Assembly (NCBI GenBank): GCA_025594325.1
Contig: JANHCV010000013.1
Location: 682,001-746,000, forward strand
Direction of reading: 5' to 3'
Length of the DNA: 64,000 bases
From: Blastocladiella emersonii ATCC 22665
Taxonomy: Eukaryota > Fungi > Blastocladiomycota
Position numbers and translations under genes: made by a program. A model generated the notes under the pieces. That model saw only the letters and a program-made list of their open reading frames with translations, had not been told where the DNA came from and did not search any database. Of this stretch, positions 1-64,000 are shown in pieces. Numbering within the stretch: position 1 is the first letter of the stretch; each line of letters opens with the position of its first letter.

Positions 1-1991
1 CCAGGTCCGTGTTGGGGGTAAGGGGGTGGCGGAGGTTACGGTCCGTGATGAGGGGCGGTGGATCGAGGTCAAGGAGCCTGGGTTCCGCCTGGGCGATGAG
101 GGGTGGGAGATGCAGCTGTGATGGGACGGCGAGAGTTGGGGTCAAGAGATTGGTTTTGCAACTATCGCGGGTGTAGCGGAGAAGTTGTTCGTTGGCAGGT
201 GGTGGCGCAGGATCCGCGACAGCGGCGACCAGCCGCGCAGCTCGCTTGCTGGCTGAAGTCGCGAGCGAGAGAGAGCCACGGTCGTCGATGCGTCGCGAGC
301 GCGAGCGCGAAAGGCATCCGCGGGTGGAACTGCAGCGTGACGTGCTCGCTTCTGAACGCGGGCCTCGACTTTAGACTCCTCGCGGGTCGGGCGGCGCGTG
401 CAGAGCGGATCTCACGGCAGGGAGAAGGAGCGAGCTATCCGCGCGGCGGCCACGCGCGACGCCGCGCTGCCTGCGCGATGTGCATCCCATGAGCGCCGCC
501 GAGCGAGGTTGAGGGGATCAAGGAGGCCGACGGCCAGCGAACTCTCTCACGACATCGGTGCTCATGGCCAGTGAGTGCCTCGCCCTTGGACGGCGAGCAC
601 TCGCAGAGCCAGAAGCAGGTCGAGAACTCGCTGACGGCCAAGCCCGACTGACCTGCACGAGTTCTTGCTTGCCCACCATCTCGGCAAACCGAGGCGGCGA
701 AGCCGGATAGGCTGCAAGGCCGCTCGGCATCGCGCTGATCGCACCACCACGATATGAGGCGCTCAATGGACGCGGGCGAGCGCCGCAATCCAGTCGTTGG
801 CGATCGTCGGCCGCCGTCTCGCACACGGCCAACCAGCGAGCGAACGATGGTAGGAGACAAACGCCAGCATGGAAGCCAGTCGAACAAGGCACGCATTTGA
901 CATCAAGCGCGATGATCATCGCATCGCGAGCGCGATGATCGCGAGTGCGGGCTGCCCTCTCTCACGCAGCACCCGGACATCGGAATCGGGGATCAGAAGT
1001 AGACCGCGCAGATCGCCGGTCGCCGAACACATGGCAGGGCAGGGACCAAGGCGCGTGGGCGTCCGATCGATGGCGGCGGAAGGGGAGACGCGCGACAGGG
1101 TTGGAGACGCGTCGCGATTTTTTGTCTCTCACCGCGGTCACGCGCAAGTCACGCGTTTCGCGACGCGTCGCGCTTGCTCGCTCGCGGCGGGCGGGTTTTC
1201 AGTCTCCCTCCGCCCCCCGCCCCTCCCCTCGCCGCCCTTCGCGCCGCATCGCATCCCGAGTTTCCGCATAGCACGTAGCGCTGGGAGAAGCCTTGGCACC
1301 CCGCATCGCATCGCACACACGCGCGTCACGGACGTCGCACCTCGCTCGCTCGCCACACCCGCACCGCCTCGATCCTCCCCACCGTCTTGCACGCCCGCGC
1401 GCTCCTTGTCCCCCAGCCACTGCGCATACTACGATAGACGGAGCGACCGCGCGCACGCGACACCGACGACGCGTTCCTCCTCGCAGTACGAATCACCGCC
1501 GCTGCACCCGTTCGCCCCCCTTCCTCCTCGACGCACTCCACGCATACCCTACCCGCGCGCGCGCACCAGCCTGCTGCACCCAACGTCCCCGCCCAACTAC
1601 GGATCCGATCGCCTGGTCGCTGCCCTGCCCTGCCCTGCCCGCCGCCGCTGGTCCGTCTCGCACCCGTCCGCGTCCCTGCATACTCGCGCGCTCGCGCACC
1701 ACCGCCACCGCCTCGACTCGTGGGCGTGTGATTTGATTCCGTCCGTGGCCCCGATCGCGCGCGCGCGTCCACACTTCTTGGACCCTGCCACGCCATCCCC
1801 TTCCTCGCTCTCTCCTCTCGCTTGTGTGTGTGTCGGCCCCGCTCGCCTTGGACTAACCCCATCGGACCTCGCGTATCCAGGCACACGCGCACTTACCCCT
1901 TCCTTCCACACCTGATCCACACCTCCGCTTTCGCTCATCGATCCGCGAGCCGTGATCACCCACCAGCACCGCCTCCTCAACCACCTGCAAC

Positions 1992-4900
1992 ATGTCGTCG
2001 CCGCAGCCCAAGCTCGCCGGCGGCTTGTCCAAGCCCGGCGCCCGCAAGGGCGGGAACCTCAAGTACGTCCACGCCGCCGCCTCCGTCGTCGCGGATCGGG
2101 CGGTCCACTCACCTTTGCGGGATGTGTAGGCCGACGTTCAGCGTCGAGACGAGCGACGTGTCGGGCTCGCGCCTGATCAACGAGCGTTCGCCGCTCGCGT
2201 CGACGGACGATCTCGAGAGCGACGACGACTCGAGCGTTAACGGCCTGTCGCACGGTCCCGCGGGCGGCATGGGCGGCCACGGGCACGGGCACGGCAACGA
2301 CACGGCCAGCGAGGACCGGTCGTCGTCGCGCATCGCGCTCGCCGAGGACTCGGCCACGGCGCAGATCGGCAGCGACGCGACCAAGGATTTTCGCCGCGAT
2401 ATCAACTCCGGGATCAAGGGCATCTTCGAGGGGCTCCGCACTGACCTCAACAAGATGGAGGTCCGCATCAAGGCGGCCATGGTGTCGAGTCTCGAGAAGG
2501 TACGGTCGTGGTGTTGCGCGGGTCGAGGGACGTTGGATCTGACTCGCGTACCGTGTGTGTGTAGGACGAAATGACCTTCTTCGCCAAGCAGGACGAGAAG
2601 GAGCTGCTCCGCCTGCGCGCGCGCCAGGAGCAGGAGATCCAGCGCGAGAAGCGCGCCTTCAAGACGCTCATGGAGTCGCGCGAGGCCCGCCAGCGCGGCC
2701 AGGTCCTCCAGGCCACCATGAACTTTACGGCCAAGAACCGCGATATCATCATCCAGTGCGTGTCGTCGTCGTCCGTGGTCGGTTGACCTGTCACTGACCC
2801 CATGCGCGTGTGTAGGGAGCAGGACAAGGCCCAGTGCATCGACGCCGAGGTCAAGGCCATGCTCGACGACCACCGCCAGGCCTTCGAGGAGTACCTGCAG
2901 CAGGTCGAGGCCCGCCACACCAAGAAGCGCAAGAAGCTCACGGCTGCGTTCGAGCGGTACGCGCCTCTCTCGCTCTCGACGACTCGACTTGCCTCAAACC
3001 TTTCCCCGCTCATCCTTGAGCCACCCACACCACGCCCAAATCTTGGCCATCATCGAACACGATCACTGACCATGATCCTCGCCGACCACGACGTGTAGTA
3101 AGCTCCAGGACAAGCGCACGCTGTTCAACCTCGAGACGGCGCACCTGTCGCCCGAGATGCGTCAGGACCGGATCAAGGATTTCCAGTTCAAGGTGAACCA
3201 CCAGAAGGCCGAGGACAAGAAGGTGGCCGAGCACCGGCGCGACACGCAGTCGCTCGAGATCCGGCAGATGAAGGAGATGTTCGACCTGCAGATCAAGTCG
3301 CTCGAGGAGACGCACACGCTCAAGGCGACCAAGGACCGCGAGATGATGGAGCTGCAGGAGAACCAGCGGCGCGAGGTGCAGCGGTCCAAGGAGGCGATCC
3401 GCGAGGTCGAGTTCCTCGTCAAGGCCGTCAAGCTGCAGCTCGAGCACAACAAGCACATGCGCGACGTGGCGATCCGCCACAAGTCGGCCATCGAGACGGT
3501 CCTGTCGCGCCAGCACCAGCTGCGGTGGGCGCGCATCTCCAAGTGGAAGGTGGTCCTCAAGCGCGAGACCGGGCTCGACGTGACCTTCTTCAACGACCCG
3601 GACCCGGGCGTGCACCTGTCGACGCTGTTCATGGACCCGCAGACCACCATCACGCGGTACCTCGACATCCCGAACCACCGCGCCATCAACCCGGACCCCA
3701 AGTCGCCGCCGATTCCGCTCATGCCCAACATCCTCGAGGGCGTCAACGACGAGGTGGACCCGATCCCGCACCAGATCCTGGGCGAGGGCGAGTCGGGCTA
3801 CTCCAACTCGCCGTCGAGCCCGATCTCGCCGTCGAGCCTGCTCACGTCCAACGAGAAGAACGACCGCGTCGCGCAGGAGGAGAAGGACCGGCTCGAGCAG
3901 AAGCTCGAGCGCATGCGGCTCGACGTCAAGGAGCTCAAGGAGCACCACCGCGCGCAGCTCGAGGCCATGCGCAAGCAGCACGCCGACGAGCTCGGCCGCC
4001 TCGAGTCGACGATCCGCACCCGCGTCAACGAGCTCCGCGAGGCGCAGAAGACGCGCGCGATGCAGCTCAAGAAGCAGCAGGACGACGAGCTCGACCAGCT
4101 CCACGCGACCCAGGAGAAGGAGGCCGCCATGGAGGAGAACATCCGGTCGGCCGAGCACAAGATGCTCATGGAGCGCAAGACGCTCAACTCGGTCCTCGAG
4201 ACGGTCGGCGACGGCATCATCAACATCATGCCCAACGGCGTGCTGACGCGGTTCAACGCGCGCGCCGAGATCATCTTCGGGTACTCGTCGTCCGAGGTGC
4301 TCGGCCGCAACGTGTCGATGCTGCAGCCCGAGAACATTGACCCCATGGACAAGCTCGCGACCTACCTGACCTCTGAGACGTACATGCTCGGCGTCGGGCG
4401 CACCGTCACGGGCCGCAAGCGCGACGGCACCAACTTCCCGCTGCACCTGTCCATCTCCGAGGTCAAGGAGAACGACATGCACCTGTTCACGGCGATCGTG
4501 CGCGACCTGACCGAGGAGGTGGCCGCGCAGGAGGCGGACCGCCGCGAGACGGAGCGCAAGCGCCAGCAGATGGAGACGCTGATCCAGCAGCTCGCGCGCG
4601 AGCGGTCGCGGTCGTCGGATCTCATCCACTCGATGCTGCCGCCGACGATCGCGCCCCGCATGCTGCGCGGCGAGGTGGTCCCGCCCGAGTCGTTCGACGA
4701 CGCGACCATCATGTTCACCGAGATCGAGGGCTTCTCGGAGCTCACCAACACGTTCACGGCGCTCGACATGGTCGACCTGCTCGACACGCTGTACTGCGTC
4801 TTTGACGAGATCATCCTCGGCTACAACGTGTACAAGGTCGAGACCATCGGCGACTCGTACGTGTGCGTGTCGGGCGTGCCCGAGCCGACGGCCGACCACG

Positions 4901-5535
4901 CGTCCGAGATCGCCAAGCTCGCGCTCCACTTCACGCGCGCCATCACCAAGATCCGGATCCGGTCGAACCCGGACCTCGAGCTCAAGCTCAAGGTCGGGAT
5001 CCACTCGGGCCCCGTCGTGGCCGGCGTCGTCGGCAAGAAGTGCTCGCGGTACTGCCTGTTCGGCGACACGGTCAACACGTCGTCGCGCATGAAGTCGACG
5101 GGCGAGCCGAGCCGCATCCACATGTCGGCGGCCGCCCACACGCGCCTGGCCGCCGCCAAGGCCGGGTTCCACCTCGAGCGCCGCGGCGAGGTGCCCGTCA
5201 AGGGCAAGGGCACCATGGAGACGTTCTGGCTCAACGGCCTCGACGGGTTCGAGCCCGACCTCAAGATCATCGACCGCATGATGGAGTCGCAGCGCTCGCT
5301 CGCCGCCTTCGCCAACTCGACCATCGTCGAGCCCGCCGGCGAGGAGCCCCTCCGCCGCAACGACTCGGCGCCCAACGGCGGCGCCGGCAACGGCCGCCCC
5401 GGCATGCTGACCGCGTCCAAGGATATCGGCGCCATGGGCCTCGGCAGCGGCATGGTCGCTCCGCCCTCGCCCTCGAACGGCCAGGCGCAGACGAGCCCGT
5501 TCCGCCGCGCCGTCATGGGCGGCGACCGCGTCTGA
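1992..5535 (+). CDS. Coiled-coil + FixL-like PAS + class III guanylyl cyclase, ~1069 aa; join(1992..2062,2130..2499,2565..2755,2816..2956,3099..5535)
   Basis: Four GT-AG introns (GTACGT, GTACGG, GTGCGT and GTACGC donors; TAG acceptors) splice to 3210 nt in one frame. PAS: SVLETVGDGII...GVGRTVTGRKRDGTNFPLHLSISEV...FTAIVRDLTE. Cyclase motifs KVETIGDSY, GPVVAGVVG, RYCLFGDTVNTSSRM and VKGKGTMETFW; the E and C residues specify GTP. Near-total GC3. Confidence 0.92.
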
Positions 5536-5854
5536 GCGGCTCATGATCGTGCGACTCTCGGTAACCGTGTCGCGTCGTTGTGGCGATGATGATGTTGATT
5601 CCCTTCCCTTGACTAGAAATACATATTCGCGTTGATCCATTTGTGCATCGCCCAAGCCATCGAGAGCAACCTCGTCCCCCTGTCGAGAAGGGAGACAGCG
5701 TGCGAGACGATCCGAAAGCGATGCCAACGGGGTCAGCTGGGATCAGCTGATGCATTAATCTACGCGGAGACGCGACCGACGACCGTCGTCGCACCTTGCT
5801 CGTCTCCTCCTCGCAACCTGCAAGAAGTTGTGCACTTAAAAGCAACGTAAGCAA

Positions 5855-7831
5855 ATGAAACTAGAGATCCCGGAACTTATAGAGCGAGTGCTTGTCTACG
5901 CCGTGCAGCTGTACGACGATCCGAATGACGTCGCGGGGCTCATGCAGTACGCGCGGGTGCTGCGCGAGGCGCTGATCCCCGGCGTTGCGCGCGCAATTCT
6001 TAAACGGTCGCCCGAGCTGACTATCGACGCGGCAAGCGCTCGCGGCGCCGTTGGCGTGCTTGAAAAGTGGCGCGTGTCCAGCCTGCCGCTTGTCTACTCG
6101 TTCAATGCCATCAAGGACGCACACGAATCTTCGCTTGAAACCATCGAGTGGTGGGGTCGCTCCGGTCTTCCGATCCGTGACCCAAGCTTCCCGAATAGCT
6201 CGACTTTTGACTTGTTTGATCGGCGCTATGGTGTTTCGTTCACGTCCATTTTCTTCCCTGGCTACGTATGTCAGCGAGACGGTAACGATGGGGTGATCTT
6301 GCTCATATCATCACCGGGCTTGTAGACGCCGCTTCCTCGTTGGGAAGGCGATATCCGTAATCTTGAACAGTCAATTCCCGATGTCGTTTCTTCTATCCGG
6401 CTTGGAAATGCACCCGAGGTTTCGATCCGCGACCAGCACATTTCGTTTGCCGCCGTCGCAGCACTGAACGAGGCCATGGCGAGCCAGCCGGACGCCCTCC
6501 GCTCCTTTGAGCTTTGTTCATGCGCAGTGGACTTTCCTCGCTTCTCACTGCTTCAACTCCCGGCCTCGCTTACCCATCTCCAGTGCAGCTCTATGTGGAG
6601 CTCGAAACGGATCGATTACAGCTATTTTGCTTGGTGGTCGCTGCCGCAGTCCCTCGAATCGGTCTCCATTTCTGGGAGAACCTTTTGCGGATACGTGCCG
6701 CTCATTCTGGGCGCGCTTCCCGAAAGCCTCGCATCTCTCTCCATCACGAATACCACGTTAACCTCGTACCCAAAGCGGGACTCGATGCAGGCCAACTTGG
6801 ACTCAATGCGGGGCGACTCGGGCTCAGACTGGGTTGAATCGGACTCGAGCTCAATCGGATCCGACTTGGACTTGATTGGCTCGGGCTTGATCGACTCGGG
6901 CCTGATCGACCCGGGCCTGATCGACTTGAACTTGATTGACTTGGAATGGCTGGGGTCAGACGCAGTCTTGGACGAACCAGACGCAGGCTCCGGCTTGGAC
7001 GCAATGGCCAACACAAACATGTACCTTTCTCAAAGTTTGATTTCGTTCCCAAGCGGACTCAGCAAATTGTCGCTTGCAAGCTGCGACATTAGCGATCGCG
7101 ACTTCGGCTGTCTGTTCCCTGGTCTTCCTCGCGGCCTCGTTACCCTGGATCTCAGCTGCACTCGCCTCACGGCATCACATCTCAGTGCGAGCTATCACCA
7201 TTTGCCAGCAACGCTTCGTTCGCTTGACCTCTCGTACACCTTCCTAGGGTACGCAAGCAACAAGGAAGTCCTTGGCTGGTCTTTGCCATCTGGACTTGAG
7301 AAGTTGAAGTTATCGTACGCCACTTCAATAGCCTTTCCTGAGACCAAGGCTCGCGGTCTGCGCCTGCTGGATCAACTGGAAATCCAAGCCCTCGTCGCTG
7401 ACTCGATCCCGCCCAATCTCACCACGCTTGTCTTTGAACAGGAGTGGCAATACGGCTCCATGGTCACCGCGTCCATCTTCGGTCCACGCTTGCCTCAAAC
7501 GCTCCGCGAGCTCTTCTTTGTAGGATCCACCATGGGTCCCGCGGGCATGCGCATCCTCGCCAAGTTTATCCCGCCCCAGCTCACGTTGCTCGGCTTGAAT
7601 CAAGCAGACCTCACACTCGAGGCTGTGCGCGCCCTTGCCCCCGCGTTGCCACAGACGCTCAAAAATTTGCGCTTGTACTCGAACCCGATCGACGACGAGG
7701 GCGCTGAGCTGCTCGCCAAGTACCTTCCGGACAACCTTGACGGCATCTACTTTGACGACGTGGACGCCACTGAAGTTGGCGAAGCGTTACTCCGCGCCAA
7801 GGTGAAGCCTGGCGGTCATTTTGGTGGGTGA
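5855..7831 (+). CDS. F-box-like + ankyrin-like repeats + RNI-type LRR protein, ~638 aa; join(5855..6265,6326..7831)
   Basis: The N-terminus LEIPELIERVLVYA is followed by IDAASARGAVGVLEKW and LETIEWWGRSGL ankyrin-like units. A GTATGT...TAG intron joins the two ORFs in frame. LPxxLxxLxLxx LRR repeats (e.g. LPQTLKNLRLYSNPIDDEGAELLA). Paralog of 28898-30544 and 14848-15490. Confidence 0.82.
6872..6946 (+). repeat. Five tandem 15-bp units inside the LRR gene encoding LIGSG/LIDSG/LIDPG/LIDLN/LIDLE
   Basis: Units read directly: ttgattggctcgggc, ttgatcgactcgggc, ctgatcgacccgggc, ctgatcgacttgaac, ttgattgacttggaa. Confidence 0.9.
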
Positions 7832-7920
7832 GCGAGAGTCGACATGCGTGATCTGTGCTGTGATCTCGAGCAGCCGAATAGGACAATTGCCTTTCGTTTC
7901 TGTCACTGGACCCGGAATGA

Positions 7921-8067
7921 GACTCGTACTGGAATGTCATCTTCGGTCGCACCGGCCTCGCGATGGCCGCCTACGTCCATTTCCAGGTGCCCGAGACCAA
8001 GGGCAAGTTGCTCGAGGAGATGGACGAGGTGTTCAAGTCCAAGTCGTCGTCGACCATCAAGGCCTGA
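7921..8067 (+). pseudogene. Orphan C-terminal fragment of an MFS sugar-porter (last TM + PETKG motif)
   Basis: Translates to DSYWNVIFGRTGLAMAAYVHFQVPETKGKLLEEMDEVFKSKSSSTIKA*. PETKGxxLEEMDxxF is the sugar-porter C-terminal signature. An in-frame TGA lies immediately upstream and no other exons were found. Confidence 0.8.
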
Positions 8068-8461
8068 TCCCCCGGCCTTCTTTCGTATGGCGTGTCTCCA
8101 TACTAATAGAAAACCCTTGTTTTGTCGTGTTACATACATTTCTGCATTCTTCGCTACTTGCTCGCAATGTCTCTTTCTCGTTAAAGTCCTCGCCCTCGCC
8201 TCGCCTCGCGCAAGTGGCAGAGCCTCGACTCCGTGTCCCTCGCGTAACAAAACCTGACAAGCTATAAAGTGAGCCTTGATATCATGTTGAGTGTTCCGCG
8301 AGACCCGATGTTGGCGGAGAAGAGGCGCTTCGGCGACGCGGTGCGCCACACCTGAAAAGTGGCAGGCAGGTCGCGTGACCGTAATGAACGCGGTCGCCCT
8401 TCAAGCCGACCGCGCGATTCAGTCTCGCTTCCTCTCAAGAACAACCGCCACCACCCACGTA

Positions 8462-10875
8462 ATGAAACCTCATGAAGTATATGCAACGTGCTCCGCGCGC
8501 TTCACGGACCTCCCCGCCGAGCTCGTGGCGGCGGTTCTTTGTCTTGCCGCCCCTCGGCTTGCCGTCCCGCTCGTGTCGGCTGGTCTCGCAGCGGTTGACA
8601 CGGCGACGCTCAACCGGATCTGTCGCCGTTACGTGCCCGTGCTGCCCAGCCCCCTTGCCACAACTGACGACGAGTGCTGCTGGTGCGATCCTCACGACCC
8701 CAATCGGCGACTTTGCTACAGCAATCGTATCGACTCGCTTGCTCGTCCGTTCTTCACGCTCCACCAACTTGCAATTCTCTTCGCAGCACAGGGTCGTGTT
8801 GACCATCTCCGCATCGTGCTCAATGCGCTTAACGAATTCGCGCACATCAACTGCCACCACATGCGCCTTCGTCACTGGCTCAAAATTGACCCGGAATGGC
8901 GCGAGAATGTTGATGCTGCCCTGTGGGATTGCGCGCCAGAGGAGGAGTTTGCATTTGAAACGGACCCTCATCATGACGAGCTTTGGCCGACGTTTCTCGA
9001 GTGTTTAGTGCTTGTCGCGTTGAAATGGTGGCGGCCCGAAGTCCTTGCAGTGATTGAATCGCCACGTTATGGACTGAACAAGGCGCGCTTCGTTTCATGC
9101 GAGTGCGACACTTACGCCAAGCTCGGTGTGCTCGCGTGCGACCCATCACTTCCCGCGCCCCTCGTGATTGATACCCTTTCTTGGATCATCGGCAATCGAG
9201 GGGAGCATCTCGTTCGACACAATCTGCTTTCGGTAACCTCCTTGTACGTTGGAGCCTGCAGCGTCGAGTGCACGGTCCAGCTGATGCGCCAGTTTGACGA
9301 TTACGAGCATTACATGGCGCTCGACTCCGACGAGTATGACACCCTAGTGTCAACGGTGCTCGGCGGCGCATCACTCGATACGCTCCTTGAGTCGGGCGAT
9401 CTGGGAGAGCACAAGGAAGAGTTGTTGACGCTCGTGGAATGCGACGCCATCGAGTCAAACAAATTGTCGGATCTCCTGCTTGGCTTCATCCGCTCCGGAT
9501 CTTCCAATTTGCACGGGTTTGCTCGCAGGATCTCCTCGCGTGAAGTTTATTCCCAGGGTACGTCCCCGAGACTTGTCCAATTCACGATCTACGTCACACT
9601 AATCGTACGTTGGGTGTAGCCATCAACCTTGCCATGGGACTCAACTACCTCGGGTGCTCGAGGGCGGACGGCTTTCATTTCGACGAGCTTGCCTCCTCGA
9701 CTTGTAGCGATCCCGACGCCTCGGCTTACCTTCCATTGGCGGCTCCTGCCCGCGACCTTGACTCCCTTATTTCCGAGGTAACCTCGATAGTCGAGCTGGC
9801 TATGCGGAACGAGATGCGCTTGTCCGCGATCCTCTGTGATTGGACAATGACTAAATTCGCCCGCCTCGGCGCCCTCAACGACGTGCTTGCGTTCACGATC
9901 AACTACCGCGGTTCTTTGGACTTGTTTCGCGACTATGACGATACGCTCTCACCCAATTCGGAGTACACGCGGATTGATCTCGAGACTGGTCTCGCAGTTC
10001 CTTATGGACACTTGCTCGTTGGGCTTCTGTGCGATCCGAACACCGCCCCAGGCATTCTCCCATTGCTCAATACTTTTTACTCTCACGAGCACCCTCGTGC
10101 GCACTGGCACCTGTACAAGTTGCTTCTGCCCGAGGTCCGGCGCGGAACTAGCCGCTGGAAGCCGAGCGCCGAGGCGTACATGGATTCGCTCCCTCTTGTT
10201 CATTTCACGCAAGCCGACTTGCGCGAGGCTCCACCAATACGTTTACTCAAGTCAGCATTCGACCCGATGACCGACGGCGAGGATTTGCCCTACAAGGAAC
10301 CGTCCATCCACCCGATTGCTCGCGCTTCTGTGGGGTCAGACGCGCCGTCGCTGCCCACCGACCTCCCCGATTCGTCGTGGGCGCCATGGCAGTACGCCCT
10401 TCACACGGTGCTCACGCAAATCCCGCGCTTCACGCTTACGGCCGATGCGATCCCGGATGAGGTTCGTCGGATGTTGTTCTCACGCGAGGCGCTCTGCCGT
10501 GCGGACTTTTTGCGCCGCGGCGAGGCCCCCAGCGGTGTGTCTGGTCCAGGCACCGAGACGGCGTGGATCATTGAGCGGCTGTACCACGCCGCGCCCGAGG
10601 TCTTGATCAACGATCTGGTGCGGGTAAGCGTTACGAGTCCCGCTCTTGTCTGGCGCATGCTCCCGCGCGGTGCCTTGGACGGGCTTCGCTCACCAAAGTG
10701 GCTTCTTGCCGCCGCGTCCGTGATCTTTGACCGTTGCCGCGACAAGGAGACGTCCATGCCGCAAGCGCTCACTGATCTGGTTGCTGCAGCGGTTGAGACC
10801 GCTCGTTCGGCCGAGTTCCTTGGTTTGTACCACGCCGAATGCGAGCAGTGCGGGATTCTCCCAATACACTTTTAG
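8462..10875 (+). CDS. F-box-like family A1 protein, ~783 aa; join(8462..9557,9620..10875)
   Basis: N-terminal FTDLPAELVAAVLCLAAPR. Family motifs LAILFAAQGR, ALKWWRPEVL, LLCDPxTA, PWQYALHTVLT and AWIIERLYHAAP. A phase-1 GTACGT...TAG intron (with CTAAT branch) joins the two ORFs in frame. Confidence 0.85.
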
Positions 10876-11139
10876 GTCGTCTCCATGTATGTTATTACAT
10901 CGCGTATTATAGCCGTATTTTCCTTTTCTTCGGCTCATTGCCTTCAGTTTTCGGTGACTCGAGGCCGTGGGGATTGCGCGAGAAGCGGGAGTAGACTATC
11001 GTCAAGCACTTGGCGGTCGATGGCGTCCTGCAACGAGCTGGCGACTGCGCTATTGCGAAAATATCTCTTTATGCAGATCGCGTAAGGTATCGACCAATTC
11101 TCTTTCGGCACAGCCTCTCATCAATCCCACCAGGCAAGC

Positions 11140-11324
11140 ATGTTCCACGCGATCACGTGTTTTGGTCAACGCGTCTCTTGCCGCCCATCACCGCGGCGCC
11201 AGGCGGCCAGCCGCGCTGGATCTCGGTCTACGACATCGCGCAGCTGCTCGCCGACCTCGAGGACACTGCCGACCACGCGTCCGACATGTCGTTCAATAAC
11301 AAAGGAACGAGTGTCACGGATTGA
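11140..11324 (+). other. Short GC3-rich coding-like fragment of unknown origin (…PRWISVYDIAQLLADLEDTADHASDMSFNNK)
   Basis: Local switch to host-like C/G-ending codons; no recognised domain and no complete gene. Confidence 0.25.
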
Positions 11325-11449
11325 CCGTGGTGAATGTATTCGTCGTTCGACACGCTTCCCATACTCGCGACCGGTACCCGTCGTGCGCCGGCTGGAACTT
11401 GATCGTCTTGGGCTTCTGCGACCCGAGGCGGATGAATGGTGGGCCGACT

Positions 11450-14400
11450 GCGACGCGAGCGACGGACAGCTTAGCCTGAGTTGCGCGTGGCCGACCGAGG
11501 CGACAGCTTGGCGAGCTGTTGTGCCCGCCATGACCTTGACGCCGACGGCACGCGTACGCTTGATCTTGTTGAAGACGACGCGACGGACCGCCGAGCGAGG
11601 GCAAGCTAGGAGCGGCTCGAACATGCCACGGATCACGGCCATGGCCGACTTGGTGCCGCACGACGTGAAGCCGCCGCGGCCCGGACAGGTGTTGAGCTCG
11701 TCGTCATGAACTCGACGAGAGTGCACGCACGCGCGGATGAGAATGTCGATGACGATGATCTACACGCGCGGCAAGCGAGGATTTCGAGGTGAGCACGCGG
11801 AACAGCGCGAGTGGTGGAACCAGTCAAGAGTCGCGGGCACCGATGTCGCGCCGTACCTGCTGCTCCTGCTGCTCGCGATGCCTCGCGCTTGGGCTTGAAC
11901 ATAGGTGCCACCTGGTGCAGAGCGGGCGGCGCATTCCCGACAGCTCGTGCAAACATTGAATGGGGTGGGCGACCACCACCGCCGAACGCCTTGAGGGTCA
12001 ATGGGCCGTTGCACGGGCACGTACTCTTGCGCCGCCACGCGGTTCGCCGCCCTTCGTTAGCCCCCTCCGCACGGCCGAGCTCCCTTTCGCCTGACCGCGC
12101 CATACAGCGGGCCCGCTGCACCATGCATTCGCGGCGAACGAGCGCATGGAGGGGGAGGTGGGGGCGGTGCTTACGGCGGGGGGACGGGAAATCGTTTCCC
12201 TGCAGCAAAGAAGGGCGTGCCGAGGGAGGGGCGCTAGGGCCGGGCGGGTACTCCGGCTCTGCACCAGGGCGTCTATCTCCAAGCATGTTACAGCGCCATG
12301 CGGCGTACCTGCGAGAACGAGTGACTGAGCGACGCGCTGGCCATGGTGGCCGCCGCGATGGCCTCGATGCCAATGAGGAGGAGGACGCCGAATACGAGCC
12401 GTTGCTGACGCGAGTCGTCGAGTGCCGCCGATCCCTCTACAGCCGGCGCGCAAGTGAGTTGAGTGGGCGGTGGATCCCGGGTGTTCTGGCCATGGCCATG
12501 ACCATGACCATGAGCGTACCCTTGTTGATAGTGCCGTCGTCGCCGATGAACCAGACCCGCCGAACCCGAACTCGAATAGTGCGTGCGTCGAGATCGCGAA
12601 CTGCGGCGCTCGGCGCGACACGTCGAGAGCCTCGCGAGCGAGCGACGCACGATCTCGGCCTGCTCCAGCAGCTTTTACAGCCCTTGTTGAGCCACTTGAA
12701 CCGCGCCGCGAGACGAGGAAAAGTAATCTGCACGAGCACGAGAGTAGGTTTTCGGATCGCAACGCGGCCAGCTCCGGAACGCGGTACCTTTGCGTGTCGC
12801 GAGGTCGGCCAGATTCGAGTACCAGTACCCGACGCGCGCACGGCGAGCACCCGGCCTAGTCCAGCGGCGCTGCCGCCGACGCGGGTGCGCTGCTGCGTGC
12901 TCGCTGCGTCCATCGCGTTCCGCGCCACGACCATCCACATGACACGCGCGAGGAACGCGACGGAATATAGTGCGGGTTCCACTGGCCTGCCGAGCTTCCG
13001 TATCGCTCTCGCCGTCAAAACTAGGTGTCGCCCCTCGGGCGTGTCAGGTGGACGGCCGCGGCGCCGCGCGACCTGACGCGGCGAGCAGCAGCAGCTGGCT
13101 GGCGCGGATGATGATGATTATGATCTCGAGAATCTACACGGATCAGTGAGTGTAAGTTGCCTTGCCTGATCGCGACGACATGAGCGAGTCGGGAGAAACG
13201 TACCTTGCTGCCGTGGCCTAGTACTCGACCGTGGCCGCGTGTCCCTGGCCGAGAAGTCGACCGACCGTGAACTGTTTTGATTGCTTGCCGGCCGCTGCCG
13301 TGCCCCATCTCGCGGTGCTGGACGTCGCCACCCACGTCGTCACACACCCGCCGTGCCGCGGCCAGTCGTTCGACGAATTGACGCCATGATATAGCTCGCC
13401 GACCTTCCAGCACGTGCCAGGAGGGCATTGTGTACTTTGACGGCGTGTCGAGGCGGCAGGTCGAGCGACTGTGGCCGCGGATCCCGCACCACGATATGGC
13501 TGCACGACGACGACGATTCGAGCGAGCGAGCGAGCTTGAGCTGAGCAGGTGTCGCGCCGAGGCTTGCAGAACCTACTAGGTTGAGCAGCTGAGCGTCAGT
13601 TTCCAGGTCATGGAATGTTCGGACGACGTAGTACCTTGATGCGCAATCACGGCAGCCCAGCACTTGTCGAAGGTCGGCTCGCCGACTCGAGAGCTGCCGC
13701 GACCACCCGCTGGACACGCGGGAGCCGCTATGGTCATCGAGTATAGCATGAATAACCCATTTCCACCACCTGCCAAGCAGTGGGTACCGAGGGTTACGCT
13801 CCCATCGTGCGTGTCAAGCGAATGGCCGCCGCGCGGGCCCCGCAGCACGACGCGGACGTGGATGCGCGCCGGCCACGACCACGACCACGGCCGGCCGCCG
13901 CTCGCCGGGTGATGGCGCCGAGCTGGCGCGCGCGGAGAAGCTGGATACACAGATCAGCATGTGACATTCGTCCAATTACGGCAGCACTGAGCAACACGAG
14001 AGGAGGAGTACCTCGAAGAGTGACTAGCCAGGACGGCGGCCATGAACGACACGCGACAGGAACTTGATAATGACGCGCGCAGAGAAATCTCACCGGGTCA
14101 GCTGAGATGCAATCGAAATGATCGTCAAGTCCGATCAGCGCGCGTCCTTGACGAGCTTGAGCAGCCCGATGATGGACATGGTGAAGTTGCGCGACAGCTT
14201 GCCGTGGTGGATACCGAGGTACAGCGAGCGACAAAAGCCTGGCCTCGATGGCCAGGGTGGATGATGGTCGTCAAACACCAGCCCGACCCGCCTAAACGAC
14301 GACGGGGATCATGAGGTTAGAGGCGATGAGCGCCACGTCCAGTTGATGCAGTCGTACCCGGTGCGCGAGTGCACTGCCGACCTTGACGTCGACTGGATCA

Positions 14401-14800
14401 GGTCGAACCGCACGAGCTTGATCTCGGAGAGCAGTCGAGCACTCGGCAGAATCGCGTGGATCTACACTCGCAGAGGATCTACACACACAATACGTGAGCC
14501 GCGAGTCGACCACGTCGCTGCTTCATGAGTCAAAGGTACCTTGGCGTGATGCGCCGATGGGCCGGCCGGATCCGGTCCACCACCCAGCACAGCGTGAGCT
14601 CGACCAGCTCGTGCGACATGTCGGCGGCGCCCAGCCGCTAAGGCACGTTCTGGTAGATCTTGCAGGTCCGAGTCGGAGCTCGCGCGTCACGCCCTCGACG
14701 TTGTCGACGAGCGTGTCGAGGAACGGGATCATGACGAGGAATAGGACGTTGAGGAAGCTGAGGATCGGGTCGGCGCGAGATACGAGGGCAGCTGGATCAC
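11450..14800 (-). pseudogene. Possible heavily degraded cyclic-nucleotide-gated/HCN-type channel relic
   Basis: Frame-broken pieces in roughly the expected order: S1-like W(D)VALIASNLMIPVVV (~14295-14345), S4-like IIGLLKLVKDAR (~14140-14175), S5-like LFEVLLLVLLSAAVIG (~13975-14020), weak cNMP-like segment (~12900-13040), second S2-like IIVIDILIR after a TAG acceptor (~11735-11760). Motif resemblance only. Confidence 0.3.
12115..12290 (+). repeat. Diverged partial third copy of the dispersed repeat at 32.4-34.1 kb and 48.5-50.3 kb
   Basis: gcggcgaacgagcgcatggagggggaggtgggggcggtgcttacgg and agggcgtgccgag match 49570-49660 (ggggcgaacgagcgcatgaagggggaggtgtgggcggtgcttacg, agggcgtgccgag). Confidence 0.75.
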
Positions 14801-14847
14801 GAACTGAAATACTCGTACGCGACTGTAAATGCAGACCATCCGACCGC

Positions 14848-15490
14848 ACCTCGAGGTTTGCGCAAGATTCCAGCCCTCGAGATTCAAACTCTCATTGCTG
14901 ATTCGATCCCGCCCAGCCTTGTCGTTTTCAACTTTGCGCAAGAATGGCAAGATGGCTCCATGGTCATGGCAGGCCTCTTCGGCCCACGCTTGCCTCGAAC
15001 GCTTCGCGAACTCTCGTTTGTGGGATCTTCAATGGGCACTGTGGGGATCCGCATCTTCGCCAAGTTCATGCCGCCTCATCTCACAATGCTCAACTTGGAT
15101 CAAGCTGATCTGACAGACGAGGCTGTGCATGCGCTTGGCCCTGTCTTGCCGCAGACACTCAAGGAGCTGTACATGCACTCGAACCCGCTTACCGACGAGG
15201 GAGCCGAACTGCTTGCCACGTACCTTCCCGACAATCTTGACGGGATCTACTTTGACGACCTGGACACGACTGAAGTCGGTGAGGCTTTTCTTCGCGCCAA
15301 GGTTAAGCCTGGAGGGCGGTTCGGCGGGGGAAAACGTGTCAATATTGATCTTGAGCTTGAATTATATGTTGCTATTCACGAAAATCTCGTCGCTCGACCT
15401 GAAATGAGACTTGATGGGCGGTTGTTTGGAATGCGAGCGCGTCGCGATCACAGAATGGCTGGCCACTCGCACGCCACCAACCTTGCATAG
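14848..15490 (+). pseudogene. 5'-truncated C-terminal copy of the LRR gene at 5855-7831
   Basis: LEIQTLIADSIPP...LPDNLDGIYFDDLDTTEVGEAFLRAKVKPGG aligns residue-for-residue with the C-terminus of 6476-7831. There is no F-box or ankyrin part and no ATG. Confidence 0.85.
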
Positions 15491-17091
15491 GATGCTTAAG
15501 GGTTTGAGAGCTAAAGTGACGGCAAGCGAACTCATGCAAAATCGTGTCACGTCACGAACAGCAGGAGCACATCATCCCATGGACCAAGTATTGCGCGGCA
15601 GCGACACGGAAGTCCGTCGCTTCACCGCTCCTTAAACATGTCCCTGTCTGTTTTTCTTCCAAAGATGGATGAACGGCCCAAGCGAGAGCACTCTCCCAAG
15701 AAACGAGCCACGCGATGCGCCACAGCACGTGCGCTCGTGACCAGTCGCTCTCACACTTGACGGTCATGCGCGCCAGCCTCGCTCCTCCACCTTGCTCCGC
15801 ACCACCATGCAAACCGATAAAGCGACTCCATGCAATGGGGATTCGAGTTCGGACTCGCTCCATCTTGCTGATTTGCCGGCCGAACTCGTTGGTCATCTCC
15901 TGCGCCTGGCGGTGCCTCGAACCGCCATCCCGCTCGCGACGGGTGGCTTTGCCGAGATTGCGGCTGAATCCGACACCCAGTGGGTCTGGCGGTGCACCTG
16001 CATGCTCCGGCCTGATCTATGCGGCTGGGGCGAGCTACATTTGTGCGACGAGGACGATTGCCCCTGCGGCGAGCACAGCTACGGCGGACCCATCGACCTG
16101 CGCGAGGCAATGCCGTTGACGCCGTACCTTTGTCACCTTGCTTGCCACGAGCGGACTGATGCGTGGTTTCGCGAAACGGAGCGGGTCTGCTGGTATACTT
16201 CGGAGGAAGGAGACGTGTTTGACGAGCAGACCGTTACCTGCCTTGTTGCGCTCTTCTCGGACAAGACTCTTCCCGCTCTTTCACCCGATGCCCTTGCTGA
16301 ATGGGCAACCAACGTTGACTTGACCTTCGAGGAGAACGGGTACTTTGATCCAGCAGAGCACGCAATCACGCCTCGCTTTTTCGTTCTGCGCCAGCTCGCC
16401 ATGGTGTTTCCGGCTCAGGGCCGGATCGAGTCGCTCACGCTCGTACTGGACGCGCTCGCACGCCAGCCCTCCGCATCGCATGACCTGTCTCTCAGTTCGT
16501 GGTCATCCTTGGACATTGACTGGCGATCCCGCAACCAGGTCAACCGGCTGTTCTGGGATACGAATTGGAGTCACGACATCAGGTCGTTCAAAGACCGACT
16601 CAGCCCTCGCTTCTTCTGCTACCTTGCGCTCGTCGCGCTCAAGTGGTGGCGGCCCGAGGTCCTCGAACTTCTTAAACGACCCGAGTACGGGGTCCGTCGC
16701 GACATGTTCGCCCGCTTCCCTATCCACCCCATTGTCGAGCGTTCGTGCGATCCCTCGCTACCCGCCGATCTTATCGTTGCGACGCTTGCCTGGTTTGCGG
16801 GCGATAACGGGGAACACCTCGACCGCGAGGCAGCACCATCGCTTGCAGCCAGTCTTGTCTTCCACGCCAATTCAAACTGCACTGCCCAAGTCATCCGCCG
16901 GTTTGGTGCCCACTCGGACGTGCCGTATTACCACAATTATTACAGTAAAAGACTCGCAGCGGCACTGTTGGACGGGGACGAGGGCGCCTTGGAAGGGATT
17001 CTTGCGACGGGCAGGGTCGGCGACCACTTGACGACCTTGACCGAGCTGATTCACTTTGGTTTGTTGGATTACGGCCAGCTAGCGCGACTTA

Positions 17092-17106
17092 GGGCCCGTT
17101 TGGTTC
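17092..17106 (+). repeat. Left TIR GGGCCCGTTTGGTTC
   Basis: Exact reverse complement of 19528-19542. Confidence 0.97.
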
Positions 17107-17225
17107 CGGGGTGAATCAGGTGGATCAATCGATTTTACACGGTCCGGTGTTCACCCAGCTGAAACGTGGCATTTTCACCCCGTCGCGTTCATCGCGGCGT
17201 TTGGGTCGACCCCCGGATGAGCTGA

Positions 17226-17690
17226 ATGGAACCCTCGTCGCTGAATTGCCCGTCTGCTCGCCCCCGAAACCTTCAGGCTGTGCTTCCCGGCCTATATAAA
17301 CGCTGTTTTCCTTCGTGGGGCGGCTCGACCACCACCGGCGAGTACTCGCACCTCGAGCAGGACGGCAAGGAGTCTGGTGACGTGGAAGGTGTCGATGGTC
17401 AAGACGACGCGGCCCCCGCCAGCAAGCGCAGCCGCACTTCGGACAGCAGCTCGCGTCGCCTCTCGGACTCGGAATTCCTCATGGGCATCAAGGAGGTGTT
17501 CCAGAGCGTCGCGACCGCCGACTCTAAGCCCGTCCTGACCGCCGCACTTGAATGGGTCCAGGACGCGTACAACGACAATGAAGAGTACCAGATCGACGTC
17601 GCCACCCGCCTGACCGAGGATCAAGCGCTTCGCGTCATGGCCGTGTCCGAATCGAAGCGCAAGCGCATCCTCGAGATTTTCATTCAGTAG
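17226..17690 (+). pseudogene. Second ORF of the PIF element (Myb/SANT-partner-like), N-terminally truncated
   Basis: Acidic disordered stretch followed by a helical tail (TAALEWVQDAYNDN...QALRVMAVSESKRKRILE), convergent with the transposase. No ATG upstream of the linker and no Myb/SANT domain visible. Assignment rests on position inside the TIRs. Confidence 0.6.
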
Positions 17691-18003
17691 CTCACTCGCA
17701 CATGTCCCCCTCCCCTCGCGTTGCTTCCTGGCCTTGTTCTCGCCCATTTGTGTCCAATACATCTGGCTTTGTGTCCATCGTATCTTCAATCGTTACCCTT
17801 GGCTCGAAAATGACGCGACTCGTTGAGAAACGCGTGGTTCGCAAAGTGTCTCACACGTCACGTGATTGATCGACGCGTCTCCACCGATGCATTCTGACCT
17901 CAGCGACGCGTCAAATCATCTAGAATCGCTTATATAACATTATAGTACTTGAAAAATCAGTATATTACAGCATGCATGCGGGTACAACAATTATTTCGCG
18001 CCT

Positions 18004-19321
18004 TCAAAGACGGGTCCCACGAGCGGCCATGACGCGCCTGTACTCGGTCCAAAGAACATTTGCGATGCGGTTCCGAAGCGAGATACCGCGCTGACGAGCT
18101 CCGTCCAGCGAGGCCTCGAGGACAGCGGCCTCGTCGTCCTCCTCGTTCTCGTCGTTCAGGGGCTCGCGCCCACGCACACGCGCCTCACGCGCCGCGTCCC
18201 GCGCGCGCCGGAGCTCCGTCTCGGCGTCGCGAAAGAAGGCGTCGCCGCCTTGGTTCCACTTGTTGATCATGTTGTGCAGCGTGCAGAGCGCGTACACAAG
18301 CTTGACTTGAGTCTTGATTGGGTAGGCCGCGCCAATCGAGAGGACGCGGAACCGCTTCTTGAGCACGCCAAAGATACGCTCAACAGAGTTGCGGAGCGAC
18401 GCGTGACGCAGATTGAAAAGCTCCTCGCGGTTCTTAACTCTACGTACGTTGATGAAGCGGATGAGATGGCGCCAACGTGATGGTCATGGCAGTGAGAACG
18501 TACCCATCCTTGCCGCGGGCAAACTCGCGAAGATGATAGCGGGTGCCGCGGAAGGGCACGATGATGGACGTGCGGTTTGCGTAGCCGCCGTCGGCGAGGT
18601 AGAAGCGGCCGGCGGGGATCTTGAACCCACGGGCGAAGGCGTCCGAGAGCACGCGCGAGTCATGCGCCTTGCCCTCCCACCCTGCGAGAACGTAGGTGAA
18701 GTTCAAGTCAAAGTCGCAGGCAGCGAGGACATTTGAGTATATGGTCCCCTTGCGGTTTCGGAACGAGTCGTGAAGCTTAGTGGGCACAACAAACGGGATG
18801 TGCGTTCCGTCAAGCGCGCCGACCGCGTTCTGGAACGGAGCGTATTTCGGGTCGTGGGCGATGCGCTCATGCACGGGCGTAGAATCGGACGGCTGGACAA
18901 TGAACTCGGGCATCAGGCGGTACAGAGCGTCGAGCACTTGCTTCAGAACCCTGGACGCGGTCTCGCCAGAGATTTGGAACCGCTCCCTGAGGTTGCGGTT
19001 GGTGCTGCCCTCGCCGGCCATGACAAGAAAAACCATGAAGCGCGCCTCGACGGACAGCTCGCGGCCGTCGGCGAGAAGGCCACGGTCGCGGAACAGGCGG
19101 CAGATGGCCTTGAAGGTCTCGCGGGGCATACGGGCGATTTCCGAAAAACGCGTTTCGCTGTTGCACGTCAGCAGCTCTTGAACCCACGACTCGCCAGAAA
19201 GCGTGGACGTGCGGATAGGCTCCCACGAGCGGCGCTCGTTGCGCGCAGCGAGACGTCGCAGGAGAGCGAGGGCGGCTGTGAGCATTAGGCCGCGCAGCTT
19301 GCGGTTGTATCCCTTGTCCAT
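18004..19321 (-). CDS. PIF/Harbinger DDE transposase, 417 aa; complement(join(18004..18439,18504..19321))
   Basis: HTH region LRERFQISGETASRVLKQV and DDE triad GALDGTHIP / YLADGGY / NSVERIFGVLKKRF, plus AGWEGKAHDSRV and ELFNLRHASLRN. A phase-2 GTACGT...TAG intron of 64 nt restores the frame. Confidence 0.95.
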
Positions 19322-19414
19322 GTTGTTTGAGGGCTCGAGAACACGATGCGTGAGGTTAGGTGTTGATTCGTTGCAATAAGTGCGGCTGCAAAGAGGTGGG
19401 AAAGATTTTATTGC

Positions 19415-19433
19415 GGGGGGGGGGGGGGGGGGG
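19415..19433 (+). repeat. G19 homopolymer in the right subterminal region of the transposon
   Basis: Read directly from the sequence. Confidence 0.9.
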
Positions 19434-19527
19434 CGTTCATCCAGCGGGGCGTTTGGTTCGCACGGCCGCTGAGATGAACGGGGGTGAGGTGAAACGTGGC
19501 AACTTTTTCAGCTGATCCACCTGATCT

Positions 19528-19542
19528 GAACCAAACGGGCCC
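19528..19542 (-). repeat. Right TIR
   Basis: GAACCAAACGGGCCC followed by the TTA duplication. Confidence 0.97.
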
Positions 19543-21559
19543 TTATACTCATCGCGATTCGGACCAAGGAAACGGACCCCGATCTTCCGGTCTGTGCGCT
19601 CTCTCCAAAGGCTCGTGGTCGAGTCCTTCAAATGGGTATGTCATTACCTTGCCTCGTTGTGATCATGGACGTAGACTGACATGATGCCTCACCCCAGCCT
19701 TGCACTTTGCGTTGGGCGTAATCAACCACCGCGACGAGCACGACAACCCGCTTCCGCCTCAGCTTACTTCAACCGATACCGTTGCGCTTGTGCGCGAGGT
19801 CACGGCGATCCTGACCACGGCGATGAAATGGGGTGCTGACATGGCGCCGCTCCTGCATCAGCCGATTATCATTGCGCTCACCGCCGCGGGAGCTCTGTTC
19901 GACGTCATTGCGTTCCTCGATTTTCACGGTCGCGCACACCTCATGTTCCAGTCACACGGCCTTTACCCGTGTGCTCCTGCCCATCGATTCCAGGAGAGTC
20001 TTGCCCTTGGCACGACTCCCGCACTAGTATCCCTTTTGTGCAATCCTCGCACTGCCGCCGACACGATTGCTCAGCTGTCACAGTTGCAGAGCGAGCGCGG
20101 CAATCTCCAGGTGGCCCAGTGGTTCTTTTACTTGTTGTTGATTCCAGAGTCTCGCGGAGCGACTGACTACTGGACCATGGACGAGTACCTCAACTCGCTT
20201 CCGCTCAAAGTCTTTTCGAGAGACGTGCTAGACGCTGGAGCTGCACGCGCGACCTCGAATGCTGCGGTTACTGAAGCGACGACTTGTGGGCGTTCTCGCT
20301 CGGATCGCCTTGGGGCTCGACCTGCCGACCTTCCCGATGCGGCTTGGCTACCGTGGCAGTATGCAGTCCATACGGTTCTCACCAAAGTCCCTGGCTTTCA
20401 TCTGTTACGTGGATCGATTCCTGCGCCCGCGCGCGAACCTCTCTTCTCACACGACGCACTGCACCTCGCCGACGAGCTGCGCCGCGCCGAACGCACTAGC
20501 GGCACCCGCGGACCAGGGTCTGACTTGGCGTGGATCATCGAGCAACTACACGCCGCGGCTCCGTGCCTGCTCATCAACGAGTACATTCGCGTTAGCGTGA
20601 CGAGCCCGCGGTGCGTGTGGCGAATGCTTCCGTCACGTTCGCTTGATGGAATTCGATCGCCTACGTGGGTCCTCGCGGCAGTGTGCGTGGCGCTTGACAG
20701 CGCTCGGGGCAACGAGGTGGCTCCATGCGAGCACGTCGCCGAGATCTTCGCGGCGGCCACCGTGACCACGGCATCCGTTGAGTTCCTTGAGTCTGTCCGC
20801 GATGCGTGCAAATCACGCGGATTAAACGTAGCGCAAGTGGTGCCCGGTTGCACGAGATCATAATACACTGTTTTTTACCGCGATCACTTACAGGGGCTTT
20901 CAAAACACGAGGCTCGAACGCGTTGCGCCACTCACGGGATCGGTAAGCGAGGCTTTTCGGTCGTGACGCAGCCGACGTCGCTCCGCTTCCGCTCTCCCAG
21001 CACGGCTCAGTTTCTGTCCGGATGCCAGCGCCATTTAGATGCATTATGCTTGACGGATGCCTTGCTGATGATTTATGACTGTGAAAGCGACTCCCGACGG
21101 TCACATTGCCGAACCCCGCGGGCCAACTTTAATGAGCTGCACCGCGGCTGAGACCCGCTTCTTCAAAGGCAAATGATGCCTGCTTTGAGCTTCAAGCGCT
21201 GTGTCAATGATGCGCTTTGCAAGTTCAGTCCATGCACGACGGGACGTACAGCTGGTTGTGGCCGCCAGCACAAACACAAAGCCGCGTTCGCACCACAACG
21301 CTCGAGTCGCCGCGCAGCCACGTCCACGCTCGACGATCTGGTGAGCAAGATCATTATAATTTCGCACACAACACTTCCTGTCCGCGGGCCGAGCCCATGC
21401 GCGCCTCGAGGCTTACAGACGCGCGGTTGCGAACGGTACGCCGACAGGCGCGGTTCCATCATAGTCTGAGTTCATTCTTGTCGCTAACACGGCCATAGTG
21501 TCCCTCAAGTGATTGTCTCGCGCTCACATGCGGCTTTGATTCTCCAGCAAACACGTTGA

Positions 21560-22490
21560 CGCCACAAATCATTCTTGCGCCCTCTACACATGGTCCTAAT
21601 GCGCTCATCGGGCTTGCACGAGCTCTTTACTGGGTGGTAGCTTGGCAGCCCGCCAAGCGGATTGGGTCTCGCCAACCTTCCCGTACCGCGCTGCTGGGCC
21701 GCACTCGCGCGAGTTCCGTGAAAAGACCGCGCCGCTCGCGCGGCTGTGGCCCTCGATGCAATAAGCGCACAGCGCTGATGTTTGGAGGCTGCGTGAGGCT
21801 CAAGCACATCGGCTGTCACGCTCGCGGGTCGGTGTGACTGAAACTCGAGAGCATAAATCAAGTAATTTTTTGGCTTATCCGCTTAGCCTACACAGCTGAT
21901 GGGGCAAGTCGCAGCAACTCAGCGACGTACACAGCTGTAAAGCCCGTAAGAAAGGCGAGCTGAATGACCTTGAGGTTCGTGAAAACCAAGTCAAGCGCTC
22001 CATCAGGATATGGCGTAGCGAGGCACTGCGGGGACGTTGAACACGGGAAACCGGCAGTTGATTGCGGCAAGGAATCCAAGGTAAATCAAAGGAGTTGTGG
22101 CTCATCAGCCGGCTGGGTCCACTGCAGCCGGGTCTCAAACAGCGTAGGGCACTGGCTAGCGAAGGTGCTGAGACGCGTATCGAGGTGCGGAATGCAAGTG
22201 GCCTTGATCGCACATGCCGCAACAAGAAGGAGAGCTACGATGGGATGCTGGAATAGTCAAACGAGGTACTGAGAGCTCGCGCACTTGATCAAGTCGTACA
22301 GATATTCTGCGATGCAATCTGGCTCCTGGCAACAGTCCAAGTGGTGGCGCAAGGCACGGGTTTCAATGTAGTCGGTAAAGACTAGAGGGTGCTCGTCGAA
22401 AGGCTTCGGGGGACGCAAGCAGAGTTGGGGTCGCGCGAAATGCGGGCTGTTGCAGCTGGAGTCAGGGCGAGGGTGAAGCTTGTCTGGCAA
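21560..22490 (-). pseudogene. Degraded relic of F-box-like subfamily A2
   Basis: Multi-frame pieces FQHPIVA, CPTLFETRLQW, IYLGFLAAIN...PRYA and DPIRL match FQQPIIA, CPTLLETRLRW, DYLGFLATFN...SRYA and DPVRL of the 26198-28421 gene. Confidence 0.7.
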
Positions 22491-22837
22491 CGCCCGAGAA
22501 CGCGTGCTCTCCTCAGGCGCAAAGTTGACAAAGGCTCTGAATCATGAAAGAAGAGCAGGCGCAAGTATTCTCAACTGTCGAGTCCGGGAAGTGCGACGCG
22601 GCGAGGGCAGCGGATCGCGGGCGGGCCAGCTTGAGGGCGGCGACGGCAAACTTGGCTGGAAGGTCTGGAAAGCATAAATCCAGCATGCTGATGTTCCGCC
22701 GAATGGTTTGCATGGAGTCTTACATGGAACTGGCGAAAGTGTGGGCGGTGCTGGCGGGCGGCGAGGAAGGAGAACGGACGCCACTTCGGCGGTTTCCACG
22801 CTTCAGCTCTCGCTCCCCCCTTCCCTCTCCGCACCCT

Positions 22838-25361
22838 ATGCCTCTCAACATGGAATCGGATGAAAGAACTTCTTGCATTGCGCGCCTGGACCTCGAGCCG
22901 TTCGGACTTGCGGACCTGCCCGTCGAGCTGGTCAGCCACGTTCTGCAGCTGGCCATGCCGCGACCCGCCGTCCCGCTTGCGACGAGCTGCCTCGCTGTGG
23001 CGGCAGCCGAATCCGACACCCAGTGGGTCTGGCGGTGCACTTACATGCTGCGGCCCGACTTGTGCGGGTGGGCCGACCTGCATCCATGTGACGACGACTA
23101 TTGTCCCTGCGCCGACTTGGACGCCGACACCGATTACCACTCTCGAATCAGCCCGCATGACGATATGCCGCTTACTCCTTACTTGCACCATCTTGCCTGC
23201 CGTGAACGGATCGCAGCCTCGCGCCGCGAGACGGACCAGGCTCGCTGGCTTCAGGCGGCGGACGTATTTGACGAGCCAACCGTCGCTCGCATCATCGCGA
23301 GATTTTTGGACGATAATATCGACTCAATCTCAAGAGACGAGTTTTCCGACTGGATCGACGAGGTCGGGCAGGTGGCTGAAGCCGGATGCCTGCCGGAACT
23401 TCTCGAGTACGCTATCGTGCCTCACTTTTTTGTCTTGCGCCAGCTGGCCATTGTCTTTGCTGCCCAGGGCCGTATCAACGTTCTTTCTCTTGTGCTGGAC
23501 AAGCTGTCGATGTACCCGGAGCCTTCGCATAACCTCCCGCTGATTGCATGGTCAAGCTTGGAGCTTCACTGGCAGCGTTCGAACCACGTTGTCGGGTGTT
23601 TCTTCGCATCGGAGCAACCGCCCACCTTCTTTCTTCATCTCGTGTTCGTGGCAATCAAGTGGTGGCGACCCGAGGTCCTCGAGTTCCTTGAGCAACCTTG
23701 CTTTGGGATCCGCCGCGAAATGTTTGCCAATTTCGACTTCGCGTCACTCATCCGAAGCTCGTGCGATCCTTCAATTCCTAACAAGGTAGTCATCGAGACG
23801 CTATCGTGGCTCGTTGGGGGGTGTGGGGAGCGGCTCGATCGTCAAGAGGTGCCCTTCCTCGCCAATCTTCTCGCTGGGCGTGCAAGTCCGGAATGTACCG
23901 CTCTTGTGGTTCGGCAATTCGATAGTTACCCTGGCGTTCCGGTCTATCCCAAAGTGGTCCGGGCGGAGCTTGCAGCTGCGATGCTTGGCGGAACAGACTG
24001 GGACGCACTTGATAACATCCTTGTCGCGGGTGACCTTGGTGATCTCGGCCCACATCGAGGGATTCTGCTTGAAATTTCTGAGCGCGGCATGTTGAATAGT
24101 CAGCAAAGTGCGCGTATGCTTTTGATTGCGATTCGCGCCAACAACGGCGACCTCGGCGTTGTGGTACCTTTTATCCGTTTGAACGAGTTTTTGGACGTCC
24201 TCCAGAGCGGTACGATACTTGATCGCAACGTGACGACGTCACGATCGCTAATGTACGATACGCTTGCAACTAGCTATGGTGCTTGTGACCAAAGCTGCTA
24301 AGGCGCAGATGTCAAACCCTCCTGCGGCTCTGGCTGGCGCACCTAGCCCTTGGGATGAAATGCTTGAAGTTCTTCTCCTGGCTTTACACAACAACCTCGA
24401 TCTCACGGTGCTCCTCAACCGCCACGTGCTCACAACCCTAAAGCAAACCACCATGCTTTCTGATGTTTTGGCGCTCTTGGACAGCTATGGCGCTGTGCCG
24501 TTTATTCTCAACGCAAGCCAACTCCCGCTTTATATGCGGTCGTCTTGGCTCGAGTACTCTTTGCCGGACATCATGCTCCCGCTTCTCGTTGCCCTCCTGT
24601 GCGACCCTCGCACGGCACCATCAACGATTGCGCGGCTTGCTCAGCCGCAAGAGGGGAATGCGCGGCTTCAAGTTGCGCATCGGTACTTCTTCCCTCTGCT
24701 CCATTCTGAAACTCGCAATCGCGCGCTTGGAAACGTGGTTGCAAGCACTCCCTTGAGCGGACGCGGCGTGCGGACGCAATCCCGATCCCAGTCCACCCTC
24801 GGACAATCCAGACCCGCAACTCAGGACTGCTGGACCATGGACGCGTACTTTGATTTGTATCCGCCCAAGTCCTTCTCACGTGAGGACGTTCTCGACCTTC
24901 CCGTGTTGGGAGCCTCGGCCGAACCAAATGGTAAGCCAATCAAGCTTGAACCACGAGCGCATCCCAAAACCCCAAACCTGCCGCCCGCCGATCTTCCCAA
25001 CCCGACTTGGGCTCCGTGGCAGTACGCGGTACACGTCTTCCTCACCAAGGTTCCGGGTTTTATGCAACGCAGTCAAACCATTATTCCCATGGCTGTGCGC
25101 GAGGTGTTGTTTTCTTCTGACGCGCTGCTCGTGGCTTATGAACAGCGTCGCGACGAACTTGCACGCGGCTTGCGTGGGCCTGGCATAGACATGGCGTGGA
25201 TCATTGAGCAACTGTACCACGCGGCCCCAAAGTTCATTCTCAATGAGCTTATTGGGGTCTCGCGTACAAGTCCACCACACGTACTGCGGATGCTCCCACG
25301 CGTGGCGTTTGACCAGGCAAGCGGAAAAGCGGGACGTGTTGGAACGGCCCAAAAGTCTTGA
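22838..25361 (+). CDS. F-box-like family A1 protein, ~819 aa; join(22838..24209,24274..25361); C-terminus shorter than paralogs
   Basis: LADLPVELVSHVLQLAMPR, QWVWRCTYMLRPDLCGW (shared with the 15807 copy), IKWWRPEVLE, PWQYAVHVFLTKVP, AWIIEQLYHAAP. Same phase-1 intron (GTACGA...TAG) as its paralogs. Confidence 0.82.
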
Positions 25362-26197
25362 AACGAGCAGTAAGTGAGGGTATAAATTGACCTTTGTTTG
25401 TGCTCCGTGCGCCCTATTGCTTCTGTGGATATAAACCCGACGAGCATGCTCCAGGACTTGATCCTGCACACACTCCCTGGCGTTTGTATTGCACGACCTA
25501 TGAGCGAGCTCTCCGAGGCAACATTGAGGAAGTGCTTTTGGGCGCGGTTACACAACGTTGTGGAGGCGCAGCTTTGGACTGACTTCTCCCATTCTTTGAT
25601 CCGCTCTAAGACGTATGTCAGCTTCGCGAGCCTAGGCTATGGCATTCGTATGCGGTACGCCATACGGGTATGATGGATAAGGCGTATGGGTAGACTGAGC
25701 TGCATGGTCTCGAGGCAACCGTTCCGTGTTTGACTCCTGTTGACGCGTTGCACATGCCGAAAGTGGATTCTGGTTTGTCCCGGCGCCCGCCACTCACCCT
25801 TTTTTTTTCGCTTGAAAAAAGCTCCTTCATGAAAGAGTTTCAACCTAGGAATAATGATTGACGTCAAGTTGCGGGAGCTGCAACATGCCGATGGACGCGT
25901 TGCGCCACTCACGTGACCGAGGGCTTGCCGCGGGGCGCGAAGCCTGGTTGCCTGGCTGCGTTCGCGCGAATACCGTGGCATTTGCGCTTCTTGCGCATGC
26001 TTGCAGCAACTGCTGTTACCCTGCAACCGAGCTGAATAGTCGTTCGAAGCACGATGCCAGCGATCATAGCAGCGAGCGGGAAGGAGCACCACGAACGTGT
26101 GCGAGCTTTCTGAACCTCTTTGATTGATTCATATAGCCGAACGTGAGATGTTAAGAATACTTTGAATTCAGAAATTGGGCCACAAACAAAATGCGTA

Positions 26198-28421
26198 TCA
26201 CTGGCCGCATGATGCGGCGAGCCGCTCAAGTTCGACCATATGCATGGTCCTGTGCGCAGCTGTCGAGCCTGCGCAAGCGCTAAGCTGTACAATGTCGTCA
26301 GCCGTGAGGAACTCGTTTAGACAGCCATCAGGAAGGCACGACGTGTACGGAATCAGGACGGGAGCGATGCGGATGAGGAGCTCGACCACAAGACGCGGAT
26401 CGTGTTTGAGGAGTAGCAAAAGCGTGTCTGCAGGCTTTTAACCGCCCCAAAGCTGTTCAAGTCCGAACTTGCAACAATCAGCTTGGTACCACATTAGCGA
26501 TTCAGTCAAATCATTCTTGAGCCTTTTCAAAGAGGTCGCCAAGAACCGTGGGCTCCCCGTGCATTTGGGGAAGAGCGAAAGTAGGGCGCGAAACGCAGCT
26601 AGCCAAGACTCATCAGACGACGGCGTATTGCTGAACATCCGACCAATGTCGACGCCATGGCAGCTGTACAGTTGGGCGATGACCATGACACTTTAAACTT
26701 GAGAAGCGACGCCACTCTCGTGCAAGATGTTCAAGGACGGATTGCTTGTCTCAGGAGTTGAGTGAAGCTTCACAAAAAACTGCGAGATGGCATCGAGGGC
26801 TTCCCACACCAACGCAGCCGCGTTATCGGAAGCGAGCATGCGGGCGACAACGGCAAAGATATCCAATGGGCAGTTGACCGGCTTGCAATCAAGTAGAAAC
26901 TTCAGCAGCGAGCTCAGACGGACTGGATCCGAGGCAGCAAGGAAAGCGCCAAGTCGGTCAATGATGCCCTGCGTCGAAGTCGTACAGGCCAGTCGTATCA
27001 CCCGCTGTCCCAGCCGGCACTTGTCCACATCGTACTCGAGGGCATCTCGGAAAACTGCGGTGGGTTTCAGCACGACATGTCGTTAGCTCGTCAATGCGCG
27101 CCATGCAAGCGAGTAGCGGAAGAAAGAATCCCGCGCATTGGAAAAAGATATCTTCCCAGGATTGAGCGCTGACCATCGCGCGGACCTTGCCAAACTCTTG
27201 ACCGGTCACTGAGGCATCACCCTCGTACTTGCTGAGGATAAAGCTAATCGCCGTAACCCATTCAGGCACGCCAAGTAGTCCGTGCTCAATAAGAGGCCCG
27301 AGCTTCTCGTACTCGAGGGAAGACTGCCACGTTACCAAGCGAAGGCTTACGCGAGCGATGTCAATGCGTCGAGGTGTCGCAGTCCTCATGATCTCGTTTG
27401 GGTACTTGGCGAGCACTTGCGAGAGCAGGAACGGGTCATCGCGTGCAAGAGTGCAGATGAGCGAGTCAATATCATCCAGGCCCCCATTGTCAAGGATCCA
27501 GCCGCGCGAGAGCAGCCAATCGAGGACGGCGAACCCGTGAGACAGCTGGTCAAGAATGTCCATTTGCTCGCGAAGGAGTTGGGCGACTGGCACGAGCGAA
27601 AGAGACGAGATAACCATGCTATCGTCCATCGCGTAGCGGGAATGGGATAGCACCTCGAGCGAGGACGTCTGCCAGTTGAACGTTGCAAGGAAGCCAAGGT
27701 AGTCGATGAGCATTGGGCGACTGCCCGACCGCGAGGAAGCGGCTGTAATCCCTTCCGTTTCAAGGCCACTAGTCTCCATGACGAGCGGATAGAACCAGCA
27801 TATGTCGTGCCACGCGAACCAGCGAAGCCGCGTCTCGAGCAGCGTAGGACAGTGCTTAATGATCCATGTGAGGCACGCTTCGAGAAGAGGAATCCGACCC
27901 GTTACGACCGCACACACCGTGACGAGAAGAATGGCAATGATAGGTTGCTGGAACGGCGAGACGAGGTGCTGGCCACCGAAGCTGTCGGATAGAATGCGAA
28001 GGTAGGCCGCCATGAGGTCAGGCGCTTGACAGTGAAGCACTCGCTGGAAACGGATATGGGCCATTACAGTCTCAGAAAAAACCTCAAGAAGCTCGATATG
28101 CGAGTATGAGGAAAGCTCGCAGAGCTCAAGCAGCGCCAAGTGTAAAGTGGTACGAAAACCAGGTCGCGTTCCACGGCTGTCATTCTGAAGCTGCTCGAAC
28201 GTGGGCGCCGAAAGTATGACACCAACGAGGCCACTGAGGGTCCAAGAAGCCAAGACCGACGCGTTCCGCGTTGCCGAGGACATGCCACGCGTCGAAGCAG
28301 GGATTGCGCGGCGTGGCTCGGCCGACTGGAGGACGGCGAAGACAAGTTCGGCCGGAAGGTCGGCGAAGCATAAATTCGGCATATTGACGGCCCGCCAAGT
28401 GGGTTGCATAGAGTGATTCAT
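26198..28421 (-). pseudogene. F-box-like subfamily A2 gene with a probable intron ending at 27055 and two in-frame TAA stops (26693-26695, 26438-26440)
   Basis: MNHSMQ...FADLPAELVFAVLQSAEPR start. A GCTAAC branch and CAG acceptor precede FRDALEY...VIRLACTTSTQGIIDRLG, homologous to exon 2 of 38146-40474. ORFs 26693-27073, 26438-26686 and 26198-26419 share one frame, separated only by TAA. The donor site is uncertain. Confidence 0.78.
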
Positions 28422-28897
28422 GGATGTGACGAGTATCGCAAGATTTGGAGTCCGAGGGCGGGAGAAAGAGCGCGTCACCGGCCACGCGGCGCTCAACGCT
28501 CCCTTTCCTCCCTGGGACTGGGGAATTGACAATGTGTGATGAGACTTTTCTGGGGCAAGTATAAATGTTGCGTTTCGAAGACCAAGTTCGTTGAAGGTAC
28601 TGTCAGGGATCAATTCACGCGGCCGGCCGTGACCTGGCGGTTGTCACCTCGCCGCGGTCTCAGACCATGTCGGTACACTCAACGAGAAATGATTTCCAAA
28701 TCCTCGCAACATCAACCAACGACTGGCGGGAACGAACGCTTCCAGCTCACGCCGGACGCGTCGATTTATCATGTGATGCCCGCGTAAGGCTGGTGCGCCG
28801 TTGGCATGTGGCGCAAGTCTCGCGCCGCCGCTCGCTTCGCTTCGACCGCATGTAGCACCTTACCACTTTGACTAGGACCACGTAAACTTCATGCAAA

Positions 28898-30544
28898 ATG
28901 CTCAGGGCTATTCATGTGCCCGAAGTCCTCGAGCGGATTCTTGTTTATGCCATCAAACAGCACGGCGACCCGGCCGACGCGGCGGGGCTCCTCGAGTACG
29001 CGCGCGCTCTGCCGCGGGCCCTGGCCCCGCGCCTTGAACGAGCGCTCTTAGATTTTACGTCGAGTCTTTCAATCGACGGGGCGACGGAGCGCGGCAATGT
29101 TGTGGCCCTGAAGAAGCGGTCCGCACTTGGGCTCTCGCTCACCAGCTGCTCCATGGTCGCACTGAGAGCCGCCATTGCCGAAGGCCATCTCGAAACACTA
29201 GAATGGTGGCGCGCTTCGGGTTTGCTTCATGCCGACGAAGTCCAAGATCTTGTCGATTACTACGAAGACCACACCACGAGTCCGCACGCGGCGCTGGGAA
29301 TGCCTTATCGCGACGACGATGACAACTTCTGCCCAGCGGCTGAGGTCGACGAAGGTATCGATGAGCTCTGCCTCGATATCGCGGCAGGTAGACGTGCAGA
29401 CCTCTACCTTGACACTTGGTCCATCTCCATGGCGGGAATCAACGCGCTCAGTGCCGCCATGGCGAACCCTCTGCAGGCGGTCCGAACCGTTGATTTTCGT
29501 AACTGCACCATCGACCTCCCTCGTTTACTCGCTCTTCGACTTCCGTCAACGGTGCGCAAGGCCGAATTCAATGCGCACTGGATCAGACAGCCGCCACCAT
29601 CGTCTCTCGCGGAATCGACACCAATGCGCTGGCCACCGGGTCTCGAATCGCTCGTGATTGGGACACGGCGGATGTCAACTGCCATCCCCTACCTCTTCCA
29701 CTCTTTTCCCGCGACGCTTCGCTCACTCCATATCGGAGGCGTCGACTGTGATGATCTTAAAATCCTTGAAATTGTTGACAAGTTTCCCCCATTCCTCAAA
29801 GAGCTCGATCTGCCATCCAGCTCGACTCGAGTTGGGTTCATGGCTGTCATCGCTCGACTTCCAGCAACGCTTGAAAGCCTTTCAATCGGATCGTATCCCA
29901 TGGTTTGCACCGGGGACGCACGTGCTTCATTATCGCTGCACAACACTCAAGGCAGAGTTCCAGTGCTTCCGCAGCTGCTTACATCGCTGGAGTTCGCAGG
30001 TGATGAGCTCGACGTTGAGTTGATCCACACTCTTGGCATTATTCCGCGCTACTCGCTTCGGAAACTTTCACTGCGCTTCAAAGAAGTCAACCACGACGCA
30101 ATGTTGGAGCTTGCCCGCGTCTTTCCGCCGAACCTCGAGGAATTAGTCGCCCGCTGTTGTTATACGTCCCGCGCTGGCATTATGTCGCTCATTCCAAGCC
30201 TTCCCCGAACGCTTACCGTGCTCGATCTCATTGACTCGGACATCGGATGCGAGGGCGCTCAGCTCCTTGCTCAACATCTGCCGCCCCGCCTCAAAGAGTT
30301 GCTGCTTCGCTCAACGAACCTCGACGACGAGGCCATAGAGTTCTTGGCACTCGCGCTTCCGCAGACTCTCGCTGTTCTCAACCTATCCCTGAACACAATC
30401 ACGGATGCCGGTGCATACTTACTCGCCACTTGCTTGCCGCCGGGCATCACCCAGCTCGGAATGTCGGGCAACGTCATTTCTGACAAGGCCGAGGCCACAC
30501 TCCTCGCCGCCGTACCGCGGGTTTCGAACATCCGACACTGTTGA
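28898..30544 (+). CDS. F-box-like + ankyrin-like + RNI-type LRR protein, 548 aa
   Basis: IHVPEVLERILVYAI and AAIAEGHLETLEWWRASGL; repeated LPRTLTVLDLIDSDIGCEGAQLLA-type LRRs; paralog of 5855-7831. Confidence 0.85.
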   Translation: MLRAIHVPEVLERILVYAIKQHGDPADAAGLLEYARALPRALAPRLERALLDFTSSLSIDGATERGNVVALKKRSALGLSLTSCSMVALRAAIAEGHLETLEWWRASGLLHADEVQDLVDYYEDHTTSPHAALGMPYRDDDDNFCPAAEVDEGIDELCLDIAAGRRADLYLDTWSISMAGINALSAAMANPLQAVRTVDFRNCTIDLPRLLALRLPSTVRKAEFNAHWIRQPPPSSLAESTPMRWPPGLESLVIGTRRMSTAIPYLFHSFPATLRSLHIGGVDCDDLKILEIVDKFPPFLKELDLPSSSTRVGFMAVIARLPATLESLSIGSYPMVCTGDARASLSLHNTQGRVPVLPQLLTSLEFAGDELDVELIHTLGIIPRYSLRKLSLRFKEVNHDAMLELARVFPPNLEELVARCCYTSRAGIMSLIPSLPRTLTVLDLIDSDIGCEGAQLLAQHLPPRLKELLLRSTNLDDEAIEFLALALPQTLAVLNLSLNTITDAGAYLLATCLPPGITQLGMSGNVISDKAEATLLAAVPRVSNIRHC

Positions 30545-31144
30545 CCAGGACGGCCGCGTAACATGTACTTTGATCCGTCGACTCCCAGCTGTTCATCTGG
30601 TTCAAAAGCGAGCCATTCATTCATCATCAGTTCATGGCGAGCAGCGAAAGTCGTTCTTCACCAAAATTCAATATATTTTCCGCTCCCGATTCCAACAAGC
30701 ACTCTGGGAGTGCAAGTGGCAAAGCCGAAAGACATCGTGACTGGCTGCTTGCGCGCATGAGCTGAGCGAGAGGCCCCGCTGACTGGGGCGTTTGTCGCGA
30801 TCCAGGTCTTGCACACCCATGAGCTTCGTTCATGTCCTAACAGAGGCAGTCAAGTGATTTACACAGGGATCAAGGACGCCAATATGTTAAGGCGACGAAC
30901 TCGGGCCAGTCATCAAGTTCAACCCAAGTTCGCCCACCGATCGTGCTACTCGTTCATCGCTTTCGTCTCCACGAGCTGGTACACACGACTATCGAGAACT
31001 GGGCTTCACGCAACTGAACGCCAAGGCGCGTAATTGACAAATATCACATATGCACCGTAACTTAAGCTGTGAGCGCATTAGGAAACGGGAGATCGCGAGG
31101 TCGGTCTAGAACGAGCCTGATGCGACTCAGTCCGCTGGCAAAAA

Positions 31145-32152
31145 CTAGCACGGACCTGCCCGCCACCCAAACTGCTCACGCATGTCGCTCTCCTGCTCCG
31201 CGAGATCGTACAATCCACAATCCACAGGAGCGGCCCGAATCCGGCGCACTTTGTCGAGCTGCTCGAGTTGCATTTTGGGCATGCTTGTGATGAGCGCTTC
31301 TACTCGATGATTGCGCGGCATCCCGAGAAACACGCTGTCAGGAAGCATGCGGGTGAGCATGGGTGAAACTGGCCAGAGCGCGACAAAGAGATCCATGGCG
31401 AGGCCAGACAACTTGACCCGCATCGCGTTGACAATGAAACCCGAGGTACCGCCGCTATAGCTGGTCGCGCAGCATGAGTTGCTGGACTCGTGGCGGAGAG
31501 CCGACTCATGAGAGTGCTTGACGGCTGCGAGAAAAGCAACGAGAAACTTGGTCGTGGCCGCGTCCATCTCGACGTCCTCCAGTAGCAGGGGGAACGCGTT
31601 GCGCCACACGGACTGGCACGAGAGTGGGCAGTTCGGGCACACAGTGAATCCGGGCGCGGGCGGGATGACAAGGTCGGCGTGTGACGAGAAATAGGACGCG
31701 AGCAGCGCGCCAAGCAGCGGCGCTGCGAGCTTTGCATTCCGAACGATCGCGAGCGCCCGATCCCGATCTGTTGTGAGAACCGTCGTCGTGAGCCACGAAA
31801 GCGCGTGCGAGACGGTTGATGACGGCGTGCCGAGTTGGTCGGGACTGGTCAGGAGCAAGGCGCGATATGACAGAGAACTCATCGGTTCGAGACGCGAGCG
31901 GCTCGGCCGGCGAAAGCAGCGCGGTGATGCAATCGAAGCGCTTGGTTCCGCAATTATCGTTGGTCATGTCAAAGACGTTGAGCCAAATGCGGTCAAATGT
32001 GTCGGGCGTTTCAGCAACACCATGGCCGGGGAGAGCCGCGCGAGCTGACCCACGGCGGCGGCGAGCTCGGGCGGAAGGTTGGCCAAGCTCCTAGAACGCA
32101 TGTTGGGCGGTTGACGATCGTATTGCATGGAGTCTTTCGTGGTGTGCTTCAT
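31145..32152 (-). pseudogene. Internally deleted, frameshifted copy of the A2 gene at 38146-40474
   Basis: The F-box start (MKHTTKDSMQ...LANLPPELAAAVGQLA) runs within ~25 nt into exon-2 homology (DTFDRIWLNVFDMTNDNCG vs GTIDRIGLNVFDDTNDECG), so ~1.3 kb including the intron is missing. A second frameshift lies near 31860. PGFTVCPNCPLS is shared. Confidence 0.85.
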
Positions 32153-32394
32153 GGCAGTGAAGTGCTGGAGTGGAACGCAAGGGGAAGAAGCTATGATTTC
32201 AGCCACGACGAACGCCACTCGGCTCGGTCACCCGGGCCACGTGCGTCTGTTCGGCGCGTCGGCGGAATCATGTTTCCTAGGACGATGTCGGGCGTGAAAT
32301 GGGCTTCTGCGGCATTCAGAGATGCTTAGCGGCGGCGTTCCACATGACATAGATGAGCTCCTGGCGATGTGAGCGGCCATCATCATGTCCTCGT

Positions 32395-34150
32395 TGGTCG
32401 AGGGTGAACCATTTGAGCGAGCAAGACGGAAATCAATTTTTCCATCTGTCTCCTCGCGGTGATAATTAAATATCTCGCACCGGTCACGCGAAAGTCAGCC
32501 GATCTGAGCGCGACGCGTCGCTTGCCTCCCGGAATCAATTTTCGTGCCACGCGGCTCGCTGTTTGCTTCCCGCGCGTTTGCTCTCCCACTAACACGCGCA
32601 CGTTTTTTGATATTCATGTATCGCACCTGATTTACTCGCACCTGCTGCAAGTTCACGGAGGCTTGCTGCAGCGACAGCGGGCGTCTGCTCTCGCACACGC
32701 GCCCGCCCGCTCGCGCTCCTTCCCCTTCGCCGCATGCCCTGTACCATGCAATCTCTCTCTCAACTACTACATGCAATGCGACATGACAACCATCCAAAAC
32801 CCCGCGCTCGGCCGCCTACCGCGGCGCGGCGCGCGACTACACGTCACTCGACAACCGCAGCCCGATCCGCTCGTTCTCAAGGGGTCGTGAGGTATCCTGG
32901 TGCGCTGCCGCGTGGCGCGACCGCCCCTCTCTCTCCCCTCGTGTAGATGCCCCCCGGTGCGGGCCTAGTACCCTCCTGGCCTAGTTCTCTCTCTCGGCAC
33001 GCCCTCTGCGGCACGAGCCCTCGCCGTAAGCAAGCGTAAGCACCGCCCACACCTCCCCCTTCATGCGCTCGTTCGCCCCGACGCATGCTGCGGCGGGCCC
33101 GTGTGTGGCGCGGCTGGCGGGGGTCTCGGCCGTTGCGGAGGTGGCTAATGAAGGGAGGCAAACGGTGTGGCGGCCGAGTAGGTGGCGGGTAGTGGCCCAT
33201 GGACCACTGCGTCTGTTGGGCGGAGCGGCTGGACCGATCTGAAAATACTACCCGTCGTACCGAAACGCCGCCCGCGCTGCACCGGGGGCACCCTGTACGC
33301 CGGTTACCCACCCACCCACCAAGTTCAAGCGCGACGCGAGGCTCTCGATTGCGGGAAGCAGCAGGTACGGCGCCGCCGATGCTCGCTCGTCTTTGTGATG
33401 ATCGCCTACCGACTGACTCACGACGATTCTCGCCCGTCGTGTGTGTAGATCGCATCGCCCTCATCCCTATCCACTACTCTACTACGACGCGCGCAACCGG
33501 TCCGGCCGCGCGGCAGTTTCGCGTCGTGCGGCGGCGGCCGCCAGGTCAACTTCGGCCCCCATGGTCGCGTTCAAGTTCAAGGCGTGTTCGAGGTACCGCA
33601 TCTCTGACCTGCATCCGCCGCTGCCGCGATCAGGACAACTCACCCTCTCCCTCGCACCCCCGTAGAGCCACCCATCTCCTCCAAGGTTCCGCGACGCGTG
33701 CCACTACACCAGATCGTGTGTGTCGTGGTACCGAGCCCCCACCGTCCCGCTCGCCGTGACCGACCGACGCCCTCAAGAAGCTCAAGCGCCTGTACGTGCC
33801 GATCGAGCGGATCATCGAGCCCAAGAACGGCGGCGACACAAGCTCCTCGGGACCAACTTCCACCGCCGCCAGTACATGTGCAGATCGCCGGCATTCCGCA
33901 TCACGCACTCGCCGCCGCCGTCAAGCCGCTGTCGCGGTCGGTCACGCTCAAGCTGGGCGACTGACACGCCGCGCCCAAGTCGATCCGCTGCTATCGACCT
34001 CGGTTCGTGGTCGATCGAGGAGGAGGTCAAGTTCCAGACGGCCATTGACGAGCAGCTGTCAATCGTGCCCCTCACGATAATACATCGCAAGCCCGTCCAT
34101 CCGTGACGCCTTTCTTGTCCCACCCACTTCGGGCGATGCACGGCGAGAGG
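32395..34150 (+). repeat. Copy A of a ~1.75-kb inverted repeat (decayed multi-exon gene plus promoter-like head)
   Basis: Reverse complement of ~48500-50310; ORF 32877-33464(-) matches 49179-49826(+); same 73-nt GTACCG...TAG intron (33593-33665). Confidence 0.92.
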
Positions 34151-34346
34151 GCCTTTGCGTACTTCGCACGAGGTTAATCGAAGCGGGAAGGCAGAGTGAC
34201 GCGCCAGACGCGCGGGAAAGTTTAGTACAGGATCAGCAGCTTCGAAAACAGGGGAACGATGATGATTGGAAACTCAAATATCAAATTCATTTGCTCGGAT
34301 GTAACAAAACGTCGCAGCATCAGATCCCCGTGCCCATGACCGCCGT

Positions 34347-37300
34347 CTAAACCGAGCCGCGCGAAGCCGCGGCCTGCCCAGGCACCGCCGGGTAGACGGG
34401 AAGGATAAGCGCGCGCTTGAGGAGCGGGCCGAGCTCTTCGTACCCTTGCGCGCGCACTCGCATGCTTTCGGCGGCGGAGGGGACGGTAGAATCGGCGTCG
34501 GGTAGCGCATGGAACGGGAGCTGGAAAATGGCCGTTGTGAACACCGGCGACAGCTTGCGCACCAACAGTCCCGCGTCAGAAAGCGAAATGCCACAAGGCG
34601 TCATGATCCCATCGCGCTCGTGCTCTGGAATCGTGCGGTCAAACGGCGACTGAGCCGCGTCCTCTTTTTTCTTTGCGAGAGCAACGGTGCACTCAAGCGC
34701 GGGTGTCGGAGCCATGCCTGGACCAGCCGACGGGATAAGCACCGCTTGGTCAAAGAAAATGAGCGCAAGGTATTTGCCAGCGAGGCTCTGCAGCGTGACA
34801 AGCTCAACACCAGAAGCGTAAGCGTCAAAGAGCTCTCGCGTGAGCTCCACCATGCGCAAGGGAGTGGCTGGCGCGGGCGAAGGTAATTGCACCGACGCCG
34901 TCGGGGTCATCACGTGAATCTGATCCTGCGCTGTTCGGACAGCCGCGGCAATCGAGTGCTTCAGGAGCGGATTCGAAGATGCGAGCACAACACGGCGGCC
35001 GATGCGGGGAAGCGGCAAGAAGAGCCCGACCTTGCTCGCCACCACGCCCATGATGCGGTGAAGGACGAGATGTACGCGCCCTTGCTTGCGAGAAACCTGC
35101 ACGTTGGCGATGATGGCCGGCGAGGTCACGCGCATCGACTGGCGCACGCCGTCAACAAGGAGCGCCACAGCACCACACGCCGTGCGCATGTCCGCCTCCG
35201 ACTCGAGCGTAAACTTGGTATCTGAACCAGGCCGGAACTGAAGCATGAGCTCGACCGAGTCGTCCTTTTCAGTGACGTGGCCAACAGCGAGCGGCCAGTC
35301 GCGCCGATCAGCAAGACCAGATTGAATTGGCGACGGGCGGATCGCCTCTAAGAGGGCGGTGTTGGGTTTCCCAGTGACCGGCGTGAGCTTTGCGGCGGAG
35401 AGCGGAAAGAGTTTGCCGCCGACAAGCTCGCGCTTTGATCCGTGAGGAATCTCGCGGTGCACGCCAATCTTGGTTCCAGGAGGGGCATCCTTGATGATCA
35501 TCGCACAGACGAGAGTCCGAACACGCACGCGAGGATTGGAGCCATGAATCGGTTCGACGGAAAGCGTATCAATTCGAAGCGGGTTGCCCGGCCAGCAAAC
35601 TTCAAGCGCAAGGAACGGCACCAGCGAAAGCGACTTTTCGTCCATTGGAACGTCCAGCTCGATGAGGTACTGGTCCGTCGAGTAGGCATCCTTGAAGAAT
35701 CCGTAAGCAACGGCCGATGCGACGAGATCAAGCGGCATGACGACCTCGTCGGGATCCGGGCTCTTGACGGGTGGCTCAAGCATGCTGAACAAGAAGCTGA
35801 CGATGTCCTGAGGCCACGGCGCCGTCGTGATCGGCGTGGAGCCCGACCAAACCAGGCGCCCAGACGCGACAGCAATCGCCAAAAGCTGGACAAAGACACC
35901 CCGCGTGAATGCGGTGAGACCTAAACAGGAGGGAGTTACTCAGTGGACGAGAGCAAGAGACAAAACTAGCCGTACCATGCGAAATAAGCTTCGAATAATG
36001 GCTGGTGCAAGTGAGCAGCGCGCGTTGCAGAAAAGGCGACTGCCCAAGCGCGGTTGGCACTGAAGGCTGGGGGAGCTTCGTAAACGTGAGATGGCGCACG
36101 GTACGGTCGTCGCTTGGGTCAAACGCCCACGAAAATGGCTGAAGACACGCCTCCGTCGCCTCGTCGGATTCCTGTTTGGTAAGCGTGACGCCAAACAGCG
36201 ATGGAAATGCCTCATGTGGGAGGAGCGTGTGCAGGAGGAGAAGCTTGTCCCAATCATCCGCCGCGTCGGCCTTGGGCTGCATAAAGAAGGCAAGCAAGCG
36301 GGAGCGGACGCGGGGATCGTCATTGTGGCGGAGCAGCAAGGTGCCGTGTACGAGGAGAGGAAGGAGGTCGACGTCTTGCATGAGATCGTGCGTGTTCACA
36401 ACATCGAAGCGCATCGCGGGGTCGGCGGCGAGCTCCTCCATCGCCGCGACCGCGTGGCCGCAAATGAAGGACACATAAACTCGGAACCTGTTGCCACGCA
36501 TGGCTGGACGGAGCGCACCGACCCAATCGCAAAGCTCGGCGAGAATAGCTGCCTCAGGGAGGGCTGGGCGAAGAAGCAAATCGAAGGACTCGCCCGGGAG
36601 ACGGTCTGCGGCCGCGGCATAGTACGGCACGTCGTCGCAAGAAATGAGAAGCATCGTCGGGTTAACGACCGCGTCTTGCCCCGCACCGTCGCGACGCGGG
36701 GTCGTGAAGGCGCCGGTGGCTGCAAGTCGCTCGTGGTTGATCATCATGCGAGTAGCTTCGGCGCGCTTGAGCACACCGCGGTGCTGCTCCTGCAACCGGT
36801 CCATTGCCTGCGAAGCCGCGCGTGCAAAGACCTCGCTCGAATCGGCGCCGTCGTTCGCCTGGTGGAATCGGTCCCGCTTAGCGAGCAGGGCCTCGACGGA
36901 CCAGTCCACGGCCAGCCAGCCGCGCCAGCATCGGCGGAGCTCGCGAAGGGTCGCTTCGTTTGTGACACGAAGCGGCGAGTCGGCCGGAACGTTGAGCAGG
37001 TCGAGTTCGAGGCACGCGCGCAGCTGGGTGTCCCAAAAGTCGCGGACGTCGGGATCAAGGACATGAGAGTACCACAGTTGGCCGACGTAGCGAGCGAGAG
37101 CGTCCGTGTCAAGGTCGTTCGGAAGCGTATTGGCAAAAGCGTGAAGGATCAGAAAGTTCCGCGCAAGCACCTCGGGCTGCCAGTCGTTGAGCGTGAACGA
37201 GAGCGTTGCGGTGGCACCCTTGACCGCGGCTTCGCACACGGTCCGTGCGACCTCGGCCAGGTCGCCGCAGCCGCACAGGAGCGCGCGCAGCTCGGGCAGC

Positions 37301-37500
37301 GCACGCGAATCGTGGTACATGAACAGGTCGCGCGGCGGGTGGCGACGGTACGGGCGGAACGAAGCGACGCGGCTGCCCCGGAACGGCGTGCGGCACGTCA
37401 GCAGTGAAGGAAGCGCTACGGCAGGTTTCTTGACCATAATAGCAGATTTCGATGCATTGCCGCCAGTGGCGGGCTTTTTCGTTTTCTTTTTAGCCTTCAT
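34347..37500 (-). CDS. DUF4470-type protein, ~1032 aa, intact; complement(join(34347..35920,35976..37500))
   Basis: ALLCGCGDLAEVART...FTLNDWQPEVLARNFLIL...GQLWYS is the DUF4470 pattern, and FDVVNTHDL follows. A phase-1 GTACGG...TAG intron joins the ORFs. The C-terminus LKRALILPVYP is shared with the other copies. Confidence 0.82.
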
Positions 37501-38145
37501 TGCAACAAGTGGTCGGCGAATTTGCGCGAAGTGGGCGCGTCGCCAGTTCTTGCCCAGGAGAACCCCTGAATGAGCGAGTCGCCCGCACGTGACTGGCCTG
37601 CTACTCTGATCGAGGCCGGCCGTGTGGCGCAACGCGCTTTCGGGCCACTACAAATCTGGGCAAGAATTTCCATTTACGTGTGTTTTTCAAAAAAATGCGT
37701 AATCAATCCAATCCCGTCTGCTCACATCGTGGACGGGCGGAACCAAGTCGGACGTCTGTGTTCCCAACAGCTACGACCAGTTACAGATGCTTGCCCCGTT
37801 TCACTTGGTCCTGAAAGTGAGTTACCACGCAAGTTTGCAAGTGGGAAACCACATGGACCATCGTTGGAGGCCGTGACTGCAACCACGGGTTGCGAAAACT
37901 GACCGCGTCGCGGCGTCCGACCTTTCCGCTCGCTCGTTTCGCACGACATATCGCTTCCCCTCGACTTTTCTGCCCACTCGCTACAAAACTCGTTGCTGAG
38001 TCGCACGTATCCTGGACCTCGCGGCGGCAGCCCTCCAGTTCGAAGACATCGTCCCGCGATCAAGTGCCAAAACACGCCAAATGTCGAGTACAACAAGTAG
38101 AATTCAGATGTACTAATAGATGGCAGCGTCTCCAATCCAGTCTGC

Positions 38146-40474
38146 TCACGAGGTCGGATCCGGTTCCGCCTTCCGCCGGCCAAACCGCTCCCGCATGTCA
38201 CGCTCCTTATCCACAATCTCTTCCACACGAGCACCAATCTGAATAGCGCGAATCCGTTTCAGCGAATCGAGATGCTCGAGCTGGATTCCTGGCGTGCTCA
38301 TAAGAAGCGCTTCCAACCGACCATTGTTTGGGACCCTGTCGAATACACCGTTGTAAATCAAGCCGGTGAGCATGGGCGAGACGGGAAGCAGCGCGCAAAG
38401 GAGATCGATAACGAAGCTGGGCGATTTGACGCGCATTGTCTCGAGAATGAAGTAAGAGGTCGTATTGCCTCTGGGGACATCGACACAGCACATTCTCTTG
38501 GACTCGTGAATAAGCGCCAGTTCGTGTGAGTGCTTGACCGACGCAAGATAAGCGCTGAAGATCGGGAACATGTCAAAGTTGGCCCTGAAGGGTTTGATGA
38601 GTCGCGCGAAGACCTTGCGCCACGCGGGCTGGTACGACAGCGGGCAGTTAGGGCACACGGTGAACCCAGGCGTGGACGAGAAAACGAGATCGTCGTGCGA
38701 GGAAAGGTGGGCTGCGAGCATCGCGCCAAACATCGACGCTGCAAGGTTTGCGGCACGCACGATTGCGCTTGCGCGAGCGTATTCCGTCGTGTAGACCGTG
38801 ACCGTGAGCCAGGAAAGCGCTTGCAAAACGGTGGACGAGGGAACGCCAATTCGGCTAGGATTAGTTGGGAGCAGGCGCGTGGCAACAGCGAAAGCATCAA
38901 GTCGCGTAGCAGCCGGCTCGGGCAGAGAAAGCAGCGCGGCGATACACTCGAAGCGGGCGGCTCCGCACTCGTCGTTGGTGTCGTCAAAAACATTGAGCCC
39001 GATGCGGTCTATAGTTCCAGGGGAGGCAGTCGTGCGTGCAAGGTGGACCAATGTGTCCATAAGCGACGGCTGCGGTTGAAAGTAAAACCCGTTTGCCTCA
39101 AGCAGGCTCTCCGAAAGACTAAGAACGCGGCGAGATCAAGTGTGAGGGCAGGAACAGCGCGGAGCAACCGCGGAGTGCTGACGTACCATCAATAAGAATG
39201 TCGTCCCACAGCGCGCCATATGGAGCCAAGCCGCTGCAAAGCAAAGCGACATCAGCTTTTTCGTTGGATGTGAGTGCACAAGCAAGGGCAACCTTGAAGC
39301 ACTCCACGCCAACCAAGCCCAAAGGGATAAGTGTGAGAACGTCGGAAATAGAAGGAAAATGATTGACGTAGAGGCCGGTCATTTTTTCCACAAAGCGATT
39401 GCGATCAAGCTTGGCCAGGTCCGCCTCGACTTGGTCAGGGAATCTCGTAACAAGGAGCGCAAGCGCGGCCGGATGGTACAATGCGATTGCGTGCAGTGCC
39501 GTTTCCGATCCTGATCTCGAGTCGTCCAACTTGTCACTTGACCATCCTCGCGCATACAGCCATCCAACGATGCCAGCAACGCTCTCGCTCGAAGGCGGAT
39601 GCATTCGGAGGGCAAGCAAGAAAATACAGTTGATCCCAGGTTGCGCTGACAGGACCGCGACGAGCGCGGCCTCATTGACGGCGTGTTCCGGGCGCAAGAG
39701 TAGTTGAAGCGAGTCGAATTGCCAGTACGTGGTCGCGGTGAATGCGAGCACGTCTGTGAAGCGCGGCGTCCGATTGAGTTGCTGGAACGCATTCGCAACG
39801 TCTTCCGTGTTGAAGGAGGTGTACGTCATGCGGCGGAGGTCCATGAAGGGTACCAGTTTCAACCAGTCGGACCAGCTGAGAGATGCAGTAAGCAGCTGTG
39901 GCCATTCTTTGCTGGCGTACGTGAGAAGCTCTTCCAAAAAGGCCGTGCAGCCCGCCGCGGCTGCATGTGCCGCGAGGAGGACGGTGACCGCAAGCGGGTG
40001 CCGGTTTAGCTGGCGAAGATCGGCGGCATCCGCGCGAGCAACGGCAGAAAGCAAGTCAAACGTCGTGTTACCGCCCACGGCATGGGTTCGAATGAACGCG
40101 AGCAGCACGCGCATCAGCGAGTCCACACGGACGCGCGCCTGTTCACGTCTAGCTGACACGTACGGCCAGCTGCGAAGATGCCCGGTCGAGTACAGTGCGC
40201 GTGACGTCGAGGACCAAGTGCTGCGGGCAAGTTTGGAGTTGTCGCCATAGTCGGGTTTGAAGTTGTTGTCGAGCCGAGAAATGAAGCCGATCGCCCAAGA
40301 CGAGAGAAAGTGCGGGTTAGACGCCATTGTGTATGTAGCACGGGAAGCGAGGACCAAGGCTGGGCGAGGCTCCACGAGTTGGCCCACGATCGTGGCAAGC
40401 TCGCGCGGAAGGTCGGAAAGACCCGGCGGCCGCATCGTTGAAGTGTCTAGGTTAGATTGCATAGAGTGTTTCAT
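38146..40474 (-). pseudogene. F-box-like subfamily A2 gene; exon 1 40474-39187, intron 39186-39119, exon 2 39118-38146, with a 1-nt frameshift near 39110
   Basis: MKHSMQ...LSDLPRELATIVGQLVEPR. GTACGT donor and TAG acceptor. Adding one base at tttcgg^agagc gives VFRESLLE, matching FFRDALE of the 27054 paralog. This may be a real lesion or an assembly indel. Confidence 0.78.
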
Positions 40475-41559
40475 GGTCGCAAGGTCGCTTTCATGGTGCG
40501 CTTCATGGCAGCGGGGAGCTCGAGTGGTTGGCGCCGAGTTCGCCGTTGATGTCGCCGCGAACTTCGCCTCAAGCCTCCCCTCCCTCTCTCCCGACTGACC
40601 GTCGACCAGAACGACTCCCATGTAACTCGCCGCACACGCATGGATTGCTCGGTAGCCGTCGCACGCCGGCGCAGCCCGGCCGACTTTGCTGGAAGACGCG
40701 GTGCCCGTCGCCGCAGTCGTCTCGCCCCTGTTCCCCATGTGTGGACGTTGCCTCGCCATCGGCCTGCGGTTCGAGTGTGCTACATTGACGTTCGACTTCT
40801 TGTACCCGAGGCTGCGGCCGTGACGGCTGCCGCGCCCGTCCGCCAGCTCGCTGCCCCGCACCCGCCTCCTGGTCGGCTTCGCGGTCCGCTGCGTCGTCCC
40901 GTTCGCCCCTCCGCGCCCTTGACGGCTCGATGATGCTCAGCATGCCAGCTGGTCTCCTTGATCTCCTCGACCGCTCTCTACGGCAGTCGTCAAGGAAGCA
41001 GCGGGGGCGGCGCCGACACAGGCACCTAGCAGCGTGCTCGTCGTCGGGAACGGAGCGGGACTCGACCACCCGCGTTCCTGGCGGCAGTCGTGCCCGTTCG
41101 CCGGATTGCTGCGCTACGAGCACGTTCTGGCCGGCTTCGCGGCCAGGCACGCCGTGCCGCCTTGTGCTGTAACGTGAGCACGGCAATGGCGGCGTTCGCC
41201 TGCCCATCCGCATGGCAGCGTCCCCGTGGCTGGCGACGGAGCGCGATCGGTGCCGGCCGCGTCGCCACTCTTCCTACTCGGCCGTCCACGTCGCCGCCGT
41301 GGCCAGCGGCAGTCGTAGTCGCAGGCGCGATCCCTCTACTGGTCACGGTGCTTCTCTTGCGAGTACCTTCGCATCGGCGACGCCGCGGGGCACCCATCAT
41401 CACGAACGACCGCGATAGATGGCGCGTTTGGTGTCGCTTGAGAGGCGTCGGACCATTTTGGCAAACCGTCGCTGTGGCCGCGACCGCGGCAGTTCGGGTG
41501 ACCCAGCGGCACTTCTTCGCTTGACGGTCTTCCTCCTCACTCGCTTTCCGTGTCGATTC

Positions 41560-42300
41560 CGCGCCAGGCGACTCTTCCACGTCTCCGCTCGCCGATCTTC
41601 CCTCCCGCTCCCTTTGCGACTCGGCCCCGCGTCACGCGAGTCTTCCGCGTCGTTACCTCCCGATCTTTTACTCCCTCCACCTGCGTTGCAACTCGTACGC
41701 GTCGGCTGGCGCTGTCGCGGCTCTGCACCCCGACCTTCTTCCTCGCTCGCGTCGCGACTCGGCCCCGCGTTGGGCGACCCGCTGAATCGCTGCGATCCCA
41801 CTTTGCCCTCCGCTCACTTCGCGACTCAGCCCCCAGCATGCGACCCCGCTGCGTCTCGCGCTCGTCGACGGCTTGCTCTGCGACTCTGACGCGACATCGC
41901 TCCCCGACCTTTCCCGCTCGCTCGCGTCGTGACCCGGCCCCGCATCTGGCGACCCGCCACGCTTCTTCTTCTCTCCGATCTTGCCCTCCGCTCGCTCAGG
42001 GACTCGGTCCCGTGTCACGCAGCCCCGCCGCATCGACCTTCCTTCGCTCTTGCTTTGCAATTCAGCCCTGCGTCACGCGAAGCGACTGCGTCGCTGCTCC
42101 CTGGGCTTTCTCACCTCCGCTCGCGTTCCAACTCGCCCGACGCGGGCGACCCTGCGGCGTTTCTGCACTCCGACTTTCCCCCTCGCTCGCCCGCGTCGCG
42201 GCCCGGCCCCGCGTCGCCCGCCCTCCCGCGGCTCTACTCTCCGACCGTGCCCTCCGCTCGCGTCCCAACTCGTCCGCGTCGGCCGACCGACCCCGCGCAC
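41560..42300. repeat. Degenerate GC-rich tandem array (units ~50-70 bp built on CCGAyCTTnCCCTCCGCTCGC...CGCGACTCGGCCCCGCGT)
   Basis: gcgactcggccccgcgt and its variants, and gccctccgctcgc, recur many times. The minus-strand frames give repeated DAGPSRDASE-like peptides. Confidence 0.7.
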
Positions 42301-43034
42301 CTCGGCGCGCCGCGCGTCCTGCGCGCTCGGTCGTTTCGCCACTCGTCCGCGACATGACTCGCGCGGCCACGGACCCGCTGCTCGCGTCCGGCTTCCCTCA
42401 ATCGATCGCCGCTCCGTCCCGGCCGACTCGGACCACGCCCCAGCGGCTCGGCGCCGTGTACCGCTCGTTGACGAGCTGACGGCGGTCCTGGTCGAGAACA
42501 CGCACGTGCCGACCGCGGTCGGCGCGCGCAGGCGCAGGATCGCAGGGACGTGCCGCGGCCGGCCTTCTCCCGTTCTCGCCGCATGGTACTCGATCCGACG
42601 CGCTCAACTTCGCTGCGGCACACTTCATTCCCTCGTGGGCCGAGCCGAGCGAGGTCTGCCGCGAGCGGGCGCGCGACGGACGACTCGTCGCGCAGCTCCA
42701 GCTCGCTCCTGCCGCGGCGCCGCGCTCAGCACGAACCATGTGTGTGTGCGACCGAGAACTGGAATATAAATACTCCCCGCCATCTCTGTCTGCATCGCTC
42801 ACGCTCACGCTCACGCTCACGTTCTGCGCCGACCGATTCGCTTGATGCGACGGCAGTTCTTGCACGCGCACGTCCACGACCCATCTCTCGCTCGCGCTGA
42901 GGATCAATGAAAGGATATACGACGATTAAACGAAACGAGCTGCTCTCGAGCAACACCACCACCACCACGCACTCTCTCTCTCCAACCACGACCGCGAACC
43001 GCGCGCCACTTCCTCGCGCGCCCTCGCCGTCCAC

Positions 43035-44503
43035 TTAGAAGTCCTTGAACAGCTGCGCGTACGGGTCGGGCTGGACCTTACCGTACGGCTCGGTCTCCTC
43101 GGGGTACGCGTCGAAGTTGGAGGTATCGCCGTCGCCGCGGTTGGGCGGGGTGTAGGGGGGCGGGATCTGCTTGTTGAAGAGCTTGGTCCAGTCGAGCCCG
43201 GCAAACCACTTGTGCATCTTGATGTCCTTGGACCCGCCCTTGAGGTTGCCGTACCGCTTGGTCAGGTCCGTGGTCAGCAGCCGCTTGAGCAGGTCCTTGG
43301 CGGCCGGGTCAAAGTGCGACGGCCACTTGACTTTGCCCTGCAGGATCTTTTCGTACATGCGGACGTGGTCTACACGGCGGCGAACAAAGTGTGAGCCGTG
43401 TGTGGGAGAGTGACGTGAAGCGGCCCAACGTACCCTCGTCGTAGAAGGGCGGGTAGCCCGCGAGCATCTCGAAGATGAGCACGCCGAGCGCGTACCAGTC
43501 GACGGCGCGGCCGTACCCGCGCGACTGGATGATCTCGGGCGCGAGGTAGTCGGGGGTCCCGCACAGCGTCCACGTGATGTCGGGGACGTGCTTGGCGAAC
43601 CCAAAGTCGGTGATCTTGACGTGGCCCTGCGCGTCGAGGAGGAGGTTCTACGGGTGGGTGGGGAGGCGGGGTCAGCGAGGGTGCGGAGGCGCGCGTGCAG
43701 CGAAGCAGCAAAGTACCTCGGGCTTGAGGTCGCGGTAGATGATGTCCTTGCTGTGCAGGTACTCGAAGGCGAGCACGACCTCGGCGGCGTAGAACTTGGC
43801 CACGTTGTTGGAGAACCGCTACCCGTTCAGACGAGTATCAGCACCGCCCACGCACCCACGGCCGAAACGCGCGTACCTGAGACCTCCGGAGATACGTAAA
43901 CAGCTCGCCACCGGTCACATACTCCATGACCATGTACAGGTTGGCCGAGTCCTGGAAACTCGAGTGCAGCGCGACCAGGAACGGGTGGTCGATCTGCTCG
44001 AGGATCCCCTTCTCGTTGAGCGTGTGCTCGACCTGCTTGTGCTTGACCACCTCGGCCTTCTTGAGCACCTTCATCGCGTAGTACTTGCCAGTCGACCGCA
44101 ACCGCACCAGGTGCACGCGCCCGAACGAACCGGTCCCGAGCGTCTGCCGCAGCTCCAGGTCCGCCAGCGTCGTCTTGCGCCGGCGCCGCTCGGCCACCGC
44201 GTCGAGCGGGGCCGAGGGGGTGGCGGCGGGGGACGGCGAGTAGTCCGAGTTGGTGTGCGCGGCCGTCGCCATCTTCTGCGCGTGCGAGATGCTGCTCGAC
44301 GTCGTGGACCCGGCGACGAGCGGCGACGGGATCGACAGGTTGCCGCTGGCCGCCGCGGTCGTCGTCGAGCTGGCGGTCGACGACGCGGACCCCGCGCCGG
44401 CGGCGGTTGAGGGGGAAGACGGCGACGCGGGCGCCGGCGCGTCCTTGTCCGACGACCCGACCACCTTCTTGGTCTTTTCCATGAGCTTGTCGATCAGGGT
44501 CAT
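43035..44503 (-). CDS. PKAC: cAMP-dependent protein kinase catalytic subunit (PKA-C), 425 aa; complement(join(43035..43369,43434..43647,43717..43818,43877..44503))
   Basis: [41 protein letters not shown] and the C-tail DTSNFDAY...LFKDF. Three GT-AG introns splice to 1278 nt. The N-terminus [16 protein letters not shown] matches my recollection of B. emersonii PKA-C. Confidence 0.98.
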
Positions 44504-45319
44504 GGCGGATGTTGGCGAGAGAGAGAGGAGCGGGAGAGAGGAGGAGAGGCTAAAACGTGTGGGCAGAGCAGACGGCGCCACACCCGTGCGCGTGTGTACG
44601 TGGCAAGGCGCGCGATCTGGTTGGTTGCTCGACGCGTGCGCGAAATGAAGGTGCAGCAAACGAGGATCGCTACACGCAACGATGGCGACGAGGAGGGCGA
44701 TCAGGATCCGTTGTGGTGGGTTGCCCCGCGAACAACCGGCCCAGGGAGCGGCAGCGACCGGCAGCGGCAGCGGCGCAGCGCCGGGCGCAGGAGGCGCAGG
44801 ACTCGAGGTGCCACCCACGGGACGCGCGGTTCGCGGGTTCGCGGGACGTGCGCGAAGGTCGGACGGACGACGTACTTGGCGGCGGCAGCGGCGGGAACGC
44901 GTCGTCGTGGTCGGCGATCGGGCAGCGGGCAGCCGTAGGTGATCCGCGATGGACGAGCAGGTGCGCCGAGTAGACAACGAGGCGAGAGCGGGAAGGGGAG
45001 GGGCTATCGGGGGCACGGGCCGAGCGCGATCGGGTCGGTCGCGTGCGAGCGTGCGTGCGCGGACTTCCTGGGTCGAGTCGCGCGTGGAGGGGAGGAGCGC
45101 GTGCAGCCGAAGGGGGACAGGGCAGACGCGAAGGGACAGGCACGGCGTGGCGCTCTCTCGCAAGGCAACGTGGCGGCGGCGCGAAGCAGAAAGGAGACGC
45201 GCGCGGTGGGAGAGCTCCGCCGCGTCACGTGCGCGTCACCCGCGCCGGGCGTGATTCCCGCGCGCGTCTCCCGCGTGTCTCTCACCCGCACCCGGTCAGT
45301 TCACGCAAAACGTCATGTA

Positions 45320-46903
45320 TTACCGCCTCCGCACAAGCACCACGATCCCGGCCACGACGCCGCCGACGATCGCGAGCGCGAGGAACGCCGTGACCGCCGC
45401 CACGCGCCACGTGCACCCCGCCAACACGCGGTGCACGACTGAGGGGGACTCGCCGAGCTCGGATTTGAGCGAGCTGAACCCGCTGACGCTCATCACCGAC
45501 ACCCCGCGCGACGCCCGCGGTGTTGACGGGAACGGCGTCCCGCGGACCTGCTGCTGCGCTTGCCGGTACGCGGACGTCGGGAGGAGCGGGAGCGACGCCG
45601 ACCGCGCGGTGCCGTCTACCGCGAGACTGCGGTGCAGGGCTGACGGCGAGCTCGGGGGTGTTGGGTCGAGGTACCACGCCGCGGGACACTCGCCGCCATG
45701 GTCGGGCACTGCGGGCGGCGGCCGTGGGTGCGTGCTTGGGCCCATCTCGATCACGACAAACGTCGACGACGTCTGCGTCGACGGCCGGAGCCCCGGGACA
45801 CGGTGCGCGAGGCTCGCGCACTGCGCCGCCGTTGTCGTTGTCGTATTCGACCGCGCGAGCGAGGCGGGCGGGACGCTGGGCGGTGGGATCCGTGCACTGC
45901 TACTCGGCGCGGGCGACGTCGGCGCCGACGGTGCGGTGAGCAACGACTCGATCCGCGGCCCGACGTCGTCGCCGTTTAGCCCCGTCCACGTGCTCCCGTC
46001 GACGCGCGGGCTGCACAGTGCCGAGACCGAGTCGCGCCGCGAGGTCGGGGGTGGCGAAGAGTGTGACCGCGGCCGCCGCGGCGGGTGGCGCGAGCGCGGG
46101 AGCGAAGTTGACGGGTTCGCGGTCACGGACAGCTCGGTCAGAAGCGTTGCCGACCCGACCGAGTCGCGCTGCGCTTGCGCCGGGTGGCGTTGCGCGAGGA
46201 ACGCCGCGGGCGCCGACGGGCGGCGCTCGTGCCGCGAGTTGGGGTTGAGCGACATGGCCCATGGCAGGGTCCCGGAAACGCCGCGAGGACTGCTGCCGAA
46301 ACTGTAGATCGACGCGCCCAGCGCGCTATCGGACCGCACCGGGATCGCTGCGTGCATCGCCTCGCGCACGTCGAACGGGTGGTGCGCGTGCGCGAGGGCT
46401 GAGACGGGCGACGGCGGGAGCGGGACGTGCGCGGGGTCCACCACGCTCGACGACGGCCGCCGCTGGCGCAACCCGCCGCCGCCGCTCGTGCACCCGCCAG
46501 AGGGCGCATGCCACCCGGACAGGTGCGTGGTATCCGATCCCGTCGACAGGCGGTACACGGGCACCTGCTGCGGCGACCACTCGCCCGCCTGCTGAAGTGG
46601 GTCCACCTCGTCGTCGTCGCCCGCACACGTCGCGCCGCCGGTCCACCGCCGCGACGCCCGCGTGAAGGTCGGCGTCGGCGGGGTGATGGGCGACAGCGGG
46701 GTCCGGTCCGTGGTCTGTTCGAGCCGGCGGAGCGTCCAGGCGGACGAGGCGAAGGTCGGCGTGATGGGTGTCGTGGCGGGCGTGGCGTGAGGAGAGGTGG
46801 TGGTGGTGGTGGTGACGATGGCCACCATGGACGCGGGGCGTTTCGCTGCGATGGAGCGACGTCGCGGGGTGGTGGTGGTGGTGGTGGAGGTGTAAGTGTT
46901 CAT
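45320..46903 (-). CDS. Low-complexity Ser/Thr/Pro-rich protein with a single C-terminal transmembrane anchor, ~527 aa
   Basis: Long ORF from MNTYTSTTTTT ending WRVAAVTAFLALAIVGGVVAGIVVLVRRR*, a tail-anchor topology; host-like codon usage. Confidence 0.7.
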   Translation of the reverse strand: MNTYTSTTTTTTPRRRSIAAKRPASMVAIVTTTTTTSPHATPATTPITPTFASSAWTLRRLEQTTDRTPLSPITPPTPTFTRASRRWTGGATCAGDDDEVDPLQQAGEWSPQQVPVYRLSTGSDTTHLSGWHAPSGGCTSGGGGLRQRRPSSSVVDPAHVPLPPSPVSALAHAHHPFDVREAMHAAIPVRSDSALGASIYSFGSSPRGVSGTLPWAMSLNPNSRHERRPSAPAAFLAQRHPAQAQRDSVGSATLLTELSVTANPSTSLPRSRHPPRRPRSHSSPPPTSRRDSVSALCSPRVDGSTWTGLNGDDVGPRIESLLTAPSAPTSPAPSSSARIPPPSVPPASLARSNTTTTTAAQCASLAHRVPGLRPSTQTSSTFVVIEMGPSTHPRPPPAVPDHGGECPAAWYLDPTPPSSPSALHRSLAVDGTARSASLPLLPTSAYRQAQQQVRGTPFPSTPRASRGVSVMSVSGFSSLKSELGESPSVVHRVLAGCTWRVAAVTAFLALAIVGGVVAGIVVLVRRR

Positions 46904-48499
46904 GGTGGAGTCGAGGGTGGAGCTGTGATCTCGAGGCGATGCGTGAGTGAAGATCCAGGACCACGCAAGTCCGAGGTGACCGAGTGCGTACAAGTAAAAG
47001 CCGAGGCACGACCAAATCGAGTCGTACGACGGTCAACGTCTAGTGATATAAACAGGTTCCGAAGATGGCCAGATCTACGATGCGTCTAGTCCCGTTCCGC
47101 CCGACTCGAGGGGGTTCCGTGCTTCATAAAGTGCGAGTCGCCGCCAGGGACGCACACGAGGAGAGAGCGCACACAGGCTGCCCTTCAGCAGCAAGCGGCG
47201 ACGCCCGCCAGGCGCCCACCGGGTCCCGCGTGGTGGCGCGGGGGCGGATGATCTCAAATTCATGACGCCGCGCGCGACGAGGCGACCCCCGTTTCACCTC
47301 GGCGGTGCCGCCGCCGCACGCGTGGCTTGACTGGGGGAAGAGACGCGCTGCGCCACTCCGCCGTCACACTTGCAACGCACCAGACCGGATCGGGTGCTGA
47401 ACCCGCGAAATTGGAGGACTATGGATTGCCCGACGTTCAATCGACTGCTCTACTCCTGCCCAAAAATATAGGGCGGGCGGGTCCGTGTTCGCTTACCCCC
47501 GCACGGTTGACCGGGCAACGGACACTCAGGGTTTGTTGGCTCACATGATGCTCGCGTTCAGGCGGATACCCGAGCGCGGGGATCGACGCGATGGTTGTTC
47601 GAAGGGGTGGGGCGGATCTGCCGCTGCGAACTCTCGGCCAAAACGACCTCAGCCAAGCTCGCCGGCGCGGCAGGGATGGATCTGCCGCTGTAAACGCGCT
47701 TCCTCAAGTTCTGGACCGTCGGTATCGGTGCAGATCTGCCGCCGCGACCCCCAAAGGCGTATCACACGGCCGTTTGATGCGAGATCGCGTCGATGGTTGG
47801 TTGCGATGACCATGGACGCGCTCGTCGGCATTTGTGATCAGGCGAGAACAAGCCGTGCAATCTATCAATTATTGAGGGCGACAGACTCTGCCCAGGATCA
47901 GGTCGGTGGCCCAGCGGCGCGTTGCGATCTCGTGTCGTGTAAACGATGAGTGGCGATCGTGACGAAGCCTTGATTGGAGTAGCGATATCGTGTCGCTGCT
48001 TAGACGCGGTGGCCGCGCCGTGACGAGTCAGTGGCTCAAGAACGCGCCGCGATGTCACGAAGGCTTGTCTCGCGTACGGATGCCTTGCGTTTGTGCACGC
48101 GTGTTCGTGCAGCTCTCAAAGTGTAAGCACGAAGGCGAGTCCCACGCGCCTCGAACGGCGAGGGCGTTGTCAAGGTCCACCTTGAGGCGCATTCGCCTCG
48201 AAAGATGCGCGACGGGCTCGAACGGCTGGCTCGCCGCGGGCTTGGCGGAGCGGTCAGCGACCCCCTTGCTCGGTGTGATCGAGTCCTCGGCATGGTCACG
48301 TACCCACGGGGAGGTGAACGTGACGTCGCAGTCGCGCACCGCCAGGCGCAGGTCGCTCGACTTGCAACAGACGCACGCGCTGCCCGTACGATGATCAGTT
48401 GGACACGCTTGCTAAATGCACGCCGGGAATCCAGCACGAGCACCTCTCGGAGCTACACCGGGTTGGCGCCACCTACATTCATCGCCGTGATTACGACGC

Positions 48500-50310
48500 C
48501 GAGGCCTTTGCGAGGTGCATCAATCGTATTAGTCGAAGAAGGGCGTCACGGATAGACGTGTGTGAGATGTATTTTCATGAGAACACGACTGACCGGTGCC
48601 CGTCACGCGCGGGCAAGAACTTGACCTCCTCGAGCTTCCACGAGTTGAGACCGCCAGCGGATCGACTTGGGCGCGGCGGTCGCCCGGCTTGAGCTTGACC
48701 GACCGCGACAGCGGTTTGATGGCGGCGGCGAGAACGTGGTGCGCATGACGAGGAGCTGCATGTACTGGCGGCGGTAGAAGTCGGTACCGATGTTGTGTCG
48801 CCGTTCTTGGGCTTGACAATGATCCGCGCAATCAGCGTGTACACGCGCTTGGGCTTCTTGAGGGCGTCGGACACGGCGAGCGGAACGGCGAGGGCCCGGT
48901 ACCTCGACACGATCTGGTAGCGGCACGCGTTCGCGGAACCTTGGAGGAGATGGATCTACGGGGGTGCGAGGGAGAGCGTGAGTTGTCCTGATCGCGGCAG
49001 CGGCGGATGCAGGTCAGAGATGCGGTACCTCGAACACGCCTTGAACACGACCATGGCCAAAGACGCCTTGAACGCGACCATGGGGCCGAAGTTGACCTGG
49101 CGGCCGCCGCCGCACGACGCGAAACTGCCGCGCGGCCGGACAGGTTGCGCGCGTTGTAGTAGAGTAGTAGAGTAGTGGATGGGGACGAAGGCGATGCGAT
49201 CTACACACACGACGGGCGAGAATCGTCGTGAGTCAGTCGGTAGGCGATCATCACAAAGACGAGCGAGCATCGGCGGCGCCGTACCTGCTGCTTCCCGCAA
49301 TCGAGAGCCTCGCGTCGCGCTTGAACTTGGTGGGTGGGTGGGTAACCGGCGTACAGGGTGCCCCCGGTGCAGCGCGGGCGGCGTTTCGGTACGACGGGTA
49401 GTATTTTCAGATCGGTCCAGCCGCTCCGCCCAACAGACGCAGTGGTCCATGGGCCACTACCCGCCACCTACTCGGCCGCCACACCGTTTGCCTCCCTTCA
49501 TTAGCCACCTCCGCAACGGCCGAGACCCCCGCCAGCCGCGCCACACACGGGCCCGCCGCAGCATGCGTCGGGGCGAACGAGCGCATGAAGGGGGAGGTGT
49601 GGGCGGTGCTTACGCTTGCTTACGGCGAGGGCTCGTGCCGCAGAGGGCGTGCCGAGAGAGAGAACTAGGCCAGGAGGGTACTAGGCCCGCACCGGGGGGC
49701 ATCTACACGAGGGGAGAGAGAGGGGCGGCCGCGCCACGCGGCAGCGCACCAGGATACCTCACGACCCACACTTTGAGGACGAGCGCGATCCGACTGACCT
49801 ACACGCCAGCGGGCAATGGAGTGTGAGTTGAGCAGCGTCTCCTCGCCGTCGTCGACGAGCCACTTGTCAAACGCCGTACCCTTGACGCGAGCTTACTGTT
49901 TTCGTCAAGTTGCACCCGCCGGCCGACCTGGTCGCGGCGGATCGGGCTGCGGGTGTCGAGTGACGAGTAGTCGCGCGCCGCGGTAGGAGGCCGAGCGTGG
50001 TTCCGGGAGGGTGTTCATGTTTCATTGCATGAGGTGGTGGCGGGGCACTGCATGGTGCAGGGTCCGCGGAGAAGGGGAAGGAGCGCGGGTGGGCGGGCGC
50101 GTGCGCGAGGGCAGGCGCCTGCTGTCCAGCCTGCCGCTGCAGCAAGCCCCCGTGAACTTGCAGATAATCGACTCGGGAGACACGCGACGCGTCGCGTCCA
50201 GGTCGGGTGACTTTCGCGTGACCGGTGCGAGACACGAATTAATTGCCGCGGGGAGACATTTGGGGACGGTTGATTTTGGTCCCGCTCGCTTGAATGGATC
50301 ACCCTCAACC
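48500..50310 (-). repeat. Copy B of the inverted repeat, with ~150 bp extra relative to copy A
   Basis: Reverse complement of 32395-34150; intron at 48956-49028; extra segment ~49790-49940. Confidence 0.92.
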
Positions 50311-50689
50311 ACCGGTTGCAAGTTGGTTGCAAACAGCGGCCATGGACTGTATCCGGATCGCCGCCGCTCAAGCATGTTTGAATGCCACAGAAGCCCATTT
50401 CATGCCCGACATCGTTGCAGCGGGAGCTGCTCCGCGTTGCCGCTCGTGCCAACTTCCGGGAGCAGGATGGCGACCAGGATGGCGACACTGGTGTGCGCCT
50501 CAGTCACCGGGTCAGCTTCGGGCAGGTCGCACTTAACGGCCTCAAAGTTGCGGGTAAGGCCCGGGCGCGCCGCGAAAGTGCGAGACGCGCCTCGGAATCA
50601 TGTGATGCAAATGACATCAGCGGAGGTCGTAGCGGGGCGCATCCGTCCTCCTCAACCCCCATCACTGACCCATGCCTGATGTTAAGCTG

Positions 50690-50698
50690 ATGAAATAA
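50690..50698 (+). promoter_or_regulatory. ATG AAA TAA micro-uORF, 18 nt upstream of and in frame with the DUF4470 ATG
   Basis: atgaaataacttgtcgcaATG; same spacing at 54338 and 57859. Confidence 0.6.
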
Positions 50699-50707
50699 CT
50701 TGTCGCA

Positions 50708-53700
50708 ATGGTTCAGGCATCCGATTTCGTGCCGATGCAGACGAGCTCGACGGTCATCTACACCGACCCCGCCAAAAACTTTAAACCATTCAGGAGCTCT
50801 TGCGCTTCCGACATCTTTCTGTACCACGATGCCAGCCTCGTAGACCGCGAGCTGAGCGCACTTCTGTGCGGCTTCGTTGACCTGCGCTCGGTTGCGCGTA
50901 CGCTGGCCGAGGGTGCGCGCAAAGGTTCGCGTTCGACCATGACCTTCACCCTCAACAACCTGCACGTCGAGCCGATTTCTCGCTCGCTGCTTATCTTTTA
51001 CGCTCTCATGCACTCGGACGTGGACCGCGACATTCTCGACCGCTTCATCGGCCAGCTCTGGTTCTCGGAGCTCCTCGAGGAGCACGCGCTCACGTTCTGG
51101 TGCGACCAGATGCGCGCGTGTATCGAGTTTGACTGGCTCTCCGACTCGACCCGGGTGCGCGTCATGAACGCCACCACGCTTCGTGCGGCCCGCGATTGCT
51201 GGCGGCGCTGGCTCGACAAGGCCGATTCGAATATTTCAGCTGTTGACCACTTTCACAATCGTCAACTTGAGTTTTTCCAGCTTGTCGTCCGGCGCAGCTG
51301 TCCGACGTTCAGCACTCATTACCGTTGCCAGTGCGAGGGCGACAATTGCGTGTGCATCCCCGGCTCGCACGAATGCGACTGCAACGAGTACCACAGGCGC
51401 TACGTTCACGAGCGGCAGCAAATCTCGGAGTCGACGTGCTTCATGGGCTCGGCGGAGAAGCTCAAGCCTTCGATTGTTGCTCGCACGCGGTGCGAGATCC
51501 AGTCGCTCGTTGAGAGCGGTTCGTATTTCTTGGCCGATTGCACCTCGAGTCGCCCAAGCTCCCCCTTTGTAATCCAGCCGACGGCCCTCACGTCACATCG
51601 AGCACGGTCGTGGACCCGACATTCGCGGATTTCTCTCACACTGCTCCGCTCGACGGGTTCTTTCTTGACGTGAGCTGTGGCCGGATTCAGAGCGCCATGT
51701 TCGACCAGGTGCGCACCTGGCTTCGCGCGCTGTCCGACGCGTTCTCGCTTGATTCGCCGGCGGCTCACAAGCTTAGCTTTGTCCTCGGCGACGCCGTCCT
51801 TGTCATGGAGCAGTTCCTCGCCGACACCTGGCTCCGTTTCGATGTCGTCGACTCGTCGAAGCTCGTGGACCGCTGCGGAGCGCGAAACATCTTGCTTCAC
51901 GGCTCCCACGTGCTCAGGTACAACCATCCCACCGCAGGCGACCGCTCGATGCTTTGCTTCTACCCGAGCGGTACATTCCGCGCATGTACCGAGTCCGTTG
52001 CTGAGTACATCGAGCTGTTGTTTGGACTTCCCGTCTCCATCATCCCTCTCGTCTTTGGCGTCTCTGTGCTTGAAGAGGACGGCGGGGAGTTGGGGCACTG
52101 GCTCTCGCGCGTCCAGCCTTTCGCTCCAAACAAGCGCAACGCTTCGAATACTCAAAGCTTCCACAAACTCACCTTTTGCAAGCTGCCCGTTCCCAACGTG
52201 CCCGTCTCGATTCGCGCGTCGGAGGAGCTTCAGAGCCTGTACGAGCTCTTATTGGAGACGCTGGGTCTCCCTTGACGCCCAAGGAGCAGTACGATCGCTG
52301 TAGGTTCTTTTTTCACTACTGCTCTCCCCGCGCGCCAGTTTTGACTGACATGTGACTGCTTTCTCGTCTTTGTAGTCGGGCCGATGCAGACCCCTGCCTT
52401 TGGCGTCAAGGCATTGGCTTACGCCATGGCCGCTCGTCGACTTGTTTGGGCTGGAACGACGCCTTACACTTCGCTTCCCTTCTCACCGCGCGACATGGGT
52501 GGAATGTGGTCTCAACACTTTTTCGGCCCGTCGCCAAACGACTTTGTCACGGAGCAACGACTTCTTGCTGGATACCTTGGCTTGAAACAAGATAGCCCGT
52601 CGTCGAGCCGTCGCCTCTACCGCGCGAGCGCAACCTTCACGCTTCTCGAGTCGTATTACTGCAATTACGTGGCGTGCGCGATTCGGGTGGCCATGAAGCC
52701 GAGCTCGGACGACGGCGGCGGGGTCGTTTACAGCCAGTGTCTCAACGTCGACTACGACTCGGAGCGTGGGACGGTGCGGGTCTGCTGGGAGCTTGGAAGC
52801 GCGGTCCCCAAGTCTTTTACCAGGTCGGAGTTCTCGCTTCATGGGACCTACGCTTTGGACGCGCAACCTTGCGATGAGTTCGAGCTTATCAGCAACAAGC
52901 TGCCGTTTGACAAAGGCGCTGCGCCATTTTCTTTGGATGCGGTCACAACTCACTCCGTGTCCATGGCCAGCGTTCGTCTTGGCATCCAGGGAGTTTTCGA
53001 CTACACTGCGGCTGCCGTTGAACCCTTTCGCCACCTGCCTTGGTTCATTCCCGTTCTTCGGCTTGTTCACGAAGGAAACGGCATGGGTCTTTACGAATCG
53101 GACAATTTTGCGCGGCTCGTCTTGAGCATCCCGTGCACCCGCGAGAAGGTCGAGGTCAAGCCTGTGCCCAACGTCGATCTTGCGCAGTTTCGCGGCGACG
53201 TTGCCCTGCTTGTTGACGGGAAGCTGATGACGCTCCGTCTTCCTTACGCGTCCCGCGTGGCTGAAATCGGCATTGACCGCCGCAAACGCGTCGTGACCGT
53301 CACGGTGCAGAAACTTGCAGCCGCCGTGTCGCCGATGCTTGGACTCGGCCCGCTTGTCCCGCGCTTTGCTCCGTTCCCTGTTCCCACGACTGGACCGATC
53401 GTATCCAAGTTTCTGCATGCTGCCGCGTTCGCGTCGCTCGAGGACTTGTACACGGCGGCCGAGTGGCCGGCGTTCGCGTCGCTCGAGGACTTGTACACAG
53501 CGGCCGAGTGGCCGGCCGGCGCGACATTCATGAGCACACAGCGCCTTTGGTGCGTGGAACACGGTGATGCTCAAGGGCACGCTTCACCCTGTCTTCATCT
53601 ACGCCGCGAACGACAATCGCGCGTGTGTCGTCAAGTTCGTGGAGGCAGACAACGTGGAGGAGACCATCGCTGTGCTCTTCGTCCATCGTCCCATCGTCAT

Positions 53701-54079
53701 TCCCGCGCAGGGCAAGGCCGCCGGCATCACCCCTGCGCTTGACATCAGCTTCGTGTTCGCGCACCCGCTCCAGCCCAGGTCCGCTTCGCCCGCGACTCAC
53801 GCCATTGTAGAGCAGTCGCGCAAGCGTGTTCAGGACGCCAACGAAGCTTGCGAACGCGAGCGCATCTGGCAGTTCCCCATCATCTGCGCGCCCGAGTGCA
53901 GATACGCGATCGGCGAGTACCTTGACTTTTGCTCCGCGGCCGCACCGGACCGCTCGCTGCCCGAGGGCCCGCAGAACAATCCGGGCTTTACGGCGGCCAT
54001 GGACGCCGTCAAGTCAGACCTCAAGCGCGCCCTCCTGCTGCCGCTGTTCCCCGCGTGCCCTCGCAGCGCGGACGAGTGA
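50708..54079 (+). pseudogene. DUF4470-type tandem copy 1 with lesions
   Basis: DUF4470 start (LLCGFVDLRSVART...EPISRSLL...GQLWFS). Possible 59-nt intron at 51519-51577. A TGA at 52273-52275 precedes the best donor (GTACGA, 52289); a weak GTCTCC donor at 52265 would avoid it. Acceptor at 52375, 45-bp duplication, frameshift near 53540. Confidence 0.8.
53425..53514 (+). repeat. In-frame 45-bp tandem duplication (AFASLEDLYTAAEWP x2), one mismatch
   Basis: gcgttcgcgtcgctcgaggacttgtacac(g/a)gcggccgagtggccg occurs twice. Confidence 0.95.
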
Positions 54080-54337
54080 ACCTGATCCGAGGGTTGATGT
54101 TGCAACGAATACATGTTTTCTCTAGTCTTTTTGCTCTCCGCTGTGGCCTCGCAATGATTGACGCGACAAACAAGACATTCTCGGCCAACAAAGGAGAGCT
54201 TGACCGGCGGGAGAGGGACTTTGCCGATGACCAACGCGTTGCCTCGTTTGGGGTTGAGTGCGCCACTTTCGCTCGAGCGCCACCGCCGGCCCTCCCTCCC
54301 TCCCCCACTCACTTAATTTTGTCCCGATGCGAATCGA

Positions 54338-54346
54338 ATGAAATAA
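54338..54346 (+). promoter_or_regulatory. ATG AAA TAA micro-uORF before DUF4470 copy 2
   Basis: gaatcgaatgaaataacttgccgcaATG. Confidence 0.6.
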
Positions 54347-54355
54347 CTTGCCGCA

Positions 54356-57300
54356 ATGGATCCAGTGTGTCAAATTATGCCAATGCAAACGAGCGCGACC
54401 GTCGTTTATGCGGACCCGGCAGCACACTTTGATCCGTTCCGCGACTCGCCCGCTTCGGACATCTTTCTTTACCACGACACGACCGACTCAAAGCTCAGGC
54501 TTAGTGCTCTTCTTTGCGGCTTCAACGACCTGCGCTCCGTCGCGCACACGATCGGCGAGGCCAAGCGCAAATGCGGTGACGGCCACGCTGCCTTCAACTT
54601 CGTCCTCAACGACATGCGCCCCGAGCCCATCGCCCGCGCCATGCTCATCCTACGCGCTCTCCTGTGCGCGAAGACCGAATCGGAGGCCCTTGTACGAATG
54701 ATTGGCCAGCTCTGGTTTTCCGAACACATCGAGTGTGGGGCGCTCCTCTACTGGGGCGAGGTCATCCGCAGTTGCATTAAGGCTGGTTGCCGGTCGGAAG
54801 GGCTGTGCATCCGCTTCTTGGACGACGAAACCCTGGACGCCGTCATGGCGTGCTGGGACTCGTGGTTGTCCGAAACCCAGCAAACGGCGGCAGACCGAGC
54901 GGCTGCACGGAAAGCGGTGCACGAGTCTCCCGCACAATCACATCCCCGGCTTGCAGACCTTGTGCTGATCGGCGAGCCGAGTGATACCGCTTCTTGTGTA
55001 GCGGATGTACTGCAGCGTCGTGCAGTTTCAGCTGCCGTCTTGGGCCACGAAAACAAACTTGTACCGTCCACGCTTGCTCGAACCCATTGCGAGGCTCAAC
55101 GACTTGACGAGACCGGGCTGCACTTCAAGAGTTCCACTTTCACTTCGCTTGCCGACGAGCCGTTGCCTTTGTCCGAACAGGAGGTTCGCGGGCTTGGTGT
55201 CCCATACGTGAACCCGACCATGAACAGCGCTTGTAATCAAATTGCAAGCGTGCTTGCCGCTCCTTGCGCGGGCTTCTTTATCGATGTTGGCTCCAAGCGA
55301 GTTGAGGAGTCGATGCGGGATCAGGTTCGAGCTTGGGTTACCGCGCTTCGGGACGTGTTCATGCCATTTAAGCCTGGTCCCGACGGGTCGGCTCCCTCGG
55401 TCAGCCCTAACCGTAGTCCGCACTACATTGCATTCGTGCTTGGCGACGCGGTCTCTGTCATGGAGCGCTTTCTCGCCGACACGACTCACCGGTTTGACGT
55501 GATCGACACGTCGACGCTTATGGATCGTTGCGGCCCGCTCAATCTCATCCTCCATGGCTCGCACTTGCTTAATTGAAACCATCTTACAGCGGGCGACCGG
55601 TCCATTCTCCGCTTGTGCTCGGGTCGCGGCTTGGCGCGCTTTGCGAACCCGCTCCAGTACTTTGCGGAGCGATACAACCTTACTTCGGATGTCTTTCCTA
55701 TCCTGTTCGGTACCGCGCTTGCCGAACAACATGGCGGCGACAGCGACCACTGGTTCACTCGTGTCAGGCCATTCGCACCGCGTCCATGCGAGTCGGATGG
55801 CGTCGCACCTTGCCGCGCCATCACGTTTGTTAAACTCGATGATCCGGCGGTGCCAATCTCTATCAGCGCTTCGGACGATCTTCGTCTAGTCCTTGACTTC
55901 CTCTCGGGCCTCGACAGTTGTCGCGACGAGCTCAAACACACGCTGGGTACGTATCCGGTCATTCTCTCAATTACGATTCGGCGACTAACAACCCTGTTGC
56001 TGTAGGTGGAGCGTTTCTCACCCCGGCGATTGGCATCAAGGCGATCGCTTACGCCATGGCCTCAGGTCGACTGGTGTGGACGGGCTCAACTCCGTACACT
56101 TCGCTTCCCTTTCCGACCTCCAACTTGAGCGAGCGCTGGTCCCACTTCCTGTTCGGCACTGGTAAAACGGCCTGCGCGGAGCGGTTGCTTCTTGCCAAGC
56201 TCCACGGGTTCGGCGGCCCGGCAAGCGCGACTGGCCGCGTGAATACTGTAATATGTGCGACTATCACCATCGACCTTCGTAACCTCGACCCTCAACTTTG
56301 CGCAATTCGCATTCGAATCGCCGAACGACTTGACGCTTCTCAGAAAACTCCAGCTTTCTACCAGAGCATTCACGTTCTCAAAGACGCCGCTAGCGGCACG
56401 CTCCGCGTATCGTGGTACCTCGACCCAGAGACTGCCAAGCGCTCGCCCAACATTCACTATGCACTCTCCGCAGCCTCTGCTTTTGGCCAGGGGAATGGTA
56501 GCCTGGAATCGGGCTTTGAGTGCGTCAGCGACTGGATCACTTTTGCTCAAACCGACGAGAGCGTTTCCAGCGCTTTGTTTGTGACCACCGACGTCCCGCT
56601 GGTACACGCGCAGCGCGCACTATACGGCGTCATGCGCTACGCTCGTCTAGCTGCTGCTTCCGCTGCTACGCCAGCTTCGACGCGTCGCCCAGCTTGGCAC
56701 CTTCCTGTCACTCATCTCGCCGATCAGGGTGCAGACACTGCGAAGCTTGTTCTCACCATTCCCCGTGGCCATGAGAAGGTGACCGTTCAACCTGTCCTTG
56801 CTCGCGATCTTGCGCTGTACCGCGGCGCCGTCACGCTGTTCATTGACAGCAAAAATATCCAGGCGATTCAGCTGCCGTACTTGGCCCGCGCGACCAGCGT
56901 CGAAATTGATCGAAAGAAGCGCACCGCGACGGTGGCGGTTCGTATGATCATTTGTGCCGTGGCGCCGGCCCTTGGACTCGGCCCTCTCGTTCCGCGCTTC
57001 GCGCCGCTGCCCGGCTTTGGGTCTGAGGTCGGGCCGGCTGTGTCCAGCTTTGTGCAGTCGGTTGCGCTTGACACTCTCATAGACTCGTTCGCTGTTGGAG
57101 ACTCGCGTGGCGGCGCATCTGCCTCAGCGACTGCCCTCGCGCAGTTGACCCGCACGCTCTTTCAGCTTGGCGCCAGGCGGGAGGGTACTTGGACCATCCA
57201 GATCGTTGAGCAGCAGTCCCACGACGTCATCGCCCTGCTCTTCGTCAACTGGCTTGCTGTGATCCCGCCACAGGGCCGGTCCGATTGGATCACGCCTGCT

Positions 57301-57645
57301 CTCGATGTCAGCTACCTGCACGTACCGCCTCCCTCCACTACCTTCAAGTCGGCTACGGAGCGGCTTCTCGCAAAAAAGCTCCGCGAGCGGGTCAAAGGCG
57401 CACATGCGATGTACGCCAGCTCGTGCGACGAGCCGTACCCAACCATCGAGTGGGAGGGTGGCGCGAGCGTGATTGGCGAGTACCTCGAGTTTTGCCACAT
57501 TGCCGCCGTCGATCGGTCCGTTCCGGCCGCGATTGTCGCGACCAAGGAAGAGCCGACGCCCGAGGTCAACGGAACGGTCCAGGCACTGTTCTTCCTCACG
57601 TCTGCGCTCAGACGCGCTATCCTGCTTCCTATGTTCGCGATCTGA
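54356..57645 (+). pseudogene. DUF4470-type tandem copy 2; join(54356..55946,56006..57645), ~1076 codons with a single in-frame TGA (55574-55576)
   Basis: The frame continues past the TGA (LLN*NHLTAGDRS vs VLRYNHPTAGDRS in copy 1). GTACGT...GACTAAC...TAG intron. No other lesion seen. Confidence 0.85.
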
Positions 57646-57858
57646 GCGGAATTGTGGTCGATTTTGTTGATCTCTTGCACCAATACCAGTGACCTTTGTC
57701 CTACTTTGGTCTGTGAGAGCCCTTGGAGGCGCGGGACGTCGCGCGACGCGACGATCAAATCACGTGATACGGGTGGAGAGTGGGCAGAACCCCTGGAGTG
57801 GGTTTCGCGTGCAGCGACCGTCCTCTCCCCGCGTCCTCGTCTCCTCCATGCAAATCGA

Positions 57859-57867
57859 ATGAAATAA
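57859..57867 (+). promoter_or_regulatory. ATG AAA TAA micro-uORF before DUF4470 copy 3
   Basis: aaatcgaatgaaataacttgctgcaATG. Confidence 0.6.
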
Positions 57868-57876
57868 CTTGCTGCA

Positions 57877-60800
57877 ATGAGCTCAAAATCGCAATTTATG
57901 CCGACGCAGACGAGTGCGACGGTTCTTTACGCGGATGCGTCTGAGCATTTCGATCCGTTCCGCGACTCGCACGCCACCGACCTCTTTCTGCACCACGACG
58001 TGGTTCGCACTAGTCGAACTCTTAGTGTACTTCTATGCGGGTTCAACGACCTGCGCAGTCTGGCCCACACGATCGGCGAGGCCAAGCGAAAGCGCAAGGA
58101 CGCGGACGGGATTCTCCTCACGTTCGTTCTCAACGACATGCGTCCCGAGCCTATTGCGCGCCTCATTATTATGGGGATCACAAACTCGTTAATGGATTCG
58201 GACGCGCTTGCCGGCTTCGTTGGCCAGCTCTGGTTCTCGGAACACATGGAGCCGCAGGTGCTTCGTTACTGGAAACGCATCATGCGCGCGTGCCTCGGCC
58301 TTGGCAGCGGATGGCTCTCGCCCGGACTTCGCCTCTGCATCAAGGACAAGTCGACGTTGGAGGCCGTGTGCGCCTGCTGGCGGCGCTGGCTTGCATTAAC
58401 TGATTACACTTCGTCTGGGCAAGTCGCTCAGCACAAAGATATACTCAAGTCTTTCTCTTATTCTCGTCCTCGTTTTGATGTCCTTGATCGACCGTTCGGT
58501 GCAGGCTTGGGCGACTGTTCAGTGGCCAATCAGCTCGAGCGTCGCTCGCTGGCTGCCGCGTTTTTCGGCTGCAGCGACAAGCTTGACGCTTCCAAGGTTG
58601 CTCGCACGACTTGCGAGATTCAACACCTCGTCGAGGACGGAACTTATGTTGGGCAGCTCTGCTGCCACTCGACCCGCACCAAGCGTACTGTCGTCAACCC
58701 GACCTTCATCGAAGCGAACATGCTCTTTTCTACGACTCTTGCGGCTCCGTGTACTGGTTTCTACTTCGACGCGGGCCGCGAACGTCTCGGCGAGTCCATG
58801 GCCGCCCAGTTGAAGAGCTGGGTCGATGCTCTCAAGGAGGATTTCGCGGCGCCGCGTGACTCGGCCAACGGCCCCACGAGTGCATCTTCAGCCGCAAAGC
58901 CTAGGACGTGGTCCAAGCTCACGTTTGTCCTTGGTGACGCCGTCTTAGTCATGGAGCAGTTACTCGCCGACCCCGAGCAGCGCTTTGACGTGATCGATAC
59001 GTCGACGCTCGCGGATCGCTGTGGTATGCTCAACCTTTTGCTTCACGGCTCGCACCTGCTCAAGGACAACTATATCCCGGCCGGAGACAAGTCGCTTCTC
59101 CACGTGTGCTCGAACCAGGGCTTGACGCGCTAGTCGCGGCCGCTCAAGTACTTTGAGGAGCACCTTGGGCTCCCTCCTCACGCTTTCGCCATCTTCTTTG
59201 GCGTCGCGCTTTATGAGCAGCAGGGTGACGAGGGCGATCACTGGTTTGCGCATGTTCGATCCTTTGCGTATCGCAAAGATGACGCTTTCGGCCACGCGCC
59301 TTACCGTGCTCTTTCATTCCTCAAACTTGATAATCCCGAGTTACCCGTGTCCGTTGACACAGCGCCGTACCTGCTTCCCTTCCTCAAATCTTTGGTGAGT
59401 GCCGATGGTCGCCGCGACGAGTCCAAGTGTGCGTTCGGTACGCATGCTCACACATATCCTTTGTACATCACCGCGCCTAACATCACGTCGGCTTTAGGCG
59501 GTTCGTTTGTCACTCCGGCCTTTGGGATCAAGTTGATCTCGTACGCCCTGGCTTCCCGACGCCTGACCTGGTCGGACGGAACGTTGGACGAGGGCCTGTT
59601 CCGTGAGAGCGAGGAACATGCCTTGCTTGCCAGGATTCACGGCATCACTGATCGCCACAACGAAATGTCGCGCAGCAACAAGCTCACTCAGGTGACCGCC
59701 ACGTTTGCGATCCACGGCCTGCCCTCTGCATTCCACCCTTTCTGCATTCTTCTTGCGCGAAAGGGTTCGGCCGCGGCTAGCTCGGTCGCCTTTTACGAGC
59801 CTGAATGCCGTCTATGGCCAGGGCTCTGGCACAGCCCACGCGGTCTGGTACCTTGATCCTGAGACGATCGCGCGCTCGCCGAATTCTTGCTTCGCGCTCT
59901 ATGCCGTCCCTGCTCTTGGCCATATCAACAATCCTTCGCATGCGACACCGGTTTGCATCTCGAACTGGCTATCGCTTTCCACAAACGACGTTCCGTCCAC
60001 GCGTGCCATTGTGACAATGGACGTGCCCTTTGCAGAAATGCAGAGCGCGCTTCGCGGCGTCATGGAGAACGCGCGTGCTGCAGCCGAACTGCGACGTCTT
60101 GAGCAGTGGTACTTGCCCGTCGCTGGGATCACTGATCCGGTTGGCGACACGGCCGAGCTTCGCTTCACCATTCCACGTGGCCGCGAAAAGGTCACTGTGA
60201 AGCTGATGCCTGACAGCGACCTCCCGCGTTACCGTGGCACCGTTGCAGTGCTTGTTGACGGGAAAGTGCAGCCAGTCCGCCTCCCTTACGCGGTCCGCGC
60301 GACCGGCGTCGCAATTAGTCGCAAGGATCGGGTCGTTACGGTGACGGTCCGGAAGGTCCCGCGAGCGGTTGTGTATTCGCTTGGACTTGGCCCGCTGGTT
60401 CCGCAGTTTGCATCGCTCAAGGGCCTAGGTACCGCGAGCACGCTGCTCATGTCCGGTTTCATGCGCGCTGCATCTCTCGCCACGCTACGGGACATGTTCG
60501 CGACCACCGCGTTGTCAGCAAAGCTTCTTGAGCCGGAACTCATTCTACCAGGCCGCAGTCCTGGCTGGCAGGGCGCCTTTGCTCTCAAGCGGCTCATCCG
60601 CAAGCTTTTCAATCTCCACATCGACATGGTGGGGAAGTGGTTCGTCAAAATCGACGACGGCAACTCTCGCGGCTCCGTCACAATGCTGTTCATCAACTGG
60701 CCGACCGTCATCCCGCCGCAGGGCAAGGCGTACGGTGTCACGCCCGCGCTAGCCGTCAGCTTTCTTCACGTTCCGCCGCTCTCGACCATGGGGAACTCGA

Positions 60801-61093
60801 CTGCCGGTCGCGCCGCCATGCTGCGGCTCCGCAAGGTCATCGAGACATCGGAGAAGGAGTACTTCCGCACGTGCGGGCAGGCGTACCCGACCATCAAGTG
60901 GGAGGGCAACGCGGACGTGCTTGGCGAGTACTTTGACTATTGTCGCGCAGTCACGCTCGACCGCTCGATCCCTGACGAGATCTACCTTCCCAAGGTTGGA
61001 GCGAGCAAGGTGGATGAAGCCGCAGCGCAGGTTCAGCTCGACCTCTACTCGGCGCTCAAACGCGGGCTTCTCCTGCCCCTCTTTGCTAACTAG
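57877..61093 (+). pseudogene. DUF4470-type tandem copy 3 with in-frame TAG (59131-59133), intron 59438-59497 and a frameshift near 59795
   Basis: GLTR*SRPLKYF vs GLARFANPLQYF in copy 2. A 60-nt GTACGC...CCTAAC...TAG intron sits at the family position. VAFY^SLNAVY vs PAFYQSIHV marks the frameshift. Confidence 0.85.
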
Positions 61094-61389
61094 TTGTTGT
61101 TTGGACGCGTCAAAACGATGATCATCGGATTTATAAATTGCTTGAAGTATCTGACCTCGTCCTTAAAAGATGCGGCACAGCCAGTCACATGATCGCGTTG
61201 CGCCACACGTCTCAAGTTCTCGCTGCTTGCACTTGCACAGCCTGCACTTGCACAGCCTGCATTTGCGAAGTAAGGTCACGCATCGATGGCCGGTGGCCAG
61301 TTAAATACAACAGAACAACTAACAAATTGCAATTGCAACAAAACTGATCAAATCAACTCAAATGCGAATCGGCTGCGCGTCAATACCTT

Positions 61390-61820
61390 TCTCCATGAAC
61401 GCCTGATACATCGGCCCAAGCGTATCGCTGCTCTGGCCGGACCCGACCCAGTTCGCGGGCAGGACGAGGACGCGCTTGAAAACCTTGCTCATCGACGCAT
61501 ACACCAGCGGCTGATCCGCGGATCCGAATCAGGAACCGTGGCGTCGGGCAGCGCGTAGAAAGGCATCTGGCGCATCGGAAGAAGCGCCTCCCACGGCAGC
61601 TCACGCGTGGGCAGCCGCTGGTTGAGAATCACGCTGCCGCAGTCGGCGACGACCGACTCCCGCTGAGCGAGCGGAACGTCGCCGTCGCCGTCGCCGTCGC
61701 CGTACAGGTCGTCGCCGCGCGAGAGACGAGTAAGAGGGGAAGCGGGTCGGTGCCTCGCGGGTCGACGCGGATGGCCCACACCAGGATATCCTCGACCAGC
61801 TCATAAGGCAAGCGTTGCAT
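61390..61820 (-). pseudogene. Fragmentary F-box-like gene (MQRLPYELVEDILVWAIR…), frameshifted
   Basis: An F-box-like start is followed by a (GCGACG)n slippage tract. Downstream coding-like pieces in other frames end at a GT donor (…MYQAFMEK|gt). Confidence 0.45.
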
Positions 61821-61997
61821 GGTGTCGGGGCTTGATACGTCGCACTCCACAGTAGTAGGTGAGGGCGAGAGAGTGGAGCGAACGCAGCGCTGCGATCTTG
61901 TCGCGTCACACGTGTTGCGGGCGAGGTGAGACACCTGCGCTACAGCGCCCACCGCTTCTTCCACTGATGCCTCTATGGAACTCCCCATGTATCTGCT

Positions 61998-62579
61998 ATG
62001 ACTTCATGCAACGAGATCGATCCTGCTTGTACGATCAGTCAAGATCTTGTGCGCGCCACGACCGCCATGCGCCGTTACGCACATGACAGGCGCCTCCCTC
62101 CTTCGCCCGAGGAGCGCTCCGACCTCTTGCAGGGCGCCACTTGCAGTCTTATGGATGCCCGCGTGGCCCTGATACGAGCGACCCTCGTCGAGCGGCAGAG
62201 ACTTAGAGCCGATTCACATGTCAGTGCAGCAGTTGCAGGCCCGGCTCAGCGAGTCGCTGAGCTTGAACGGCTTTGCCGTGACTTAGACTCCGGATTACAC
62301 GTGTTGGGACCCTTGTCCGACGCTTCGCTCGAGCCGGCAAACAACGGCCGGTCAAAGTCTGCGCATTGGCTTAGCTCACCGCCAGTACATCCGAATACCA
62401 AAGATCTCAGGCTTGACGAGCTGGTGCAGTTGCATGGCCCGCTCCTTTGTCTTTCAGCTCCGCACGGGCTGTGGTCCACCGATTCCCCATGCGATTTCGT
62501 TGACCGTGTTCCTTTTCAACAACGGACTCGATGGGAAGTACCAAGTCGCGCCGATCCTGGGGGCCTGGCTGGCGAGTAG
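61998..62579 (+). CDS. Hypothetical 193-aa ORF abutting the broken 3' end of the minus-strand DUF4470 gene
   Basis: Helical-looking ORF with an ATG. The minus-strand DUF4470 homology stops at ~62510, where this ORF's sequence takes over. No recognised domain. Confidence 0.35.
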   Translation: MTSCNEIDPACTISQDLVRATTAMRRYAHDRRLPPSPEERSDLLQGATCSLMDARVALIRATLVERQRLRADSHVSAAVAGPAQRVAELERLCRDLDSGLHVLGPLSDASLEPANNGRSKSAHWLSSPPVHPNTKDLRLDELVQLHGPLLCLSAPHGLWSTDSPCDFVDRVPFQQRTRWEVPSRADPGGLAGE

Positions 62580-64000
62580 CCGGTCGCGGATATGTAGAAG
62601 GATCTTCAGTCCGAGCGGCACTTGACAACGGGACAAGTTTCCCTCCCACGAGTGAGCTCTTATCTGGACCACCATGATGGCCTGGAATTTGCTCACAGTA
62701 CACTCCGAAAAAGGTGTTGGGGGACAAGCTGTCAAGTGTGCTTGCCGGTATGTTTGCCGAGATGCGCAGGCGAGGAGGGTGGCCGTAGACCGGTTCAACG
62801 CGAAGGCTTTCGAAGCGAAGCTTTTCTTGCCAACCAACGGTTTCGAGGACCAAGTAACCCGCTTGCGGCGAAGCACCGTCGTCGCAAAGAACCAAAAACT
62901 CGAGGCAACTGTTCAAATCATTAGCAATATGGTCCCAGTAACCATATTTTTTCGTGGCGGCAGCGAGCTCCATAGCCATGCTCTCGTGGAGCCCACCGGG
63001 CTTGATGATTTTCAGCAAGAGGAGAGCGCCACTGTCCGGGATTCCAGGAGTGGAGGGCGAGGCGTGAAGCGTCGAATCCACAGCTGTGACCCGACCCGAC
63101 TCGACAGCGAATCGAACCAGTTTTGGGAGCAAGCACGCCGTGGTGAAGTTGGGAACTACGTAAGAGCTGTCAGCAATGAGCGTGAGGCTCCGGCTTTGAA
63201 GCGGCGCGCAGCGTACCTGGTGACTTGAGCTGAGTAAAATGGCGAAGGCACCCGGTCAGCGCGTCGCGGAGAAACTGTGATTTGTCCAGCATGGTCGGCG
63301 CAGTCGGCTGGGGCAGTTTGACGAATGACAGGTATCGCGTTGGATGGGCATCAAGGTGATCGAGACTCCAAGCAGAGGACTGGTACCAGGTCGACAGTCT
63401 CTCAGGGTTCAACTTCTTGGCAAGAATGACCCCAAAGAAAGCGGGAAACGCCGCGTGCGGAAGGCCCGACAAGTGCTGCAGATACGCTTCGTAATCGCTC
63501 GATACACCGCCGCCAGTCGCGGCTTTCGAGTACGTGAGTAGGCGAGAGCGGTGTGGGTGATCGTTGGTCTGGCAAAGCAGCACAGTCGCGTGGACGAGAA
63601 CGTTGATCAGACCGCAAGAATCGGCGAGGTTGTTGGTATCGACAACGTCAAAGAGGAGCCCGGGGGACGAGGATATCATCTCCATTACCGCGATCGCATG
63701 GCCGTGAGCAAAGGCAACACGAATGCGCGGGTTGCCCTCGATGGAAACGTTTCTCAGCGCTGAGACCCAGTCGCTGAGCTCGGACAGCATGGCTGACTCG
63801 GGAAGACCACGGCCAAGAAGCAAGTCAAAGGCATCGGACGGCAACACGCTGGAATCGACGGCGTAGTAAGGTTTGTTGTCAATGGAGAGGAGGAGAAACG
63901 TAGGATTGACAACGGTGGTCGACGTTTGCGTAAATGCAGCCACCTCGGCAAGACGCTCGATTGAGCAAGCGATACGCGCGGAGTTGGCGCTCTCGAGCAC
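62407..64000 (-). pseudogene. DUF4470-type copy 5, closest to the 34347-37500 copy; 5' end off-window, 3' truncated; intron 63156-63216
   Basis: TVVNPTFLLLSID..PYYAV and FDVVDTNNLADSCGLINVLVH. Same phase-1 intron (GTACGC...TAG). VGGKLVPLSSA...DRRD matches VGGKLFPLSAA...DRRD, after which homology is lost. Confidence 0.8.

What the first reader, a model, noticed from the sequence alone, without database searches (positions are those of the whole stretch)
4180..4520. Bacterial FixL-like PAS domain wired to a fungal guanylyl cyclase, with the heme-ligand His replaced
Seen: GVGRTVTGRKRDGTNFPLHLSISEV...FTAIVRDLTE. Established: this closely parallels the heme-PAS of rhizobial FixL O2 sensors (GIGRIVTGKRRDGTTFPMHLSIGEM...FTGFVRDLTE), including the distal-pocket Arg. 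By hand alignment, the proximal His of FixL (RHDSY) corresponds to PMDKL, so His is replaced by Met and the helix is shorter. Inference: this is either a gas/redox-sensing cGMP source with an altered ligand (Met-heme or another cofactor) or a heme-less PAS derived from one. It is relevant because cGMP and NO signalling control zoospore biology in Blastocladiella.
Basis: partly seen in the sequence, partly recalled or inferred. Interest (0 to 1): 0.75.

Follow-up and report, generated by a model that had tools for sequence, protein, structure and literature searches.

The report
FixL-type PAS cyclase lacking heme histidine
This water-mould gene (BeGC3) makes the signal molecule cGMP. Its sensor domain clearly descends from the bacterial-type heme oxygen sensor FixL but has lost the histidine that holds the heme, so it probably works as the sensor-less half of a two-part enzyme.

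Summary
Window 4183-4515 (+) encodes a PAS domain that matches the FixL heme domain specifically (phmmer E 3e-25; the top 20 Foldseek hits are all FixL). The 26-residue stretch that replaces FixL's Fα helix and FG loop holds no His and is 3 residues shorter.

The gene is BeGC3 (H9P43_009044) of Blastocladiella emersonii. It encodes a soluble 1069-aa protein with a coiled-coil arm, a PAS domain, a signalling helix and a guanylyl cyclase domain.

This PAS-cyclase family occurs across chytrids, Rozella and Blastocladiomycota, and nearly all members keep the His and the distal Arg. The His is lost in BeGC3, two B. emersonii paralogues, and the Catenaria and B. britannica orthologues. The Met at that place is not conserved (Val in Catenaria), and both basic partners of the heme propionates are gone, so a Met-heme is unlikely. 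The PAS is still under purifying selection (dN/dS 0.13).

BeGC3's clade has Glu at the first metal-binding Asp. A sister clade, present in every blastoclad species for which a BeGC3-type member turned up, keeps both Asp and the heme His but has lost the catalytic Asn and Arg. I therefore read BeGC3 as the heme-less partner of an sGC-like heterodimer. This is inference and was not shown.

The scan found this family before, on paralogues elsewhere in this genome. No paper in the searched library describes the FixL link.

The parts
1992..5535 (+). Gene BeGC3 = H9P43_009044, 1069 aa. Five exons: 1992-2063, 2131-2499, 2565-2756, 2817-2957 and 3100-5535 (stop included), with GT..AG introns.
   Evidence: The annotated protein P0001 maps exactly onto the window. 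It is 100% identical to the window ORF and is named BeGC3 in PMC9730499.
1992..4182 (+). N-terminal ~619 residues: a Ser/Gly/Asp-rich head, then a charged Glu/Leu/Arg/Lys/Gln-rich arm, presumably coiled coil. No Pfam domain and no transmembrane segment.
   Evidence: Pfam finds nothing. Residues 141-600 are 36% charged, and the maximum 19-residue hydropathy of the whole protein is 1.27. dN/dS is 0.32 against Catenaria.
4183..4515 (+). FixL-type PAS domain (residues 620-730).
   Evidence: Pfam PAS_9 and PAS. FixL at E 2.9e-25. AlphaFold2 model with pLDDT 79.5, whose top 20 Foldseek hits are all FixL heme domains. dN/dS is 0.13 against Catenaria.
4324..4401 (+). Remodelled Fα helix and FG loop (residues 667-692). 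It has no His and is 3 residues shorter than in FixL. The equivalents of His200, Tyr203, Arg206 and His214 are Met, a deletion, Thr and Tyr.
   Evidence: HMMER alignment and family alignments. The modelled helix is 10 residues at pLDDT 53-70, against 17 residues at 88-93 in the His-bearing Allomyces orthologue.
4345..4347 (+). ATG codon for Met674, the residue HMMER aligns with the FixL proximal His200.
   Evidence: It is not conserved: Val in Catenaria and Glu/Ser in B. britannica.
4399..4401 (+). CGC codon for Arg692, the equivalent of the FixL distal Arg220. It is kept here and is Lys in the Catenaria and B. britannica orthologues.
4516..4701 (+). Signalling helix / coiled-coil linker of 62 residues between PAS and cyclase. 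It is the only part that weakly matches Pfam HNOBA.
   Evidence: The HNOBA hit scores 22.8 bits, below the 23.4 cut-off, and covers only profile positions 176-215 of 216. 59 of 62 residues are identical to Catenaria, with dN/dS 0.03.
4702..5238 (+). Class III nucleotidyl cyclase catalytic domain with the guanylyl-specific Glu and Cys, and with the catalytic Asn and Arg present.
   Evidence: Pfam Guanylate_cyc at E 1.3e-60. Residue tables, with residue roles from Table 1 of PMC6005667.
4720..4722 (+). Codon for Glu799, at the position of the first metal-binding Asp.
   Evidence: It is Glu in all ten clade-A rows: nine full-length plus the fragment P0037.
5239..5532 (+). Poorly conserved Gly/Ala/Pro/Ser-rich C-terminal tail.
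   Evidence: 27-37% identity to its five closest relatives, and dN/dS about 0.5. No Pfam hit.

Best explanation
BeGC3 is a soluble, dimeric guanylyl cyclase whose sensor domain descends from a FixL-type heme-PAS. It has lost the iron ligand and the propionate anchors, so it most likely no longer holds heme. The PAS fold and the signalling helix remain under strong constraint because they still pair with a partner's PAS and transmit its conformational change to the catalytic domains. The catalytic domain supplies the guanine-specifying Glu and Cys and the transition-state Asn and Arg, but has Glu instead of the first metal-binding Asp. A sister clade of PAS-cyclases, represented in B. emersonii by H9P43_002938, 008877 and 010198, has the opposite pattern. 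It keeps both metal Asp and the heme His and has lost the Asn and Arg. I therefore propose an obligate heterodimer with one competent active site and the heme sensor on the partner, analogous to animal soluble guanylyl cyclase, where only the beta subunit carries heme. Shown: the homology to FixL, the loss of His, the residue patterns, the two clades and the purifying selection. Inferred: absence of heme, heterodimer formation and the gas or redox input.
For: - FixL-specific homology holds in both sequence and fold.
- There is no His in residues 667-692. The equivalents of His200, Arg206 and His214 are all replaced, and Tyr203 is deleted. Their roles in FixL are described in PMC10765370.
- The Met is not conserved among the five His-less orthologues and paralogues, and Arg220 is already Lys in two of them.
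- In 947 related domains the His and Arg are tightly coupled. Arg is present in 644 of 848 domains with His but in only 12 of 101 without it.
- With one and the same set of aligned sequences, AlphaFold2 gives a short, low-confidence helix here and a long, confident one in the His-bearing Allomyces orthologue.
- dN/dS against Catenaria is 0.13 for the PAS, 0.15 for the remodelled segment, 0.03 for the linker and 0.17 for the cyclase.
- The tree has a blastoclad clade (97%) that splits into A and B. Clade A has 9 rows at 99% support, all with Glu at metal site 1 and with Asn and Arg intact. Clade B has 12 rows at 88% support, all with both Asp, with the Asn changed to A/S/T/L and the Arg to Lys in 10 of 12.
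- B. emersonii, Catenaria, Allomyces arbusculus, Coelomomyces and Sorochytrium each have both types.
- The same complementary pattern arose separately in Polychytrium.
Against: - No biochemical data exist, so heme binding, dimer composition and activity are all untested.
- Glu at the metal site is strictly conserved in clade A, whereas the dead Asn position of clade B drifts. The Glu may therefore still bind metal, and BeGC3 may be active as a homodimer.
- Arg692 (the Arg220 equivalent) and the distal Leu and Ile are kept in BeGC3, which would be unexpected if the pocket were wholly unused.
- The B. emersonii partners keep the His but have lost Arg220 (Ile, Ile, Thr), so what they sense is unclear.
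- No RNA data were available to test co-expression.
Confidence: 0.5

Rival explanations
1. BeGC3 is a self-sufficient homodimer. The conserved Glu still coordinates the metal. The heme-less PAS serves only as a dimerisation or relay module, or senses a non-heme signal, and regulation comes through the long N-terminal arm or other proteins.
For: - Glu at metal site 1 is invariant in all ten clade-A rows, which suggests it is functional and not a dead position.
- All other catalytic residues are canonical.
- Spizellomycete PAS-cyclases have deleted the whole Fα helix yet keep a fully canonical catalytic set. Heme-free homodimeric PAS-cyclases therefore plausibly exist. The deletion lies in uninterrupted coding DNA in Powellomyces.
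Against: - The clade-B pattern is exactly complementary (both Asp kept, Asn and Arg lost) in every blastoclad species for which a BeGC3-type member turned up. This is hard to explain unless A and B pair.
- From general knowledge of class III cyclases, not tested here: replacing a metal Asp usually cripples activity.
Confidence: 0.25
2. BeGC3's PAS still binds heme through another ligand (Met674, or one of the conserved Tyr residues of the remodelled segment), or binds a different cofactor, and is itself a gas or redox sensor.
For: - The distal side is largely intact. Arg692 is kept, and the equivalents of Ile215, Leu236 and Ile238 are Met, Leu and Ile.
- The remodelled segment is conserved among the His-less proteins (73-88% identity to BeGC3 in H9P43_005231, H9P43_002510 and Catenaria), and Tyr at the 207 and 214 positions is kept in nearly all of them.
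- dN/dS of the segment is 0.15.
Against: - The Met is not conserved in Catenaria (Val) or B. britannica.
- Both basic propionate partners are lost.
- The PAS domain contains no Cys, and its only His residues (707 and 719) sit at positions also occupied by His in many heme-His-bearing relatives.
- Arg220 is already Lys in two orthologues.
- The modelled helix is short and of low confidence.
Confidence: 0.12
3. The PAS domain is a decaying relic without function.
For: The key ligand is lost and the helix is shortened.
Against: PAS dN/dS is 0.13, as low as in the catalytic domain. The adjoining signalling helix is 59/62 identical between genera. The His-less form is retained in five genes of three species.
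Confidence: 0.03

Closest known systems
FixL heme-PAS oxygen sensor of rhizobia (BjFixL, PDB 1DP6/1DRM/8JS5; SmFixL 1D06)
   Same: The best sequence match (E 2.9e-25, about 40% identity) and the best structural match (target-normalised TM 0.84-0.87). The distal Arg220 equivalent, the distal Leu236 and Ile238, and the flanking motifs are kept.
   Different: No proximal His200. Tyr203 is deleted, and Arg206 and His214 are replaced by Thr and Tyr. The Fα/FG segment is 3 residues shorter. The output is a guanylyl cyclase, not a histidine kinase, and the host is a eukaryote.
EcDOS / DosP heme-PAS (PDB 1V9Y, 9CMF)
   Same: The second-best class of matches, also a heme-PAS (E 1.9e-8; Foldseek ranks 21-47). 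It likewise controls a cyclic-nucleotide enzyme.
   Different: Much more distant. DosP has a His/Met-ligated heme (my recollection, not looked up here) and a phosphodiesterase output. BeGC3 has no Met at the DosP Met95 position by my hand placement, which was not tested.
Animal soluble guanylyl cyclase alpha/beta (GC-1)
   Same: The proposed working principle. It is a heterodimer of paralogous subunits with one competent and one pseudo-symmetric catalytic site. Catalytic residues are split between the subunits, only one subunit carries heme, and a coiled-coil signalling helix precedes the cyclase (residue roles from PMC6005667).
   Different: The sensor here is a FixL-type PAS, not H-NOX, and no H-NOX domain is detected. 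The HNOBA match is sub-threshold and covers only the coiled coil. The split of residues arose independently inside fungi.
His-bearing PAS-guanylyl cyclases of chytrids, Rozella and other Blastocladiomycota (e.g. Batrachochytrium P0015/P0020, Allomyces P0005)
   Same: The same architecture and a clear orthologous family, 45-75% identical over PAS plus cyclase.
   Different: They keep the His200, Tyr203, basic 214 and Arg220 equivalents. Most chytrid members also keep all the catalytic residues tabulated.
BeGC1 / RhoGC (rhodopsin-guanylyl cyclase of the same fungus)
   Same: The same organism and the same type of guanylyl-specific catalytic domain and S-helix. Both belong to the published B. emersonii cyclase repertoire.
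   Different: BeGC1 has a rhodopsin sensor, is membrane-bound and homodimeric, and has a full catalytic set (Asp457 and the rest).

Membership tests
FixL-type heme-PAS domain | PAS fold with specific sequence similarity to the FixL heme domain | tested here: met
   phmmer E 2.9e-25 to 1DP6. The top 20 Foldseek hits are all FixL.
FixL-type heme-PAS domain | Proximal His on the Fα helix that ligates the heme iron (BjFixL His200) | tested here: not met
   No His in residues 667-692. Met or a gap sits in that column, while 848 of 947 related domains have His there.
FixL-type heme-PAS domain | Distal Arg that hydrogen-bonds bound O2 (BjFixL Arg220) | tested here: met
   Arg692 aligns with Arg220. 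It is Lys in the Catenaria and B. britannica orthologues.
FixL-type heme-PAS domain | Basic residues holding the heme propionates (Arg206, His214) | tested here: not met
   They align with Thr and Tyr. The roles of these residues are described in PMC10765370.
FixL-type heme-PAS domain | Actual binding of heme b | not testable with these tools
   Needs expression and spectroscopy.
Class III guanylyl cyclase | Catalytic domain (Pfam PF00211) with the guanine-specifying Glu and Cys | tested here: met
   PF00211 at E 1.3e-60. Glu and Cys are present at the BeGC1 Glu497 and Cys566 positions.
Class III guanylyl cyclase | Two metal-binding Asp in the same chain, needed for a homodimeric enzyme | tested here: not met
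   The first is Glu799 and the second Asp is present.
Class III guanylyl cyclase | Transition-state Asn and Arg | tested here: met
   Both are present.
Soluble guanylyl cyclase (H-NOX / HNOBA type), as implied by the published annotation | H-NOX heme domain and a full HNOBA domain | tested here: not met
   No H-NOX hit. HNOBA scores 22.8 bits, below the 23.4 cut-off, and matches only profile positions 176-215 of 216, which is the coiled coil.
LOV (flavin) PAS domain | Closer similarity to LOV domains than to other PAS types, and the flavin-adduct Cys motif | tested here: not met
   LOV domains score only E 4e-5 or worse. Where LOV domains carry the adduct Cys, by my hand placement of the motif (recalled from memory, not aligned with a tool), the sequence has Val.

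The most novel reading that the evidence does not exclude
Zoosporic fungi possess a so far undescribed class of direct gas-to-cGMP sensors built from a FixL-type heme-PAS and a guanylyl cyclase. In Blastocladiomycota these have evolved into a PAS-based, convergent copy of the animal NO receptor's alpha/beta design. One subunit carries the heme and the metal-binding Asp pair. BeGC3 is the heme-less subunit that supplies the Asn and Arg. This pair could be the heme-dependent cyclase behind the reported NO/cGMP control of zoospore formation.
Probability: 0.4. Interest if true: 0.8.

Novelty: new variant of a known kind. Interest (0 to 1): 0.6.

Why it matters
The gene is already named BeGC3. It was proposed to be NO-regulated on the strength of an HNOBA annotation (PMC9730499). 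Here that match is sub-threshold and covers only the coiled coil. The real sensor module is a FixL-type PAS that has lost its heme ligand.

That moves the candidate gas sensor to the His-bearing paralogues and gives a concrete, testable subunit model. More broadly, a conserved FixL-type heme-PAS guanylyl cyclase in chytrids (including Batrachochytrium and Synchytrium), Rozella and blastoclads would be a eukaryotic O2/NO/CO-to-cGMP sensor of a kind not described in the papers I could search.

It could explain how swimming spores respond to oxygen or NO. It would also offer a natural comparison of heme-bearing and heme-less subunits, parallel to sGC alpha/beta.

Tried and rejected
- RNA evidence: the look-up of sequencing runs listed no RNA run for the gene, so neither expression nor co-expression with B-type paralogues could be examined.
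- Literature: searches for FixL + guanylate cyclase + chytrid, for PAS domain + guanylyl cyclase + zoospore + heme, and for BeGC3 found no description of the FixL link. A search aimed at Vieira et al. 2009 (with ODQ) found nothing in the library. I know that work only through its citation in PMC9730499, and my recollection that a heme-directed inhibitor blocked sporulation is unverified.
- The whole-protein ranking of the exhaustive PAS search was dominated by multi-PAS proteins, so I re-scored single domains locally.
- LOV/flavin reading: considered because of the GRNV..LQ motif. Rejected because LOV hits are about 20 orders of magnitude weaker than FixL and, by my hand placement, the adduct Cys position is Val.
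- Recent bacterial transfer into Blastocladiella: rejected because the fusion is shared by several fungal phyla.
- An assembly or annotation artefact as the cause of the 3-residue shortening: rejected because the shortening lies inside one long exon and recurs in four other genes of three species.
- The PAS-only tree has few columns and many unresolved forks, and it is unrooted. It cannot decide the ultimate origin of the domain, bacterial or eukaryotic.
Full report
**What is there.** The window comes from Blastocladiella emersonii ATCC 22665. The long + strand ORF at 3157-5535 is the last exon of a five-exon gene (exons 1992-2063, 2131-2499, 2565-2756, 2817-2957 and 3100-5535). Its annotated product, H9P43_009044 (1069 aa), maps exactly onto the window. 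Leonard et al. 2022 (PMC9730499) identify this locus as BeGC3, one of the guanylyl cyclases first reported by Vieira et al. 2009.

Pfam finds PAS_9/PAS at ORF residues 344-453 and a sub-threshold HNOBA match at 462-501. That match scores 22.8 bits against a cut-off of 23.4 and covers only profile positions 176-215 of 216. Guanylate_cyc lies at 509-694 with E 1.3e-60. Nothing is found in the first 620 residues or in the C-terminal tail. The protein has no hydrophobic segment long enough for a membrane span, and residues 141-600 are a charged Glu/Leu/Arg/Lys/Gln-rich arm.

**Checking the observation.** I searched the 152 residues around the finding against all PDB sequences:

| Target | E-value |
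|---|---|
| B. japonicum FixL heme domain | 2.9e-25 |
| R. meliloti FixL | 1.8e-18 |
| EcDOS/DosP (also a heme-PAS) | 1.9e-8 |
| LOV and other PAS domains | 4e-5 or worse |

The resemblance is therefore specific to the FixL type and is not the generic PAS S-box similarity.

The Arg of GVGR falls on Arg220, and Met674 falls on His200 with three single-residue gaps.
- On that alignment Tyr203 is deleted, Arg206 is Thr, His214 is Tyr and Ile215 is Met. Leu236 and Ile238 are unchanged.
- The roles of these FixL residues are summarised in PMC10765370. His200 is the proximal ligand on the Fα helix. Arg220 bonds the bound ligand. Arg206 and His214 hold the propionates. Ile215, Leu236 and Ile238 form the distal wall.
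- MAFFT places the gaps a little differently. The safe statement is that the 26-residue Fα/FG segment (residues 667-692, window 4324-4401) has no His and is three residues shorter.
- The PAS domain has no Cys. Its only two His (707 and 719) sit at positions that many His200-bearing relatives also fill with His.

**Structure.** An AlphaFold2 model of residues 606-742, built with a 65-sequence alignment, has mean pLDDT 79.5. Confidence dips to 53-70 over the remodelled segment, where the helix is only 10 residues long. Foldseek against the PDB returns FixL heme domains as the top 20 hits (target-normalised TM 0.84-0.87 for the single-domain entries, 37-43% identity). DosP comes next, then LOV. 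As a control I modelled the closest His-bearing orthologue (Allomyces arbusculus P0005) with the same sequences. It gives pLDDT 88.3 and a 17-residue Fα helix at pLDDT 88-93.

**The family.**
- Homologues with the same PAS-helix-cyclase architecture occur in many genera. Among Blastocladiomycota these are Blastocladiella, Catenaria, Allomyces, Coelomomyces and Sorochytrium.
- Among chytrids they include Batrachochytrium, Synchytrium, Polychytrium, Rhizophlyctis, Entophlyctis and others. Rozella also has them.
- In 66 family members, the His200 column is His in all but ten.
- Five exceptions form one 99%-supported subclade: BeGC3, its paralogues H9P43_005231 and H9P43_002510, the Catenaria orthologue P0004 and the B. 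britannica orthologue P0006. This subclade sits inside the His-bearing Allomyces, Coelomomyces and Sorochytrium lineage.
- The other five are Spizellomycetales-type proteins in which about 21 residues, the whole Fα helix, are missing. In Powellomyces the junction lies in uninterrupted coding DNA, so that deletion is real.
- The loss in BeGC3 is therefore derived, and a second loss happened independently.
- An exhaustive search with the PAS alone found 79,569 proteins at E up to 0.001. In the 947 domains of the top 150 proteins, 848 have His at this column and 656 have Arg at the Arg220 column.
- The two residues are strongly coupled. Arg occurs in 644 of 848 His-bearing domains against 12 of 101 without His. 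Fisher's test gives p = 4e-37, but the sequences are related, so the p-value overstates independence.

**Heme-less or altered ligand?** Within the His-less subclade the residue under His200 is Met in the three B. emersonii genes, Val in Catenaria and Glu/Ser in B. britannica. The Arg220 equivalent is Arg, Arg, Arg, Lys, Lys. A conserved Met-iron bond is thus not supported, and the distal Arg is beginning to drift, as expected once the heme is gone.

The domain is nevertheless not decaying. Against Catenaria, Nei-Gojobori dN/dS values are as follows:

| Region | dN/dS |
|---|---|
| PAS | 0.13 |
| Remodelled segment (26 codons, low power) | 0.15 |
| 62-residue signalling helix (59/62 identical) | 0.03 |
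| Cyclase | 0.17 |
| N-terminal arm | 0.32 |
| C-terminal tail | 0.53 |

dS is about 1.2, near saturation. The PAS and helix are therefore still doing something that matters.

**The catalytic domain and the heterodimer model.** Residue roles follow Table 1 of PMC6005667. BeGC3 has the guanine-specifying Glu and Cys, the second metal Asp, and the Asn and Arg pair. It has Glu799 in place of the first metal Asp.

The family tree was built with the Fα/FG columns removed. It shows a blastoclad clade (97%) that splits in two:

| Clade | Rows / support | Metal site | Asn and Arg |
|---|---|---|---|
| A | 9 rows, 99% | Glu at the first site in every row | intact |
| B | 12 rows, 88% | both Asp kept in every row | Asn changed to Ala/Ser/Thr/Leu; Arg changed to Lys in 10 of 12 |

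- B. emersonii has three A and three B genes. Catenaria, A. arbusculus, Coelomomyces and Sorochytrium each have both types.
- Most chytrid members keep the full residue set.
- Polychytrium shows an independent A-like/B-like pair: Asn at the metal site in one gene, and Thr/Val/Ala at the Asn position in its three sisters.
- This complementary degeneracy is the signature of obligate heterodimeric class III cyclases such as sGC alpha/beta.
- All B-type proteins keep the heme His. The three B. emersonii ones have lost Arg220 (Ile, Ile, Thr).

My reading is that BeGC3 is the heme-less subunit that donates the Asn and Arg, and that it pairs with a heme-bearing subunit that donates the Asp pair. The PAS-PAS pair and the coiled coil would relay the partner's ligand state to the single competent active site. 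This is inference from sequence patterns. The invariant Glu in clade A leaves room for a self-sufficient homodimer.

**Origin of the PAS.** The best single-domain match outside the fungal family is from the ichthyosporean Chromosphaera perkinsii (111 bits). The best histidine-kinase-type domains reach 95 bits or less. In a PAS-only tree the fungal domains lie with the Chromosphaera and a few environmental sequences. They are separated by a 95% branch from a 61-row group of domains, those I checked coming from histidine kinases. The tree is short (115 columns) and unrooted. It argues against a recent bacterial graft into Blastocladiella but cannot settle the ultimate origin.

**Relation to the literature and to the scan.** PMC9730499 infers NO regulation of BeGC3 from an HNOBA annotation and does not mention a PAS or FixL in its main text. 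In my scan the HNOBA match is sub-threshold and confined to the coiled coil, and no H-NOX domain is present. My searches found no paper linking FixL-type PAS domains to fungal guanylyl cyclases. This is absence in the searched library only. Two earlier follow-ups of this scan, on paralogues elsewhere in the same genome (s1-283544, s1-248137), reached the same family-level reading, a FixL-type PAS cyclase that may be a half-subunit. I saw them after I had derived the pattern, and they are not independent evidence.

**Verdict.** It is weak in its Met-heme form and in its implication of a special bacterial graft. The gene is a derived member of a conserved but apparently undescribed fungal family of FixL-type PAS guanylyl cyclases. 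I class it as a new variant of known kinds, with moderate to high interest that rests mainly on the family and on the sGC-like subunit model.

Noticed in passing
L001:2512-2640 (Powellomyces hirtus P0311); also P0303, P0306, P0309, P0312: PAS-guanylyl cyclases of Powellomyces, Phlyctochytrium, Fimicolochytrium and Borealophlyctis lack about 21 residues, the entire Fα helix that carries the heme His. They keep a fully canonical catalytic residue set. This is a second, independent loss of the heme site. In Powellomyces the junction lies in uninterrupted coding DNA.
   Followed up: partly
P0011, P0271, P0272 (B. emersonii H9P43_008877, 010198, 002938; not in this window): The three B-type paralogues keep the heme His and both metal Asp. 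They have Ile, Ile and Thr at the distal Arg220 position, and Ser/Ala plus Lys at the catalytic Asn and Arg positions. Their tree shape (2938,(8877,10198)) mirrors that of the A-type genes (9044,(5231,2510)), which hints at co-duplicated pairs.
   Followed up: partly
P0287 versus P0026, P0027, P0286 (Polychytrium aggregatum): An independent case of complementary catalytic degeneracy within one chytrid species. One gene has Asn at the first metal Asp. Its three sister genes have Thr, Val or Ala at the catalytic Asn position. All keep the heme His and Arg.
   Followed up: no
P0177, P0159 (Chromosphaera perkinsii, Ichthyosporea): A holozoan protist has multi-PAS proteins, with no other Pfam domain detected, whose domains are the closest non-fungal relatives of the fungal cyclase PAS. 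They carry both the His and the Arg.
   Followed up: partly
P0121-P0155 (about 35 proteins of 1,650-5,500 aa from metagenome and Logan assemblies): Giant proteins with up to 13 matched FixL-type PAS repeats. P0121 also has a TmcB-type TPR region. Their source organisms are unknown.
   Followed up: no
P0270 (1382 aa, cluster of 24 metagenomic members): A multi-PAS protein with a FixL-type PAS (His and Arg present) joined to a class III cyclase. The cyclase has Lys and Asp at the base-specifying positions, which is the adenylyl-cyclase pattern. Heme-PAS-cyclase fusions therefore also exist outside fungi.
   Followed up: no
window 4516-4701: The 62-residue helix between PAS and cyclase is the most conserved part of the protein. 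It is 59/62 identical to Catenaria, with dN/dS 0.03 at dS about 1.3.
   Followed up: yes
window 1992-5535 versus L002 (H9P43_005231): Synonymous divergence between BeGC3 and its paralogue is only about 0.2-0.3. N-terminal-arm dN/dS is high at 0.77. This suggests recent duplication, or gene conversion, with fast change in the arm.
   Followed up: partly

Follow-up and report, generated by a model that had tools for sequence, protein, structure and literature searches.

The window, that is, the whole 64,000-nucleotide stretch of Blastocladiella emersonii DNA that was analysed, has a G+C content of 55-65%, and long spurious open reading frames (ORFs) are common in it and are seen on either strand. 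Between positions 5855-40474, ten genes or relics of repeated families are located by tblastn within the window. This number bears out the initial annotation, in which at least ten F-box-like-headed genes or relics were claimed for 35 kb, and the motif [DNEHSQ][LIVM]PxE[LIVM][LIVMA] occurs six times in the six-frame translation, compared with 0.63 +/- 0.91 occurrences expected from 30 shuffles. Of the ten, roughly half are broken. The several head families first described are reduced to two unrelated families, namely the A1/B superfamily (seven of the ten) and the LRR family (three of the ten). A1 and B are homologous over their whole length (hhalign 99.5%, E 4.5e-22, 442 columns) and share the same intron position and phase; on this profile comparison, they are a single superfamily. 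A relationship between the A1/B head and the LRR-family head was rejected (hhalign probability 0.1%), and one between the LRR-family ankyrin region and the A1 body was dropped, the match consisting of only 9 columns ('L..L.WWR').

The A1/B gene is composed of two exons encoding about 780 aa. Its product has a short N-terminal peptide that is conserved, a divergent head of F-box-like type and a body that is all-helical and weakly ankyrin-like. A1-1 (8462-10875, + strand) has an open frame, with exon 1 at 8462-9557, an intron at 9558-9619 (GTACGT...AG, phase 1) and exon 2 at 9620-10875; aligned with its paralogs, it has a gap of about 85-90 aa directly behind the head. In A1-2 (15807-20863, + strand), a transposon interrupts exon 1 of an A1 gene, while A1-3 (22838-25361, + strand) is intact-looking, with exon 1 at 22838-24209, a phase 1 intron at 24210-24273 and exon 2 at 24274-25361. 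On the - strand, B-1 (28424-26958) is exon 1 of a B gene with an open frame and the head DLPAELV; a recognisable exon 2 was looked for downstream and none was found. B-2 (40474-38146, - strand) is an intact-looking B gene that starts with MKHSMQS and carries the head DLPRELA; its exon 1 lies at 40474-39187, its intron at 39186-39009 (GTACGT...AG, phase 1) and its exon 2 at 39008-38146. The nearest AG (39070 or 39119) was rejected as the acceptor of this intron because it breaks the reading frame, and a frame-keeping scan led to the AG at 39009. B-3 (32255-31160, - strand) is a degraded copy that has lost most of exon 1 and carries in-frame stops; its head NLPPELA runs almost straight into sequence resembling exon 2. 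The seventh member is an eroded B relic (22776-22032, - strand) with about 31-35% identity to B-1.

The LRR-family gene has one exon encoding about 550 aa; a three-helix head comes first, followed by two putative ankyrin repeats and by RNI-type LRRs. LRR-family gene 1 (5855-7831, + strand) contains the head (IPELIERVL at 5867), ankyrin-like repeats and RNI-type LRRs (LRR_6 8e-7), and its reading frame is broken by a stop codon at 6323-6325 (+ strand). LRR-family gene 2 (28898-30544, + strand; LRR_6 5.9e-10) is an intact single-exon ORF of 548 aa, in which residues 1-57 form the three-helix head (the second of the two heads, VPEVLERIL at 28916), residues 58-130 form the putative ankyrin repeats and the RNI-type LRRs run through to the C-terminus. 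The third member is a relic (14798-15328, + strand) of only the C-terminal 177 aa or so, with 70% identity to LRR-family gene 1. The LRR_6 model (PF13516) exceeds its cut-off of 23.4 bits at both 28898-30544 (38.9 bits) and 6476-7831 (29.1 bits).

The insertion in A1-2 is a PIF/Harbinger transposon (17092-19542, - strand), with terminal inverted repeats (TIRs) GGGCCCGTTTGGTTC and with TTA duplicated at the target site (17089-17091 and 19543-19545). Its transposase ORF (18440-19321, - strand) matches DDE_Tnp_4 at 2.8e-11, so that all the class features tested, that is, a DDE_Tnp_4 transposase, TIRs and a 3-bp TWA target duplication, are present. The genome holds at least 40 copies of this element at 98-99% identity. 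A segmental duplicate lies 157 kb away without the transposon, the uninterrupted A1-2 site being found at C5:541898-541901, and a 100%-identical copy of A1-3 exon 1 lies at C5:544900-546654. The array evolves through duplication, both segmental and tandem, after which copies decay via transposon insertion, deletion and nonsense mutation. The birth-and-death turnover proposed in the initial annotation is directly seen in the empty-site duplicate, in the Harbinger element with its TTA duplication, and in the nonsense, deleted and truncated copies.

The A1/B head has a length of roughly 45 residues and the consensus LPxELvxxVlqLAxPRxAvpLA[ST]...W, of which L6, P7, E9, L17, P20 and W44 are at least 90% conserved among 30 paralogs. 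When the profile of these 30 heads was compared with 14 F-boxes that Pfam recognises in this genome, the two aligned in F-box register over 37 columns (hhalign 88%, E 2.9e-6), with a score of 30.35 that lies far beyond a null of 150 column shuffles (mean 8.3, sd 1.7, maximum 17). When 766 frames of the window were ranked with an HMM of the genome's own F-boxes, five of the six head-bearing frames came among the best 12, all aligned at the head. Moreover, in the ESM Atlas, A1 residues 18-82 lie nearest to an F-box cluster (0.93), and a Catenaria relative with the same head, reached via the B profile, carries the UniRef name 'F-box domain-containing protein'. The A1/B head is therefore considered F-box-like at the profile level.

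These same results count against another reading, in which the head, with no binding to Skp1, is a helical N-terminal module specific to the lineage (capping the repeat stack or docking some other partner) and the proteins are ankyrin-like/LRR scaffolds outside the ubiquitin system. This reading is possible, though clearly less probable than not, and several observations speak for it. First of all, the Pfam F-box models fail throughout: no head passes PF00646 or PF12937, by which the initial annotation had proposed to check the heads, and no window ORF scanned matches Pfam F-box or F-box-like at E<=1. A genome scan with PF00646 and PF12937 yields about 40 canonical F-boxes, none of which lies in the window or coincides with a paralog that was checked, and no Pfam F-box is found in the Catenaria relatives or the annotated Blastocladiella relatives. 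In addition, the A1/B head profile matches no PDB sequence, and the head helices of the A1 model (29-38, 44-57 and 63-71) reach a pLDDT of only 50-58, the least confident part of the model.

The LRR-family head also favours such a non-Skp1 module. Its model has helices at 7-20, 28-35 and 44-53 (pLDDT 84-91), and the Foldseek and VIA matches of residues 1-57 are generic three-helix units, with no F-box among them; its sequence pattern resembles, on alignment, that of its own downstream ankyrin-like repeats. Compared with F-boxes, the head gives a hhalign probability of 2% and a score of 14.5, which 2 of 150 shuffles attain; with 38 sequences, the probability is 10.6% (E 0.003), and the score of 17.75 stands just above a null maximum of 16.5. 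The F-box cluster comes only at rank 7 in the ESM Atlas (0.84), and matches of the head profile to PDB sequences are at chance level. Of the F-box-like heads originally proposed, those of A1/B hold up at the profile level and that of the LRR family appears only marginally F-box-like.

As for the bodies, the A1 body is modelled as all-alpha (AF2 pLDDT 72.6, pTM 0.72), and for residues 196-385 ankyrin domains make up most of the top 50 structural matches (VIA Z 5-6.3). At Z<=6.3 and Foldseek E>=3e-3, such similarities are weak and lie below the level counted as reliable for helical repeats. Pfam Ank models have no match in the window ORFs, and Foldseek searches of the A1 and LRR-family models against PDB give nothing at E<=0.001. 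The viral structural matches to the body are, in 50 of 50 cases, ankyrin or F-box proteins of giant viruses, mostly Pandoravirus, with a best E of 3e-3. In the LRR family, residues 58-118 superimpose on 2aja_B over 61 residues (VIA Z 6.1, rmsd 2.2 A), a Z that is under the caution level for helical repeats. What the initial annotation called an unrecognised body of about 700 aa is instead predicted to be an all-helical, weakly ankyrin-like repeat.

In the genome as a whole, the A1/B head profile finds at least 150 strong copies and 507 candidates, and more than half of the best 150 of the 507 head matches are located on two small contigs. The array is therefore one among many clusters of genome-wide families and not the special island first supposed. 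In protein searches, the exons were used one by one. The exon-1 ORFs of A1 and B gave no match in a word-index search, and an exhaustive search with the B profile gave 41 proteins; the 30 of these that were looked up are Blastocladiella and Catenaria proteins and one unnamed record. For LRR-family gene 2, the word-index search returned three paralogs from Blastocladiella, one LRR protein and nothing else. Among the relatives looked up, A1/B thus appears limited to Blastocladiella and Catenaria, and both families appear to be Blastocladiales-only. Since 41 library proteins, a few of them from Catenaria or unnamed, stand against at least 150 genomic heads, most A1/B copies seem to be unannotated and may be silent.

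The medians of pairwise dN/dS are 0.45, 0.48 and 0.39, with no value above 1, for copies picked for their open frames; by domain, the A1 head has 0.22 and the body 0.48. Because dN/dS is below 1, coding constraint has acted on the copies compared, which were selected for open frames. Most pairs are close to synonymous saturation (dS above 1.2).

This constraint bears on whether most copies are silent or decaying, the repeated family having little function at present and drifting in regions rich in transposons and prone to duplication. The broken half of the array, the scarcity of annotated relatives in both protein searches, the abundance of long spurious ORFs at this G+C content and an active Harbinger family that has struck the A1/B superfamily at least twice all agree with such drift. 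However, dN/dS stays well under 1, with the A1 head below the body, the intron position and phase have been kept between A1 and B, and head and body are both conserved between Blastocladiella and Catenaria, so that general drift is considered unlikely.

Two further readings concern what the proteins might act on. The first, built upon the adaptor reading, takes the array as a fast-evolving ubiquitin-based surveillance or defence set against viruses or parasites. The copy number, clustering and turnover recall the F-box expansions of nematodes and plants, the architecture is like that of the Pandoravirus F-box/ankyrin families, and dN/dS values of about 0.4-0.5 are above the level expected for housekeeping genes. 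However, pairwise dN/dS never exceeds 1, dS is close to saturation in most pairs, and no tie to a virus, a parasite or a known immune domain was seen; a defence set is quite improbable. The second, a secreted or competitive effector set, draws on family size and turnover only. A crude hydropathy check, made without a trained predictor, finds the N-termini polar and no signal-peptide-like h-region, the sole hydrophobic stretch within the first 35 residues being a head helix; the secretion suggested in the initial annotation is accordingly very improbable.

In summary, with a little better than even confidence, the locus is read as a cluster of two Blastocladiales-only families, in which the A1/B proteins are putative Skp1-docking adaptors of SCF and the LRR family has an F-box-adaptor-like layout with a head that is at most a candidate F-box. 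The A1/B family probably supplies target-choosing parts of the ubiquitin machinery. Its head would dock on Skp1 of the SCF (Skp1-Cul1) ubiquitin ligase, for which the genome has three Skp1 loci, its repeat body would pick the protein for ubiquitination, and every paralog would be a separate substrate adaptor; the LRR-family layout recalls the F-box/LRR and F-box/ankyrin adaptors. A bolder extension, that A1/B is a Blastocladiales-specific, mostly unannotated F-box-like/ankyrin-like adaptor repertoire of at least 150 and up to about 500 heads that serves fast-turnover recognition (of viruses, parasites or self/non-self), with the Pandoravirus F-box/ankyrin families as its nearest look-alikes, is improbable.

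If the A1/B heads do dock on Skp1, B. emersonii and Catenaria would carry a very large, hitherto undescribed set of ubiquitin-ligase adaptors. A fungal expansion of such size, with a head missed by Pfam and a body without a family model, would alter the gene counts and annotation of a model organism, and would offer a new system for studying how an adaptor repertoire grows and decays. The B. emersonii genome has 10,031 annotated genes, and the genome paper does not mention an F-box, ankyrin or LRR expansion (PMC9730499). A full-text literature search for F-box together with Blastocladiella or Blastocladiomycota found nothing relevant.

Large lineage-specific F-box expansions are known in nematodes and plants. 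Similarly, A1/B has hundreds of clustered copies, birth-and-death turnover and many pseudogenes, but its host is an early-diverging fungus, its substrate-binding domain is a different one and no evidence of positive selection was obtained. Like the Pfam F-box (PF00646, PF12937), the A1/B head is N-terminal, spans about 45 residues, starts with LPxE[LI] and has equal hydrophobic spacing and a W near the end; as in SCF adaptors, it precedes a repeat domain, and the profile-profile similarity is significant. It differs in falling under the Pfam thresholds, in a helix-2 region two residues shorter and in a conserved 'LAxPR' that replaces the usual 'Ldxxdl'. Legionella AnkB and the Pandoravirus F-box/ankyrin paralog families share the order of an F-box or F-box-like head followed by ankyrin or ankyrin-like repeats; the A1 and LRR-family models both align with the ankyrin portion of AnkB, and the ankyrin and F-box proteins of Pandoravirus are the bulk of the viral structural matches. 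However, with E>=3e-3 and Z about 5 the similarity is weak, no relation is found at the sequence level among the 30 proteins looked up from the exhaustive profile search, and the A1/B body, without a Pfam Ank match, is far more divergent. Finally, the LRR family resembles the FBXL-type F-box/LRR proteins such as Skp2 in that a helical head at the N-terminus precedes RNI-type LRRs (LRR_6), but its head is only a putative F-box, and two putative ankyrin repeats are inserted between the head and the LRRs.

The array is composed of ten members, which were mapped in the window by tblastn with the main ORFs as queries. The G+C content of the window DNA is 55-67%, so long spurious ORFs are common on both strands, and the length of an ORF does not by itself make a strong case for a gene. 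The LRR family, in which a head is followed by ankyrin repeats and RNI-type LRRs, is present at 5855-7831, 14798-15328 (a relic) and 28898-30544. The A1 genes are located at 8462-10875 (A1-1), 15807-20863 (A1-2) and 22838-25361 (A1-3), and the B genes at 28424-26958 (B-1), 22776-22032 (a relic), 32255-31160 and 40474-38146 (B-2). The [DN]LPxEL-type head motif occurs six times in the window against 0.63 expected from shuffles, and the LRR-family heads IPELIERVL and VPEVLERIL were found where the initial annotation had placed them. A PAS-guanylate cyclase gene flanks the array (3157-5535 (+); Guanylate_cyc 1.3e-60, PAS_9 1.4e-10). DUF4470 was recognised by Pfam (E 2e-13 to 4e-6) in four ORFs, 35776-37632 (-), 50708-51673, 54356-55576 and 57877-59133 (the last three +), which make up another clustered, multi-copy family next to the array.

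The A1 and B genes consist of two exons with one short intron between them, in phase 1 and conserved in position, namely 9558-9619 in A1-1, 24210-24273 in A1-3 and 39186-39009 in B-2, each of which is bounded by GT...AG and keeps the frame. An annotated paralog of 778 aa (P0041) aligns with both exons in all three A1 genes; the A1/B searches themselves were run exon by exon. The full exon 1 is homologous between A1 and B (hhalign 99.5%, E 4.5e-22, 442 columns), and the two form one superfamily. At the N-terminus, ahead of the head, each subfamily has a short conserved peptide of its own, which reads ME.DE.T.CN in A1 (for example 22838-22880) and M[KN]HSMQS in B (for example 40474-40454 (-)) and is also found in paralogs. 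The LRR family, a single exon of about 550 aa, is unrelated to the A1/B superfamily in head and body alike.

The initial annotation had proposed F-box-like heads and a Pfam test with PF00646 and PF12937, by which the A1/B head falls below the membership threshold. No Pfam F-box match at E<=1 was found in any window ORF, the two models, run on all six frames of the genome, gave about 40 canonical F-boxes, none of them in the window or at the inspected paralogs, and the PDB sequences searched with the head profiles yielded no F-box. A comparison within the genome was made by aligning 14 of its Pfam-positive F-boxes and setting them against 30 A1/B heads. The hhalign probability was 88% (E 2.9e-6) over 37 columns in the expected register. 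The score was 30.35; shuffling the columns of the F-box alignment 150 times gave 8.3 +/- 1.7 (maximum 17.0), and reversing that alignment gave 8.2. When the HMM of these F-boxes was run on 766 stop-to-stop window frames, five of the six head-bearing frames ranked in the top 12 and aligned at the head, none being significant individually. In the ESM Atlas, the cluster nearest to A1 residues 18-82 was an F-box cluster (0.93), which serves as a lead only. In Catenaria, one relative with a head that fits the B profile is listed by UniRef as 'F-box domain-containing protein'; Pfam found no F-box on it. Taken together, the hhalign result, shuffle null, HMM ranking, ESM Atlas and UniRef name make it fairly probable that the A1/B head is a divergent F-box homolog, though it fails the Pfam threshold.

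For the LRR-family head the F-box likeness is marginal: the hhalign probability was 2% for an 18-sequence profile and 10.6% (E 0.003) for one of 38 sequences, the latter score barely exceeding the shuffle maximum. The AF2 model, which is confident (pLDDT 83.6), has a three-helix unit at 1-57 and then ankyrin repeats at 58-130, the ankyrin part matching 2aja_B in VIA (Z 6.1, rmsd 2.2 A over 61 residues). Structure searches with this head returned generic helical bundles only, with no F-box among the listed matches.

The nonsense, deleted, truncated, eroded and transposon-disrupted copies described earlier are all present. In the first LRR gene the frame is interrupted by a stop at 6323-6325; in the B copy at 32255-31160 the head abuts exon-2-like sequence almost directly and stops are present; tblastn in the window showed one truncated LRR relic and one eroded B relic; and a transposon sits within A1-2. 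B-1 (26958-28424, -) ends in '...WEDIFFQCAG', while exon 1 of its paralogs ends in '...W[DE]DIL[VI][DE]GT'; no exon-2-like sequence was found downstream of it, and B-1 may be truncated or its second exon may have diverged. A short fragment resembling B exon 2 lies at 48378-48488 (+) (46% over 37 aa, in-window tblastn).

The transposon at 17092-19542 is a Harbinger element that carries a DDE_Tnp_4 transposase, has terminal inverted repeats of 15 bp and is flanked by a duplicated TTA target. At least 40 copies exist at 98-99% identity, so the family has been recently active. Window positions 15134-34123 have a segmental duplicate at C5:539940-572512, elsewhere on the same contig, with 84-99.6% identity and large indels; the duplicate is free of the element, and its two flanks meet at C5:541898-541901. 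Between 15134-25414 and C5:539940-547768, identity is 91% on the left side of the transposon site and 99.6% on the right, a jump that points to gene conversion or to a duplication with a mosaic history. Another copy, 99% identical, lies at C5:287740-290179 between the halves of a further B-subfamily gene (C5:286869-287726 and C5:290176-290769), that is to say, the element has struck the superfamily at least twice.

Pairwise Nei-Gojobori dN/dS shows coding constraint on the copies compared, with medians of 0.45 (A1), 0.48 (B) and 0.39 (LRR), values that neither show nor exclude positive selection at single sites. We would judge this constraint weaker than in usual housekeeping genes. Within A1 the head has 0.22 against 0.48 for the body. 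Most A1/B pairs are near saturation (dS >1.2), except one very recent pair (dS 0.024).

Across the 21-contig assembly of Blastocladiella emersonii ATCC 22665, exon-1 queries gave at least 78 (A1), 79 (B) and 155 (LRR) matches, and the search with the head profile, starting from 507 first-look candidates, gave at least 150 matches that were scored, each of them at E<5e-10. Of the 150 best head-profile matches, 80 fall on two small contigs that together account for about 8% of the genome, C5 (1.38 Mb, carrying the window at 682001-746000) and C6 (1.25 Mb); these contigs may be enriched for lineage-specific genes. When 1.84 billion representatives were searched exhaustively with the B profile, only 41 proteins came back; among the 30 looked up, 24 were hypothetical proteins of B. 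emersonii, 5 came from Catenaria anguillulae and 1 was an unnamed Logan record. On these numbers the superfamily seems to be confined to Blastocladiales, with most of its members unannotated. The B. emersonii genome paper is silent on it (PMC9730499), and our literature searches found nothing on it.

As for function, homology and architecture best support reading the A1/B proteins as putative SCF-type substrate adaptors, in which the head would bind Skp1, for which the genome carries three loci, and the repeat body would bind a target protein. The putative defence role is an overlay on this reading. The initial annotation had also considered a secreted-effector set, against which the N-termini speak, being polar and showing no signal-peptide-like stretch. 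The AF2 model of A1 exon 1 (487 aa; pLDDT 72.6, pTM 0.72) is all-helical. Three structure searches with this model point in the same direction, all weakly and below the tools' stated reliability levels, so that the body is best described, provisionally, as a 'divergent ankyrin-like repeat'. Foldseek against the PDB gave only weak solenoid matches (PPR, ankyrin, HEAT; E>=0.03), and in VIA, which is independent of Foldseek, ankyrin-repeat domains dominate the list for residues 196-385 (Z 5-6.3). In BFVD, the best 50 matches of the A1 model are all ankyrin or F-box proteins of giant viruses, mostly Pandoravirus (best E 3e-3).
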